A DNA stretch of 64,000 nucleotides from contig CDRNVI010000053.1 in the NCBI GenBank assembly GCA_977017575.1, positions 868,001 through 932,000 of the forward strand, in the 5' to 3' direction. Shown piece by piece: positions 1 through 64,000 of the stretch. Each line of letters starts with the position of its first letter. Position 1 is the first letter of the stretch. Made by a program: the position numbers and the translations under genes. The notes beneath the pieces are model-generated. The model saw nothing but the letters and a program-made list of their open reading frames with translations. It did no database searches and was not told the DNA's origin. Source of the DNA: Paramoeba atlantica (Eukaryota > Protista > Discosea).

Positions 1-2
1 TC

Positions 3-905
3 TTTCATCCCACATTCACACTCCCTTTGTCTTCAAGGTTTTATGTTTGCCCTTTCCGCTTTCGTTCATCTCAAAATTCGTCCATAAAAAGGGTTAAAAA
101 GGTTTTGAAACGAGGTTATGCTGTGTTTCTGCATCCAGATTTAGCTTCAGATCACACTTCTTTCCTTCAAAGTTTTGGGCTTTCACCTTCCGACTTGACA
201 ACCGTTCAAATATGCGGAAAAGATAAGTCGCATTTTGATACAGAATCGTGCATAATATTTTGTGTCGAGAGATACATCAGAGCCCAACGAATGCGAAAGG
301 TGTTCGAAGATCATAAAGTCGAAGAAAAAGATGGGAATTTCGCCTGTACCTCTAATAAAATTTTCACCCAAAAAGTTCCAGAAGTCAAAGCTCGCACGCT
401 AACGGACATCATTATTGCAAGTACCGAAAATAGTCTTGGAATTATTTGTGACAAAATGTCGACAAAATTTACCGCGCATTCATTAGCTTTAAAAGAATGC
501 GAAGAGAACTCTTGGAATCCCTCGATTTTCTTTCCCATCAGTGATAATAAAAATCTGGAACGTTGGTTCGAAATACGTAGATACGAAAATGGTATTGATG
601 ACGAGGATTCCGTAGCCTTTACTAGGTCGCGTATCTTAACCAAAATGGGGGATAACGTTGGTTCTTCCCGAACATTAAAGTCATCTCAATCATCCTGCTC
701 CACGGGTACACGCGAAAGTACGGATACAGCTTTTTCAGTGGATAGTCACGATTCGCGATCGTGCTGTTCTCCTCCATTGGTAGAAATACTACCGCTTCAG
801 TTTTGGATTGTTAGTCCCTCATACGTTGTCCAATATCCTTACGTGGCATGGAATCAGAAAGAGCACCGCGAACTAATGAATTCTCCTTACTTTGTCCGAC
901 TATGA
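3..905 (+). CDS. hypothetical protein, probably 5'-truncated by the window edge
   Basis: The frame is open from base 3 to TGA at 903-905 (the track calls it from TTG at 27). Same strand as all neighbours. No family motif recognised. Confidence 0.55.
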   Translation, partial: FHPTFTLPLSSRFYVCPFRFRSSQNSSIKRVKKVLKRGYAVFLHPDLASDHTSFLQSFGLSPSDLTTVQICGKDKSHFDTESCIIFCVERYIRAQRMRKVFEDHKVEEKDGNFACTSNKIFTQKVPEVKARTLTDIIIASTENSLGIICDKMSTKFTAHSLALKECEENSWNPSIFFPISDNKNLERWFEIRRYENGIDDEDSVAFTRSRILTKMGDNVGSSRTLKSSQSSCSTGTRESTDTAFSVDSHDSRSCCSPPLVEILPLQFWIVSPSYVVQYPYVAWNQKEHRELMNSPYFVRL

Positions 906-1195
906 CACTTTAAATTGGGAGACAGACGATATTTCTCCGTCTGCGCACCTGAAAAGGACGAGTTGAGCGCAGCTACACCTTTGTAACTTGTGGAACTTCG
1001 ATACGAAAAGTTAGTTTATACCCGCCTTTTCGCAAGACTAGTTTCACATTTAGACTCACTAGTCGGATTAGTACCTAAATTGTGAAATCTAAAATCATAG
1101 TTGAATTCTTCATGTTTCTGATTACAGGACTTTATCTATCTTTTTATCATTTCTTCCCTCATGTTTGATCATAACATTGGAGTCTGTGCTATCAT

Positions 1196-1724
1196 CGCGT
1201 GCCGTTTCGTGACAAAATTGAGCTTTACGAGGACAAGTCGAGGCCCTAGCTAGAATACCCTTTCTGGTCTGCAGGAGCGACACGGAACGTCCGCAGAGCA
1301 GATCCTGTACCCGTAGTTGTTAAACATGCCAGTGCCGCCTCGAACAAGCGGAAATTGGCAGAGGCAATCGGCCCTCGCATCCTCAACCGTCTCCGAGGGG
1401 CCTGACGTGTCATCCTTCAAATTACAACTTCTCGAAGGAGGCGCAATCTTCTGGCGGAGCCAGCGGCTAACCCGGACAACCCTGTAGCTTTCACATTCAC
1501 CCGATCATCAAGCCTTCTGGGTGACAACCTGGGTGGCGGATCAAGACGGTCGTGGGAGAGATTTTCTTCCATGAAATATAGCGAAAAATGACCCTTCCTG
1601 GACACACCCTATTATAGGCTATAGAGTCTGGGCCTCCGATTTCTGAATTTTTAAGATCAATTTTTGACCACTACGGCGACCTGAAAAAGCAGGATAATGT
1701 GGCTACGCGTGACGTTTCGTGACA
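1196..1724 (+). mobile_element. ~490-bp insertion bounded by 19-bp direct repeats; degenerate retroelement-derived segment
   Basis: CGCGTGCCGTTTCGTGACA (1196-1214) and CGCGTGACGTTTCGTGACA (1706-1724) differ at 1 position. The interior (~1305-1500) is homologous to 43195-43345, 51515-51720 and 58320-58450. Confidence 0.55.
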
Positions 1725-1925
1725 GCCAAGAGTTGCACAGACTCAATTAAAAGTATACGCAAAAAAATTGCGCAATTTGGGTATTTTTTGCTTGCTTCTA
1801 TTTATTGATTTCAAAGTACTATTTTTTTTATAAAGGTAGAACTGTTTTTATGGTGCATCATCGTTCTGCATAGAAAGTACTATACATTATACATACCGTA
1901 TGCTGATGCATTTTGAAGATCTATT

Positions 1926-2966
1926 ATGAATTCCGAAATCAATAACGCCTTGACTTACTCCGTTCCGAACGACATTCTAGATCTGGCCTCTCATTTGTAC
2001 TCGATTGTTCAGCGTTCGAACAAACGTATGGGGAAAGGGTTTCGTATTCTTCACTCCCCCAAAACAGAACAAATATGTATCGCGCTCGCCGCTCGTAGAG
2101 TACAATCCAGTGATTACGGTCTCTCTAGCGCAATTTCAATGATACCATATTATGGTTACCTTGCACAGCAACAGGAAAAAGAGCATTTGCCCATAGGTTC
2201 GAGTACTATTGCTCAATTTCGACGCAGCAAAGGTGATGTACTCTCGCGGACGAAACGTGTAGAAAAATGTAGCCCACTTACTGAATTCATCGCTGGACTT
2301 ATCGCGTCTGAAGCCGGCAATTATCCATGTGTAGTGCACGCATTAGTGCATATGGCGTCTCAAATTGGTTACTCTCCAGATGATGCAATCGGGAAAGCTA
2401 TTCAAATACCTCGAAACATCTCGAAGTCTTTGTTACAGACTAATAATACGGAGCATTCCTATTCTAAACTTCTTTTTTATGTGCTTGAAAGTACTTCCTT
2501 GGAAATCAAGCGTGCAGCCCCTAAGTTATGGCTAGATGCTTCTAGACTAACGGGCGATGTTGCGCGAACACGGGCATCAAAAAAATATACAACTTTTCCG
2601 CACAAAGAAATTTTGGAACCTTCTTCACAGTCTTCAACGGTAAGTCCGACGAAACATTTCGTCCCTGGTTTAAATCAATTTACCGCTTCCACTTCAATTC
2701 CAAGTTTCCGAAAAGAAGATTTTCTCGATAAATACACAACTCTGGAGTACGGTGATGATTCTGTCGGTACTGGTGTAAAGTGTACTCCTCAAAAATGTTC
2801 AAGCAGCAATTGGGAAAACAACAGTCCGTATAAAGATTTCAACGACTCTCCTTCGCCTGTGAGAAAACAAACTTTTGATACTGTTCCTCGTGCTCTATAC
2901 AATGATATTGAATTGTCCTCTATTCCATGGTTTTCGAATACTTTCAAATCATTTTCAAAAGCATAA
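1926..2966 (+). CDS. hypothetical protein (346 aa; helical N-terminal half, S/T-rich tail)
   Basis: Long ATG-initiated ORF in the gene array. No confident motif. Confidence 0.7.
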   Translation: MNSEINNALTYSVPNDILDLASHLYSIVQRSNKRMGKGFRILHSPKTEQICIALAARRVQSSDYGLSSAISMIPYYGYLAQQQEKEHLPIGSSTIAQFRRSKGDVLSRTKRVEKCSPLTEFIAGLIASEAGNYPCVVHALVHMASQIGYSPDDAIGKAIQIPRNISKSLLQTNNTEHSYSKLLFYVLESTSLEIKRAAPKLWLDASRLTGDVARTRASKKYTTFPHKEILEPSSQSSTVSPTKHFVPGLNQFTASTSIPSFRKEDFLDKYTTLEYGDDSVGTGVKCTPQKCSSSNWENNSPYKDFNDSPSPVRKQTFDTVPRALYNDIELSSIPWFSNTFKSFSKA

Positions 2967-3096
2967 CGCGACATGTATTTAACGAGGTGTGTTTTTAGTT
3001 TTGACTTAGGTTTTATGATGCATGTCATTTTGCTAATTTTTATAAAACTTTAGAGCTAATGTTTTAGATGCCTCTATAGAAAATACATACTAGACT

Positions 3097-3819
3097 ATGG
3101 GATTAAATTATGAACTGCAATGTTCTGAGCTTGAGTCTCTTCTTTCGATTTTTCCTGAAGAAATTCTGATTCTTAGTGAAACTAAAGAAGTTGTCGCTGA
3201 GTGGGAATCTGATCTTACTGACAAGTTAAATATTGAGGATGCCCGAGCATTATTGAGCTTGAACACCTCGAATGGTGTTCTACACATCGTTCCGCCGATT
3301 TGTTTTACCATTTCTCTTGCTGTCCATCAAATAAGTTTTGAGTTCCCTTCTGAATATCCGGAGAACGATGTAGTTAAGATATCTGTTCTTTCATTGTCGA
3401 AAACGACAACAAAAAAAGAATTCGAGCTTCAAAGTCGTTTACAAAGTCTATCGAACGATATGCTAGGCTCACCTGCGGTGCTCACGCTTTTGTCATGCTG
3501 TGATAATGTATCAGCCACGGAGGAGGAGGAGCCCTCTGAGAATTCCTTGGAAGAAAGTGAAATGTTGGATCATAAGGACGATCCTACTATTCGGGTAGGT
3601 ACTCCTTGTACATCAGCATTATTTTCCGACTGGAAAGTAAAGTTTGACAAGGAGATGGGATCGTCGTCTGTAGAGGAAAATGGTATCAATAAAAGACTTA
3701 CTGGTCGTGAGCTGTTTCAATCATCCTTGCGAAACACCGATTGGTCTTTATTTGACGGTGCAGAAGATTTTCCGGAATCCGATTTTGAAAGCGATGAAAT
3801 AGATGATACACAAGTATAA
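3097..3819 (+). CDS. RWDD1: RWD domain protein, RWDD1/Gir2 family (DRG GTPase partner)
   Basis: N-terminal Q.SELESLLSIFPEE, FPSEYPE (RWD YP motif), then the DFRP-C features GTPCTSALFSDWKVKFDKEM and KRLTGRELF, and an acidic tail. Confidence 0.85.
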   Translation: MGLNYELQCSELESLLSIFPEEILILSETKEVVAEWESDLTDKLNIEDARALLSLNTSNGVLHIVPPICFTISLAVHQISFEFPSEYPENDVVKISVLSLSKTTTKKEFELQSRLQSLSNDMLGSPAVLTLLSCCDNVSATEEEEPSENSLEESEMLDHKDDPTIRVGTPCTSALFSDWKVKFDKEMGSSSVEENGINKRLTGRELFQSSLRNTDWSLFDGAEDFPESDFESDEIDDTQV

Positions 3820-4095
3820 TTTTCATTCTTTTTTGCTGAACTTCGCGGATGTATTTGAATCACTGAGATATCGAATGAAATTTTACAATGAAATTTATAA
3901 TCGAATTATAGTTTAGCATTTATGCAAGAACCTTTGTCCGACTATTACAATCTTACCATAAGAGAACTTTTACAGTCAATGTGTCTTGGAACTTCTTATT
4001 GCACAAAAGGCCTAAGCATTCTGCAAATTCTTGTTAAGGTAATTCTGTAATATTCGAGATTTTATTCGTCGCGAAACGTGACTTTGGGATCTACT

Positions 4096-6792
4096 ATGGC
4101 GCATTTTAACACGCACAGCAGTGTTGAAAGGAATGGATCTTCGCTATTCAAGCCTGTGACAGGAACGACATCTAAGTCTACATTGCCTCTTATAGCTCCT
4201 CCTGAAAATATGAGTGGTATGTTAGAAGAATTGCTGAAGATTCGCCCCTCCGAAGTCATCATGCACGCACTTGAAAATGTTGAAAAGCTTACAAGCTACA
4301 AAAAATGGAAGTCAAGAATTCTGCTTTTGACCTCTAATAGTTTGGCGCTTTTTCGTCATCATTCGAGTCTGCTTACGAATCGCCTTGCTCTAACGAGGTT
4401 TATTCCCTATTCCTCTATAACTGAAATGCTTTTCGATCCAACTCGTGACATCATTCTACTTCGAATGTGTTCCGCATCTCATGAACCCGATCTGTGCTTC
4501 CGAAGTGTGGAACATGCATCACGTATTGTACAAATATTGGGGCGATGTATAGAAGACGAGTGCGGTCACATATTATTTCCTCGAAATGAAGACCTTACAG
4601 AGAAAACCATTTTACAGAACTTTCAGCTTTCAAAGCCGAATGATTACTCTCCACGATTGCACTCCATTCCTACGTATGGAAGAGTTGGAACTTCATGTGT
4701 TCGAGCGCGCACCGTCTCTTCGTCGAAAATTGATTCTCACTTTCTCTTACTGCATGGTTTTTCTAAGGTTGTTGATCATATATCGCGTCTTTGCAGTCTC
4801 TTTTCGCACGCCAGAAGCGAGCAAATTTTCACAGTGTCAGAAGAAGTGTGCGCTATTGAGATGCAACAAAGACTTGCCTCGGAACGAGAAGCAATGATCA
4901 TTCATATCAGGCCGTGGTATCCTAATCACTTCTCAGTTTCTAATATTTTGGACGATTTGTTACGAATATGTCAAATGGTCGAGGCTTCACCTTCATTGGA
5001 TTCGGTCAAGTCCACAGTTTACGAAAAACTCAATGTGGACCAGAAGATCCTACACCTTCCGGACAGTAGCAATCAACAGGTGAACAAAAATTATGTATGC
5101 TCTTCTCTTGCTTCAATTGAAAGTGATTCTGGAATCCTCTTTCTCCGCCATCTACTCAACAAATTGTATGATATACGAAGATATCTTAGCAGACAACAAA
5201 ATCATGTTGTGGACAAAACCTTGGAGCCATTCTTTCCGCACGAATGGAAATTGGAAAAATACTCGAACGCTTATCATTCTGACTCCTTTCGGCTCATTCA
5301 AGACCAAATCACTACCGAAGTTAATGATGTGATCTACCGTATAACTGAAAGAGAGGTTGGTAAATACACTTCTGCAAGGACTTCTGCTCCCCATTTGTCG
5401 ACATTTTTTTATTATGCTTTTAGCGTTTTTCCAAGAGAAGTACAGAATTCTATTCCGGTTAACAAGAATCCTTTCATTCATGGACAACAGTATAGAGATC
5501 AGTCTCAATCTCGATGGATATCTTCTGATCATGATCTTGCTTCAATTTCGCTCTCCGTTATCGTTACAGGTATCGATGCCTTATACCGCTTGACGCTCGA
5601 AAAATGTGACTATATGCTCGCGAGTGTTTCTCTACATGTCTCGCGTTCCGCAAGTTCACATTCATCGAATATCATGACGCATCCACTTCCAACACACCCT
5701 TTATCAGTTGCAGTAAAGGCACCCAGCTCCCACCCAACTTTGTGGAATATGCGTTGGGTTGCCCCTTCCCCTACCTCGGGTCCTACATCGCCTCTTCTGG
5801 CCTCAAAGATAGGACATGTTTTCCCTCCATGCAGCACTATGAGCACTCCGAGTAGACAGCTAACGTCCCGTGCATCGGCCCAAAGTTTAGACACATGCTC
5901 TACCGTAGAACTCGACACCACCACCATCCGTACTTCCTTATTTTCAGAATCCGTGCGACGAGGTCTCATGCGCTGGGTCTCAGAAGAAGACAAATCTGTT
6001 TCAGGAATTCCGTGGAACAACGAAGAAACAACATTGCAAATTTCTAAAAGGGACTACGGAAATCAGACTGTCAATAACAAGGTCAGTAAATCTTCTACGG
6101 ATTCATTTTCTTTAGAAACCGCATCCAAAATTGCCCAGTATTTCTTATCCACTCAGGATGCGCTGCACGCTGCCTTTGCTGAACATGAGTCACTGTTTGA
6201 GACGCAGAAATATTACGTGGAGCGAAAAATTAAGGCACATTTACAGGCAAGAGAACAATATCTTCGTGAACTTGAGTCTCGTAATGCATCTTTTCTGAAA
6301 AATCTGCGTAAATACGAAGCAAGTTCCCAAGTTCTATCCGTTGTCCCGAGTTTTGTCACCCACTCTAAAATTCCTGAAAGGTCACGAGTGACAGATGCCA
6401 AAGCGTTTACGCATATCCTAAATAGCGGCTTAATTCATTTCAATATGGCAGCCTTGTACACAGAAGCGAGGGATACAAAAACAAATCTTTATATAGCTTC
6501 TTTGAATTCTTTTGATCGGATTGTCTTGCATGAACTGGAGCAGTTGAAAGCGAATCAAAGCATACAAGAAAAAAGTGCCTTGGAGAATTTCCGCAATCTT
6601 CAACGACAAACACGAAGCAGAGAAGGTGCAGAAGTTCGTGAACGTCAAACAGCACTACACTTTGCAAACGTTTGCCGTATTTTGCAACACAACTACTCCT
6701 TCATGGAGGAACGCGATTCATTTCTCGTCGATCACTACGAATCTTGCATGGCACTCTATCACCTTTCTATAAAACGCATTCTGGATATCTGA
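4096..6792 (+). CDS. large hypothetical protein with possible N-terminal PH/myosin-TH1-like domain and C-terminal coiled coil
   Basis: ~900-aa ORF (first ATG 4096). VEKLTSYKKWKSRILLLTSNSLALF resembles a PH/TH1 beta-strand pattern. The domain call is weak. Confidence 0.75.
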   Translation: MAHFNTHSSVERNGSSLFKPVTGTTSKSTLPLIAPPENMSGMLEELLKIRPSEVIMHALENVEKLTSYKKWKSRILLLTSNSLALFRHHSSLLTNRLALTRFIPYSSITEMLFDPTRDIILLRMCSASHEPDLCFRSVEHASRIVQILGRCIEDECGHILFPRNEDLTEKTILQNFQLSKPNDYSPRLHSIPTYGRVGTSCVRARTVSSSKIDSHFLLLHGFSKVVDHISRLCSLFSHARSEQIFTVSEEVCAIEMQQRLASEREAMIIHIRPWYPNHFSVSNILDDLLRICQMVEASPSLDSVKSTVYEKLNVDQKILHLPDSSNQQVNKNYVCSSLASIESDSGILFLRHLLNKLYDIRRYLSRQQNHVVDKTLEPFFPHEWKLEKYSNAYHSDSFRLIQDQITTEVNDVIYRITEREVGKYTSARTSAPHLSTFFYYAFSVFPREVQNSIPVNKNPFIHGQQYRDQSQSRWISSDHDLASISLSVIVTGIDALYRLTLEKCDYMLASVSLHVSRSASSHSSNIMTHPLPTHPLSVAVKAPSSHPTLWNMRWVAPSPTSGPTSPLLASKIGHVFPPCSTMSTPSRQLTSRASAQSLDTCSTVELDTTTIRTSLFSESVRRGLMRWVSEEDKSVSGIPWNNEETTLQISKRDYGNQTVNNKVSKSSTDSFSLETASKIAQYFLSTQDALHAAFAEHESLFETQKYYVERKIKAHLQAREQYLRELESRNASFLKNLRKYEASSQVLSVVPSFVTHSKIPERSRVTDAKAFTHILNSGLIHFNMAALYTEARDTKTNLYIASLNSFDRIVLHELEQLKANQSIQEKSALENFRNLQRQTRSREGAEVRERQTALHFANVCRILQHNYSFMEERDSFLVDHYESCMALYHLSIKRILDI

Positions 6793-6966
6793 CTTTTCGC
6801 TGAATCTACAATGACGTAAATCTAATACTTTTCATGACCAAATATCATATCTTCTACCCTTTACGAAAATTTACGCGCTCCAATAAGGTCCTCACCAACC
6901 TGCTTTATCTCACTCTTCCCTACGTTTCTCTCCCTTTTCTTACCCTCTGCCCCCCCCCTCTCCTCC

Positions 6967-7908
6967 ATGTCCCGCTACCTCCACACCCTCCCCCACTTCA
7001 CCGCGTGCCCCAAACCCTGGAACGACTACCTCTCCCTTCTCACCAAACACGACACCCCCCCCTACCCCGCCTCCCCCCTCGAGGCCCCCATGTACCGCGG
7101 TCGCAAACGCGGCCCCGAGGGCTGGCTCGCCGGGGAGGCCATCCAGCTCCACTACCACCGTTTCCCCGACGAGCACCTCTTCTGTTCCCTGAACCGTTGG
7201 CGCCTCGGCGACCTCACCGGGGACCTTGCCCTGCAGCAATTCCGTAACGCCCAGCCCCACCCCTTACTCGACCACGACACCCACCACCTCTCCTCCCCCG
7301 ACGCCGAGGCCTTTCTCAAATTAAACTTCAAAAACCCCAAAGTCTTTGCGCGGTACCTCACCCGCGCCGGGACCCACTACCCCCGGGACACGCTCAAGAT
7401 CTCCCCCGAGGCCCACAAGCGGCTCTGCGCCGCGGTGGTCCAGGCCAAGACCCTCGGGCTGTTCCCGAAGCACGGCAACCCGTTCTGGCACCGCCTGCAG
7501 CGGGACAAGCCCCGGGCCTACTGCGCGGCCTACGAACCCGACCACGCGAGCACGCGGCAGACCATGGAGCAGTTCTGCTTCCACTGGCTGCAGACGCACC
7601 GCATTAAAGGGTACTTTGAGGGGAGGGAGGAGGCACGGAGGGCTCGGGGGATGACGAGTGTGCGACCGAGCCAGCGTATGATGGAGGGGGGGTATGAGGT
7701 GCGGACGAACTATGAGCGGCGGCAGGAGGGGAAGGTGCCACGGGGTCCGTTGACCGGGGTGGAGCATAGGGTGGTGGGGAGTACGAAGGAGACGAAGGTG
7801 CCGGGGTTGATGTCGGCGGCGGGGTTGAGGAGGAATCCGTTTCTGTGGGCGTCGGATCGGAAGAAGAGGATTGGGTTTAGGAATGTGTTTGAGTTTAAGT
7901 TGATTTAA
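6967..7908 (+). CDS. MRPS18: mitochondrial ribosomal protein bS18m, kinetoplastid-type extended form
   Basis: S18 core LNFKNPKVFARYLTRAGTHYPRDTLKISPEAHKRLCAAVVQAKTLGLFP embedded in a 313-aa protein, as in trypanosomatid bS18m. Confidence 0.85.
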   Translation: MSRYLHTLPHFTACPKPWNDYLSLLTKHDTPPYPASPLEAPMYRGRKRGPEGWLAGEAIQLHYHRFPDEHLFCSLNRWRLGDLTGDLALQQFRNAQPHPLLDHDTHHLSSPDAEAFLKLNFKNPKVFARYLTRAGTHYPRDTLKISPEAHKRLCAAVVQAKTLGLFPKHGNPFWHRLQRDKPRAYCAAYEPDHASTRQTMEQFCFHWLQTHRIKGYFEGREEARRARGMTSVRPSQRMMEGGYEVRTNYERRQEGKVPRGPLTGVEHRVVGSTKETKVPGLMSAAGLRRNPFLWASDRKKRIGFRNVFEFKLI

Positions 7909-8172
7909 GGAAAGGGGCGGTGGGGGATACGGAGGTGGTGGTGTGTTTCGTGGAGGTGATGTGTACTTTGTGGTTTCGTGGGTAGGTTTTTTTAAACGCA
8001 TGTTTATTCAACTGTAGTTATTCAACGGTAAGCGGACGTGAATATGCGGACCGTCATAAAGGACGACCATGTACATGCGTGCATGGTGCATCGAGTCATA
8101 AAAGGTGCCCGATTTAGCCGACTTCTTGTACATATTGAAACGAATTTCACTTTTGTTCCTTAATTAATTTTT

Positions 8173-9702
8173 ATGCCGGCTCGTTTTGAAAAACTGTCTC
8201 GCTTGGGTGAAGGAACTTATAGTATCGTGTATAAGTGCCGCGACCGCTCCAATGATAGCTGCGTTGTGGCTGTTAAAGTCATTCGACCTCAACTCTCTTC
8301 TGTTGAAGATCAGCTACACTGTCAAAAGCGTCGAGTATTGCGCCATCGCAGAGCCAGTTCCGTACCTTCGGGCTCAAGTAAAGAAGTCCCGGATTCTTTT
8401 GAGACGCTCACTAAAGATGTGTTACAATACGACGAAGGCCTCGCGTACTCTGACTCTGATCAAACTTCACTTTCAAGCTCTTATCTCTCTGATGACTGTG
8501 AAAGTGCGGCTTCTCCGGACGATTACGACTCTACATTCGTTGACCTTGTCTACGATCGTCTCCATGTGTCGAAGAGAGGAAAATTTGATCGTCCCTTACC
8601 TAGCATCCGACCGAAGACTCCTTCCTTTTCTCCCTGTCTTATTCCAAGCACAACCCTTCGTGAGTGTGCCATACTTCGCTCACTACCGCCTCATCCTAAT
8701 ATTGTAACGCTGTTCGAAATAATATCCTCAGACGTCGAATCCCCATGGACACGAGTGCTAACACCTGCAAAACCTCAACACAAGGAAGAGACGAACTCCA
8801 GACGACGTACTCAATCTGTGCGAGCTGAGTCTCGATCACGTCCGTCGTTGTCCAGTCCCATCTGTATGGTGTTTGAATATTTACCTTTTGACCTGCGCCG
8901 TGCGCTAAATACCCACCCGAATCATTTTTCGTTAAGTGTTTGTAAATCCCTATTTCACCAACTTTTATTTGCTACTCGGCATCTTCACCTCCATGGGATT
9001 TATCATCGCGATATTAAGCCGCATAATATTTTACTCAACGCAGATCTTACGGTATCGAAGCTGACAGATTTTAACCTGAGCCGTCTGGAGACGGGGTCTC
9101 GATGGGAAGATCGGCTTCGCGAGCCCTTTACAAATACTGTCGTTACTTTATGGTATCGTTGTCCAGAGGTCATCTTGGGTTCCACCGTCTATGAGGGAGG
9201 AGTCGATATGTGGTCACTTGGCTGTGTGCTGTATGACTTAACCCATCCGAAATCTCGACCCATTTTTGCAGCCCACACGGAGATTGAAATGTTATTTCGT
9301 ATTTTTCACCTTTTTGGCACGCCACAGTGTGGAGGTACAGGACTTACGTGTCGTGCTACACGTAAAAGTGGTTCTTTAGATGTGAAAAAGAGTCAAATTT
9401 CTTCAGACGCTGAAAATGAATTCAACTTTAACCAAAAAGGAACGTCAAAAAGGAACGTTCGCAATCACTTGCCTAATCAGCCTATTGACTCAGAATTCTT
9501 AAATCTTTGTCAGCTTTCTGGATTTTGTTCACATTTTCCAAAGTGGCCAGCACCAATTATTGATGAGGAGTGGTGGAGTAAAGTAGCTCCTAATTTGGAC
9601 TCAGGTGGGCGTGATTTATTTTTGCACCTCCTTCAACCGGAACCTCAGAATCGCATTTCTGTAGCTGCTGCTTGTTCTCACCCTTGGTTTTTTTGTTCCT
9701 AA
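8173..9702 (+). CDS. CDK-like (cdc2-related, CMGC) Ser/Thr kinase with large insertions
   Basis: LGEGTYSIVYKC, VAVKVI, PSTTLRE (PSTAIRE-like), HRDIKPHNILL, DFN in place of DFG, VVTLWYRCPE, DMWSLGC. Confidence 0.9.
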   Translation: MPARFEKLSRLGEGTYSIVYKCRDRSNDSCVVAVKVIRPQLSSVEDQLHCQKRRVLRHRRASSVPSGSSKEVPDSFETLTKDVLQYDEGLAYSDSDQTSLSSSYLSDDCESAASPDDYDSTFVDLVYDRLHVSKRGKFDRPLPSIRPKTPSFSPCLIPSTTLRECAILRSLPPHPNIVTLFEIISSDVESPWTRVLTPAKPQHKEETNSRRRTQSVRAESRSRPSLSSPICMVFEYLPFDLRRALNTHPNHFSLSVCKSLFHQLLFATRHLHLHGIYHRDIKPHNILLNADLTVSKLTDFNLSRLETGSRWEDRLREPFTNTVVTLWYRCPEVILGSTVYEGGVDMWSLGCVLYDLTHPKSRPIFAAHTEIEMLFRIFHLFGTPQCGGTGLTCRATRKSGSLDVKKSQISSDAENEFNFNQKGTSKRNVRNHLPNQPIDSEFLNLCQLSGFCSHFPKWPAPIIDEEWWSKVAPNLDSGGRDLFLHLLQPEPQNRISVAAACSHPWFFCS

Positions 9703-10090
9703 AGTTGTTCCTAAAGTTTCCTAAACTTCCTAAAGTTGTTTGCTTCATAGCAAAACTTTTAATGTGAGCATACATGTATATTTCTTCAACTTGCTTTGAT
9801 ATCACTTGCCAACATTGCTTTTTTTTGCTTTTTTGAACACATCATGTGTGTCGTCACAATAATCATTTTTCATTTTGATTTACGCCTTGCACTCAAACTG
9901 ATACTGAAAATTGTATGCCACTATATTATCACCTGTGTTTATTTTGCCACATGTACTACTGTCAACTGTCTACTGTGTTTTACGCCTTCGATAGTGCTTA
10001 CATGGCTTTTTACTAAACGAAGTTTTTTTGATAAAAGTTCTTATTTCAATTCTCAAATACATGTAGGGTTGCATTCAGTAATCTAAAACT

Positions 10091-10870
10091 ATGATTCCTA
10101 GTTCTTCAATACCTCAAGACGACGCTAGATCTGTGGATTCTGAAACAGACAATGATACTGAGGTTACTTTTCTCGTAGAGGAGACTCAAGTTGTGAATTC
10201 AGCTATAGGTAACTCTTTCTTGACTAACAAAAGCCCAACGCCTACTGAAGATCGTAAAGAGAACCTTATCGCACCTACTTCGACGGCTGAAGCTGATGAC
10301 ACGAATTTTCATATGGAACAGGATATAGAGGAAGGTGAAGTTCAATTTATCCTTCCTGAATCGGAAGGTGCTGCACACGCTTCGTTGGATACGGATGTAA
10401 ATCTTGATTCCGAGATTTCTGATACGAAATGGGATCCTAAAGGTGTGATTCCTGAATTACCAACCCACCGTGTAGGACTGACATTAACTCCCTCCATGCT
10501 GGGATACGACATGAAAATCATGCACGATCGTCCCTGGATTCAAAATCCGGAAACCCTACCACAGTACTTTAATTATGGATTTGATGAAAAGAGTTGGACG
10601 AAGTATATACAACTTCACTCACGCGGCTCGCAGTCCCTCCTAGAAAAAGCGAACGAGCAAATGGACGAAAGAAGTCGTCCGCATCTATCGACCCCGAGTG
10701 GAGCAGGGTGTCGTATTCGCACCGTGGGTCAACAGTCATCCAATAGAACTGCAAAACGTATCCATACGAGTCAAGAATCTGTTTCTCATCCAAAGTACTA
10801 TTCAGAGACCCGAGATATCCCTAAACCAGGAACAAAAAAATTCCGTCCCGTTACACGCGGCTCTTCGTAA
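10091..10870 (+). CDS. FIP1: pre-mRNA 3'-end processing factor Fip1
   Basis: Fip1 motif RPWIQNPETLPQYFNYGFDEKSWTKY, preceded by an acidic N-terminus. Confidence 0.85.
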   Translation: MIPSSSIPQDDARSVDSETDNDTEVTFLVEETQVVNSAIGNSFLTNKSPTPTEDRKENLIAPTSTAEADDTNFHMEQDIEEGEVQFILPESEGAAHASLDTDVNLDSEISDTKWDPKGVIPELPTHRVGLTLTPSMLGYDMKIMHDRPWIQNPETLPQYFNYGFDEKSWTKYIQLHSRGSQSLLEKANEQMDERSRPHLSTPSGAGCRIRTVGQQSSNRTAKRIHTSQESVSHPKYYSETRDIPKPGTKKFRPVTRGSS

Positions 10871-11105
10871 ACTGTTTTATACATTCAATTTCTAATTGAT
10901 TTGAATGGACCACTTAAAAAGGCCACTACGGTCTCTGTTTAATAATTTCTGAAGTGACTTTTCATTTCAGCTGCCTTCACAACAAAGCAAAATTATTGTT
11001 TTCAAAATAGCCTTTCATACTACAGTGACCACTGAACACAAAACAAAACAATTCTCTGCCTTTCTTTGTTTTAATAACAAACAGAACCCTCCTCTTACTT
11101 GCAGA

Positions 11106-11990
11106 ATGGCTGAGTACACCCCTTTGCTTTCCAAAGTGCGAACGTTACAGCAGTTCGCACGCAACACTCTGCAGTCCGTTCGTGACGAACTGACCATGGG
11201 AAAGCCACCCACTCAGCCGATTTCCTCTTCTGTGAGTGTGCCTCGTGAGGAGAGTAGTTTGCTCACCACAAGCAAACGCTCCACGCGGCGAAAATCGGGG
11301 GAGGGGAAAATTCCTTATCCGACCGAGGCACAGCTCTCGGTGCTCCCGGGGCGCTGGGCGCGTCTTTACGAGGCGCTATGGAAACTCTCCACCTACCCCA
11401 TGAGTGCTCCTTTTTTATTTCCCATTCACGAGATGTACACCCCGGAGTCTCTGGTGGGGTACGACAATGTGATTCAACACCCGATGGATCTACGCACGGT
11501 TTTAGGGCGAATTCTCCATCGACGCTACACCTCGGAGGATCAGGTCTATACGGATTTGTGTTTAATTGCCTCGAATTGTGAGCTTTTTAATGGCTCCAGT
11601 CACCCACTGGTCACAACCAACGTAAAACCGTTTCGTGAGGAGGTAGATGCGATATGGAAGGGCTTATATCCCGGGGCGATGTTGCCACGGGCTGCCTCCC
11701 GTTCGTTGCTTTCGCGCAGCCACTCAAGGGAGCTGGCGCCGGAGTACGTCGTGTTGCGGGAACGGGTGAAGGCACGGATCGAGAAACTGCAGGAGAGGGA
11801 GCCGGAAGGTATGGAAGAGCTTTTGGACGTGATTAATCGTGAGGCGCCACAGGCTATGGCTCCGGATGAGGACGGGGATATCGTTTTGAACTTGGAGGAA
11901 CTTACCGACCCTGTGCGACTCCAGAAAATTGATTCGTATTTGGCGGTAAAGCTTGAAAGTTCAGCGGAGGCAAAGCGACAAAAGCGATAA
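11106..11990 (+). CDS. bromodomain + extra-terminal (ET) domain protein (BET-like bromodomain factor)
   Basis: Bromodomain SAPFLFP...YDNVIQHPMDLRTV...DLCLIASNCELFN with the conserved Asn. C-terminal ET-like IEKL...EELLDVINREAP...DGDIVLNLEEL...LQKIDSYL. First ATG 11106. Confidence 0.85.
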   Translation: MAEYTPLLSKVRTLQQFARNTLQSVRDELTMGKPPTQPISSSVSVPREESSLLTTSKRSTRRKSGEGKIPYPTEAQLSVLPGRWARLYEALWKLSTYPMSAPFLFPIHEMYTPESLVGYDNVIQHPMDLRTVLGRILHRRYTSEDQVYTDLCLIASNCELFNGSSHPLVTTNVKPFREEVDAIWKGLYPGAMLPRAASRSLLSRSHSRELAPEYVVLRERVKARIEKLQEREPEGMEELLDVINREAPQAMAPDEDGDIVLNLEELTDPVRLQKIDSYLAVKLESSAEAKRQKR

Positions 11991-12423
11991 CGCTTTGTAT
12001 CAACCGCAACTAGTTTATTCATGTTCATTTTTTTCACCTTTTACAGGCGTGAATTATATGGGCGTTTGAAATAAAGCTCCATCTTTCCATACTTTTTTAA
12101 ATTTGTCTTTCAAGTTTTTCCAAGCCACATCAAGTGCATTTTGAGCTTTGTCATTTTGTTCTCATCCACCATCCTTGCGATAGGAAGTTCGGTTTTATCG
12201 CTTGTTACATGTTTCCCTATTAGTCACTTTGGGGTTTTTCTCGTCCCGCAAATTTTTATTATCACCTTCTCTTCGATTTCTATTGATCTATTTTCATAAA
12301 CACTGTTTTTTCTATTAGCAAATTTGCCACGCAGCTTATCTTTATTTTGGTTTTAAGTTGACTTGTCTAGCCTTGGGTATCTTTCATGAATGTAGCGACC
12401 TTAGTTTCTAGCGTGCAAGTTGT

Positions 12424-13308
12424 ATGTTGCAGAACGCTAGGTTAACGCAATTTTGTGCAGAAATGAAGTCTTTTCGCGATCTCTTTCCGCTCTCTGTTCT
12501 GTATGACATGCGTTACATAGCTTTCGGCTTTTTCCTGGGGAAATCAGTTTTGTCTACAGTCTCGTTTTGTCGTGTAGCAGGTGGTTCCATGCATCCTACC
12601 CTTCGTGAGAGCACAGGTGATATTGTTCTGCTGTGGAACATTAATTCTATTCGGCATTTTTTAGCTCTTTCAAATAAAGCTTTAGCACTTCAAAAAGGGG
12701 TTATTTCTGCAATAAAACATAATTTTTCAAGCGGAGAAAATGGTGAAAATAATTTTTTAAACAGTGATTCCGATCACCTAAATACTTCTGAGGAAGAAGA
12801 GGAATTTGGAGGAGTAAAAAGAAGTGGTGCTTTGCTTCATAGCTCTGAAGCATGCGATCCTTGCTCAACTGCTCTGACAAGAGGTGCGATTTATGTCCTC
12901 TGGCACCCATCTCGTCGGTACAGAATTATCAAACGACTTCGATGGTTAAGTGGTGATATCATTCATCTACCTGAGTTCGCCTCCTACGATATCCCAAACG
13001 TACAGAAGAAAAATCATATTTCTTTAGTCTCATCAACTTCCACTTTTGCTGATTCGGAACATCGATTCGATAACGTAAATAATCATTTATCTGGTACGCT
13101 ACTTTCAGAGTATGAAGATACTCTCCCTAATTCAGCAGAATGTTATCATATTCCTTCACAACATATATGGGTGCAAGGAGATAACCGAAACACATCGGAA
13201 GATTCTCGTACGTATGGCGCTATTCCTTTTGATGCACTCATAGGGCGTGCAGTTGCAATAGTGTGGCCACCATCAAGATTTTCTTTTCTTCCCACTTTAG
13301 AAATTTAA
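12424..13308 (+). CDS. mitochondrial inner membrane peptidase (IMP1/IMP2, peptidase S26)
   Basis: Catalytic Ser box GGSMHPTL, Lys box IIKRL, and IWVQGDNRNTSEDSRTYGAIP...GRAVAIVWPP. Confidence 0.9.
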   Translation: MLQNARLTQFCAEMKSFRDLFPLSVLYDMRYIAFGFFLGKSVLSTVSFCRVAGGSMHPTLRESTGDIVLLWNINSIRHFLALSNKALALQKGVISAIKHNFSSGENGENNFLNSDSDHLNTSEEEEEFGGVKRSGALLHSSEACDPCSTALTRGAIYVLWHPSRRYRIIKRLRWLSGDIIHLPEFASYDIPNVQKKNHISLVSSTSTFADSEHRFDNVNNHLSGTLLSEYEDTLPNSAECYHIPSQHIWVQGDNRNTSEDSRTYGAIPFDALIGRAVAIVWPPSRFSFLPTLEI

Positions 13309-13537
13309 CATTGTTCGACTTGAAATGCATTACTGTTTCTTACGCGACGGATTAATCAAGGAATGTCCTCCGTGAGAGCAGAAGCGTTCCTCCTGAACTC
13401 TTTTTGAGCTCACATTCAGAACGCCATTTCTAAAACTGAAAAATAATTGTCCAATATTTTTCTTCCCGACATTATGGGAAGATGCGAGTGAAGCATCGCA
13501 ATTTTGAAACAATTATTTATTAAGACTTCTTCGCCCC

Positions 13538-14482
13538 ATGTTTTTAGCTTTATCTTGTGCATTATCGCATTGTAAAAGTGTTTTTTACTGCACCCTACTC
13601 TGCACTTCGAACATGAACTCTACCAACTCCTCAACAACTTCATTTCCGTTTCAGTCTTCGCCTAACGGCACCACGTCCGTGATACAGAACAAAACATCTC
13701 ATAAAACTATCAAGAGATCGCATTCGTCCCCGCACCTGAATCGTACCTCAGTCATCCGCCATTATGGTAAGAAAATACGAGGCGCTCAATTTTCTTCTGA
13801 ACTACTTTTCTCTCTTTTTATTTCGAATATCTCTCGACATACGGACGACAAATGGCATACGACTTATCCACCATGCCATTGGCCAGGAGTACAATGTAAC
13901 GACGAATCACATATTACATCCATTAACTGGTTTCGCTATTCTCTGTCTGGCACTCTCACGTGGAAGTACATTCCTTCAACGCTAGTTGCATTCCGCGTCG
14001 GGGTGAACCAGTTAAAAGGAAGTATTTTTTCCTTCTCTCTTCCTTCTCAATTAAAGACGTTACACTTCAACATTAACGATTTTTCTGGAGATTTTTCTTT
14101 GTCTCAGCTACCGCGCAGCATGTGTTACGTTCGGGGTCAACAAAATGCTCTTTCCGGGGATCTTGACCTAACGGAACTCCCGCCTCCAATCGTTGAATTA
14201 AGGCTTTCACAAAACAACTTTAGCGGCAGTATCGCTTTAAATAGTCTTCCTGAACATTTGGAATGGCTCATGCTTGGTTCTAACTTTTTGGAGGGATCGC
14301 TCTGCGTTGATTATCTACCTAAGTCTTTGATTTGGCTTGAATTAAAGAGGAACCATTTTAGTGGCGTTGTTCACGCTCATGATCTTCCAAATGCTCTTGT
14401 GACATTTGAACTACAAGGCAATAAGATTACAGAGGTTATAGGATTGGATATCTCCAAGAAAAGGTATTGCATTGTCCTTTAA
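13538..14482 (+). CDS. leucine-rich repeat protein with LRRNT-like cap
   Basis: PCHWPGVQC cap followed by LPxxLxxLxLxxNxFSGxxxLxxLP repeats. Paralog of 21068-21811. Confidence 0.85.
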   Translation: MFLALSCALSHCKSVFYCTLLCTSNMNSTNSSTTSFPFQSSPNGTTSVIQNKTSHKTIKRSHSSPHLNRTSVIRHYGKKIRGAQFSSELLFSLFISNISRHTDDKWHTTYPPCHWPGVQCNDESHITSINWFRYSLSGTLTWKYIPSTLVAFRVGVNQLKGSIFSFSLPSQLKTLHFNINDFSGDFSLSQLPRSMCYVRGQQNALSGDLDLTELPPPIVELRLSQNNFSGSIALNSLPEHLEWLMLGSNFLEGSLCVDYLPKSLIWLELKRNHFSGVVHAHDLPNALVTFELQGNKITEVIGLDISKKRYCIVL

Positions 14483-15122
14483 GTGGTGAGTTTATATCCA
14501 TTATGTACATCTACATTGAGTAGGCACCACAATTCTTTACTTCTTTTTCGTTACTTCTTTTTCTTTACATTAATTTTTAGTCTTCCTTCTCATAAATTAT
14601 AGAGTAGTTTTTGAGATAGTTTTTTATATTCTTTTCTTCGAGTATATTTTATGAATTTCATGATAGAGCAATATAGAGTATAAAACCAATGTAAGAGTAT
14701 GCTATTTTTCGAATAGTTTTTTACATTTCTTGCTGCAAAACTTTTTTTATTTTTTAACACGTCAACTTTTTTATGGCAGTAGTGCAATTTTTGGTTTAAA
14801 GTATCTTTTGGAGTCTTTTTTTCTATTGCTTAAAAAATTCGATTTGAGTCTGTACAGTCCTTGCTTCAAACGGAACAACATTTACTCATTAACATGTGTA
14901 TCTGTATTTGATTCTTAGAGAAACGTTGTTTCTTATTTTTGACTTTTATACTTTTATGTGTTTTAGGCAATTTGCCATGGATATCAACTTACTGGTTTAT
15001 ACTTGTTTTAATTTCTCTTCCTGTATTCTCGAATTTTTTTGAAGCCAACAAATAGTGATTTCCATAAAAACGGTTATTTTTATAACACGGTTATTGGCTA
15101 CAATAGAATTTAGTTATCTAAC

Positions 15123-18100
15123 ATGTGGTGTCGACGTTTCTCTCCATATCAAGCTATTACTGGAGTCTTCCAATTTTCGTATTGCTCTTTATCTGGAAAA
15201 TCTATTGAAGACTTTCTTTCCGGATTTGCTAAGCAATCAGGTAATTCCAATAAGATACGAGACGAGAAAGAAATTTCAATTTCTTCCAATTCCAAGTCGC
15301 CCAATTCCAATTTTTTGAAATCTCCGAATACTCCGTATCGCTCAAATTGTGACAATTTGTCCTCTGATGGTAGTCACCAGGATGTACACCAAATGGACGA
15401 TATGGTTCGTCCGAATCGATCAAACATGACTCATGTGGTTGTACAAGTACGCAAGAAACGTCGTAACGACTCTTCTTACATGCCCAACAAGGTTGTTTCC
15501 ATTGCGGCACATCACTGTAATACGCGACGTCCTCCAATTCTTTTCGTACTAGCTGGTTCGAGTACTACTCTTGCCGCTGCCCTTCCCAATGGTAAATTTG
15601 CATCGTTCGTTAATACATCTTCAACTCACAGTTCAGATGATTATTTCATTGATCAAATTAGTAAAGATATTCTTCAATTTTTGCGTTCTTCTGCTCCAAA
15701 TCATACCTACGTGTGCTTCCAAGCTACATCTGGAGGCATTGTCAGTCGCGTGTTGCATCGATGGCACTCTACAAGCGCAGCAATTGGAGAAATTGAATTC
15801 ACGTGCTCTTTGCCATACTTCGTTGGACATATTAGTCGCAATCATCGTCGACTTTCGTATCCATATACACCTTTAACTGTTTCGGAATTATATCGATGCT
15901 TTTCTTTGCCCAGGCCTTCTGAACTATTGACTCCGAGCAAAGAGAGCGAAACTTATAAAAATGAGTCCGACTCAGACACTGGAAAACTGAATAAAACCGG
16001 TCTTGTTTCGCTGGAAAACTTTGAAGAGCATATACTGGATGTGCTTCCATCCGTTGAGAGTGGTTTAAAAAGCAACTTTACAAAGTCTCCATTAGGGGAC
16101 TCTGTTTCAGATGCCTTGGACGCACAAGCGTTTCTGCAGATCTATCTCAAACACTTGCACTTTGGTCAAACATGTGAATTTTTGGGTACATCCAGTAAAG
16201 CTCGGCATGGGCGTATGTCAAAGTTCTCCGAAGTTTTTGTCGCTTCCATGAGTTCCCCTTGGTGTATTATTTTAGCCCATATCTATAAATGTACTAGCGC
16301 ACCATCAATTCCTGACAAGCTCTCTCCTGGCAAGGCTGAAACCTCGCGCTCGTTCACTGTTCCAGCGTCGCATATTGGTTGTGACATTTTTGTGCCTTCA
16401 ACGCAAGAGGAACGAAGTTTTTACGGCAATACTCGAGAGCAAGTTGTATCATCGGTGGAAATATGGCTTAGGAATCGCTCTTCCGAAGTTTCTCGTCGTT
16501 GTCTGATATTCCATACTCTTCACGAATCAATGGTCCTTATGATGTCTTCATTCAAGAAACTTTCGTGCAAGGTGCATCACTTATCACTCGCTGAAATTTT
16601 TCCGAATCTTCCTATTCCTCACTTTTTTTCGCTACACAGTAGCTACAAAACGCCTCCCAGCGACGATTCCTCGTCTGTTTCTCGGTTGTGGAAATACTGG
16701 TTAAGTCAATTTTCAAAAATATCTCAGGATTCTTCAAATGTACTTCACCGAATCATAATCAGCGAGCTACAGTACCGGTATTCTCAGATGACTAACAAAG
16801 AAATTTTTCAGGAGGCTCGTGAAAAACGTGAAGGCGATTCTCATAAAAGAATGGATCATTCAGAAACGAAACACTTACCGAAAGTGCATCAGACAATTGT
16901 TATTGGCTCTCCCAAGAGTAAATCTCAGGCAGATCATCGTGAAGAAATGCTTGAGAAACGTAATGAAACTGACGATTGGTATGCTTTCCAGACGGATGTT
17001 TCACGACTTGAGCGAGAAGAGAATTCTGCTGCACGTCACAGAAAGTGTATATTTCTACATCTTGAAAAGACAAAGCGTGTAGGAACTCAAGTGCAATTCG
17101 TACTCTGGGTTGCTTCTCCAGTGGATATAAGCGATGGAACCACTTTCACAAATCTTACTCTGGAGCAATCTCAAGTGGATCCCCAAGTCTTGCTCACAAT
17201 TAAGGGCGTCATGCCGTCGCTTGAAAATGTATGCGTTATCGTTGCCGTCGACATGAAGCTTTTGATAAATTTTCTTATGAGTTTGTCATGTGTACAGGAA
17301 TTTTTGGCGAACGGAGGAATACTTTGGAGTTCTATCTATGCCGAACATTTATTGAACGCGCGAGTGGACCTTCCACCTGACGTTTTAACTTTTTCTCCTG
17401 AGAAAGAAGGCTCACGTTTTGGTGAAAATGATTCCATAGACAATGTCAACACTGCAACCTATAACAAAACCATTCTTCCTACTTTGCAGCACATACAAAC
17501 TACTTATTCTAAGCAAATTCACCGAGCTGTACTTTCACGCCAGCTTCTCACGATCAGTTCATCGATGTCTTCCGTGTTTCTGACGCATGAGATTGGTAAA
17601 CAAGGAATTTATGTAAGTATTTCAAAACTAGAATCCGCACGGGTTCTTGCAAAACAACTTCTCGAGCAGTACAAGAACAATTTGAATCTGGCGTTACCGC
17701 CCCACGTGCGTTCACTTTTTAAATGGGAAGATACACATCATATATGGGCATTTTTCCATGGAGGTAAATTGAACAAACCAATAACATCATTGAACTCTAC
17801 AAGTACGTTAATCTTACCGGAGGATCCAACTGCAGCAGTTGAACTTGCTTGTGTTTCACAAAATGAAAGGGCGTCTGAAATATTGGACTCAGAGAAGTAT
17901 TTAATACCCTATTGCCTGAAATATCAATTGTTAACAAATATTGCGGTGAGCTCCGAGGAGCTCGTGCAAACTATACGATCATCTTTGATTGAAAAGTATA
18001 TTCCCAATAAAGATGAAAACAGTCGAGCCAAGGACAGTGGTTTTCCTCTTTCGCAGCAGCTTCTCAGCGTTTTCCATCTTCCTTACCGTATTATCTTAGC

Positions 18101-19853
18101 CGCAGTCAAGACCACCGGATATGACCTTCGGGAGGATCACGTTTTACACGCCGTGTTCTTTGATCCTCTGTTAGGGAAAGAAATATCACCACCCTTTTAT
18201 GCTGCAAAAGGTAAAGCTCTTTCTTACCTCATTCTTGCTTGTCACATGTCTACATATGCAGAACATTTCCTTCAAACCTTTATACAAACGAAGCTAAGTT
18301 CCAATCTTCGAAACCAGAAAACCGAAAGGCCGTTGGCACCGCTTTACTTCGTGAATGCAACATCTTTAGTGACAGATAGCATTTCCTTATCGGGTCTACA
18401 AACTCCTAAATCTACTTCGAATAGCACTCCCGCACCATGTCGCACGCGACTGAGTAAAAAATTTTGTGGACAAGAATATACTAAGTCTCTGATCGCCGAA
18501 TGTAAGGATCTTTGGACGTCATTGTGTCAGAATTGCAATGGAGATGTGCTTTCGGCTATAGGAAAAGCAGTTGGAACCAGAAATGATCCTTTTCTTCGTC
18601 GCGCTCCTGATCAGAGTCAGGACGATATTATTCTTCCCGGTATTCTTCCCGATAAAATTAAAGAGAGTGTCTCGATGTCATCAACTGAGTTTAGTGTAGA
18701 TCTTTTGGATGCATGGTCCACGGAGGGCATACCTGAAGCATTCTGGCTCGCGGAAGTTTTTCGCTTACAGCGCTCTTTACAGCTTTATTTCGCCCGTGAG
18801 CGTGGCATCCTAGCCCACGTCAATCCGGATACTTCCCTCATTCATGCAAATTTTGCGTATGACCAAACACGAACTGGACGCCTTGTGTGTAGCTCTCCGA
18901 ATATGTTAGGCATCCCTAAGGGAAATATTCGCACTGCTTTTACCTCTCGATTCGGCTCCTCAGGGGTAATACTGGACATTGACTACTCTATGGTAGAACT
19001 TGTCACGCTAGCTCTTTTATGTCAGGACAAAAATATGCTTCAGGATGTATCTAACAATGTGGACTTTCACAGTCGCAACGTTACTGTTCTCCGTAAAGAT
19101 TTGTCGTACGAACAGGTGCTTCTGAGTTGCAGAAGAAAGAATAAGGAAGTTCTTCGACTTCGTGAAAAGGCGAAGCTTTTTGCTTTTCAGCGAATTTATG
19201 GTGCATCAGTACAAACTCTCTCGAAGGGTAGCGGTTTGTCAATTCAGGAAGTGAGAAAATTAATATGGTCCGAAAATGAGACTTATCCATCTATTAAAGC
19301 GTATTTTCGGAGTTTTGCCAAATACGTTCGACGTTTCCGTCCTCTTCTTCAACACAGCCAAGGTGGCTATCAAAGTGAGTTCGTTTATGATGGTGTAGGC
19401 ATAATACCTTCAGGAAATCGTTTTTGCTTCCATGAGGTCGGTGTTAACTTTCCGGGTTTTTCTTCTACCCATCTCCGAAACTATCCAGTACAAGGCTTAG
19501 CTGCTGAAATTATCATTTATACAACAAGTCAACTTCTTCGACGTCTTCTCAAGCGGAACTACTATGAGCGTCGAGCTTTTCTTGTGAATTTAGTGCATGA
19601 TAGTATAGTTATGGATGTGCATGAAGAGGTGTTAGAGGAGGTACTCTCGGAAGCCTATGGGGTGTTAACCAATGTGAAGGGCGGTTGGGGTTCATTTTTT
19701 CCGGAGTTCCCATGGAATAAATCTCTCTTTCGAGTAGAGGTGAAGGCTGGTCGAGATGCCGCACATATGGTTACCCTTCAAGGCCCTCCTTTTCCATCGT
19801 CCCAAGAAATAATTAAATCGATTTCGGAAGCTCCTGAGATATGCGAAGAGTAG
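15123..19853 (+). CDS. mitochondrial (kDNA) family A DNA polymerase, POLIB/C/D-like
   Basis: TRTGRLVCSSPNMLGIPK, motif A DIDYSMVELVTLA, motif B REKAKLFAFQRIYGA, motif C NLVHDSI. 1576 aa with a short Arg-containing N-terminus (MWCRRF). Confidence 0.9.
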   Translation: MWCRRFSPYQAITGVFQFSYCSLSGKSIEDFLSGFAKQSGNSNKIRDEKEISISSNSKSPNSNFLKSPNTPYRSNCDNLSSDGSHQDVHQMDDMVRPNRSNMTHVVVQVRKKRRNDSSYMPNKVVSIAAHHCNTRRPPILFVLAGSSTTLAAALPNGKFASFVNTSSTHSSDDYFIDQISKDILQFLRSSAPNHTYVCFQATSGGIVSRVLHRWHSTSAAIGEIEFTCSLPYFVGHISRNHRRLSYPYTPLTVSELYRCFSLPRPSELLTPSKESETYKNESDSDTGKLNKTGLVSLENFEEHILDVLPSVESGLKSNFTKSPLGDSVSDALDAQAFLQIYLKHLHFGQTCEFLGTSSKARHGRMSKFSEVFVASMSSPWCIILAHIYKCTSAPSIPDKLSPGKAETSRSFTVPASHIGCDIFVPSTQEERSFYGNTREQVVSSVEIWLRNRSSEVSRRCLIFHTLHESMVLMMSSFKKLSCKVHHLSLAEIFPNLPIPHFFSLHSSYKTPPSDDSSSVSRLWKYWLSQFSKISQDSSNVLHRIIISELQYRYSQMTNKEIFQEAREKREGDSHKRMDHSETKHLPKVHQTIVIGSPKSKSQADHREEMLEKRNETDDWYAFQTDVSRLEREENSAARHRKCIFLHLEKTKRVGTQVQFVLWVASPVDISDGTTFTNLTLEQSQVDPQVLLTIKGVMPSLENVCVIVAVDMKLLINFLMSLSCVQEFLANGGILWSSIYAEHLLNARVDLPPDVLTFSPEKEGSRFGENDSIDNVNTATYNKTILPTLQHIQTTYSKQIHRAVLSRQLLTISSSMSSVFLTHEIGKQGIYVSISKLESARVLAKQLLEQYKNNLNLALPPHVRSLFKWEDTHHIWAFFHGGKLNKPITSLNSTSTLILPEDPTAAVELACVSQNERASEILDSEKYLIPYCLKYQLLTNIAVSSEELVQTIRSSLIEKYIPNKDENSRAKDSGFPLSQQLLSVFHLPYRIILAAVKTTGYDLREDHVLHAVFFDPLLGKEISPPFYAAKGKALSYLILACHMSTYAEHFLQTFIQTKLSSNLRNQKTERPLAPLYFVNATSLVTDSISLSGLQTPKSTSNSTPAPCRTRLSKKFCGQEYTKSLIAECKDLWTSLCQNCNGDVLSAIGKAVGTRNDPFLRRAPDQSQDDIILPGILPDKIKESVSMSSTEFSVDLLDAWSTEGIPEAFWLAEVFRLQRSLQLYFARERGILAHVNPDTSLIHANFAYDQTRTGRLVCSSPNMLGIPKGNIRTAFTSRFGSSGVILDIDYSMVELVTLALLCQDKNMLQDVSNNVDFHSRNVTVLRKDLSYEQVLLSCRRKNKEVLRLREKAKLFAFQRIYGASVQTLSKGSGLSIQEVRKLIWSENETYPSIKAYFRSFAKYVRRFRPLLQHSQGGYQSEFVYDGVGIIPSGNRFCFHEVGVNFPGFSSTHLRNYPVQGLAAEIIIYTTSQLLRRLLKRNYYERRAFLVNLVHDSIVMDVHEEVLEEVLSEAYGVLTNVKGGWGSFFPEFPWNKSLFRVEVKAGRDAAHMVTLQGPPFPSSQEIIKSISEAPEICEE

Positions 19854-20387
19854 AGATTGAACGCTATATTTAATTGGATATTCAAACAACGTAGCAAGTT
19901 TCGGATTAGTTAGCGCTCAAATTTTGGTCATTATTATTTTTTCTGCCGAGTTATGTCTACATCACGGTTAAAAACAGTAGGCTTGTATTTTTTAGGTTAA
20001 AAGCATATCGCTATCTGGTACTCACAAAGTTTAAAACATTCTTTACCTTTTACAGTTTCCCTCTTTTATCCTCCATATGCGTTCATGTTTTTTAATCCTT
20101 CATTTTCTAAATTTTGTAATCACTTTAAAGTGTGCTAAACTAAGTTAAGTGTTTCTAAAAGTGCCATAAAATGTGTAAAATACAAAATCCTTAGAAGGGT
20201 TGCATTGGTCCCTAATATCATGCAGAGCTTTGAACTGCGTGCAAGGACTTGATTTTTCTGATTCTTCACTTTTTTTGCATTAATCACTTTTCTATTTTTC
20301 TTCTTTTAGCTAACGAAGTCTATTTGTAATGCATTACTACCATGCAATTCTACAAGAACTGAATCCTCATCTGGTCTTCGCATTATC

Positions 20388-20699
20388 ATGAGTGCCTTTC
20401 CTTTTTCCCCGAATTCTGCGCTTTTTTTCTGGGCTCACCTAGTCTTATCAATAGCTAAAAATCTAGTCTCGTTTCTACTGGGGATTGTGTGTAGTATTCT
20501 TATGCGATTTTGGCTTCCGTTTTCCACTTCGACCTCGAAGTCCTTGATGAGTAATACATTAGGCATGGTAGGCATTGGAATATTCGTGCACGCCGTACAG
20601 ATGTGGGATAAGCATCGTAAAGTGGCACAGACATCTCATCGTGCCGCGGAAGAAATTTGGAAAGATGCCATGCGAAGGCATAGAAATGACTTAGACTAA
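20388..20699 (+). CDS. small hypothetical membrane protein
   Basis: 103-aa ATG ORF on the array strand with two hydrophobic stretches. No motif. Confidence 0.4.
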   Translation: MSAFPFSPNSALFFWAHLVLSIAKNLVSFLLGIVCSILMRFWLPFSTSTSKSLMSNTLGMVGIGIFVHAVQMWDKHRKVAQTSHRAAEEIWKDAMRRHRNDLD

Positions 20700-20849
20700 T
20701 TTGTTGAAGTCAGCAGCGATTTTGCCTAAAACAGCAGCGATTTTCTTGCTTTTAAGCAGTGTGTCTTCATTCGCTTCTGTTTTTCAATTGTTTTATTTTC
20801 AATTATTTATTGTTTTTCAATTGTTTTGTTTCAATTCTTTTAGATAATA

Positions 20850-20929
20850 CCGTTCCCTCCCCTTACTTCATCTCCCCTATTACTTCACCACAAGCCCATC
20901 GGTGCCCCAGTGGTGAAGAGGTGTAACGG
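20850..20929. mobile_element. 80-bp minimal MITE of the CCGTT...AACGG family
   Basis: TA|CCGTT...AACGG|TA with internal TTACTTCACCAC / GTGGTGAAG motifs shared with 42737-43759. Confidence 0.7.
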
Positions 20930-21067
20930 TATAAACGCAACATACAGTATAGAAATAGAAAATTGTATAAATTTGAAAACGTTTTAGCATCTTAACTTCA
21001 CCGTAAACAGGGTTGATTCCTTCTTTCTTACTTTTGTTATTCTTCCACACTCTTCTGTCTCTCTTTC

Positions 21068-21811
21068 ATGTTTTTTCTCCCACCCCCCATCGGGTTCACA
21101 TTCTGTATCCCACACCTGCATCTTGTTTCCTCACTCGACACCTGTTCTTCTCACCGAGTTCGCGGCTCATCACTTCCTTTAGAATACGACTTGGAGCGTT
21201 TTATCCACTCAGTAAGCCACACCCACCCCTCATGGACGACTCACACGCCTGGATGCCTTTGGTATGGGGTGCGATGTGAGGGCTCGGGAAAATGGGCTAC
21301 CTCACTTTTATGGAATTCTGTAGGTGTAAGTGGTTCGCTACATTGGTCATGGCTTCCTTCAGCACTGCAGCAACTCCAACTTTCCGGTAACTGTCTCTAC
21401 GGTGTCATAGGGATTTCTCATTTTCCAGAAACCATGTGCAATGCGGATTTGAGCCAAAATGGGTTCTCGGGAGATGTTTGTCTCGCTGAGCTGCCACCGG
21501 ATATGCGGACGATCGATTTTAGTAAGAATTTATTAGGAGGCGAGCTTGCACTAGAATCACTTCCCTCACAAATTACAAATCTGAGCGTTAATTTTAATCA
21601 ATTTGTCGGTGAACTCATACTAATACATTTGCCTACGAGTTTACTGATCATGGATTTTAGTTTCAACGATTTTATTGGCACTGTGGATGTGAGTGCAATT
21701 AATGATAACGTCTTACTACTTAATTTACGTGAAAATCGCTTTTCTGCTATTCAGCCCACACAATACGAATCTTTTATCTTCTTTCTACCTCAGCAAGACG
21801 AGCTTCAATAA
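21068..21811 (+). CDS. leucine-rich repeat protein (paralog of 13538-14482)
   Basis: GCLWYGVRC cap, then LPSALQQLQLSGN, LPPDMRTIDFSKN, LPSQITNLSVNFN, LPTSLLIMDFSFN repeats. Confidence 0.85.
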   Translation: MFFLPPPIGFTFCIPHLHLVSSLDTCSSHRVRGSSLPLEYDLERFIHSVSHTHPSWTTHTPGCLWYGVRCEGSGKWATSLLWNSVGVSGSLHWSWLPSALQQLQLSGNCLYGVIGISHFPETMCNADLSQNGFSGDVCLAELPPDMRTIDFSKNLLGGELALESLPSQITNLSVNFNQFVGELILIHLPTSLLIMDFSFNDFIGTVDVSAINDNVLLLNLRENRFSAIQPTQYESFIFFLPQQDELQ

Positions 21812-21937
21812 TCTGTCGACATTTCCATAGTTCAAAATTGGCATCTCATGATCCTAATTCTACATGGGCTTTACTTTGAAAGAAAATCTTCCTTCATCAT
21901 TTTCTTGTATTCTTTGTATTAATCTAATATCAATGTA

Positions 21938-23466
21938 AATGGGGGGGCGGATATAGTATATATCGTATATACATTTATTGTATGTACATTATTGTATATT
22001 ATATCGTATATACATTATTGTATGTATTTTCTTTTTTAGGCTCTTCGTTAAACGCGGTGGTTGCTTTCAACTTAGAAGTCACTCATGCTGCGCGCTTCGC
22101 GTTGAAAACTCCCGCCGCGTTTAACGAAGAGCCTAAAAAAGAAAATTTAGCCTGGAAAACGGAAAGATTATAACCAAAAATAGCCGAATTTCGGGTACAA
22201 ATGGGGTCATTTTCGCATATTTTTGCTCTCAGAGCACTAAATCCGACATTTGCGCGTGGGAAATCACTCGCAGGCATGAATGAAAGCCTACCGAACGTAT
22301 TGGGTAGAGAATGCGACTCCAACCATACCATTCTTTCGACAAAAATGCCCCTTTAGGTCCGAAAAATACTTTTTCACCTTTTTTAGTCAAAAATGGGTCA
22401 TTTTGGGGGGCGCACCACAGTTCGAAGAAGTGATACCTTGCGAAAACAACTGCGTAGAAAGCTAGTGTAGGTCCCAAACTATCAAAATACAATAGGGGAA
22501 ACGATTTTGGAAAAATATTTTTTTTGTCATTTTTTTCGCCAAGTTGAAATTTTTTTCAAATTTTTTTTTCCGAAAAAATCCGAACTTGGCGGACCCGTCC
22601 TGCGGATACGCGGTGGGGTCACCCCCGGGTAGGGGGGTGGAAAATGCGCGCCAAGACCCCGGCTACCCTTTCTGCGGTTTTTTTTCGAAAACTAATTTTT
22701 TCGAAAAAATTTGCTCGACCATGCCCCCCCCCTGGACCCCCCCCATGGACCCCCCATTTTTTTCAATTTTTTTTTTCAGTTTTGGACCACCGGAGCCCCC
22801 TTTTATATTTTTTTCTTCTATTATATTACTGTGTTCCCCTTTATATTTTCACTGTTTTTGTTCACTTTTTTTTCAATAATCGAGTGTAGAGCGGTAGTTT
22901 TACAACCACCGCAATATGTATAGTATATATGTATATGTACATATGGGCGGATATGTATATTACGCTTGCAGATATATATTACCATTCTAGTTTTCTAAAG
23001 TTTCATAGCACAACTGAAGTGAAAATGTATCGCATATCCCTCTAAGATTGCAAGAAACGCGTGAAGCAAGGGATGGCAAAGGAGGTGAAGAGTAGGAATG
23101 CCCCTCGAATGATAAAGACAACTGCGGTTTCTGCGATTTGGATAGAAACCTGAACTGGGACGACAAGGTCGAAGCCTCCTTGTCATCCTCCCTAGCATTT
23201 GTGTGGGTGAAAGTATACTTTTGAAGGCAACGGGCCCCTAGGCGTCTTCCCCAGCAGTACCATTTTAGTGTTCGTACAAGCGCCTACCCCCCAAATTGCC
23301 TTAAATGTTATATTTTTGAATTTGAATGTCGTTCCCCCACTTGAATATACAATGTGCGTGCAGCATTTTTCGCAATATAAATACTCTTGCAGATTTATAT
23401 TACCATTCTACCTAAACCAGATCTATACTACCAAAAAAAAGCGTAATATATATCCGCACCCCCCTT
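21938..23466. mobile_element. TA-flanked TIR element (AAGGGGGG family) hosting an ~890-bp insertion
   Basis: TA|AATGGGGGGGCGGATATA ... TATATCCGCACCCCCCTT|TA. Similar termini at 55842-57183. Confidence 0.6.
22027..22914 (+). mobile_element. ~890-bp non-coding dispersed element, copy 1 (palindromic 5' end, hairpin 3' end)
   Basis: Near-identical to 60991-61879 (+) and 56224-57123 (-). 119-bp palindrome at 22027-22145 and terminal hairpin GCGGTAGTT-TTAC-AACCACCGC. Confidence 0.9.
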
Positions 23467-23563
23467 TATCTTGTACAACTTTTCAGTTGGTCTATTTCAA
23501 AAGTATTGTTCAATAAGATATTTTCTTAAAAGGTTCTTTTGACATCTTTTTCTTTCCCTTACT

Positions 23564-24298
23564 ATGCCACCCCGTGGCAGGCCTACCTCATCATCCTTCC
23601 GCACTTCCTACGAGCTCTCTCAGTTGCCTCCTGCCGAGATTCTCTCTCCAGACTCCTTTCTGTTTCCTCCCCGACCCATCCCAAGACCCCAACCTAAAAC
23701 CGCTACACAGCAACTTCTTGCAGAATCCTTTTTGCAGCTTGAGCGTCGGTACGCGACCTCTACATGGAGAAAACTCTCTCATGCCACAGGACTTGATGCC
23801 TCTACCCTATCCGATCGAGCTTGTCCTCAGGACACAGTACGGGCAGGAAAGATTCAACCATCCACTATGGAGATTTCTCCCTTTCTGCCCACTTTTATGG
23901 CTATGGAAGAGACCTGCACGGTGATGTGCTCTTCCCCTAAGTTATCACAACTTCACGCTGCCAACTGTTCTGTTAATTCTCACAATGTTTCCTTTTTGTT
24001 ATCTCTCTCCACACAATCTCTTTTTCAACTTTTGTCTCGACATTCGAGACGTAATGATGCGTCGTCGAAGTCCAGTCACTGGCGAATTATGTCCCAGGCG
24101 GCACGACAGGAGGAACGCTGCCTGGAACGAATTCCAATCCCTCGTAGAGGGGTTGGAAATGAAGAGGCCTTTTTGGGCAAAGACGGCGAGAACGTATTCG
24201 ACACACTGAGGGAAAATATTGTCTGGGATTCCTTTTTGGGCGATGAAGATGATGGGGATCTGGAATCTGACGTGCAATATGAAGATTACTTTCCTTGA
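23564..24298 (+). CDS. hypothetical protein, possibly RNA polymerase III subunit C31/RPC7-like
   Basis: N-terminal MPPRGR..SF...LFPPRPIP pattern and acidic C-terminus ending EDDGDLESDVQYEDYF resemble RPC7. The identification is tentative. Confidence 0.5.
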   Translation: MPPRGRPTSSSFRTSYELSQLPPAEILSPDSFLFPPRPIPRPQPKTATQQLLAESFLQLERRYATSTWRKLSHATGLDASTLSDRACPQDTVRAGKIQPSTMEISPFLPTFMAMEETCTVMCSSPKLSQLHAANCSVNSHNVSFLLSLSTQSLFQLLSRHSRRNDASSKSSHWRIMSQAARQEERCLERIPIPRRGVGNEEAFLGKDGENVFDTLRENIVWDSFLGDEDDGDLESDVQYEDYFP

Positions 24299-24454
24299 AG
24301 TGAATTGGGCTTGCATGGTTGGGTTGTACAATGTGTGGAGTTACAAGGAACACGTACGATACATAATTTTTTTGTCGTTTTATGTGCTCCTTATTTTGAC
24401 TAGACGTTATTTTAAAGTACTGAAACACACCTCTATCCCACTTTGTGGACTAAA

Positions 24455-25534
24455 ATGCTTTCTCCTTTGGAGATACTGATAGCCTCCGTTAGGGATGATA
24501 TACTCGACATAAGTCTTGAAAGGAACTCCCGTACATTATCTTCTGAGACATCCGTTAAACGTAGTAGTATGCACCGGCCTTTTAATAATATTATTGACAG
24601 ACTTCGTAAGATTAATTCGTGCGCCAAGCGTACATGGAGCATTTACGCATCCGAGCTTCATTTTCCTGAATCATTACAGCTCATAGACTTTGAACCGAAG
24701 CATAAGAAGGTATGTGCTAACAAGCAACCATCAACTGCTGCAGTAAATGATGTCTCCCTTCCATCGAATTTTCTACCGCAATCAAACAATATCGCTGGGT
24801 CTTCTCCTCTAGAAGTAACATTCATAAAACACGCCTTGGGTAGACTTTGTATAAGCGTTCTACTAAATGGTCTTCCTTTAGAAGACCTGATTACTGCTAG
24901 CTATCGCTGCGACATACGTCTTGACAAGCTACCTTCACGTACCCAAGTAGATCAGAATATCTTACATGCTCATTTGTCTCGAGTCCTTGGGGTTGTTTTT
25001 TATAGCAATGGGGTCAGAGAGTGCTGTGACGAGCAGCAAGCAGCAAGAATACTACGTCCATATCAATCGGTTTCTCCTCCGTACTTTACTGCCGATGAAT
25101 CGTTTTCTCGGCCTTCTGGATATCAATTTCGATATATGGTTCCTGGTGAATTCTGTGTCAAACATGGATCTCCCATTTCGAATTCAGAACGTGAACTGGG
25201 GAATGTGCCAAATTCTCGTCATTTTTTACTAGACGAGTCGACAACTCCTAACATTAGGTTGCACAGTGATCCTTTTGAGACAAGTGGTCAAAAAATATAC
25301 TGTCGGTGTGGTCTGAAATACTCTAGTTGTTACGGTCCAACCTGGATATGGTGCTGGGGCTGCCGTAAATGGTCACACTGGAAATGTGTTCGACCATCTA
25401 GAGAAAAGAACAAAAAACAAGACGAAACGATATTAGTCTTAAAAAATCAAAATCATTCGGAATTTGGTCGCGCCCCGCATGATTTTAATTGTTTGGATGG
25501 CAAATGTCTAATTGCAATGTCTAGTACTTTGTGA
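24455..25534 (+). CDS. hypothetical protein with C-terminal PHD-like finger
   Basis: YCRC...WIWCWGCRKWSHWKC...FNCLDGKC matches the C4HC3 spacing. First ATG 24455. Confidence 0.65.
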   Translation: MLSPLEILIASVRDDILDISLERNSRTLSSETSVKRSSMHRPFNNIIDRLRKINSCAKRTWSIYASELHFPESLQLIDFEPKHKKVCANKQPSTAAVNDVSLPSNFLPQSNNIAGSSPLEVTFIKHALGRLCISVLLNGLPLEDLITASYRCDIRLDKLPSRTQVDQNILHAHLSRVLGVVFYSNGVRECCDEQQAARILRPYQSVSPPYFTADESFSRPSGYQFRYMVPGEFCVKHGSPISNSERELGNVPNSRHFLLDESTTPNIRLHSDPFETSGQKIYCRCGLKYSSCYGPTWIWCWGCRKWSHWKCVRPSREKNKKQDETILVLKNQNHSEFGRAPHDFNCLDGKCLIAMSSTL

Positions 25535-25690
25535 TCTTTAAAATAGAATGAGTGGTTAAGAAACTTGCATTAATATCACAAATACAGGTATAAAGTTAAT
25601 ACAAGCGTATTGCTTTTTCGGAGTATTACAACTCAGAAGATCAGATATTCCATTAAACACATTTCTTATTTACGTACGTACTGTATTTTA

Positions 25691-28030
25691 ATGTCTGAAA
25701 AGATCTCTTCTACTGACGTGGAGAAATGTCTGAGTCACAGTGCGCAAAGTGCTCTACGGATTGTGCTAAAATGCCCAACGCAACGCGCGTACTGGAAAAA
25801 AGTGCTCAAAGAATTAAAAACTTTACCCATAGAAATTACACGAGAATATTGGATCACATATTTTAAAACCTTTCCCACGGACTCCACATGCTTGTGTGAA
25901 TACTTGACTGAAGAGCTTAAAGCTCAACAATACGAACATGTTTTCCTTTTTTTCGATAAGTCAAATAGAGGCCTTGCACTACAATGTCCACACATGAAGG
26001 TGTGGCAAATTTTCTTAGATGCGGTAGATGAGTCATCTTTAAAATCTTCCCAAGAAATGCACGAGGCGTATATCTTGGCTAAAAATATCATTGGTCAGCA
26101 GAACGATTCCGAAATATTTTGGGATCGGTATCTATTATTTCTACAGAACAAAGTTCACCCAAGGCATCAAATAGGTGTTCTACGCAATGCATACCACGAG
26201 GCTTTGTTAACTCCATACAGTGGTGTAGAATTCCTAATGGAAAAATACGAGGCATTTGAACGAGCGCATAATTCTAGAGCTGTCGTTGCGAACGACTTAA
26301 AACAAGCTCACAAACGGTCAGTATTTGTGTCTAAGGAACTCATTCAACGAATTTATTATGGCGTAGACCGCTCACATATCGCCCTCCCTCTTGGAGAAGC
26401 AAGTTCTACGGAAGATACTTCCCAATATCTGTTTTGGCGCAGAGTGATCGCTTATGAACTAACCAATCCTCTATCATTTAAAGAGCATGATGCAAATTTA
26501 GTGCGTCGCATAGAAAACGCTTATCGTTCTGCTTTAATGCATTGTAGGTGTCACGCCGAGCTATGGGTAGAACTTGCAAATTTCTTAATTATTAATGAAC
26601 TCAAAGATGAAGCAAAGAGTATTTTTGAAGAAGCAATTGAATCCATGCCACAGAGCATTATTGTATGCTGCTCCTTTGCAGATTCACTTTGCTCCAATCT
26701 TAAACTGGTTGATAACAGTATCGAAAAGGGTCACAAAGTTTTCCAGAATTTAATTTCACAAACACTAGCGTCGCCGGTTTTCGATGTTTTAGACAATGTG
26801 GCCCAAGCATACTCATGCTACATGAGGTGGGCAAGGTTTGCTCATCCTTTTAGCGGCATTGAAAAAGCAAGACATATATTTAGAGAGGCAATTCGAGAAG
26901 AACCCCGCCTACGTAGATTTTTGGTTCCATTTGCAGCCGAAATAGAACTGTCCTCTGGCAATCCCAAAGAAAAACTTCCGCTGGCTTTAGAATACTACAA
27001 CGCTGTCAGCTTCGAAGATCAAAAGTCGTTGGGGCTTCTGGAATCTCTCAGTGCTTTGCACGCACGTGCCGGATCATATACGGAAGCAATATCTTTGCTG
27101 CGACAAGCTCCGGGTACGGAAGTCAATAAGAAAAGAATTGCACTACTGGAACAGGAAAACACATTCAAATATTATCCTGTTCATAATACTCTGCGTGAAT
27201 ATGAATTTTTTCTTTCCGAAGAGGGTCTTTCCGCTATATCTGAGCAACCCCCGGTTACGTATCCATTGTTTTCTAGTCTAATGACCACTTCCCATACCAC
27301 CGAAAACTTATTGGAAAAGGCACTTGTCCCACACACTCATCAGAGAATGGTTGAATCTGATGTATTCGACAAAAATCTCAACTGCACTTTTCAACTTGGT
27401 CAAGAATCCTTTCAGGAGAATGGAAGCACAGACATTGGTTCGGCCACTGAATGGCCAGTGACATCTGACACAATCTCTCTAACAACTAGAAAACCGATGT
27501 CATCTCATACACATGATGAAACGAATGTAGATAGTTTTTCACAAGATTCACTGCAGGTGGGTAGGAAACGGTTCTCTCGAAAGGAACCACTTAACCCAGC
27601 ATCTTCGGGGAATTTTCTTATTACGTCACTTCGGAGGCACTTGCTTGTCTCTTATACTCCTATCCTACAGGAGGAGTATCGCATGCCTCCAATTAATCGG
27701 GCATTCATAATTCGAAAGACGGACACTTCTCCGTACAAATCATCATTCCCCAAACTTCCTTGCGTATATCAATATTTTGTACCTCTGAAACCTCGGAAGT
27801 CTGTGTTAAAGGAAACCGATTTGCATGTCAAAGAACTTCCCCAAGCTATTCTTTCTCTTATGAAAGCGTTACCATCTCCTGTTGGCTGTGTAGGCGTTAT
27901 TCCTTCTATGAAAGATCGCATCCCATCGGCAGAATATTTGACTGATGCATTGAGTAGCATTCCTGCTGAAAATCTATCTCTTTTACCCACAACCGTAAAC
28001 AATGAACGCAATGACGACGACAATGGTTAA
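25691..28030 (+). CDS. CSTF3: cleavage stimulation factor 77 kDa subunit / Rna14 (HAT repeats, Suf domain)
   Basis: FWDRYLLFL, LRNAYHEALLTP..GVEFLMEKYEAFE, WRRVIAYELTNPL, AYSCYMRWAR...GIEKARHIFREA. First ATG 25691. Confidence 0.8.
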   Translation: MSEKISSTDVEKCLSHSAQSALRIVLKCPTQRAYWKKVLKELKTLPIEITREYWITYFKTFPTDSTCLCEYLTEELKAQQYEHVFLFFDKSNRGLALQCPHMKVWQIFLDAVDESSLKSSQEMHEAYILAKNIIGQQNDSEIFWDRYLLFLQNKVHPRHQIGVLRNAYHEALLTPYSGVEFLMEKYEAFERAHNSRAVVANDLKQAHKRSVFVSKELIQRIYYGVDRSHIALPLGEASSTEDTSQYLFWRRVIAYELTNPLSFKEHDANLVRRIENAYRSALMHCRCHAELWVELANFLIINELKDEAKSIFEEAIESMPQSIIVCCSFADSLCSNLKLVDNSIEKGHKVFQNLISQTLASPVFDVLDNVAQAYSCYMRWARFAHPFSGIEKARHIFREAIREEPRLRRFLVPFAAEIELSSGNPKEKLPLALEYYNAVSFEDQKSLGLLESLSALHARAGSYTEAISLLRQAPGTEVNKKRIALLEQENTFKYYPVHNTLREYEFFLSEEGLSAISEQPPVTYPLFSSLMTTSHTTENLLEKALVPHTHQRMVESDVFDKNLNCTFQLGQESFQENGSTDIGSATEWPVTSDTISLTTRKPMSSHTHDETNVDSFSQDSLQVGRKRFSRKEPLNPASSGNFLITSLRRHLLVSYTPILQEEYRMPPINRAFIIRKTDTSPYKSSFPKLPCVYQYFVPLKPRKSVLKETDLHVKELPQAILSLMKALPSPVGCVGVIPSMKDRIPSAEYLTDALSSIPAENLSLLPTTVNNERNDDDNG

Positions 28031-28284
28031 TCCTCTTAACGCAAAACTTGTGCAGTCCCCCTCTCATTATTTTCAATAAATGACTCCTGACATTTTCTTT
28101 CAAAAATTTATAACTACTTTTGCAAAAGTTAATCCTTTCGTTCTGATTCACGCTCTTTTTATATCTTTTTTATCACCCTATTTTAAACCCAACCCTAACA
28201 CTCTTTCCCTAACTCTCTCTTTCTCTTTTCCTCTCTCTCTCTTTCTCTTTTCCCCTCTCTCTCTCTCTCTCCTTTCCTCCCTCC

Positions 28285-29481
28285 ATGTCCCACCGCAAAT
28301 TCGAGCACCCCCGGCACGGCCACCTCGGCTTCCTCCCTAAGAAGCGCTGCCGCCACATCCGCGGCCGCATCCGCTCCTTCCCGCGGGACAACGCGGCGGC
28401 GGCCCCCCACCTCACCGCGTTCATGGGGTTCAAGGCGGGCATGACGCACATCGTGCGTGACATGGACCGCCCCGGGAGTAAGATGAACAAGAAGGAGGTG
28501 GTCGAGGCGGTGACCATTGTGGAGACCCCCCCGATGATGGTGGTGGGGTTCGTGGGGTACCGCGAGACGCCGAACGGGCTGCGCTGTGTCGGGTCGATCT
28601 GGGCCCAGCACCTCAGTGATGAGTGCCGCCGGCGGTTCTACCGCAACTGGCGCAGCAGCAAGAAGCGGGCGTTCAGTAAGTACAGTTTGAAACTGGCGAC
28701 GCAGGAGGGGAAAGGCGCGGCGGAGAAGAAGGAGGGGAAGATTTTGGAAAGTGCCACGGTGCTTCGGGTGATTGCGCATACGCAGATGCGGAAGCTCGGG
28801 AACCCGCATGTGGGACAGCGTAAGGCGTTTATTACGGAGATCCAGGTCAATGGGGGTGAGATTGCGGACAAGGTGGCCTACGCTAAGGGGTTGTTGGAGC
28901 GAGAGGTCCATGTAGGGTCTGTGTTTCAGCAATCCGAGTGTACGGATATCTGCAGTGTGACGCGTGGGCACGGGTTTGAGGGTGTGATCCAACGATGGGG
29001 AGTGACCCGTCTTCCGCGCAAAACCCACCGTGGTCTTCGTAAAGTTGCGTGTATCGGAAGTTGGCATCCCGAGCGCGTGTCGTTTACCGTCGCGCGAGCC
29101 GGACAGCATGGTTTCCACCATCGTACGGAGCTCAACAAGAAGATTTATCTCATGGGCCAATCTCTCGCGGAAAATCCTCACACTGCGAAAACCGAGTACG
29201 ACATCACGGAGAAGTCCATCACTCCGATGGGAGGGTTTCCGAAGTACGGCACCGTGCGAAATGAGTTTCTGATGCTAAAGGGTTCTATTGCGGGTCCTGT
29301 GCGACGTTCGGTTACGTTGCGTCGTCCGATTGCGCCACAGACCTCTCGTGCGTTACAAGAGAAGGTGACCATGAAGTTTATTGACACGTCCTCGAAGCGA
29401 GGTCATGGACGCTTCCAGACGATTAAGGAGAAGAACCAGTTTGTGGGTACGCTGAAGAAGCACGGTCTACGCCAAAAGTAA
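28285..29481 (+). CDS. RPL3: 60S ribosomal protein L3 (uL3)
   Basis: MSHRKFEHPRHGHLGFLPKKR, AFMGFKAGMTHIVR, LPRKTHRGLRKVACIGSWHP, FIDTSSKRGHGRFQT. Confidence 0.99.
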   Translation: MSHRKFEHPRHGHLGFLPKKRCRHIRGRIRSFPRDNAAAAPHLTAFMGFKAGMTHIVRDMDRPGSKMNKKEVVEAVTIVETPPMMVVGFVGYRETPNGLRCVGSIWAQHLSDECRRRFYRNWRSSKKRAFSKYSLKLATQEGKGAAEKKEGKILESATVLRVIAHTQMRKLGNPHVGQRKAFITEIQVNGGEIADKVAYAKGLLEREVHVGSVFQQSECTDICSVTRGHGFEGVIQRWGVTRLPRKTHRGLRKVACIGSWHPERVSFTVARAGQHGFHHRTELNKKIYLMGQSLAENPHTAKTEYDITEKSITPMGGFPKYGTVRNEFLMLKGSIAGPVRRSVTLRRPIAPQTSRALQEKVTMKFIDTSSKRGHGRFQTIKEKNQFVGTLKKHGLRQK

Positions 29482-29883
29482 GCGAGAAGTAAATCTTGGC
29501 GAAGCTAGAAGTTGAAAGTTAGAAGACAGAGCACCGGAGATGGATTTTTTTATTGAGGTGAATTCATATTTTGGTCTTGAATAATAAAGTATTCCAAGTG
29601 ATTTTTATGACTCAATTTAGTCTTAGTCACATTCCTTTTAGCCCTATTATTGTTTTAGTATTTTCCATCTGAAAGTTACTCAGACCTTTGTGCGGATTCT
29701 AATACGCGAACAATCTGTGCTGATTCCAATATATTTTTTGATACTCAACACTGCGACACACTGATACACTCTGCCGTCACCGTAGGAATTTTTGTTTCGT
29801 TTATACATGTAAATAATTTTCATCTCTGTTCTTGTACTCACGTTAATACACATCTCGACTTTTTTTCTGTACAATTTGTTTCA

Positions 29884-31443
29884 ATGCGCACGGCATCCCT
29901 TAAATGCACTATTTCGCGTGAGGACCAACGGGTTCTGGATTTACTTCTCGACGTGGTCCACTCTTGGCGTCTCCCTGTCACATTACGCATAGCTGGGGGT
30001 TGGGTACGAAATATGCTACTGAACTTACCTGGACAAGACATTGACATCGCTCTTGACGGCACAGATCCGGAGCATCCCAGCAAGCCGATGACTGGTCATG
30101 CATTTGCGACCTACATTCAACGTTATCAAAGTGAGCACGATATGGAAACTCACACAATCGGAGTCATTCACGCGAATCCCACACAGTCGAAACATCTAGA
30201 AACCGCGACAACTCATATTTTCGGCCAGCCTATTGATTTGCTGCATCTTCGAAACGAGTCGTATGGAAATGGCAGTCGAATTCCCTCTATTCAACGAGGC
30301 AGTATAGTACAAGATGCGGAAAGGAGAGATTTTACTGTAAACGCTTTGTATTATAATCTTCACACAAAGCAGGTGGAAGATTATGTAGGGGGTCTTTTAG
30401 ATTTGGAAAAGCGAAAGTTACGGTGTCCTCTTTCCCCGCGTCACACATTTCACGACGACCCACTACGACTTCTCCGTGCAATCCGCTTTGCTCGTCAATT
30501 TGATCTCGAGATTGATAATTCAGTTATGGAAGCCGCAAGCCTTCCAGAAGTACATCAAGCGCTGCGCGAAAAGGTGAGCCGCGAGCGTATTGGCATTGAG
30601 ATGAAGAAATCACTTGGTGGTCCCGATCCTCCTCAAGTCCTCAGTTTTCTTTTTCGTACACAAACTCTGGGAAGTGTTTTCATGCACTGTGCGTTAAACC
30701 CTTCTTATTCAAAGCCTTGCTCGTCGTATGAGTCGATAATTTGGAAACCCACTCAATGGCATTGGTCTCTCCACGCCTGCGAATTGCTTAAATGTCTAAC
30801 ATCTGCTGGAGAAAATCGCTTCTGTGCTGTGCTTCTTGCCCTTTTTGCTCCTCTAACTGAAAATACGAAAAACAACAAGATGATGCTTCCCTCTTGTATT
30901 CTTCATGCATTAAAACAACCTCGTCGCATATTACAACAAGTCGACGCATTTCTTGCCGCTTCTTCTAGTCTTACTGACTTGCTGAATCCTCTATGCACAA
31001 AATATTCCGGTAATTTTACTAAAGCCTGCATTGAATCCTATTTCCAGCCTCAAAATTTACTTTGCAAGGAGTCTAAATCTCCTCGTGTTACTTTATATGA
31101 ACTTTTCAGTAGTTTAAAAAGCTTAAATTTTGCCCCTCCTTTGTGCATTGCACTATTGCAGTTGATTCCTTCACCCCTTGATCAAGCGTCAAAAGCACCA
31201 ATACTTCAATTGCATGAAATATTTTCTTCTGTGTGGCAAAACGATCCACACAAAATTACGCAGTCTTCTCAGTGGAAACCTTTACTTCGAGGCGATGAGC
31301 TATCAAAGGCTTTATCTCTTCCTGCAAAGCAGATCGGTGAAACCTTACAACAACAAATGCGTCTTCAGGCTGAATTTCCAGATTTGCATCCTCACCAAGC
31401 TCTCGATATGCTACGAGTTCTTCGAGAAAGTAACTCTAAATGA
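29884..31443 (+). CDS. CCA1: CCA tRNA nucleotidyltransferase (class II, PolyA_pol family)
   Basis: LRIAGGWVRN..DIDIALD, DAERRDFTVNALYYN, DDPLRLLRAIRF, KVSRERIGIEMKK. Confidence 0.9.
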   Translation: MRTASLKCTISREDQRVLDLLLDVVHSWRLPVTLRIAGGWVRNMLLNLPGQDIDIALDGTDPEHPSKPMTGHAFATYIQRYQSEHDMETHTIGVIHANPTQSKHLETATTHIFGQPIDLLHLRNESYGNGSRIPSIQRGSIVQDAERRDFTVNALYYNLHTKQVEDYVGGLLDLEKRKLRCPLSPRHTFHDDPLRLLRAIRFARQFDLEIDNSVMEAASLPEVHQALREKVSRERIGIEMKKSLGGPDPPQVLSFLFRTQTLGSVFMHCALNPSYSKPCSSYESIIWKPTQWHWSLHACELLKCLTSAGENRFCAVLLALFAPLTENTKNNKMMLPSCILHALKQPRRILQQVDAFLAASSSLTDLLNPLCTKYSGNFTKACIESYFQPQNLLCKESKSPRVTLYELFSSLKSLNFAPPLCIALLQLIPSPLDQASKAPILQLHEIFSSVWQNDPHKITQSSQWKPLLRGDELSKALSLPAKQIGETLQQQMRLQAEFPDLHPHQALDMLRVLRESNSK

Positions 31444-31719
31444 CAGTAGTATAAGTTAGGCAAGTTTAAATATTGACTTCAGTACTTTTCAAACGGCATG
31501 ACATTGTTGCGCATTCTTTCGCAAAATATTTTCGCGATATTATTAGAAGACGCATCACGAATACTTTCCTATTATTTTCCGAGAAAACCGTTTGATTTCA
31601 CTTCCCGTTTATGATGGATTTCAAAAGGCGCATTCATAATTGTCAGTCCGTGTTTAATTAGTTTATTTCTAAGCTTACACGCATTGTGAATTTCGATAGC
31701 CTTTTGATACATCTTTTTT

Positions 31720-34700
31720 ATGGCGACTGAAAGCAATCGAGAGCTTTTCTTATCACGCATTTCGAAATCTCGCCCTTTTTTGGGTCTTGATAGCGAAAGC
31801 CTTGATGTTTGCATCTGCATTTGTGTTGGCGCTCTATCTTCGGACAGTCCCGAAAATCAGAAATCCGTTGCTTTAAATACGCATTTTCTAGGAAGCGCTG
31901 CGCAGCGAACACTAATTGTCCTTTCTTCAACAGAAATGTATCTTTTTTCCGAGTCTGAAACGGATACGATGGACCTTCACAAGGACTATTTTCTTATGGA
32001 TGATGGCAACCCTACTCCGAATGTACATTGGCAACCTGTTTCGGATTCTGATGCTTCCCCTACGCTTGAAACTACATTGTCTAAATTTTCCAAAGTAGGA
32101 TACATCAAAAAGGAGCTAACTTATCAAGAAGGATATCTTGCTCTTGCTTTTTCACAATTTGTGAACCATCATTTGAAAGCACAGGAAGTCCAGAATTCTG
32201 ACGCTATCGAAGTAACCGTAACAATCGAAGATGTAGCCGCCAAAGTAAGCGAAGTTCTTGTTCGAAAAGACACCAAAGCTGTGGATGCTATGAGAAAAGC
32301 AGGATCGTTTGCCTCTGTCATTACTAAATCCATGATTTTCCCCCGTTTAGATGAAATTTTGTCCAATGACGTTGAAATACCTATGAGTGAGTTCGCACTT
32401 CAGATTGAAGACTGTATTCGACATCCTAATAAAATTTCTGGTCTTGAAAGCTTAATGGCAAAAAACTATGGCATTGCCATTGAGCCTGCGGTTATTAAGG
32501 GAGGTGGCGGACCTCTAAAATTGATATACGATGATCCCATTTCAGACAAGCCCATAGCACCTGGTATTATTATTTCAGCGTACGGAGTTCGCTACATGGG
32601 TTACGTTGGTTACATAGCTCGTAGCTTTTTGTACAACACCACCAAGGCACAGCAGGATGCATATTCGAGTCTGCTGGCACTAATGGATTGGCTTACGAAT
32701 GCGATGCGCGTCGGAGAGACGGTAAAAAACATTTACAGCAAAACCCGGACATGGTATGTAGATGCTTATCCTAATCTACATTCCTATTTAGGCCGGTCCT
32801 TCGGATTTGGTATTGGCCTTGAAATTATGGCGTCAAGTATGGCACTGACCGAACGTAATTCTCGTATTTTAGAAAGCGGAATGACGTTCGCCATTCGGCT
32901 AGTACTTGAAGACGTTGTGAATGAAGGAAAGAAATTTTCTCTTCTACTAGCTGATATGGTACACGTTCGAGCGGAAGAGGATTCAGTGGAGGTCCTAACA
33001 CAACGTGCACCATCGGATCTTCGTGATGTTGTGCGCCAAATTGGAGACGACAGTTCTTCCGAAAGTGAGGCTGGAGAGGAGCCAGCCCCAGAAGGAATTG
33101 CTCTAAGGCTTCGAAACTCCGGCCGCAATAGTGGTGCAGCATTGCAACAGGAAACCTTGCGGAAGGAACAGCAACGGAAGATAATGGAACAACGGCGCCG
33201 TGACGCGGAAGAACAACAGGGTCAACAAGTGAAAAAGGAAGAAAAGGATTTTACGGAGATTGCAAAATTGGCGAAGGGTGATTTGAAACCTCTTACCAAT
33301 GCCAATGAATCATATCTTTCTTCGTTCGCTTCTCGTTATGGTTGTGGAATTCATATTGATCAAAGTCGAGAACTGATTCTTTTGCCAGGTCTCATAAATC
33401 CGCATACTTTGACTCCCATTCATTTATCAATGATACGAACAGTCGAGTCGAAAGCAGAAGGTTCAGATTTCACACTGCTTCGCCTGCAATTTCATGCCCT
33501 TCAAGATACCAATGCCGCATATAGGTGCAATAAGAACTCTACTTTCTTGCGCGAAATTTCATACCGAATTAAAAAAGGAGTTGAAGCTGGCAACATTGCA
33601 CGAGAAATTAAGACTATTCAAACGTTAATTAAGCAACGTGAGACGGCCCGTAAAGCTCAAGGCGACGTTATTGATCAGCAGGGTCTAGTAATGTCTCGCA
33701 CACTTGACAAAATTCTCAAAGATGTGAAATGCTACCCGAATCCTCGTGTTTCATCTACCGGACGGAGCACTGGGGTTCCCATAGCTGGCCACTTGGAGGT
33801 ACATGTAAACGGTACTCGCTATGTTCAACGTGACTCGAACCCTCTTATTATTTTGTTTAACAATGTAAAAACATGCATTTTCCAGCCCTCTGAAAATGAT
33901 CCCAAAGTTCTTCTTCATTTTCACTTGAAGCAGCCAATACAAGTCGGAAAACGCAAGACGGTGGACGTCCAGTTTTATTTGGATGTCTCGGATGAAAGTG
34001 ATGTCGCACATTATGGACACACTCGATGGGAAGATGAAGTTGAACAGGAAGAGCACGAACGACAGCGCATATCTCGTCTAAATTCTGAGTTTCTTCATTT
34101 TTCAAAAAAGCTAGAAACTGCACTGCAACGGCGCGTCGAGACACCTTTACGTAAATTTCACTTCTTTGGCACGCATGACAAGGCTATGGTAAAATTCAAA
34201 GGCTCGGAACGCACCCTATTTAGCCTTTGTGAAGCCCCCGTTTTTGTACAAGTCATGCAGGACGTTCAAATTGCCGTATTCGAACGCGTTACAGATATGA
34301 AGCGAAGTTTTGACGTGACTTTTATTCGCAACAATTACACTACTGTGACGATTAATAACATTGAATTCAAACTCCTTGACAAAGTAAAAGATTGGTTAAA
34401 CGAGGCAAAAGTGAAGTACTACGAGATGGGAGTCAATCTTATGTGGAAATCAATTCTGGGTGATATTAAGGACGATCCAGAATGGGATCCTTGGGGCCAT
34501 GAAGGATGGGATTACATTTTAAATGATGATGGGGACGGAAGTGACGACGATAGCGACGAGGGTATGGACAGCGACTCCGAGTACGTTTACAGCGAAGATG
34601 ACAGCGATACCTCAGACGACAGCATTGATTCCAAATTAGTGAGTGAGGAAAGTTCGGAATATGAGCCTTCCTCTGAGGCTACGGAAGACAGTGAGGAGGG

Positions 34701-34848
34701 GATGGATTGGGACGACTTGGAGCGCAGAGCAGCTTCGGAGGATAGACAACGTGGGAATGAGTCAGATGACTCCCGGCGAGCGAAAAAACGGTCTCGGGAG
34801 AAGGATCGGAGTGTTAGATCAGGTAAGAATAAAGGTCCGAGTCGGTGA
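31720..34848 (+). CDS. SPT16: FACT complex subunit Spt16
   Basis: Peptidase-M24-like domain (RYMGYVGYIARS, FGFGIGLE), middle domain (GHLEVHVNGTRY, LHFHLKQPIQVGKRKTVDVQFY), PH domain and acidic C-terminal tail. Confidence 0.95.
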   Translation: MATESNRELFLSRISKSRPFLGLDSESLDVCICICVGALSSDSPENQKSVALNTHFLGSAAQRTLIVLSSTEMYLFSESETDTMDLHKDYFLMDDGNPTPNVHWQPVSDSDASPTLETTLSKFSKVGYIKKELTYQEGYLALAFSQFVNHHLKAQEVQNSDAIEVTVTIEDVAAKVSEVLVRKDTKAVDAMRKAGSFASVITKSMIFPRLDEILSNDVEIPMSEFALQIEDCIRHPNKISGLESLMAKNYGIAIEPAVIKGGGGPLKLIYDDPISDKPIAPGIIISAYGVRYMGYVGYIARSFLYNTTKAQQDAYSSLLALMDWLTNAMRVGETVKNIYSKTRTWYVDAYPNLHSYLGRSFGFGIGLEIMASSMALTERNSRILESGMTFAIRLVLEDVVNEGKKFSLLLADMVHVRAEEDSVEVLTQRAPSDLRDVVRQIGDDSSSESEAGEEPAPEGIALRLRNSGRNSGAALQQETLRKEQQRKIMEQRRRDAEEQQGQQVKKEEKDFTEIAKLAKGDLKPLTNANESYLSSFASRYGCGIHIDQSRELILLPGLINPHTLTPIHLSMIRTVESKAEGSDFTLLRLQFHALQDTNAAYRCNKNSTFLREISYRIKKGVEAGNIAREIKTIQTLIKQRETARKAQGDVIDQQGLVMSRTLDKILKDVKCYPNPRVSSTGRSTGVPIAGHLEVHVNGTRYVQRDSNPLIILFNNVKTCIFQPSENDPKVLLHFHLKQPIQVGKRKTVDVQFYLDVSDESDVAHYGHTRWEDEVEQEEHERQRISRLNSEFLHFSKKLETALQRRVETPLRKFHFFGTHDKAMVKFKGSERTLFSLCEAPVFVQVMQDVQIAVFERVTDMKRSFDVTFIRNNYTTVTINNIEFKLLDKVKDWLNEAKVKYYEMGVNLMWKSILGDIKDDPEWDPWGHEGWDYILNDDGDGSDDDSDEGMDSDSEYVYSEDDSDTSDDSIDSKLVSEESSEYEPSSEATEDSEEGMDWDDLERRAASEDRQRGNESDDSRRAKKRSREKDRSVRSGKNKGPSR

Positions 34849-35306
34849 TGATGATCTCTAGACCACATCTCTGTTCAAACGATATTGTAGTGTTGTTTTT
34901 TATTATCCACACATCTTTGTTGCATTTTACATCTTTTGTAGGATTTCAATGTTTCGTACCTTTGAAAATACTTTTCGTATTTCTCATATGACTTTAAACA
35001 ATATTGCGGATTACAAATATTTTGGGATATCACAACAGAGCAAGTCTGTTTTTTTATTCGGAACTAATTTTTACGTTGCACTTCGTACCTGTAGTCTTTA
35101 AAAGTTATTACTATGAATAAAGTTCGTTTTCTTCTACACTCCTTTAGTTGATTATACATTGTAGATTTCACAATATCAAACTTCGTATGAAGTTTATTCA
35201 AGAACGTCGCTCGAAAAGTTTTTTACGGTTCTGTACCTCTACTTATAGATATGTACAATTCTTGCTTCTAGCATTTTCTACTTTGCCATTCATATTTCTT
35301 TAGTTA

Positions 35307-35669
35307 ATGCTTCGTCGAACGTTTCTTGGCCGTTTTCAGATGAATAAAGGTCCTCAGTACCCAGGACCTACTCTTGCGGGCTGGGGAAGAACTACTCAAA
35401 AACGTCGACTTGAATATGAAACCACAGAGAGCCGAGTTCACAAGCGAATGTGCGCCCCAGGAACGGAACTTGCAGGTTATGAAAGTCGAACCACAGATTA
35501 TATGGAAATGCGTGTTTGGTCAGGATGGCCTGGTCGTATCGGACTTTGGCTTACAAATTTTTCAAAACACTATGCATTAATGTTTCTTCCTGGATGTGGT
35601 CCTCTTTTTTTGGTATACTATGGTGCGTATAAATATGACCAAGCTATGCAACGCTGGGCATGGTGGTGA
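35307..35669 (+). CDS. small mitochondrial membrane protein, possibly cytochrome bc1 subunit QCR8-like
   Basis: MLRR-type presequence and a single C-terminal TM helix (YALMFLPGCGPLFLVYYGAY) whose position resembles QCR8. The family call is tentative. Confidence 0.6.
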   Translation: MLRRTFLGRFQMNKGPQYPGPTLAGWGRTTQKRRLEYETTESRVHKRMCAPGTELAGYESRTTDYMEMRVWSGWPGRIGLWLTNFSKHYALMFLPGCGPLFLVYYGAYKYDQAMQRWAWW

Positions 35670-36112
35670 GCGATTTGAAACTGTGGCCATGTTTTTAAGG
35701 TTTTATGTGAACGTAATCTTATATACTATCTGTCCACATTCATTATTTATTTGTTTCACTCACGCACAGCATTTTTTATACACTATGTATAAACAGGTAA
35801 ATGCATGAACCACATATTTTAAGTTTTCCTTGGATTTTTTTGTGAAGTCACCTAGTACTGATTTTGCATATTTTTTCAACTGAAATTTCTGAATATTACC
35901 TTCCTTTCGTGTTGCGTACTCATTTATATTTATGTACGCATTCGTGTATACATAACTAGATTGTGTAGCGCATTTCATATAAACAGAAATATACGTTACA
36001 TACGATATAAACAAAACATATTCTTACGTTTTTATCCATAATTACATCTTATAAACTTTTATAAACACACAAACTCTTTTTTTAGAAGCTTAGTTTTCTG
36101 CACTGTGTTTAA

Positions 36113-36472
36113 ATGACTGATCCATATACTAGAGAGGATGACTTACGTTATCAGCGCTTTTGTTCTATCCCAACTCAGGAACTTACAAGAGAGCAAAGGA
36201 ATGAATTCGCGCACCTGAAAAATAAGCATGAGCGCTTCGTGAAACGAGGTCTCCGCATTTTGAGAACTCGTACAAGGAAACACAGTTCTCATTATCCGCT
36301 TGAAGAATCACTTTCGGCGGGTCATATTCATTCACAAAAGCCTGTGCGGTCTGATAGAGGGTCACATTTGGGGTCTCCTTTGGGTATCTTTACAGCACTC
36401 TGGAAGTCTTTTCGTCATTTTTGCGAACAGCAAAAATCCTCTAAAGTCACTTCTGATCGTAAAAATAGATGA
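36113..36472 (+). CDS. small hypothetical protein
   Basis: 119-aa ATG ORF on the array strand. No motif. Confidence 0.5.
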   Translation: MTDPYTREDDLRYQRFCSIPTQELTREQRNEFAHLKNKHERFVKRGLRILRTRTRKHSSHYPLEESLSAGHIHSQKPVRSDRGSHLGSPLGIFTALWKSFRHFCEQQKSSKVTSDRKNR

Positions 36473-36810
36473 GCTTTCGTTTGTGTTTGAAGTTACGCCT
36501 CAGTCGTGTGTATTTCCAGTGTTCTTGTTATTTCGTATATTAAATCTTTTTGTTCTTGTGCATACGTAGAAATAGAATCTGATCCACTGGAAATCATGGA
36601 ATTTGAAACACACATTTTATAGCATAGAAAAATGAAGGAAACGCTAACGAAATGCTTATACGCTTTTTTTTATTGGTTGATGGAAAACTTGCTCAATTTT
36701 AGTTCATGATTAATCCGTGTAAACATTTATGTGTGCTTATACGTGTATGAGCATGTATCTAGGTTTTTTTGCCTATTAAACCGTACTCTTGGTATAATTT
36801 ATCTCACTTT

Positions 36811-37119
36811 ATGTTGCGTTCTCGTGTTCTTCAGGTTGGGGTGGAAGGTGGCGTTCCTTTGAGCGTTATTCACGACTCAAAATACTTAGCGCACCGCCTC
36901 AGGACCTTAGGACAAAGCGAAAAAACTTGGAAACCATCTTTACTAACAGACGAAGAAGTGCAACGGTTGGCAATCTCAACACATTCTCCAGAGAGCTACT
37001 TTAACAAAAAGCGCGGAGTAACCGACCCAGAGTGGGTTGTACGAGAAGATATCGAGGCTAAACATAGTCCCACACGCTACGGAGATTGGGAGAAGAATGG
37101 AAGATGTATCGATTTTTAA
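36811..37119 (+). CDS. SDHAF4: succinate dehydrogenase assembly factor 4 (DUF1674)
   Basis: C-terminal signature PTRYGDWEKNGRCIDF. ATG at 36811 gives an MLRSR presequence. Confidence 0.9.
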   Translation: MLRSRVLQVGVEGGVPLSVIHDSKYLAHRLRTLGQSEKTWKPSLLTDEEVQRLAISTHSPESYFNKKRGVTDPEWVVREDIEAKHSPTRYGDWEKNGRCIDF

Positions 37120-38091
37120 TCATCTCTATTTGTGATAGAGACGATAGCACCTCGATTGCCTCAACCGACACGTAGAGTATACCAACGCAAATTAATGCAA
37201 TAATTAGTTTTTCAATATATTCCGCACTAAGTAACGTTATTTCCTAATTGTTGCGTGGACGATAGTCACTGAAAGGATATACAGTATGCAAAAAAACTGT
37301 TCACATGTTTGACACTTTTTTGTTGTTGGTATTTCCCTGTGGCCAGGTGTCGTGTGCATTGAAGTAGTATAACAGAGTAGTGTACGCGTGGGTACTAGGT
37401 ATATGTTGCCATAGAGCTTCCGACTCAATCGGCTTTGTAACAAAAGTGTGATCATATGCAAGTAAAGAAAAACATGTGAACAGTTTTTTGCAATTTCGAG
37501 GTAAGATTTTTTAGGCGAAAAACACAATTTACTGATGCATAAAAACGAAGTATGTACCTTCAAATGAATACTAGCGTAACTCTTTCTTGTGTCTTGATTG
37601 ATGTCTATATGCGCCTACGCATGCTGTCGACCAAGGAATGGCTTAACCTTGTGGTATGCTTGCTCATTCCTATTTGACCTGACTTTAGAGCTCCAGAACA
37701 CCTGTGAATCGAGTTGCGCGACTCGCAATTGTTCTTTTTGAATGTTCTCTGCATGTGTTCTGGGGCTCCGAGGTGCGCCTAATGGGCTGTACATTCAAAA
37801 ATCTTGTAAATCTCATTAACAGAGAAGATCTTCGTCAACTTGCGACGCGAGCTCTCCTCCCCCGTTCATCTCTGGCAAATTCAGACCCCCATGTAATCCA
37901 CTCATTTTGAGCGGCTAATGGCATAGTGTGGCATTATTCTTCATTATTATCGTATGAAAAATCAACGAACAGTTCAGTATTCGTGTACGTACATACATGT
38001 ACATAGAATCTTACATACCATGGCATCTTTTCACTGTAACGCAAAAATGACCTTCAAATATAGTTTTTTTGTGCTTGTCCTTACTTCACCA

Positions 38092-39300
38092 ATGTCAACC
38101 GACGCTTCGAGCGCTCCAGCTACCCAAAGCGACGACTTTCTAATTACCACCACCGGTGGCTCCATGGTCTCCAGCCTTTGCTTCGCGGAACCACCCGGGA
38201 TGCCCTCCGTCATGGCCTACACCACCTGGGACGGTTCCGTCTCCGTATGGAGTCTCTCCACCACAACCAACTCCCTCGGTGTCGTCACCTCCCTTACCCC
38301 CTCCCCACTATGGGAACTTCCCACCCCCACAGGCTCCTCCCCCAGCAACACTGAACTCCTCTCCACGCCGCTCTCCTCCTCCCCCTCCGTCCCCTCCTCT
38401 CTCCCCTCCACCGTCACATCCACACTCGGCGCTACCACGCCCCCACCCACACCCTCCCCCTCCCCCTCCCCCTCCCCTCTGCTGTGCTCCACCCTCACCC
38501 CCGCGGGCCATCTCTACCTCGGCGGCTGCAGTCACTACGTCCACCAGTACAACCTGGCGGCCCCTGACTGTACCCCTACGGTGGTGGCCCAGCACGACGC
38601 CCCGGTCCGCAGCCTGGCCTGGATCCCCCAGGTCGGGCTTCTCGTCACCGCGGGGTGGGACGCCCTTGTGCGGTTCTGGGACACCCGGCAGTCGCGTCCC
38701 ACCGCGGAGGTGCGCTGCCCGGGTCCCATCCACGGGATGGACTTCTCGTTGGCCCCGAAAGCGGCGATTCTGTGTGCGCGCCGGGTGTTGCTGTATAACA
38801 TGGTGTCGATGGGGATTGCGGCGGAGCTGGAACCGTACACGGCGGTGCGTCACCAGATGCGGTGTGTGGCGTTGTCTCGGGATGGGGAGGCGGTTGCGGC
38901 GGGGAGTGTGGATGGGAGGGTTATGGTGAAGTTTATCGACCCCTCCCAGGAGAAGAAAACGTTTAGTTTTAGAGCCCACGCGGATCCGGGTCGTGGGGAG
39001 GGGGTTTATCCGGTGAATAGTGTACAGTACCACCCACTGGGTACGCTGCTCACCGCAGGGTCGGACGGGGTTGTGAAATGTTGGGATGTGGAAGAGCGCA
39101 AAGAGTGCTCCTGCTTCCGTCTCGGGTACCTACCTATCTCTTGCGCGCAACTGAACACAAGTGGGACGCTTCTTGGGTTTGCGCTCAGTTATGACTGGAC
39201 CCGAGGGGCTCAGCACTATTCCCCGTCCCGTGTGGGAGGGGTGGTGGTCAAGGCCCTCTCTCCCAAGTACGTGAATAAGTATAACGCGGCGAAAAGATAG
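38092..39300 (+). CDS. RAE1: mRNA export factor Rae1/Gle2 (WD40)
   Basis: QHDAPVRSLAW, LVTAGWDALVRFWDTRQ, AGSVDGRV, FSFRAH, YPVNSVQYHP, FALSYDWTRG (Rae1 rather than Bub3). Upstream in-frame ATGs exist at 37954 and 38020. Confidence 0.85.
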   Translation: MSTDASSAPATQSDDFLITTTGGSMVSSLCFAEPPGMPSVMAYTTWDGSVSVWSLSTTTNSLGVVTSLTPSPLWELPTPTGSSPSNTELLSTPLSSSPSVPSSLPSTVTSTLGATTPPPTPSPSPSPSPLLCSTLTPAGHLYLGGCSHYVHQYNLAAPDCTPTVVAQHDAPVRSLAWIPQVGLLVTAGWDALVRFWDTRQSRPTAEVRCPGPIHGMDFSLAPKAAILCARRVLLYNMVSMGIAAELEPYTAVRHQMRCVALSRDGEAVAAGSVDGRVMVKFIDPSQEKKTFSFRAHADPGRGEGVYPVNSVQYHPLGTLLTAGSDGVVKCWDVEERKECSCFRLGYLPISCAQLNTSGTLLGFALSYDWTRGAQHYSPSRVGGVVVKALSPKYVNKYNAAKR

Positions 39301-39554
39301 TGAATTCGAGCTTACTTTTGGGACGATGACAAGGTGGATGGGAGATTTTCGGGTTTCTGTTGACCTTGATTACAGTTAACGTAGATGGTGTTTTATAACG
39401 AATTTACATGAATGCCTCAATCTTTTTTCGTTGGTTGTGTTTTCGAAAATGTTACTTAAGTATTTAAAGATTTATTATCACCTAAGAACCTTCATATTAG
39501 AGTAACTTTTTTTTCTGGATCTTATTCGTTCTTTGGTCTTTTTTTCTTTTACGT

Positions 39555-41558
39555 ATGCGCCGAGCAATCATTTTTGGTGTGCGCCCAAGCGCTCAAGAGA
39601 TTTCCTCTCTCCCCTTTCGAATGGAATTTTCAGATCAAAGCAATTCTTTTTTTGAATTCACAGTTGACGCTTCCTCTTGCTATCAAGTACCACGGGAACT
39701 CTGGGGCAAGCGATTGCACTGGGCTATGCCTAGCTCATCCAAGATTGAGCATTCCGAAAATGAAAATGACGAATTACATTCGGAGGGTAGTACCAAGCGT
39801 GTTCCTCGAGTTCTCGTAGTTGGTGCTGGAGGCATTGGGTGTGAGCTACTTAAGACGCTTCTTCTTTGTGGCATCCGTAACATCGAGGTGGTTGACATGG
39901 ACACAATTGATGGGTCCAATCTTAACCGTCAGTTTTTATTTACTTTGGACGATGTCGGCAAATCCAAGAGTGAGGTTGCATCCCAAGTACTTTCCGATGG
40001 ATACAATGCGTTCCAATATACACAATCAAAAGAATCATTTCCTTCCGTATCTATTATCGCCCATGTTGGTAATATTACCGACACTAGTAAGTTTTCAAAA
40101 TCTTTTTTTGAAGCTTTCGACGTCGTTTGTTGTGGTCTTGATAATGTCGCTGCTCGCAAGCATGTCAACCGTATGTGTTTTCGTTCGGGTGTTCCTCTCG
40201 TAGAGAGCGGCACCATGGGTTTCAACGGGCAAGTACAGCCCATACAATTTAGGCACACAGAGTGCTATGATTGTCATCCCAAGCCTTCAGGTATTCCCTC
40301 TTTCGCTGTTTGCACCATACACGCACGTCCCACTACCATGATACATTGTGTACATTACGCTAAGGAGCTTTTTGCACGGTTGTTTGGAGCATCAGGTTTT
40401 GGAGAAAGCGACTTGGAGATTGATTCAAATACTCGAGCGGACGCAGATTTACTTTTTGGTTTTATTCATAATAAAAAGATTCGCGAATTGGCTACAAAAT
40501 CTTCTTCGTTTCCAAGAGGTGTTCCTCGTCCAGTGGATCTGAAAGAGAACACTGAATCTGTCGTTCATACATTAGGATCTCAATTCCTAAGTGCCTTTCG
40601 CAACCTCCAGAAACGGGATGGTCCTTTCGCATTTGATAAAGACGATCCCGTAGCTTTAGACTTTGTTTACTCCGTATCTAACCTTCGAGCTTATATCTTT
40701 CGTATTGAGCTCGAAAGTATTTCTCGCATTCAGGCTATAGCAGGTAATATTGTTCCTGCAGTAGCAACATCTAACGCAATTGTCGGAGCTATGGTTGTCA
40801 CACAAGCGCTTCGATATTTAAATATGACTTTGGCACAAGATCCCTGTTTTGTTCACCTTCGTCAATTTCCTTTGATTCGCCGAAGAAAATTCTCTTGGAT
40901 TCCTAATCTTCATTTGGAACCGGGTCGGAAAAATCGCTGTTGTCACGAATCGTATCTAATGCATAGCCACCCTACTGGTCTTCCCGTACCCCACTGCCTC
41001 ACTTGCTCTTCTCATCGAGGATACGCATCTCTTTATATTAACACGTGTGAGACGACGCTAGGTAGCGTAGTACGTAACGTTCTCCAAGGTGAGATGGGCC
41101 TCTCAGACATCTGCATCGATTTAGGTTCTTCTACATTATATGAATCGGGCGAGTTCGAATCTCTTGTCAATGTTCACTGGAGTCATTGGACATTTCCAAA
41201 GTCTTCTCAGCCAAGTAGATTGCCCAATGATGGTAATTCAAACATTGTTGGAGATCAGATTGTTCCCAAGAACTTAGAGCTTACTATCACGGATACAAAT
41301 CAAGATTTGCAGTGGAAACTTGCTTTATTTCACGCCGATCGTCTTGAGAACGATCGTATGTTTGACTTACTTGTACACAATGATGCTCAAGCGAATGCAT
41401 CGCGTGTACCGAATTCTAACTTTCATTCTCATAACTCTACGCTTGTAGAACAAAGCAAAAACAGTGATGATGTTACATCTTACCACCCCAAGCATGCTGC
41501 AAAACGATCTAGGGAAAATTCACATTCTGATGAACCTTCACCTCTAACTTTGGAGTAA
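39555..41558 (+). CDS. UBA2: SUMO-activating enzyme subunit 2 (Uba2/Sae2)
   Basis: VLVVGAGGIGCELLK, DMDTIDGSNLNRQFLF, ECYDC, catalytic CTIHARP..MIHCVHYAKE, AGNIVPAVATSNA. Confidence 0.92.
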   Translation: MRRAIIFGVRPSAQEISSLPFRMEFSDQSNSFFEFTVDASSCYQVPRELWGKRLHWAMPSSSKIEHSENENDELHSEGSTKRVPRVLVVGAGGIGCELLKTLLLCGIRNIEVVDMDTIDGSNLNRQFLFTLDDVGKSKSEVASQVLSDGYNAFQYTQSKESFPSVSIIAHVGNITDTSKFSKSFFEAFDVVCCGLDNVAARKHVNRMCFRSGVPLVESGTMGFNGQVQPIQFRHTECYDCHPKPSGIPSFAVCTIHARPTTMIHCVHYAKELFARLFGASGFGESDLEIDSNTRADADLLFGFIHNKKIRELATKSSSFPRGVPRPVDLKENTESVVHTLGSQFLSAFRNLQKRDGPFAFDKDDPVALDFVYSVSNLRAYIFRIELESISRIQAIAGNIVPAVATSNAIVGAMVVTQALRYLNMTLAQDPCFVHLRQFPLIRRRKFSWIPNLHLEPGRKNRCCHESYLMHSHPTGLPVPHCLTCSSHRGYASLYINTCETTLGSVVRNVLQGEMGLSDICIDLGSSTLYESGEFESLVNVHWSHWTFPKSSQPSRLPNDGNSNIVGDQIVPKNLELTITDTNQDLQWKLALFHADRLENDRMFDLLVHNDAQANASRVPNSNFHSHNSTLVEQSKNSDDVTSYHPKHAAKRSRENSHSDEPSPLTLE

Positions 41559-42736
41559 TTGCAATGCGATGAGTTATAAAAATGAATATTTTTGAGTTTT
41601 ACGCCTATTCTTTCGTATTATTTTATAAACCCCCCCGACGGTTATTGTTCACATTTTTTATTGTTCACAATTTTTTGAAATGACCTTGGTGGATCACCGT
41701 CTTGATTTGCAAAATCTTTTTGAATTGCAGAAGGAATTTCGGTCAAAGGGAACCGGTTTTGCGCCAAAAAAAAATATCTAAAAAATTGCCAAGAAGTTTT
41801 ACTTTTTTTTCTTCTTTTCTCATCACTAATTGAATTTTCTACTTTACTCAGGGCTCAAGGCTTTTAGCACACTCTACACGTTGGTATACAAACTTGTGGT
41901 CCAATAGTCATTGTATAATGTCCCTTTCGCTTATCGCCGCCGAAACTGTGTATGACCAGTTGTCGGTACAAGAAAAATCAGTACAATGCCGACAATTTAT
42001 GTCCAAAGTAGCCAAAAAGATGGAAAAGTATTAGATAAACTGAAGTATTTGCTTCAAAATGACTCTTTAGAATAATTATGACTCTTTTTCCAAACAAATT
42101 ATCTTTTGGCACAAAACAGGTTCCCTTTCACCGGAATTTCATCGAGAAACTTCAAGGGAAATAACATATTGTGTTGTTCCGAGCGACGGTGAAGCAAGCT
42201 CTGTTTCAGCGGACGCGTTGTCAGATGATGATTCTTCCAATATTAGCACAAGTGATGCTACACTCAACGAAGCAAGATCTGAGGAAAATTCTTCTTCAGA
42301 AGCTGCCCTTAATATGTCCCCCATTCCAACTCCTGTACAAAAGCAAGTTCGGGGAAGTCGAAAATTGTTAAGAGGCACCGATACACGAAGCTTTGTTAGA
42401 CGGGACATTCCAAACAAGGTCAAAGATAAAATCTTACGAAAGTGAAACGACCTGGATCAGGAGGACAGAAAATCCATAGCCAGGCTACAAGCATGGGTTC
42501 GAAATAAGTGGAAAGGTCTGTATTCTGTTCATCGAAAGGAGCCAATTGCGCGTTGGGAAAGTTCTCTGTCAGAAGTGCGCACTCAGAAGGGCTTGCGAAA
42601 ATGACCTCCTCTAGAAAACTGTCGCCTTTGAAAATTCATTGAAAGTCCTTTGTAGAGGCGAAGCGCGCTTCTGGAGAGTTTGTAAGCCCCGCTATAGTTC
42701 ATGAGGAAGCAATAAGAGCCCTGTTAGACCCTGATA

Positions 42737-43759
42737 CCGTTACCCCCCCCCTTGCTTAGCCCCCACTTTTTGGTCCAATACCCGTACTTTGTGGTGAAGT
42801 AAGGGGGGTGGTGAAGTAAGAGGGGTGAATCAGTGATTCAAAGTTCGGTCAATTTATAGTTCTCTCGAAAAACCTCAAATTATTGAAGTATACTATGCTA
42901 TCGACATTGAGCACAATTTCCTTTTCTTGAGTGTTGTAATACCTCGTGTTGCACATTCTATATTTTATGCTTCTTTTAGTTTGTCTACGATGTCCCATGC
43001 GTTTTTAACTTTCCCCCCATGAAAATTTCTTGCAAAATTTAAGTGATGTCGCAGAACATAACTTATTGAACACCAAATTAAATTTTAGAATTACAAGACG
43101 CTGTAGAGCAACTTTATGATCAAAGCGATGATGAAACTGATATGGAAGAAAACCGTTTTGAATTAGAAATGGTACAACAAATCTAAGTCATTACGGATTG
43201 CTCCGATTGGTCACTGGCAGGCCAGACCCTTCACATATACATGTAGATTTGAAACTTTCGTGGCCGAAGTCCTCTACCTGTTTTCGTTAGTACAAGGCGG
43301 GAACAACGTGCTGCTACCAACCCGTTGCGTCGATGAACCCAAGATAATCTTCAAAAGTTACCTTTACTGCAGGTACGTAGCATTCCTGTAACCGTTATCA
43401 TTTCCCCCCGGAACGTTAAACCGGACTGTGGTTTAAAATCCCGGTATGACGGCGTCGTCTTCACCAAGAAAGTTACACCAAGAAACTTATTTATTCTTTT
43501 TTACACCAAGAACCTTTGTGCATCGATCTTTGTGCGCCATCTGTTTCCCCCCCTTTGAAGACCACTGGGCGTGGCCCTGCCTCGCCTTACCCCGATGCAA
43601 CCCCGATGCATGTAACCCCGATGCAACCCCGATGCATGTAAAGAGGTGGTAAGTTGTCTGGAGAAAAATCTGAAACCCCCCTTACTTCACCACACGTCCA
43701 GTGACTAAATGTGGTGAAGTAAGGGGGGAGGCGAAGTAAGGGGGGGGGGGGGGTAACGG
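42737..43759. mobile_element. 1023-bp MITE with TA target duplication inserted in the pogo transposase
   Basis: TA|CCGTTACCCCCCCCCTT ... AAGGGGG...GGTAACGG|TA. Removing it and one TA restores the frame D-P-D-M-R-F. Confidence 0.9.
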
Positions 43760-44417
43760 TATGCGTTTTCTTTGCGGGAACAAAACCACTGTGTCGTACT
43801 CCTACATCTTGAAATTTCTAAAAAGGTTCCATTTCCGACTCAAGTGCGTCAAGCGACAGTTTTCTTTAACTCCTGAAACGGTTGCTCGTAAATGGCAACA
43901 AATACATTGTCACCTTTACCGGTGTCTAAAAACCAGACTTTGTTCTTTCGTCCTCAATTTCGATGAAATTCCAATTACGCTCTCTGGTACAATGGGAAGC
44001 GTACGATAACAGAGGCGGGGGATCGCAATTTTCGTGTGAATCTCGACCCAAATGACTTCAAGAGAATTGGTACTCTTTTGACTGGTGTGGGTGTGATCTT
44101 GGAAACTTTTACTGTATTTCGTCTTCCTATTATTAATTTTGAAAGGTTCCCCGAAACGTTCATCTATAAGAAACGAAGCCTACGATTCCCGAACAAAAAG
44201 AGCTTGGACCCCCAAGAGTGTGGTAACATCAGTTTTTTATCAGCGAGCATTCTTGTTCGCTCGGAAGCGTGTCCTTGAGCGCCATAAAATGAGTAATGGA
44301 GTTGCAATTTTTGACTCGTGTAAAGTACACATGACGGAAACCGACTTAGACGCTATGCGTGATATCGGTTTCTTCCCCCTCATAATTCCTTCTGGCTGCA
44401 CATCTTGGCTTCAGTGG

Positions 44418-45396
44418 ACACTATGCAGTTATCCTGTGCCATTATGTGCTATCCTGTGCCATTTCGTGCCATCCTGTGCCATCCAGAGCGAAGATTTTTG
44501 GCACAATGTCCACCTTTGGTGCTCGCCTTCATGTGGATCTTGGTACCCGTTTACAAGAAAAAGCGGGGTGGTTCCAAGCACTATACCCTTCCTGCTTATG
44601 AGTTCCCTGGTTTTGAGAAAAAGGAGCTCAGAAGCGTACCAGACCAGAATTCGAGCCATAAAAAAACGAAAATAGGGGCCCGCGGCGCTTCGCGCCGCGG
44701 GTTCTCCTTGACAATATTGCTGGCGCTAAAATGATTATCCGCTCAGTGAGCGAGTCTGTAGAGCAGCCTGACGTATGGTTGTTGGGATTTTTATGAATTT
44801 TGGTTCTGTGCAAAAAACAGATCGCTTCGCGAAAAGTGGGTACAAAAACATTCGCCTTAGAAAAAGGAACTCATAAGCGCACCAGAATTGGGGGAACTCA
44901 TAGGCAGTAACAACTATAAGTACAAGTTTGTAGTCGCTCCATTAAACGCGGTGGTTAACGTTTTTTATATTACGTTACTTCTCTCCCATAAGTTCAAAAG
45001 AGTTCATGACTCGAGGATAGTGAGGTTAAGAGAATCGGAAGAAGCCGTTCTTTCCGTACAATTCTTATCATAAACAATGAAATGATCTAAGTTAGTTTGC
45101 TTCAATTCATCATCACTTCAATTCATCATTCTACGACCGCGGTTTTTTCTCAAGAGAAGAATAGGGTAGCTGGGAGATTGTGCTTACTTACCTCCCCACT
45201 CGTAACGTAAATACACCTCCAAATTATGAATTATCAAACAATATGCAAAACTACAGTACAAAAGAGCATCCGAAAATATACTCCAATTTAAAAGGCTACT
45301 TAGGAGGAAGATTCCTAAAACTAGACTCGCCGTGCCATCCTGTGCCATTTCGTGCAATCCTGTGCCATCCACAGGGAGGGTAAACTTGCACAGTGT
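44418..45396. mobile_element. ~980-bp composite insertion splitting the pogo catalytic motif
   Basis: Ends ACACTATGCA / TGCACAGTGT. 10-bp ATCCTGTGCC-type tandem arrays near both ends. Inner inverted repeat at 44592-44607 / 44892-44907. Removal joins SWLQW to IDTDFA. Confidence 0.65.
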
Positions 45397-46005
45397 CCAA
45401 TGGATTGACACGGATTTTGCCTCGTGCTACAAAGGAAAACATTTCCAGTTGTATTCCGCAGTGCATGCAGTGAAACTAACTGCTCGTCAGAAGCGTGCCT
45501 TTCCACCGTCTTGTCGCCGGTGCTGTGGAGTCCTCCTTATTTCGACCGGATGTTGTTCTTGCTGCATTTAACAGATTAGGTTACCTTGATCCTTGCAAAG
45601 CTTCCATTAGAAATATTGATTATCGGTTTGAGGAGCCAGACGATGTGGTACCTCCAATGGCACAAAGCGAAATGCACGGGAACGCGATAACATCGATCGG
45701 GCATCGCATGCGTTATTACAAAACAGAATGCCTGCTAAGCAACGCAAGATTACAGAGCTCGTAAAAGTTCAACAGGACCAAGACAGTGTTGCTAAACATT
45801 AAAAAAATGTGAACAATACGTGGAAATTACGCGACTTATTCACAATGACGGTGTGAATCACATCACGCGCTGACTGCGCAGACTCCTATGATGTCACCAA
45901 TTATTGTTCTCCACCTGTATTTCACTTTCCTTTACAATTTTTTGTTTTAGTTTTTTTATAACAACTATAATTCAGACATTATTGGAACTTATTATATTCG
46001 GTTAT

Positions 46006-48021
46006 ATGGACAATAGCGCCGGCACGGCGAACTCCACAACTCCACGTGCGAGACAACCATCAATATCTTTGAACAAACATTCTGACGAGAAACACGACTA
46101 TTTCTCGGCGCGTTCGCTGGAACTTTGTGGCGGACACACCCCTGCTGTCGCTCATCACAAGAAACTCAATGTATGGCGTCTTGCAGGAATCGCTTTCGTA
46201 TTCACGTGCTCGGGTCCATTCGGAGTAGAGGCCGCTCTTCGCGCCGGTGGACCCGGTTTGGGCATGCTAGGAATTTGTCTGACGCCACTTGTTTTTGTTC
46301 TTCCTCAAATTGCAATGGTGGCAGAGCTTGCGACAATGATCCCAAGTAATCATGGCTATGTCGCGTGGGTTTCTCGCGCATTTGGATCGTTTCTTGGATT
46401 TCAGAACGCGTTTTGTTCCATGCTTGCTAATTTCGTCGACATGGCTGTATACACTGCGCTTTTCAGCGCGTATCTCTTCGTCCGATTCGCTCCTGATGCC
46501 CCTTTTTTTGCCCAATACCTAGTCCGTTTGGTGTGCGTGATTGTCGCCACCTTGTTTGCGCTTCTTGAGTCCAAACACGTTGCCGAAATTAGCGCAGCAA
46601 TTGGTTCTCTCGTCATGCTTCCCTTTGTGGTGGGCTTTTGCCTTGCCGCAAAAAGCATTCGCCCCTCCCAATGGGTTGAGCTGTGGCCGGATAAGGATTG
46701 GGCACTGTGGGGTTCCTCTCTATGCTGGCTTTTCACCGGGTGGAATTCCCTGGGCAATCTCGCCGCGGAGGTAAAATTCCCCCACGTGTACTCCCGCGGA
46801 ATGGGTATTGCCATTGTGCTTGACGTCCTTGCCTATCTTGTAACCGTCGCCGCTGCTCTCACCGTTCCCCCCTCCAAGGTTGTAGGGGAAAAGATCTGGG
46901 GCGACGGCTACCTTGTGGTTGCAATGGAAGTGATTCTCCCAGGTTTGGGCACAACAATAGCAGTTGCTGCCGCTCTGAGTATATTTGGTATGCTCGTTAA
47001 TTGCATGACGTGTTACGCTCGTGCAGTTGCCGGGATGGCGGAACTGGGTTGGCTTCCTTCACTTCTGGCAAAAACGCGCCCCGGAACCCTAGTCCCGCAT
47101 AATTCCGTTTTCGCATTTACCGTGATTGTATCTATACTCTCTTTGTTTGATTTTGACTTACTTATCAAAGTGGATCTAATACTTGCGGCGGAGAGCTACA
47201 TATTAACCTTCTTGGCTTTTCTACGTCTCCGTTATACCGAAGCCGATACTCCAAGACCTTACAAAGTTCCTCTTGGTATGTTTGGAGCTTGGTCAACCAC
47301 GCTGATGAAAATTGCAGTCATGCTGTTCAGCATGTTGGCTGTTTTCCTTGATCAACCCCATATTACTGTGCCGTTGACCGTCGCCATCAATCTTCTCATT
47401 ATCGGGCTCTACATTACGATGACACACCCTCGCTTTGAAAAATTGCGTGTTCTTCTTCGATTGACTCCTATTAAAGTAGAAATGTACCCAAGAATGAAGC
47501 GCCGTCACTCCGCCCCTGCTTTATTGTTTTTTGAAAAGAGTCCACAGCAGCTTCCTGTAATTAATGAAACGGAGATTCATGCCGAACATTTTTCGATCAG
47601 TCACCTTTCTGAAAAAGGGGTAAACGCAATTACCAAGTCTGAATCCGCGGGCGGAGCACCGAAGGACTCTCCTCCACCTCGAGATCCTCAATTAAACCTT
47701 TCTATAGAACCAACGGATTCAGCAATTTTAGCATCCCACAAGGGATCGCGGAATTCTTTAGTGGACAAAAAATCCATGTTAACTGAAAATATTCTCCACG
47801 AACCATCATTGACCCCCACAGTCTCGTCCTTTTCAGAGCCTAGTCTTTCAAGTTCTATGCACGCTTTACGTGGAAGTGCTCTTTCTTCCGGAACGGAAAA
47901 TCTTGAGCATGAGGATGAATTTGAATCAAGTGGTCCACATCCCACTCTGCCTTTCTATTCGGAGCGTAAAGGACCTGATCAGACTCGTTTTTCACATTCT
48001 ATGTCAAAGAAGCCACCGTAA
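46006..48021 (+). CDS. APC-superfamily amino acid/polyamine transporter (PUT/RMV1/POT1-like)
   Basis: KKLNVWRLAGIAFVFTCSGPFGVEAAL, VAELATMIPSNHGYVAWVSRAFG, about 12 TM helices, PRPYKVP. First ATG 46006. Confidence 0.9.
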   Translation: MDNSAGTANSTTPRARQPSISLNKHSDEKHDYFSARSLELCGGHTPAVAHHKKLNVWRLAGIAFVFTCSGPFGVEAALRAGGPGLGMLGICLTPLVFVLPQIAMVAELATMIPSNHGYVAWVSRAFGSFLGFQNAFCSMLANFVDMAVYTALFSAYLFVRFAPDAPFFAQYLVRLVCVIVATLFALLESKHVAEISAAIGSLVMLPFVVGFCLAAKSIRPSQWVELWPDKDWALWGSSLCWLFTGWNSLGNLAAEVKFPHVYSRGMGIAIVLDVLAYLVTVAAALTVPPSKVVGEKIWGDGYLVVAMEVILPGLGTTIAVAAALSIFGMLVNCMTCYARAVAGMAELGWLPSLLAKTRPGTLVPHNSVFAFTVIVSILSLFDFDLLIKVDLILAAESYILTFLAFLRLRYTEADTPRPYKVPLGMFGAWSTTLMKIAVMLFSMLAVFLDQPHITVPLTVAINLLIIGLYITMTHPRFEKLRVLLRLTPIKVEMYPRMKRRHSAPALLFFEKSPQQLPVINETEIHAEHFSISHLSEKGVNAITKSESAGGAPKDSPPPRDPQLNLSIEPTDSAILASHKGSRNSLVDKKSMLTENILHEPSLTPTVSSFSEPSLSSSMHALRGSALSSGTENLEHEDEFESSGPHPTLPFYSERKGPDQTRFSHSMSKKPP

Positions 48022-48465
48022 TAAGCAGGACATCTGTGCTGTCCTTTCTTCCATTATTAAATCAAACCCATCAAAAGTAACATTCTTGATGTGTATGCAT
48101 CGCTGGTATCTCTGTAGTAGAAGAGTGTCTTACAGTAGTTCCATAAAACACGTAAAACATATAGTTTATAAAGTTTTGTTTAATATCATGCCTTAATATA
48201 ACTATCACAATAGTATTATCTTTCGTCACATACCTCAGACTATATCTGGCATTTTTTGCCACACTTTTCTCCTTGCACCGGATGGTTTTTCTCTTGGAAT
48301 GGGCTGAGAATATAGTATTTTTCTTTTCTAAACAATCCACTTGCATGTACTGTACATTTTATGTACTTTATGTACTTTTATGTTCGCTATATTTTTGATC
48401 GGTGTTTCAAAGTTTGTTGAATCATCCTCTTGTTTCATTTGTATGCTCGGTTTTTGTTCTTTACC

Positions 48466-49572
48466 ATGAAAGTTGTGTTCACGCAAATGTCTTCCTACTG
48501 GTTTCTTCTTGCTTTGCTAAGTGTTTATTGCGTGGAGGGCAACGCCTCAGACGCTCCAAAAGCCCGGATGGATGGCACCGTCGAGCTCTCTACCTCAAGT
48601 TTTGACGCTTTTGTCGGTCATAATCGCGCAGCGTTGGTACAGTTTCACACTCCGTGGTGTCGTCGTTGCGAACATTTCGCTCTGGAATACGCTCGTGTTG
48701 GAAACGCAGCGAAGAATTCTGACAAAGTTGTGGTGGCAACGCTAAATGCTGAACAATTTCCTGAAATTGCAGAACGTTTCTCTGTTTCTGGTTACCCAAC
48801 TTATTTGTTCTTTTCCTCGGGAAGCCTGGACCCAGAGCCGATAGAACAACCCGCAGACGCAGTGACGTTAACGAAAATCTTAAATGATAAAGTTCATGGT
48901 TGTGACCTAAAGCTCTCTCAGGAACAGAGTTACGTAAAGGAATTGGATCCGAGCACATTTTACTCCGTAGCACTCAATCCATCGAAACACGTTTTCGTTG
49001 AGTTTTATGCAACGTGGTGTGAACGGTGCGCAAGGATTGCGCCAAATTACGAAAGATTGGGGCTTACTTATGTCAATGAGCCAGATGTCGTGATTGCTCG
49101 AATCGAGTGCACTGAGTCTGCAAGCAAGGACATTGGACACAAATATGGGATGCAGGGCTTTCCTTATTTTGTGTGGTTTCCAAAGGACAATAAGAAAGGC
49201 ACGCCTTATCATAGCACACTTCATATTTCTGGATTGGTTCAATTTGTGAACAATGGAGCGGGGATTCGTCGTCAAGTTGGTGGAGATTTGGACATTGCTG
49301 AAGGAACCACCCATGAGCTGCGTCAACTTGCTCTAAAATACATGAAAGCTGATGATGAAGCTCGAAAAGACATTCTTGATGTAGTAAAAAAAGACCCGGA
49401 TAGACGAGCTCAATCCTATGCAAAAATTATGGAGCGGATTGAAAAAGATGGAGAAGGATACGTCGACAAAGAAAATAGTCGACTGAAACGCATGCTTGGA
49501 GGAAAGAGTTTGAACATGGAGACAGTTGATGAGTTTCAGAAGAAGATAAATGTCTTAACATGTTTCAAATAA
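48466..49572 (+). CDS. protein disulfide isomerase, a-a'-D (ERp38/P5-like with ERp29-C domain)
   Basis: Signal peptide, two thioredoxin domains (FHTPWCRRC, FYATWCERC) and C-terminal ERp29-type helices (YAKIMERIEKDGEGYVDKENSRLKRML). Confidence 0.88.
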   Translation: MKVVFTQMSSYWFLLALLSVYCVEGNASDAPKARMDGTVELSTSSFDAFVGHNRAALVQFHTPWCRRCEHFALEYARVGNAAKNSDKVVVATLNAEQFPEIAERFSVSGYPTYLFFSSGSLDPEPIEQPADAVTLTKILNDKVHGCDLKLSQEQSYVKELDPSTFYSVALNPSKHVFVEFYATWCERCARIAPNYERLGLTYVNEPDVVIARIECTESASKDIGHKYGMQGFPYFVWFPKDNKKGTPYHSTLHISGLVQFVNNGAGIRRQVGGDLDIAEGTTHELRQLALKYMKADDEARKDILDVVKKDPDRRAQSYAKIMERIEKDGEGYVDKENSRLKRMLGGKSLNMETVDEFQKKINVLTCFK

Positions 49573-50026
49573 AATTGACTTTTGTCGAAGTTCTCTTACT
49601 TTCTTTTGGTGTTGCTACTTTTTGTGTAAAACCAAGCACTTATTGATATTTTTATACCATTTAGAAATCAAAGTACAGTGCCCGTATACAGTCCCCGTAA
49701 ATTTTTGTGCAATAAAAATACTGCAAAATAGAAATGTGAAATGTTAATTCGTGAACAAATTTCGAAATCACGTTCGACCTTTTTTTTTGTTTTTTTTAAA
49801 CGGAGGTCCGGTTTAGCATATCTGTGACCTCATACCATACTGGGGGGGATTGTGGTTTGTCATACTCAGTGCAACAAAAATGAGAAAAATATGGGTGTGT
49901 TCCGGATGTCAGTATTTTCGCATACTCAGTGCAACACTGTTTTTTCGGTCGGACAGCACCACGAACGGACACGGGATTGTGTGAGACATGTTAAGAAACA
50001 ATGGATTAAGAAAACAATTGCGGTGG

Positions 50027-51066
50027 ACAACTACCGCTCTACCCTCGATTATTGAAAAAAAGGTGAACAAAAACAGTGAAAATATAAAGAGGAACACAGT
50101 AATAAAATAAATATAATTTATAATAGAAGAAAAAAATATAAAAGGGGGCCCCGGGGTCACTTTACACGTCAAATACCCCTGGACAAATAAATTGCCTATG
50201 GACAGATAAAATGACAATGGACAGATAAAATGCTGCTAATAAAAAAGGTCGGCTTCAGTACCATCTGCACAGATGGCGGCCAAAGTAAAGGAATATTGCA
50301 TGATTCAAGGAATATTGCATAAGTCAAGGAATATTGCATAAGTCAGGGAATATTGCATAAGTCAGGGAATATTGCATAAGTCAGGAACCATTGAAATTAA
50401 AGCCCTTGCACTTCTCTCCTGCACCCGGTGAGGCCACAGAGTTGCGAGAGGCTTCCATACCCCACAACTACCACCTTCCCCCCCTATTTAGCGGGGTTGC
50501 GCACTGAGAACCTATGTCTACCCCTTCCGCAGGATTGTCCAGAGTCAAGACCCAACCGTGAGCGGACCCCACTTCTGGAGGCAAAAGCTCCAGCGTGCGG
50601 GCCGCGCACTGAGAATCTATGTCTAGGATTGTGCAACGCGGACAAACATCGCGGGTGAGCTCACAGAGAAGTTGAAAGCTGTGTGACCTAATTTACCCGT
50701 CCGGAGGAGCTCCACCACTGATGAGTATGGCGTGGGAAGATTTATGGATGGGAGGCAATTTTTCTGTCCAAAGGCACTTTATTTGTCCAAAGGCATTTTA
50801 TCTGTCCAAAGGCATTGGTCCTGTCCGGCCGCCGGGCCACGGTGGCCCAAAACTGAAATAAAAAATTGAAAAAAATGGGGGGTCCAGGGGGGTGGGGCAT
50901 ACGTCGCGAATTTTTTTATCAAATTTTCGCTTTTCAAAATCGAGCGCAGGGAAGTGGTAGAGTAGGCCGCGGCGATAATTTTCCACCTCCCCTCCTTGGG
51001 GGTGACCCCCCCTGGTACACGCAGGAGGGGTCCGACAACGTCAAAATTTCCGAATTTTTTGGGTGG
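50027..51066 (-). mobile_element. diverged relative of the ~890-bp element, interrupted at ~50156-50840 by a foldback insertion
   Basis: 50027-50155 matches the element 3' end in reverse, and homology resumes at ~50841 (GGTGGCCCAAAACTG). The insertion carries TGGACAGATAAAATG x3 on the left and CATTTTATCTGTCCA x3 on the right. Confidence 0.65.
50290..50384. repeat. tandem repeat, 5 x 19 bp GGAATATTGCATAAGTCAR
   Basis: Five contiguous units read directly, with no spacers. Confidence 0.95.
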
Positions 51067-51072
51067 ACGGTA

Positions 51073-52134
51073 GGGACAAATATTTGACGAAAATTATTTT
51101 TTTTTCGAAAATGATTCAAACGTCCTTTTAAATATTTTTATGGCATTTGCAGGTTCACACACCCATTTTAAGCGTTTAAAAGAGACATCACCGCCCGCCC
51201 AGCTACCGTCACCCATCCCAGCCACGATCCCCCATCCAGCCACCCGCTCAGCCCCTCGAACCAAATCTCGCTTACTGGGGCCAATCTCTCTTACGGGACT
51301 TACGGTAATAGTGGGCGGTCTACGGTAACACTCCGAGAAATTCGACCAGTCAGCTATCCACAAGGAAGAACAATGAGTAGTGACCCACACAGCTGCTGCT
51401 ATCCAAGAAACGCCCAAGCCCGGGGTATGCCAGTTTCCCTGACGGCCTCACATTAGGCACCCAGACCCTCCGAATAGGTCTGGGGGACCGACTCGGACCC
51501 CCCCCCCGCATGGAACCAACTCCAGTACCCGATGTGGTCGTTAAACAACGTTAAACACGTCGGCAGAAACTGGTAGAGGCGTTCGGACCTCGCACCCCCA
51601 AACCTCTGCGAAGGGCCTATTGTGTCACCCTTGAAGGAGGGTGGCAACTTCCCGAAGGGGGAACATCCTGAGGGAGCCAGCGGCCAGCTGGGGCGACCCG
51701 GTGCCCTTCATTCACTCAGAAACGCATTTGCCGTCCTGCGATAGTCATCTGCGTTTTTCAGGTAAGAAAATGCTGATTTCATGTGGATCAAAGCGTCGAA
51801 ACTTCCTTCAGATCGCCGGGAAGAAACAAAGTAACCGATCATTCCCAAGTAATCGTCAGGGGCGCTCAAGCGCCCACAAGAACGTCTCGCCGCGCTGACT
51901 TATTGCACTTTCGACCAGAGTGTTGGATTTCTGGTGATCTACCCACGGGAAAAGTTTCGATAGAGTGAATTACTATGCCATTTAACTAAAGAAGTGTGGT
52001 GCAACAAGTTAATAAAATTATGCGCTCAGAGACGCTGAAAATGGCTGCATGAATACGAAAATGATTTGAAAACTTTTAAAAAAATATTGTGAGCGATTTC
52101 GAAAAAAATCAATTTTTCGTCAAATATTTGTCCC
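51073..52134. mobile_element. ~1.06-kb TA-flanked TIR element carrying a retroelement-derived fragment
   Basis: TA|GGGACAAATATTTGACGAAAA ... TTTTCGTCAAATATTTGTCCC|TA. The interior 51515-51720 is homologous to 1305-1500. Confidence 0.7.
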
Positions 52135-52366
52135 TACCACCCTTTTTGGGGTTACCAAAAGAAAGCTCTGCGAGAGCTCTCGAATGCGCTATTATTTTCC
52201 AAAATTGGCCAAGTTATAAGAATTTTGACCCCCCCCATATTTTCGTGCACACCCCTGTATTCACTAAAACGAGCGTAATAAACTCCTGGACACCCCTCTT
52301 TATGTTGTTTTTTATAGGTCGTCTTTCCTTTTATTTTTTTATTTGCGGCAGCTATATTCCAATTTT

Positions 52367-52732
52367 ATGGTAGCTGAATCTATCGTGGATGATTCTCGTT
52401 CCGTAGATGATTCTCTTCCTCATCTTGACATTTTGCCTCTTTCTGCCTTGAAAAGCTCTTCAAATTGTAATGTCGAAGTAGAGCTCAAAAATGGAGAAAT
52501 TTTGATCGGTTCTCTGATTACAGCTGACACGTGGATGAACCTTTTTATGGCGCGCGTTCAACGTATTTCGTCGGATGGAAGTCATTTTTGGTCTTTGAAG
52601 GAGTGCTGTATCCGAGGCAGCTCTATTTCATCTCTGCGACTTGACTCCTCGTGTATACAGCTTTCTGTTGCGCAGAACGCCGCTCGAGAGAAATACAGAA
52701 AAACCAAGTTGGCTCAAAACCTCTCTTTGTGA
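52367..52732 (+). CDS. LSM4: U6 snRNA-associated Sm-like protein LSm4
   Basis: ILPLSAL...VEVELKNGE..GSLITADTWMNL...SSDGSHFWSLKECCIRGSSI matches LSm4 Sm1/Sm2 motifs. Confidence 0.88.
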   Translation: MVAESIVDDSRSVDDSLPHLDILPLSALKSSSNCNVEVELKNGEILIGSLITADTWMNLFMARVQRISSDGSHFWSLKECCIRGSSISSLRLDSSCIQLSVAQNAAREKYRKTKLAQNLSL

Positions 52733-52929
52733 GAAAATCGCTTAAAAAATAAATTTGTTTCACATCTAATGATAATGATAACATCACACACAGTTTGTTT
52801 TAAGCCATTTGAGCTCAAAGATGTAACACCTCAAACATGTAATAAACGGGGGTCCGGGATCATAACACACAGGGGGGAAAAACAGTTACGGTGGAATATT
52901 CAAATACGAGTGGATTGCGGTGCTTGTAT

Positions 52930-53048
52930 TTTTCTTTTTTAGGCTCTTCGTTAAACGCGGTGGTTGTTTTCAACTTAGAAGTCACTCATGCTGCGCTCTT
53001 CGCGTTAAACATAACCACCGCGTTTAACGAAGAGGCTAAAAAAGAAAA
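52930..53048 (+). repeat. 119-bp palindrome (terminus of a diverged ~890-bp-family copy)
   Basis: TTTTCTTTTTTAGGCTCTTCGTTAAACGCGG arm and its inverse, with the same loop as in copy 1. Confidence 0.85.
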
Positions 53049-53303
53049 ATTGCCAAAATATCATGAATGAAAAGAGAGTCCGTATAGCTCCTTTTCCTGT
53101 GGCGGAAGAAGCCCAAGCAAAAAACTGAAAACTAAGTTTTCTTCCGCGAAATAAACACCCCCAATGGAAAGTGAACCACCTCTTTTTTCGTACAAGTGTC
53201 CGTTTGAGCTGATTTTTGTTGCATTTTGCAGATCTCAACACAGAGACTTTGCGCGAGAAGGAATGAAACTAAAAGAAGAGAATACGTATAATTTAGAGAG
53301 AAA

Positions 53304-53624
53304 TTACCATTTTGTCACTTTTTCGCCGCTCAATTTTATACACTGTTTAAGGCGAGAGTCAAAGCTTAAGACCGTTTTGTCGATCACTTTTTGAGGCAAA
53401 GAAGACCATGCTTTACGTACACATCGGATAAGTGAAGGTTTGTTCGCTGGGGTTTGTTCGTCTACTGCCTCTTGAACCATAGACCAGACGTTTTCTATGG
53501 GGGAAAGGTCTGGTGAATTGGGGGGCCAATTTTTTAATACATCTTTCATTCTACCTGTAGTGTAGTCCTTAGAGGCATGGGCGGTATGTGCCGTGGCCCC
53601 ATCTTGTTGAAAATTACAATTCAT
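53304..53624 (-). pseudogene. Tc1/IS630-like transposase C-terminal fragment (DD35E)
   Basis: FQQDGATAHTA...WPPNSPDLSPIENVW; I count 35 residues between D and E. N-terminal half is missing. Confidence 0.92.
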
Positions 53625-54773
53625 GGGGAAAGTTACCTTGTTGAGCGTCTCTACATAGTATCTAGACAGTCTCTACACAGTATGTAGGACATACTCGTGA
53701 TAGACGAGTCAGAATGCAGAATAACCAATTGTCTCCACCCTACTCCTATGGCACCCCAAACTTGACATTTTGGCGCCCAGCGTACTTTTTAACGCGGGGC
53801 TGCTTTTTGACCGGGTGCTACCCACATATTCTTTCGGCGATCATTCGTGTCAAATATTTTTTTGTCTGTAAATACAACACGAGGTATCCATACTGTAAGT
53901 TTTTGCAAAGTTTACTCTTTTTATTTTTTGTAATTCAGTGGGGCCTTGGCACACAGGCCTAGCGCTATAATTATACCCCATATACTCAAGATCATTAAGG
54001 ACTGTGTTGTTCTACACTTTTGTACCCCTATCACGTAACTTGGCTTTAATACGCCTAGCTGAGTTAATCTTTGGCACACCGACGGGGTCTAGAGGGGTAA
54101 GAATTTTCTTTATTTCTTCGCGACTCAATACTTTTTTTTGCGGTCAGGGCTCAAAGTGTATGTTGGGGTGGGTTTTTTTCGTTCAGATATTTTCTTACAA
54201 TCCTAAGAGAAACATTACATTCGCGGGACAGCTTCCTTTTTGACACACCCTGACCGTCCCTCATCCTTAACAAAGGCTTTCCGCTATTCGTAAGCCCCCC
54301 TTTCGGTAGCCGAAAAGGAGACTTCGGCATTTTTCCGAAAAAATGAAGTTTTTCAAAAAAGGAAATCAGTTTTTTTAAAGATTTTTAAAAGAGCTGAAAA
54401 TAGCGGGAACGTACAGATCTCAAAATTTTGAACGATAATGTGGTTCCGTAATCCCCCTACACCACCCTGTGCGAATAATAAGGGTGGGTCACTTATTCGT
54501 TGGGGGGGGGTTATAAGAAACTTTATTAAGCCTGTCATAAATTGACTTTTTACATGGTGTCATTCGTGCTAAAAGAGAGCCTCAAAACGTTTTTGATCAC
54601 TTTTTCCTGTTATAGATTTTTATAGATCTATAATACTATAGCGGTGGTTGTATAACTACCGCTCTACCCTCGATTATTGAAAAAAAGTGAACAAAAACAG
54701 TGAAAATATAAGGAAGAAAACCGTAATAAACCCCGAGTAAATTTTGAAATGTGCATACGTGCTACCGGGAGTA

Positions 54774-55129
54774 CACCCCCGCCAAAAAGTATTCTCCACA
54801 AAAATGGCCGACACAAAAAGTATTGTATTTATTAGTATCGACCATTTTTTTGAGTTTTGACCAGAATTTTGGTTGTTTTTTTCGAATTTTCAGGAAATTA
54901 GCATAATGAGTTCTGATATACGCGGCCACTTGATCTCTAGGGAAGCTGAGTGATTTCTCTCCTATTTTTATGCTTCACTATACGTTTACACAGAACCGAT
55001 ATGATAATGTCCAACTTTTTGGAGGCCAGTGGCAACTCGTGGAAATCGACAAAAAGTATTGTATTTATTAGTATCGACCAAACATTCGTGGTCGATACTA
55101 ATAAATTACAATACTTTTTGGCGGGGGTG
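54774..55129. mobile_element. 356-bp MITE with TA duplication and internal 30-bp stem
   Basis: TA|CACCCCCGCCAAAAAGTATT ... AATACTTTTTGGCGGGGGTG|TA. Internal hairpin ~55051-55119. Confidence 0.8.
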
Positions 55130-55132
55130 TAT

Positions 55133-55215
55133 ACACTTCTTAAGGCGTGAGTCAAAACTTAAGACCGTATTGTCGATCACATTTTGAGATAAACAAGACC
55201 ACGTTTTGCGTATAG
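55133..55215 (-). pseudogene. second Tc1-like transposase fragment
   Basis: Translates RKTWSCLSQNVIDNTVLSFDSRLKK, against RKAWSSLPQKVIDKTVLSFDSRLKQ at 53340-53420. Confidence 0.8.
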
Positions 55216-55841
55216 TACGGGGCTTTATTACGGGACGGATTAAGAGGGGTGAAACCATTCAGGTTCGGGGTCGGTTCGCCTCGGGTCGCCTGGCGCAATC
55301 TATTCCCCCTACTTCTGCTAATTATTTTTGTTTTTTCGTCCTTTTTGTTCGCCTTTATGTTTTTTCGTTTATATAAACCCCCGCTCAAGAAAAGTAATCC
55401 CCCATTTCCGCTAACATTATACTCCCCCTCTCATTAATTTTTATAAATGACCTTTGGTATTTTTTTACAAAAATTTATATTTCTACGAAAATTTACAATT
55501 TTGTTCAGAGTCATATCCTTTTAAGTTTTTCTAAAGTACATTATTTCTATATCCTCGAAACGTTTGGACCGCACTTCGGACAACGGGCTTGGCTTTTATT
55601 TTTCCCCGCAGCGCATCGCTGATCACGAAGAAATTCGTAGAAATCAGCGCATAATCACGTTTGTGGAGACGAAGGGACAGGAAGAATTTTCTCCAGAAAG
55701 TACAGATCGGCCTTTTGTACATTAGCCCTCCCTTCATTACTCTATGGGCGCTTAAGCAAATATTTATAGTTAACATCTCATAATTATCATCCTCGCTTAC
55801 CCGCAATCTATCCTTACAGCGAAACAAATTGGTTCATCGTA

Positions 55842-57183
55842 AAGGGGGGGTACGTCTATTGTTGGCAATCATCTATTGTTGGCAAACTAATAAAATCATC
55901 TATTGTTGGCAATCTGTTATTGTTGACATTTAATTAATTTTGATTTCTTTGATCCATTGCCATGTATGACGGATAAAATCCTGGAGTCTGCTAAGGTCAA
56001 AATTTCCACTTTTTTCGAAAATTTTCGAAACTTTCCTCTTTTTCGAAGATACGTATACATCCTAAGATGTTCCTCCGAAGATACGTATGTATCCTCGTGT
56101 ATGTGAGGGGGGGCGACGGTAGTGTAAGTGATAAATGTAGCGTAAGTTACCTTGATGGCCAACAATAGATGATTTTATTGCCGTTCCATCTATTGTTGAT
56201 TAAGGGGGGTATTGTATCATCTATTGCGGTGGTTGTAAAACTACCGCTCTACACTCGATTATTGAAAAAAAAGTGAACAAAAACAGTGAAAATATAAAGA
56301 GGAACACAGTAATATAATAGAAGAAAAAAATATAAAAGGGGGCTCCGGTGGTCCAAAACTGAAAAAAAAATTTGAAAAAAATGGGGGGTCCAGGGGGGGG
56401 GGTCCAGGGGGGGGGTCCAGGGGGGGGGGCATGGTCGAGCAAATTTTTTCGAAAAAATTAGTTTTCGAAAAAAAACCGCAGAAAGGGGAGCCGGGGTCTT
56501 GGCGCGCATTTTCCACCCCCCTACCCGGGGGTGACCCCCCCGCGTATCCGCAGGACGGGTCCGCCAAGTTCGGATTTTTTCGGAAAAAATTTTTTGAAAA
56601 AAAATTCAACTTGGCGAAAAAAATGACAAAAAACATATTTTTCCAAAATCGTTTCCCCTATTGTATTTTGATAGTTTGGGACCTACACTAGCTTTCTACG
56701 CAGTTGTTTTCGCAAGGTATCACTTCTTCGAACTGTGGTGCGCCCCCCAAAATGACCCATTTTTGACTAAAAAAGGTGAAAAAGTATTTTTCGGACCTAA
56801 AGGGGCATTTTTGTGTCGAAAGAATGGTATGGTTGGAGTCGTATTCTCTACCCAATACGTTCGGTAGGCTTTCATTCATGCCTGCGAGTGATTTCCCACG
56901 CGCAAATGTCGGATTTAGTGCTCTGACAGCAAAAATACACGAAAATGACCCCATTTGTACCCGAAATTCGGCTATTTTTGGCTATAATCTTTCCGTTTTC
57001 CAGGCTAAATTTTCTTTTTTAGGCTCTTCGTTAAATGCGGCGGTAGTTTTCAACGCGAAGCGCGCAGCATGAGTGACTTCTAAGTTGAAAACAACCACCG
57101 CGTTTAACGAAGAGCCTAAAAAATTGTTGGCAATCGGCTATTGTTGGCAAAAAAAGTTGCCAACAATAGACGAGCCCCCCCTT
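55842..57183. mobile_element. TIR element (AAGGGGGGG family) with CATCTATTGTTGGCAA subterminal repeats, hosting ~890-bp copy 2
   Basis: AAGGGGGGGTACGTCTATTGTTGGCAA at the left end and the inverse TTGCCAACAATAGACGAGCCCCCCCTT at the right end. Confidence 0.7.
56224..57123 (-). mobile_element. ~890-bp element, copy 2 (inverted)
   Basis: Reverse complement of 22027-22914 with few differences. Confidence 0.9.
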
Positions 57184-57379
57184 TCATCTAACGTGTTGTA
57201 TATCACCCTCCTTCCACCTACCCTCTCTCATTAATTTTTATTTCTTTTTTAGGCTCTTCGTTACGTAAGTACAACTATGTTTCGTACATTTTCATGTAGC
57301 ATTTTAGTGTTGAACCTCCATTTTTTTCCCTAAGAAACCTAATTCGTGACGAAAAAACCTTTTAAATTGTTTTCATACG

Positions 57380-57952
57380 CTGTCTTCATGGTGGGTCCAT
57401 GGGGGGGCACACGTCGCGAAATTTTTTTCGAATTTTTTGCTTTTCAAAATCGAGCGCATGGAAGTGGTAGAGTAGGCCGTGTCGATAATTTTCCACCTCC
57501 CCCCCTTGGGGGTAGTCCCCCCCCCCCTGGTACGCTCAGGAGGGGTCCGACAAGGTCGAAATTTCCGAATTTTTTGAGGTGACCAAAAAATATATTTCTT
57601 TGACCCAAAAAAAGGCAAAAATATTCTTTTTCCAAAATCGACTCCTAAAACGTATTTTAAGAGTTTTACACCTCAGCTACCATTCTACGACGTTTCTTTC
57701 GACAGATTCGCCTCCTGCCCCTACTGGTAAGGCATCCAAAACGTCCCAAATTCGGGTTAAAATTTCGCAATTTTCGCATTAAAATCGAGGTTTTTCACCC
57801 AAAAAACTAGATTATTCATGATCTTTTGGCGATTTTTCTTTTTTAGGCTCTTCGTTAAACGCGGTGGTAGTTTTCAACGCGAAGCGTGCAGCATGAGTGA
57901 CTTCTAAGTTGAAAACAACCACCGCGTTTAACGAAGAGCCTAAAAAAGAAAA
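57380..57952 (-). mobile_element. diverged subfamily member ending in the 119-bp palindrome (57834-57952)
   Basis: The poly-G/poly-C block is homologous to 50850-51060 and 56400-56600, and the segment ends in the same palindrome. Confidence 0.65.
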
Positions 57953-59153
57953 TTATCAATTTTCGTAATGTTTCAAATAATTTGCAGAATTTTGACCCTT
58001 CTTTTTCCTTAAAAATCTTTCCTATAGTCATCTGGTGTTTTATGAAGCAAATCAGCTTAGAATTTCGAGATCTGTTGAATGCCGAAGGAATGAGATCAAA
58101 AGCTCTCACGACACAAATTTTATACTCCAGGTTATGCAAGACCTGGGTGCTATAATCCGAAATACTCTGATCATGTTCTTAAATCCTTAGTAGGATGCAC
58201 CTTGACAGGTTTTGTTTGTTTTTTTGGTAACGAACTTTATCGCGGTGCATCTTCAGATGCCGTGATTCAGGACTTGCATTCTTTCCTTCCTTTCTGAACA
58301 CATCCAATCCAAATCATTCCGGATTGCTCCGCATGGTCACTGGCAAGCCAGACCCTTCACAGACAGATTTGGAAGTTCCGAGGCCGACGTCCTCTACCAG
58401 TTTCCGCTTGTCCAAGGCGGCACCAACGTGATGTTGTCAACACGCTGCGTCGACGAACTGTACGTCAACACGGGTCACCCAAGAGGTGTAAGCCGGGTAA
58501 GGGAGCTGGTTCCCTGAGGGGAGGGTCCGGGACCGTCCTCCGAGTACTGGGCCTAGTCGGTTATCAGCCCAGCCTTTTAGAGTGAGGCCGCCAGGAATAT
58601 TGCGATGAGCGGGTTTGAACTCGCCGTCTGAGCACCATGTGCTTCAAACTTTGAGTTCTTGCCACTCCGCCACCTCCACTTCTGAACACAATGTAAAGGC
58701 ACTATCCGACGGGTACTTCTACGATTGCAACAGCGTAATTATTCCCTATGACAGGGGAGAAATATGGCCTCCTTTACCTGCGAACGAAACGCTCGACACC
58801 TACGAGCTCGAGGCAAGTGTCAAGTTGTCCTATAATGAATCTCTTGCACATTTTCGTTTTTTTTTGGCGACAGCATTGCTTGAAAATCGCTAAGTTTAGA
58901 ATAGCTCATTTCGCAGCGACCTGCTCGTTCAGCTCGAGGAGCCCGAATGGAAGGGATATATCCCAGCCACAGGACAGGCGAACCAGCATCTGGTGTCTAA
59001 GTGTTAAGTCTCTGCTACCGTACACTTGCGTCCATCTACAATCCTACTTCAGTAATGTAAGTTTCCAGAGCAGCGCAAGTTGCCACTTTGACTCGTGTAT
59101 CGGTGGCTTGAAATAGTGTTTTTAAAAATTTCCAAGTAGCCTTGTTTTGACTA

Positions 59154-59722
59154 AACCCCCCTCCCACTTAATATTTACACACTTTTATTATTTACTGGAC
59201 ACTTAATATTTACATGGACACTTATTGTTTACACACTTTTATTATTTACATGGCTTTTAATCTCTCAAAATTTTGAAAAATGTCACTGAAGCAAATTACA
59301 AAAACGCGATGAAAGCAGTTCCTACGACTCAAACGGTGCACCCGAATACTGATCGGAAAATCTATCCGATGAAGGCGTCCAACCTTCAGGTGAGCAGCCC
59401 AACCGGCCATTTTCAATGAGTCACAGCAGAGACATGAGAAAAGTAAGACTAGGAATGAATGACCCACGGCATCACATACGGAAAGGCGTTCCATCACCAG
59501 TGAAAAAACGATTTGTTGAAATGAGATTGAACGGCATGATAAAAGTGCCTCTTCTCGCCTTCAATCATGGATCGGTCAGAAAATTTTATAACACCTGCAG
59601 GAGCCAATGTAAATAATAAGTGGAATTTCCCCGTAATATTTACATGGACACTTATTATTTATACACTCTTATTATTTACCATTTTTCGCATGTACATGTA
59701 AATATTAAGTGGGAGGGGGGTC
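59154..59722. mobile_element. 569-bp MITE with TA duplication inside the RNaseH C-terminus
   Basis: TA|AACCCCCCTCCCACTTAATATTTACA ... TGTAAATATTAAGTGGGAGGGGGGTC|TA. Removal restores the frame ...PLDD-SQNK. Confidence 0.85.
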
Positions 59723-60688
59723 TATCATCTAGGGGACATCCTCGAGAGATATGGTCTTCAGCAATTTTCTCACCAGGAACCCATCGAATCTCAAGATCAA
59801 ACGCACGCTCCTTCTTAAGATTCGAAATTTTTCTAATTATTTCTCGAGCGGGAGCTGAATAACTTGCGATTAATCGCCTCTTGGATACCTCTCTCCAATG
59901 CTTTCAGTTCGAGCACAAATGCCGAAAGGGATTTATCTTGCACTGTATTGCTGACGTACCACGCATCATCCGGTCTGCCATCGTCAGAAAAGAATAGGCC
60001 TCCGATCCCCACTTTCTTGCTCGCATCTGTAGCTACCCACGCGGTAACACCGTGGTCGTTTCTGCTTGGTCGCCAGTGCCATTTTCGGGAAAAAAAAATA
60101 AGCGGAAGAACAATTTTTATCATAGTTTCCCATTTCAGAACCTCTTCGCCTGAGAGATTTCGATCCCATCCCAATGAAACATTCTCCGTTCCCCACTCCA
60201 CTAATTGCTCCATGGCGAAATCGATTTCTATTTGCGTAAGACCTGCAATTCTGTGCACCCACAGCAAACGAGAGATCCAACCAGTTGCTCTTCTGACTGA
60301 GCACCCATGTGTGCTTTCGGGTGTATCCAAACTGAGGTCATCATCCCATTTTTTCAAGGTCTTGTCACAGACTCGCCATTTCATTTCTTCCTGCTCCCAG
60401 ACATACTCGACCCCGAGAAAATCAACCCTGTAGAATGTAATCACTGAATGAGGGTCCTTCCAGATAGCATTCAAACACTTTCCATTCTTCTTCAACCTCT
60501 CTTTCCACCTGTGAGCCAGTGCAGACTCCTTTGTCGCGATTAGAATGTTATCGTAATACAGTATACCGTAATTATTCCTTGCACATGACCTTTCGTGTCC
60601 GTAAGCTGGAGAAAAAAGGGCGTTGCATCGTCACAATATCGTGGGACCCCGAGAGATGGCTGACTCTGGCTAGTTTTGAAAAGAACTA

Positions 60689-61904
60689 CTCCTCCTGCAT
60701 TAATAATGATAATCTTAAAAACAATTGTCATTCTACGTGGTGAAGACTCTTAAAAAATTATCAACTTATTTTCATGCACGCAGGATTTTCTTACAAAAAA
60801 TTTTGTGTCTTAACAAAAAGTACTTTGAACTAAAAAACTACTGGTAAGGTTTCAAAAACGGCTCAAATTCGGGTTAAAATTTTTTGGTCTGAAAATCGTG
60901 TTTTTTTGTCGAAAACTATGTACTCTCCCTGCCATTAATAATGATAATGATAATAATAGTCTTAAAACAAATCATTTTTGGGGATTATAATTTTCTTTTT
61001 TAGGCTCTTCGTTAAACGCGGTGGTTGCTTTCAACTTAGAAGTCACTCATGCTGCGCGCTTCGCGTTGAAAACTACCGCCGCGTTTAACGAAGAGCCTAA
61101 AAAAGAAAATTTAGCCTGGAAAACGGAAAGATTATAGCCAAAAATAGCCGAATTTCGGGTACAAATGGGGTCATTTTCGCATATTTTTGCTCTCAGAGCA
61201 CTAAATTCGACATTTGCGCGTGGGAAATCACTCGCAGGCATGAATGAAAGCCTACCGAACGTATTGGGTAGAGAATACGACTCCAACCATACCATTCTTT
61301 CGACACAAAAATGCCCCTTTAGGTCCGAAAAATACTTTTTCACCTTTTTTAGTCAAAAATGGGTCATTTTGGGGGGCGCACCACAGTTCGAAGAAGTGAT
61401 ACCTTGCTAAAACAACTGCGTAGAAAGCTAGTGTAGGTCCCAAACTATCAAAATACAATAGGGGAAACGATTTTGGAAAAATATTTTTTTTGTCATTTTT
61501 TTCGCCAAGTTGAAATTTTTTTCAAAAATTTTTTCCGAAAAAATCCGAACTTGGCGGACCCGTCCTGCGGATACGCGGGGGGGTCACCCCCGGGTAGCGG
61601 GGTGGAAAATGCGCGCCAAGACCCCGGCTACCCTTTCTGCAGTTTTTTTTCGAAAACTAATTTTTTCAAAAAAATTTGCTCGACCATGCCCCCCCCCTGG
61701 ACCCCCCCCATGGACCCCCCATTTTTTTCAATTTTTTTTTTCAGTTTTGGACCACCGGAGCCCCCTTTTATATTTTTTTCTTCTATTATATTACTGTGTT
61801 CCCCTTTATATTTTCACTGTTTTTGTTCACTTTTTTTTCAATAATCGAGTGTAGAGCGGTAGTTTTACAACCACCGCAATTATCATTATTAATGACAGTG
61901 GGAG
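60689..61904. mobile_element. 1216-bp composite Stowaway-like TIR element with TA duplication inside the RT
   Basis: TA|CTCCTCCTGCATTAATAATGATAAT (second copy at 60923) ... ATTATCATTATTAATGACAGTGGGAG|TA. Removal restores MCWGV-VLFKT in frame. Confidence 0.85.
60991..61879 (+). mobile_element. ~890-bp element, copy 3
   Basis: Near-identical to 22027-22914. Confidence 0.9.
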
Positions 61905-62789
61905 TACACCCCAACACATCCTGTGCGCTATAGATGCCGACCACGAGTGGCCCATGGGGAGTACTGTGGGAACCCAGGTCTTACCAAACAACAACAGTCC
62001 CATGGTACGTGCGAATAAACCATTGATTTTTATCTGATAAAACCAATGACGCAAGTCGGCTGTCACATAGTGACCAGGCCCTACGTATTGTATAGCCTTT
62101 AATATCTCTTCCGGTTGCGGGAGGCTGAGTACGGGGGGCGCTTTGGCCAATCTGCTCGCCTGCTGAGCATTCACAATCAATCTTGACTGGATAAAGGATT
62201 TCCTTATCTTGTATAGCTTCGCCCAACTCTTTATTATGGGTGGGACTCTCTTTTATGATTTTCCACTCTCTTATCAATGATGCGTCTTCCACGCTTAAGC
62301 CACTTCGAGCCTCCGTATTGTGCTTCTGATTCATAGGTGCCACACCTTCTTCAAAAAATTCCTCATTCTGAACAACTCCTATAGCGTCATGCAGCCACAG
62401 CACCTTGTTGGAAATAACCCAGTTGCGGAGACGCCCATACAGAAGACCGCCTGCGATTTTATTGGATCCAGTGGCAACTCACTCGGTTCTGAAACAGTTT
62501 TTGGACCAAGAAACAAACAGTCATGTGGGTAATCGGACATGTAATATACACCTCGCTTGCCACTCCTAGTGAAAAGAAAAAGTAATTATAATCAATGTTC
62601 CTGGGTGTGAAGCACTACATCCTTCTCTATCAACGGATTCAGTCCTAATGAGCCGCGTGTGCACTCTTCGCACATGCATTGTAATGTACACGCACATGCT
62701 CCTCTCTAGTTACATATTATGAGTATCGAGTAACTTAAAAGCATGTATGTCTCGCCCTTTTTCAAGCTAACTAACTTACAATGTCCACA

Positions 62790-63330
62790 TCGAGGCATCT
62801 AACTCAGACTTTAAGGAATGATTTCTAAGGAATGAACATTGATTTCTCAACGTTTACTTCCAAACATCTAACTTAAGGAATGATTTCTAAGGAATGAACA
62901 TTAATTTCTCAACGTTTACTTCCAAACATCTAACTTCTAACATCCGTTATCTAAACATTCAATTTTTAAGCTTCATCGTCAAAGCATCTAACTCAGACCT
63001 CACCGAATCTCTTAACATACAGGGGCATGCTTCGAAGCATCTAACTTCTATCATCCGTTATCCAAACGTCTAACTTCTAAACTACAAGCATCTAATTCAG
63101 ACCTCAAGGATACTGACTTCTCAACGTCTGTCTCCAAAGTTTGGAAACTAAACTTTAACTTCTGACGTCCGTCATCTAAGCATCTAACTTCCAGACTTCA
63201 AAATCAAAGCGTAGAAGTTCTAAACTTCTAAACATTAACTTTTCTACATCTAGTCACTCAACCTCTAATTCTAAACATCGAACTCATGATCTTCTAATGG
63301 TTAACTTCTCATCATATGCCTTCTAAATGA
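62790..63330. repeat. degenerate minisatellite-like region built on CATCTAACT, including a ~62-bp tandem duplication
   Basis: The motif recurs about ten times, and TAAGGAATGATTTCTAAGGAATGAACATT...CAAACATCTAACT is duplicated at ~62812-62935. Confidence 0.7.
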
Positions 63331-63492
63331 CTAACTCGCAGATTTAGTCTCATTCTGAAGTCAGCTTCATATCCGGGGACACATGAATCCTCTCTTGGTT
63401 AATCGCCTATTGCGATCATAAGCCAGAGCGCCACGACAAGGCGGAGGATTGAGCTCTGGTTAAAAGACAAGAAGTAACTTTGCAGAATTATA

Positions 63493-63675
63493 TTGTCCCC
63501 CCTCCCCTTAAGCGCACCCGGTCAGACCCCCCCGTTTGAGCGCACATAGAGTTGAAGGAAAGAGCCCGGCGCCGCGAAGCGGTTCCAAATTTCTTTTTAC
63601 GCAGTGATTCAGACCCCCCCCCCGTTTAAGCGCACTTTTCTCGGAAAACGAGGTGCTCTTAACCGGGGGGGACAA
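63493..63675. mobile_element. 183-bp MITE with TA duplication inserted in a 20-bp tandem array
   Basis: TA|TTGTCCCCCC ... GGGGGGACAA|TA. The empty site reconstitutes the array unit. Confidence 0.75.
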
Positions 63676-63780
63676 TATGTAACTTTGCAGATTAATATGT
63701 AACTTTGCAGATTAATATGTAACTTTGCAGAATTATATGCAAATGCAGAAATATATGTAAATGCAGAAATATATGTAAAT
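63676..63780. repeat. tandem repeats: AATATGTAACTTTGCAGATT (20 bp) x3, then TATATGTAAATGCAGAAA (18 bp) x2-3
   Basis: Read directly. A further partial unit lies left of the MITE at ~63473-63492. Confidence 0.85.
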
Positions 63781-64000
63781 TGTAAGTTGTTGCACAAATT
63801 ACAACTAATTTTACAAGTTCACACAAATACACGTATACACGTATGTAAGTCACTTGTTTCATCTGTATAGACCCCTAGATCATGATTTTCTCGTTACAAA
63901 ATAGATTTTTTTGGCAGAATAGGGGTATTCTTTCGATGCAATTTGCAAACCAGTTCACGCGCACAATCATCGAGGGCAGCTTGCACTTTTTCTATATAGA

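Follow-up and report, generated by a model that had tools for sequence, protein, structure and literature searches.

What could turn coding DNA from C-rich to G-rich within about one kilobase, and do so repeatedly, in an AT-rich kinetoplastid genome? We analyzed the 64-kb stretch of DNA (hereafter, the window) in which such skew-flip islands had been noticed and interpreted as candidate replication origins or bidirectional initiation sites, scanning it for flips over 300 + 300 bp. The scan returned three strong C-to-G peaks, at positions 38630, 7550, and 28450 (scores 162, 144, and 134; SD 27), and these, the only strong ones in the 64 kb, coincide with the flips that the original prediction had placed near 7.5, 28.45, and 38.65 kb. 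The strong G-to-C peaks of the same scan were the outer edges of the C-to-G islands, and no free-standing G-to-C flip was seen. A second, independent contig from this species contributed three further islands, and the polarity was identical in all six islands of the two contigs, C-rich and then G-rich. Islands are spaced 5–20 kb apart, and in those of the window GC reaches 0.60–0.77 against a background of ~0.40. The three strong islands of the window, hosted by the genes for bS18m, uL3, and an RAE1-like protein (~7.6, 28.4, and 38.65 kb), are confirmed as real and unusual.

The islands and other loci listed next are given on the plus strand. Island 1 (6880–8020) spans the whole bS18m gene (ATG 6967, stop 7908; GC3 0.86) together with a C/T-rich 5′ flank and a G/T-rich 3′ flank; it has a C-arm that reaches ~7540, an overlap zone at 7420–7600 where GC3 is ~1.0, and a G-arm at 7600–8020. 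Its GC change-points are at 6942, 25 bp before the ATG, and at 7863. Island 2 (28190–28980) occupies the beginning of the gene for cytosolic uL3 (ATG 28285, stop 29481), where a CT-rich leader and C-arm extend to ~28420 and a G-arm to ~28980; GC3 declines from ~0.95 to ~0.55 towards the 3′ end of the gene, and GC falls past the stop (29539). Island 3 (38083–38940) lies in the gene for an RAE1-like WD40 protein (true ATG 38092 by homology, stop 39300) and consists of a C-arm at 38100–38580, containing a loop turned Pro/Ser/Thr-rich, a balanced centre near 38650, and a G-arm ending at 38940, beyond which GC3 stays mildly raised as far as the stop. Arms of about 0.5 kb on each side had been noted; they are not uniform but range from 230 to 700 bp. 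The flip falls at 0.11–0.67 of the coding length, as expected from the earlier remark that its relative position differs among genes. Among the weaker candidates, the flip proposed near 11.4 kb, in a bromodomain gene (11100–11990; G-rich arm 11625–11880), is real but weak (GC3 0.58, p = 0.045), and the possible flip at 46.8 kb was not borne out (p = 0.15). Nor does the proposed case near 24.0 kb belong with the islands: in the gene at 23564–24298 (GC3 0.45, p = 0.64) the skew change is confined to codon positions 1 and 2 and therefore reflects amino-acid make-up. Gene callers choose the wrong strand inside islands, and a public assembly carries antisense open reading frames instead of bS18m and uL3; an exact look-up of uL3 returned no record.

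The flip is carried largely by third codon positions, which bears out the claim that the signal is written in synonymous sites. Third-position skew (skew3) changes from −0.8 to +1.0 in bS18m, from −0.89 to +1.0 in RAE1, and from −0.57 to +0.7 in uL3; in bS18m, third positions pass from 20 C among 25 to 22 G and no C. Comparisons of C3 and G3 between left and right sides gave Fisher p values of 1e-24, 5e-6, and 5e-16, and codon permutation gave p ≤ 0.001, 0.018, and ≤ 0.0005 for the three strong islands. A flip located in third positions rules out amino-acid composition as the cause of the three strong islands. The C-arms have C at 76% of 4-fold sites and 94% of NNY codons ending in C, yet only 59% of NNR codons end in G, compared with 39% in the background. 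The G-arms have G at 84% of 4-fold sites and 97% of NNR codons ending in G, while NNY codons are still T-rich and C is down to 4–9% at 4-fold sites. Two further islands show the same site-class spectrum. Island centres are overlap zones of 150–300 bp in which GC3 is ~1.0 and C roughly equals G. Codon positions 1 and 2 and short flanks also follow the skew of their arm, and variable residues track it (39 C in the C-arm vs 14 in a relative; 39 G in the G-arm vs 15). Ordinary codon bias is rejected, as the preference reverses inside the gene and the reversal extends to positions 1 and 2 and to the flanks. The shift is strand-specific and not a plain AT-to-GC change, and its spectrum agrees with strands being displaced from the centre outward, with the outgoing strand losing A and C and gaining G.

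The islands are bounded by genes. Each of the six centres falls within coding sequence, the GC-rich domain starts 9–55 bp before the ATG in six of six islands, and its other edge is no more than 60 bp from the stop in five of six, such that 11 of 12 edges fall at an ATG or stop. The match of the whole GC-rich domain to a gene is a point that the original prediction had missed. At the gene ends GC changes abruptly, but a weak C-skew runs on into the upstream gene. This spill-over was found at all six islands (C3 minus G3 of +0.14 vs −0.02, p = 0.0007), and the downstream genes of the six islands had none. At island 1 the weak leftward C-skew occupies 6658–6792, the last 45 codons of the gene upstream of bS18m, with a C3 of 0.40–0.47 that places it at the 99th percentile. 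We rejected a variant in which breaks at both gene edges are resected inward, because the end of the upstream gene is C-skewed and not G-skewed. The pattern keeps to gene borders, and it resembles a footprint of strand-specific mutation or repair more than a replication origin.

Neither shared motifs nor special structures mark the islands. No motif of 8–10 nt is common to the island centres. The suggested alternative of paired G4 and i-motif sites fails, as canonical G4 motifs occur only at 7055–7089 and 38440–38477, both on the minus strand, with no plus-strand G4 in the G-arms and none at all in uL3. The other suggested alternative, long mRNA foldbacks, fares no better, since the best 20-nt matches between arms (14–16 of 20) are no more complementary than those in shuffled arms (~15–16); predicted long-range pairs are doubled, by composition alone. 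CpG observed/expected is 0.74–0.92 in islands and ~1.05 outside. Searches at the islands for tRNAs, Rfam RNAs, and tandem repeats returned nothing relevant; transposon open reading frames gave no usable family, and the one gene tested was single-copy.

Conservation in related species had been proposed as a check, and in the nearest available relative the orthologues of bS18m, RAE1, and the bromodomain gene (GC3 0.38) lack islands. The bS18m gene of another species (L002) has a GC3 of 0.88 confined exactly to its coding sequence, without a flip. Ordinary genes of two related genomes, L002 (10/12 genes, p = 0.002) and L133 (7/9, p = 0.016), show a similar but weak gradient. The idea of a chromosome-level cis element is contradicted by GC borders that follow single genes, by the lack of a centre motif, and by the absence of islands from the relative's orthologues. 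Heterozygosity is ~0.4% in this diploid organism, for which two haplotypes were seen. Among the 24 + 14 variable sites seen, all unpolarised, the bS18m island shows no excess diversity (2 of 24 sites in 1.1 of 6 kb), 7 of 14 between-assembly differences fall in the RAE1 C-arm, and a 7-bp indel polymorphism lies at 8079, just past the right edge of island 1. We dropped the borders of between-assembly difference blocks as candidate crossover points because an assembly made from a diploid is a mosaic of its haplotypes. The rate of protein evolution is not raised, with 11 vs 11 lineage-specific changes.

We take the islands as a mutational footprint and not as a selected cis element, and we tentatively propose that they record a self-reinforcing displacement of strands outward from inside a gene, through sense and antisense R-loops formed as a pair. 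In each case a short gene, or the leading ~0.8 kb of one somewhat longer, would be driven to high G+C by strand-asymmetric substitution proceeding outward from an internal zone; in both directions from the centre, the strand leaving 5′ to 3′ would lose A and C and gain G, and its partner would therefore gain C. In the 3′ arm, G-rich sense RNA would hybridize to the template and leave the plus strand single-stranded, and antisense transcription beginning there, near the centre, would displace the minus strand likewise over the 5′ arm. We infer that damage to the displaced strands would be fixed mainly as changes to G; because more G would make the hybrid more stable, the process would feed itself and could run near saturation in whichever genes it starts. 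The right arm may end at the gene end because the sense RNA is cleaved and polyadenylated there, whereas unprocessed antisense RNA may continue weakly into the upstream gene. This reading draws on the strand-specific spectrum, with its likeness to the loss of C and A in human single-stranded DNA (PMC7615360), on the overlap zones, on gene-bound borders with one-sided spill-over, on amino-acid changes that track the arm, on the lack of conservation and of a centre motif, and on the uniform polarity of the six islands. The islands do combine high GC with G-rich non-template strands that diverge from the centre, as bidirectional promoters and R-loop sites do. With vertebrate CpG-island bidirectional promoters they share a GC-rich island of ~1 kb in an AT-richer background, C-rich and then G-rich on the plus strand, and a G-rich non-template strand leaving the centre. 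They differ in lying inside coding sequence of a polycistronic unit, in being bounded by one gene, and in a near-saturated synonymous skew without CpG enrichment. Several points count against the R-loop reading. Antisense initiation from R-loops is known in mammals, but we know of no case in kinetoplastids, and in Trypanosoma brucei R-loops are mostly reported between genes. The GC border on the left is no less sharp than that on the right, for which the reading needs constraint on intergenic sequence, and a strong net AT-to-GC shift is not usual for single-strand damage, which includes C-to-T changes. The low diversity of the bS18m island and the unaccelerated protein change weigh in the same direction.

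Those last two observations sit more easily with selection on mRNA. In kinetoplastids, G/C-ending codons raise mRNA levels, and here they would have been separated, with little G in the 5′ domain and little C in the 3′ domain, to keep a GC-rich message from folding locally. Such selection would account for a GC-rich domain that matches the gene at nearly every edge, for the weak gradient in ordinary genes of related genomes, and for the GC3-rich bS18m of L002; it also agrees with looser local folding produced by the sorting of C and G (z = +4.9 for bS18m and +2.5 for RAE1). Even so, island genes remain far more structured than their AT-rich neighbours (−26 to −30 vs −18 kcal/mol per 100 nt), and structure avoidance is therefore not the primary aim. 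GC3-rich, highly expressed trypanosomatid genes, of which the L002 bS18m is an example, likewise stand out singly within a polycistron, but they favour C and G endings throughout, in coding sequence only and without a flip; in the islands the preference reverses within the gene, the G-arm NNY and C-arm NNR codons are not shifted to G/C as in genes of true codon bias, and the skew involves codon positions 1 and 2, the flanks, and the neighbouring upstream gene. The hosts of some islands (RAE1-like and, by resemblance only, GINS-like and RsmI-like) are not obvious high-expression genes, and the relative's orthologues lack islands. The RsmI-like island, at 7080–7330 of L132, has apparent frameshifts that may be either real or homopolymer errors. 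We consider this explanation rather unlikely.

Recurrent intragenic breaks repaired from the homologue, with GC-biased, strand-asymmetric correction of heteroduplex, would instead make the islands a recombination signature. In synthesis-dependent repair (SDSA), a new strand would leave the break 5′ to 3′, its donor G converting the T or A that faces it to C, with the remaining mismatches corrected back; this yields strong T-to-C and weak A-to-G change to the left of the centre and the mirrored pattern to its right. The arms are as long as conversion tracts, and kilobase-scale GC peaks near saturation are a known signature of biased gene conversion, with the gerbil as an example (PMC7403616). 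The heterozygous diploid state, the indel beside island 1, and the between-assembly differences in the RAE1 C-arm would also agree with such repair. Hotspot peaks of biased gene conversion in dogs, birds, and gerbils show the same local, lineage-specific rise in G+C that alters amino acids. Classical biased gene conversion nevertheless raises G and C alike, on both strands and in all site classes, whereas the islands are strand-specific, flip at the centre, end at gene borders, and leave G-arm NNY and C-arm NNR codons near background. Skew at mouse hotspot centres was reportedly described by Smagulova and colleagues in 2011. Recombination breaks usually fall in nucleosome-free spacers and not in coding sequence; gene-exact borders, one-sided spill-over, and C depletion in the G-arms are not accounted for, and sex in this organism is unproven. 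Single-strand damage at a central break would moreover give the opposite polarity: single-stranded DNA at human break sites shows the same loss of C and A (PMC7615360), but in the opposite geometry, since the exposed strand of the islands leaves the centre. Taken with these points, break repair seems unlikely. The replication origins of the original prediction, fixed and bidirectional and leaving the lagging-strand template exposed to the left and right of the centre, would explain the exposed strand, the spacing, and the polarity, as an upward skew jump marks bacterial and human origins. That polarity, with G on the strand leaving the centre 5′ to 3′, is shared with the skew jumps of origins and bidirectional promoters. 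The jump in G−C from 5′ to 3′ is, however, completed within ~1 kb and one gene, and replication skew has no reason to halt at gene borders, to stay within ~0.5 kb, or to spill over on one side; conservation and a motif are also lacking. The only mapped kinetoplastid origin topology that we used for comparison is that of T. brucei, in which origins mapped by SNS-seq lie between genes and have G4 and poly(dA) upstream on the plus strand (PMC13179062). Those origins share strand-symmetric G-rich elements around a centre but have the reverse arrangement: instead of G-rich elements on the plus strand upstream and the minus strand downstream, the islands are C-rich upstream and G-rich downstream, with intragenic centres. 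We regard an origin at these loci as very unlikely.

Local strand asymmetry is the main clue that sequence by itself offers to where replication, transcription, and recombination start. Such skew signals usually amount to a few percent and are averaged over many sites, whereas here a single locus passes from ~80% C to ~90–100% G at silent sites, and gene callers are, as a practical consequence, misled about the strand inside islands. If selection on mRNA proves to be the cause, the islands would reveal a new rule of gene design where expression is controlled after transcription. If strand displacement or biased repair is responsible, they would be an exceptionally clear natural record of the process and of its reach into proteins. 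On the outward strand displacement that we tentatively favour, this deep-branching kinetoplastid could possibly harbour an undescribed, self-reinforcing mutational process that seizes single genes in polycistrons and, starting from a zone inside the gene, rewrites each strand, putting C on the incoming and G on the outgoing one, until silent sites are almost fully sorted. Were the process indeed mutational, the islands would form a readable map of displaced strands, such as R-loops, antisense starts, and initiation bubbles, in an organism without genetics.

A scan with paired 300-bp windows (300 + 300 bp) confirmed strong C-to-G skew flips at three sites, with peaks of 5–6 SD at 38630, 7550 and 28450, and the strong G-to-C peaks of the same scan each marked the outer edge of one of these three islands. 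The islands, at 6880–8020, 28190–28980 and 38083–38940, lie in plus-strand genes encoding bS18m, uL3 and an RAE1-like WD40 protein, whose GC3 values are 0.86, 0.73 and 0.71, respectively. Third codon positions carry the flip: in bS18m, a 25-codon window counting 20 C and 3 G gives way to one counting 22 G and 0 C. The uL3 and RAE1 genes flip likewise, and Fisher p values in the three genes were 1e-24, 5e-16 and 5e-6. Codon permutation across 22 genes yielded six C-to-G flips at p < 0.05, of which three were strong (bS18m, RAE1 and uL3), the others being a bromodomain gene (0.045), the acidic tail of SPT16 and a weak flip at 21.26 kb. In the reverse sense, G to C, a single flip reached this threshold, as expected by chance. 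Two weaker sites of the original prediction fared differently, the skew at 24.0 kb being confined to codon positions 1 and 2 and the flip at 46.8 kb being non-significant by codon permutation.

The window belongs to a kinetoplastid polycistron in which the plus strand carries every long ORF, and its proteins match trypanosomatid ribosome structures (uL3, E = 3e-182; mitochondrial bS18m, E = 2e-84). Perkinsela is the best named relative (bS18m, 58%), and a comparison of JBP proteins places the organism outside the Perkinsela cluster, adjoining a relative from sample ERZ25072283. Background G+C is ~0.40, with GC3 of 0.35–0.39 in ordinary genes. No tRNA or Rfam RNA genes were found across the window, and tandem repeats inside the island bounds are short low-complexity tracts only. 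Elsewhere, a 13-nt unit (C8 then ATGGA, 2.5 copies) occurs at both 22724–22755 and 61689–61720, and a G-rich 13–14-nt repeat at 56383–56429 provides the sole plus-strand G4 motif of the window; all three repeats lie within or near transposon remains. An OST3-like protein of the window is identical to one encoded by a JGI transcript contig (L011) with a 5′ UTR of ~46 nt and a 3′ UTR of ~320 nt. The first bases of this contig (L011 1–13, compared with window 48395–48420) include 7 nt absent from the genome that resemble a spliced-leader 3′ end.

The drive behind the islands is strand-specific, not a plain shift from AT to GC. In the C-rich 5′ part of an island (C-arm), C occupies 76% of 4-fold sites and 94% of NNY codons end in C, with only 59% of NNR codons ending in G (background 39%). 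In the G-rich 3′ part (G-arm), G occupies 84% of 4-fold sites and 97% of NNR codons end in G; NNY codons remain T-rich, and C falls to 4–9% at 4-fold sites. This pattern was reproduced in two further islands. The centre is a 150–300-bp overlap of the arms, where GC3 is ~1.0 and C and G are about equal. Codons that differ from the relative's bS18m contain 39 C in the C-arm, versus 14 in the relative, and 39 G in the G-arm, versus 15. Nonsynonymous changes along the bS18m skew include K to R and E to G, and in RAE1 one variable loop has turned Pro/Ser/Thr-rich without changing length. Because a relative-rate test showed no acceleration (11 versus 11 lineage-specific changes), the drive picks among tolerated residues and does not override constraint. 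A search for a centre motif common to the islands found none, arm-to-arm complementarity did not exceed that expected from composition, and canonical G4 motifs in the islands are few.

The GC-rich domain is the gene. Its left GC change-point falls 9–55 bp 5′ of the ATG in six of six islands; a position chosen at random has a probability of 0.087 of being no more than 100 bp from a start codon. The largest right-hand GC drop is no more than 60 bp from the stop in five of six. Short flanks share the skew, being C/T-rich 5′ of the ATG and G/T-rich for ~80 nt 3′ of the stop. C3 exceeds G3 in the last 40 codons of the upstream gene at all six islands (mean C3 minus G3 of +0.14 versus −0.02 in other genes, p = 0.0007), whereas genes downstream show no spill-over in their first 40 codons.

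Public assembly ERZ24900291 contains the same species, with one contig 99.9% identical to the window, and a different contig (L132, ctg3973l), reached through a JBP homologue, carries three further islands in 25.8 kb, all of the same polarity, with flip scores of 170, 222 and 108. Their genes are one with a tetrapyrrole-methylase domain (Pfam), which we take to be RsmI-like, an ORF without a Pfam match that resembles GINS Psf3 by eye only, and a 316-aa ORF. The RsmI-like gene (L132 7080–7330) holds the strongest island yet is split over three frames, with both frame shifts at C or G homopolymer runs. Either the assembly is wrong here or the gene is a pseudogene, and the latter case would be relevant to the selection hypothesis discussed below. 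The gene caller of the same-species public assembly placed antisense or out-of-frame ORFs inside islands in place of bS18m and uL3 (L008 9149–9829, minus strand; L008 8662–9075; L006 240–1166, minus strand), which explains why these two proteins have no exact match on record. At L132 3821–6496 lies a JBP-type thymine dioxygenase gene (Tet_JBP plus JBP1 DNA-binding domain), which makes synthesis of base J by this organism probable. Base J has been associated with G-rich DNA in Leishmania.

Contigs of four runs resolve into two haplotypes with ~0.4% heterozygosity. The bS18m island (1.1 kb) holds only 2 of the 24 variable sites of 6000–11990. The other assembly differs from the window at 14 sites, 7 of which cluster inside 320 bp of the RAE1 C-arm (38240–38558), all single-base and six involving C, with just seven more in the surrounding 21 kb. 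These two results diverge, and the counts are too low to choose between them. Two haplotype indels lie in spacers, 7 bp left out at 8079, adjoining the right edge of the bS18m island on its outer side, and one T added at 10998.

Since the pattern is its own reverse complement, the position of C at the 5′ end of a gene is uninformative as to mechanism. What is informative is that the strand leaving the centre gains G and loses A and C, and that the domain ends at gene borders with the upstream neighbour alone touched. Loss of C and A from the single-stranded strand is described at human meiotic breaks (PMC7615360), and by analogy with that spectrum the exposed strand here would be the outgoing one. 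Divergent transcription bubbles or R-loops would have this geometry, as would a replication bubble, and a double-strand break at the centre would have the reverse. Paired breaks, one at each edge of the gene, would match the arms, but they predict a G-skew in the upstream gene, where a C-skew is found. Of the models that work outward from the centre, the one that best accounts for both the sharp right border and the weak leftward run-on invokes paired sense and antisense R-loops. We favour it tentatively, as a possibility whose mechanistic steps we infer throughout. Cutting of the sense RNA at the polyadenylation site would set the right border, an unprocessed antisense RNA would run on weakly to the left, and feedback between G-richness and hybrid stability could produce both saturation and the haphazard choice of genes.

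Selection on mRNA would account for the gene borders and for a clade-wide gradient, but we consider it rather unlikely. It does not account for NNY and NNR classes that stay unshifted, for the spill-over or for the high residual structure. GC-biased heteroduplex repair, in which SDSA geometry combined with a G-directed base-excision step reproduces the transition pattern, also seems unlikely. The fixed replication origins of the original prediction are very unlikely, being disfavoured by the gene borders, by the lack of conservation and by the topology of mapped T. brucei origins, which is the opposite.

GC peaks, skew flips and codon heterogeneity are each known; their combination and its amplitude appear to be new, as we found no description of gene-bounded C3-to-G3 switches in the full-text literature on kinetoplastid skew, Prokinetoplastina genomes, hotspot skew and positional C- or G-ending codons. 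In the nearest available relative, gene order is preserved but bS18m (GC3 0.39), the bromodomain gene (0.38) and RAE1 (0.36) are all free of islands. On another of its contigs (L133 600–8000; GC 0.52 versus 0.38–0.41 in two others), successive genes show weaker gradients from a C-rich 5′ end to a G/A-rich 3′ end, which reset sharply between most genes, mostly in spacers. In a Perkinsela-group genome, 10 of 12 ordinary genes have a weak gradient running the same way (p = 0.002), and bS18m of that genome, with GC3 of 0.88, no flip and an enrichment strictly inside the coding sequence, has the look of ordinary codon bias. Hence the tendency itself is clade-wide, its extreme form is specific to lineage and gene, and island positions are not conserved.
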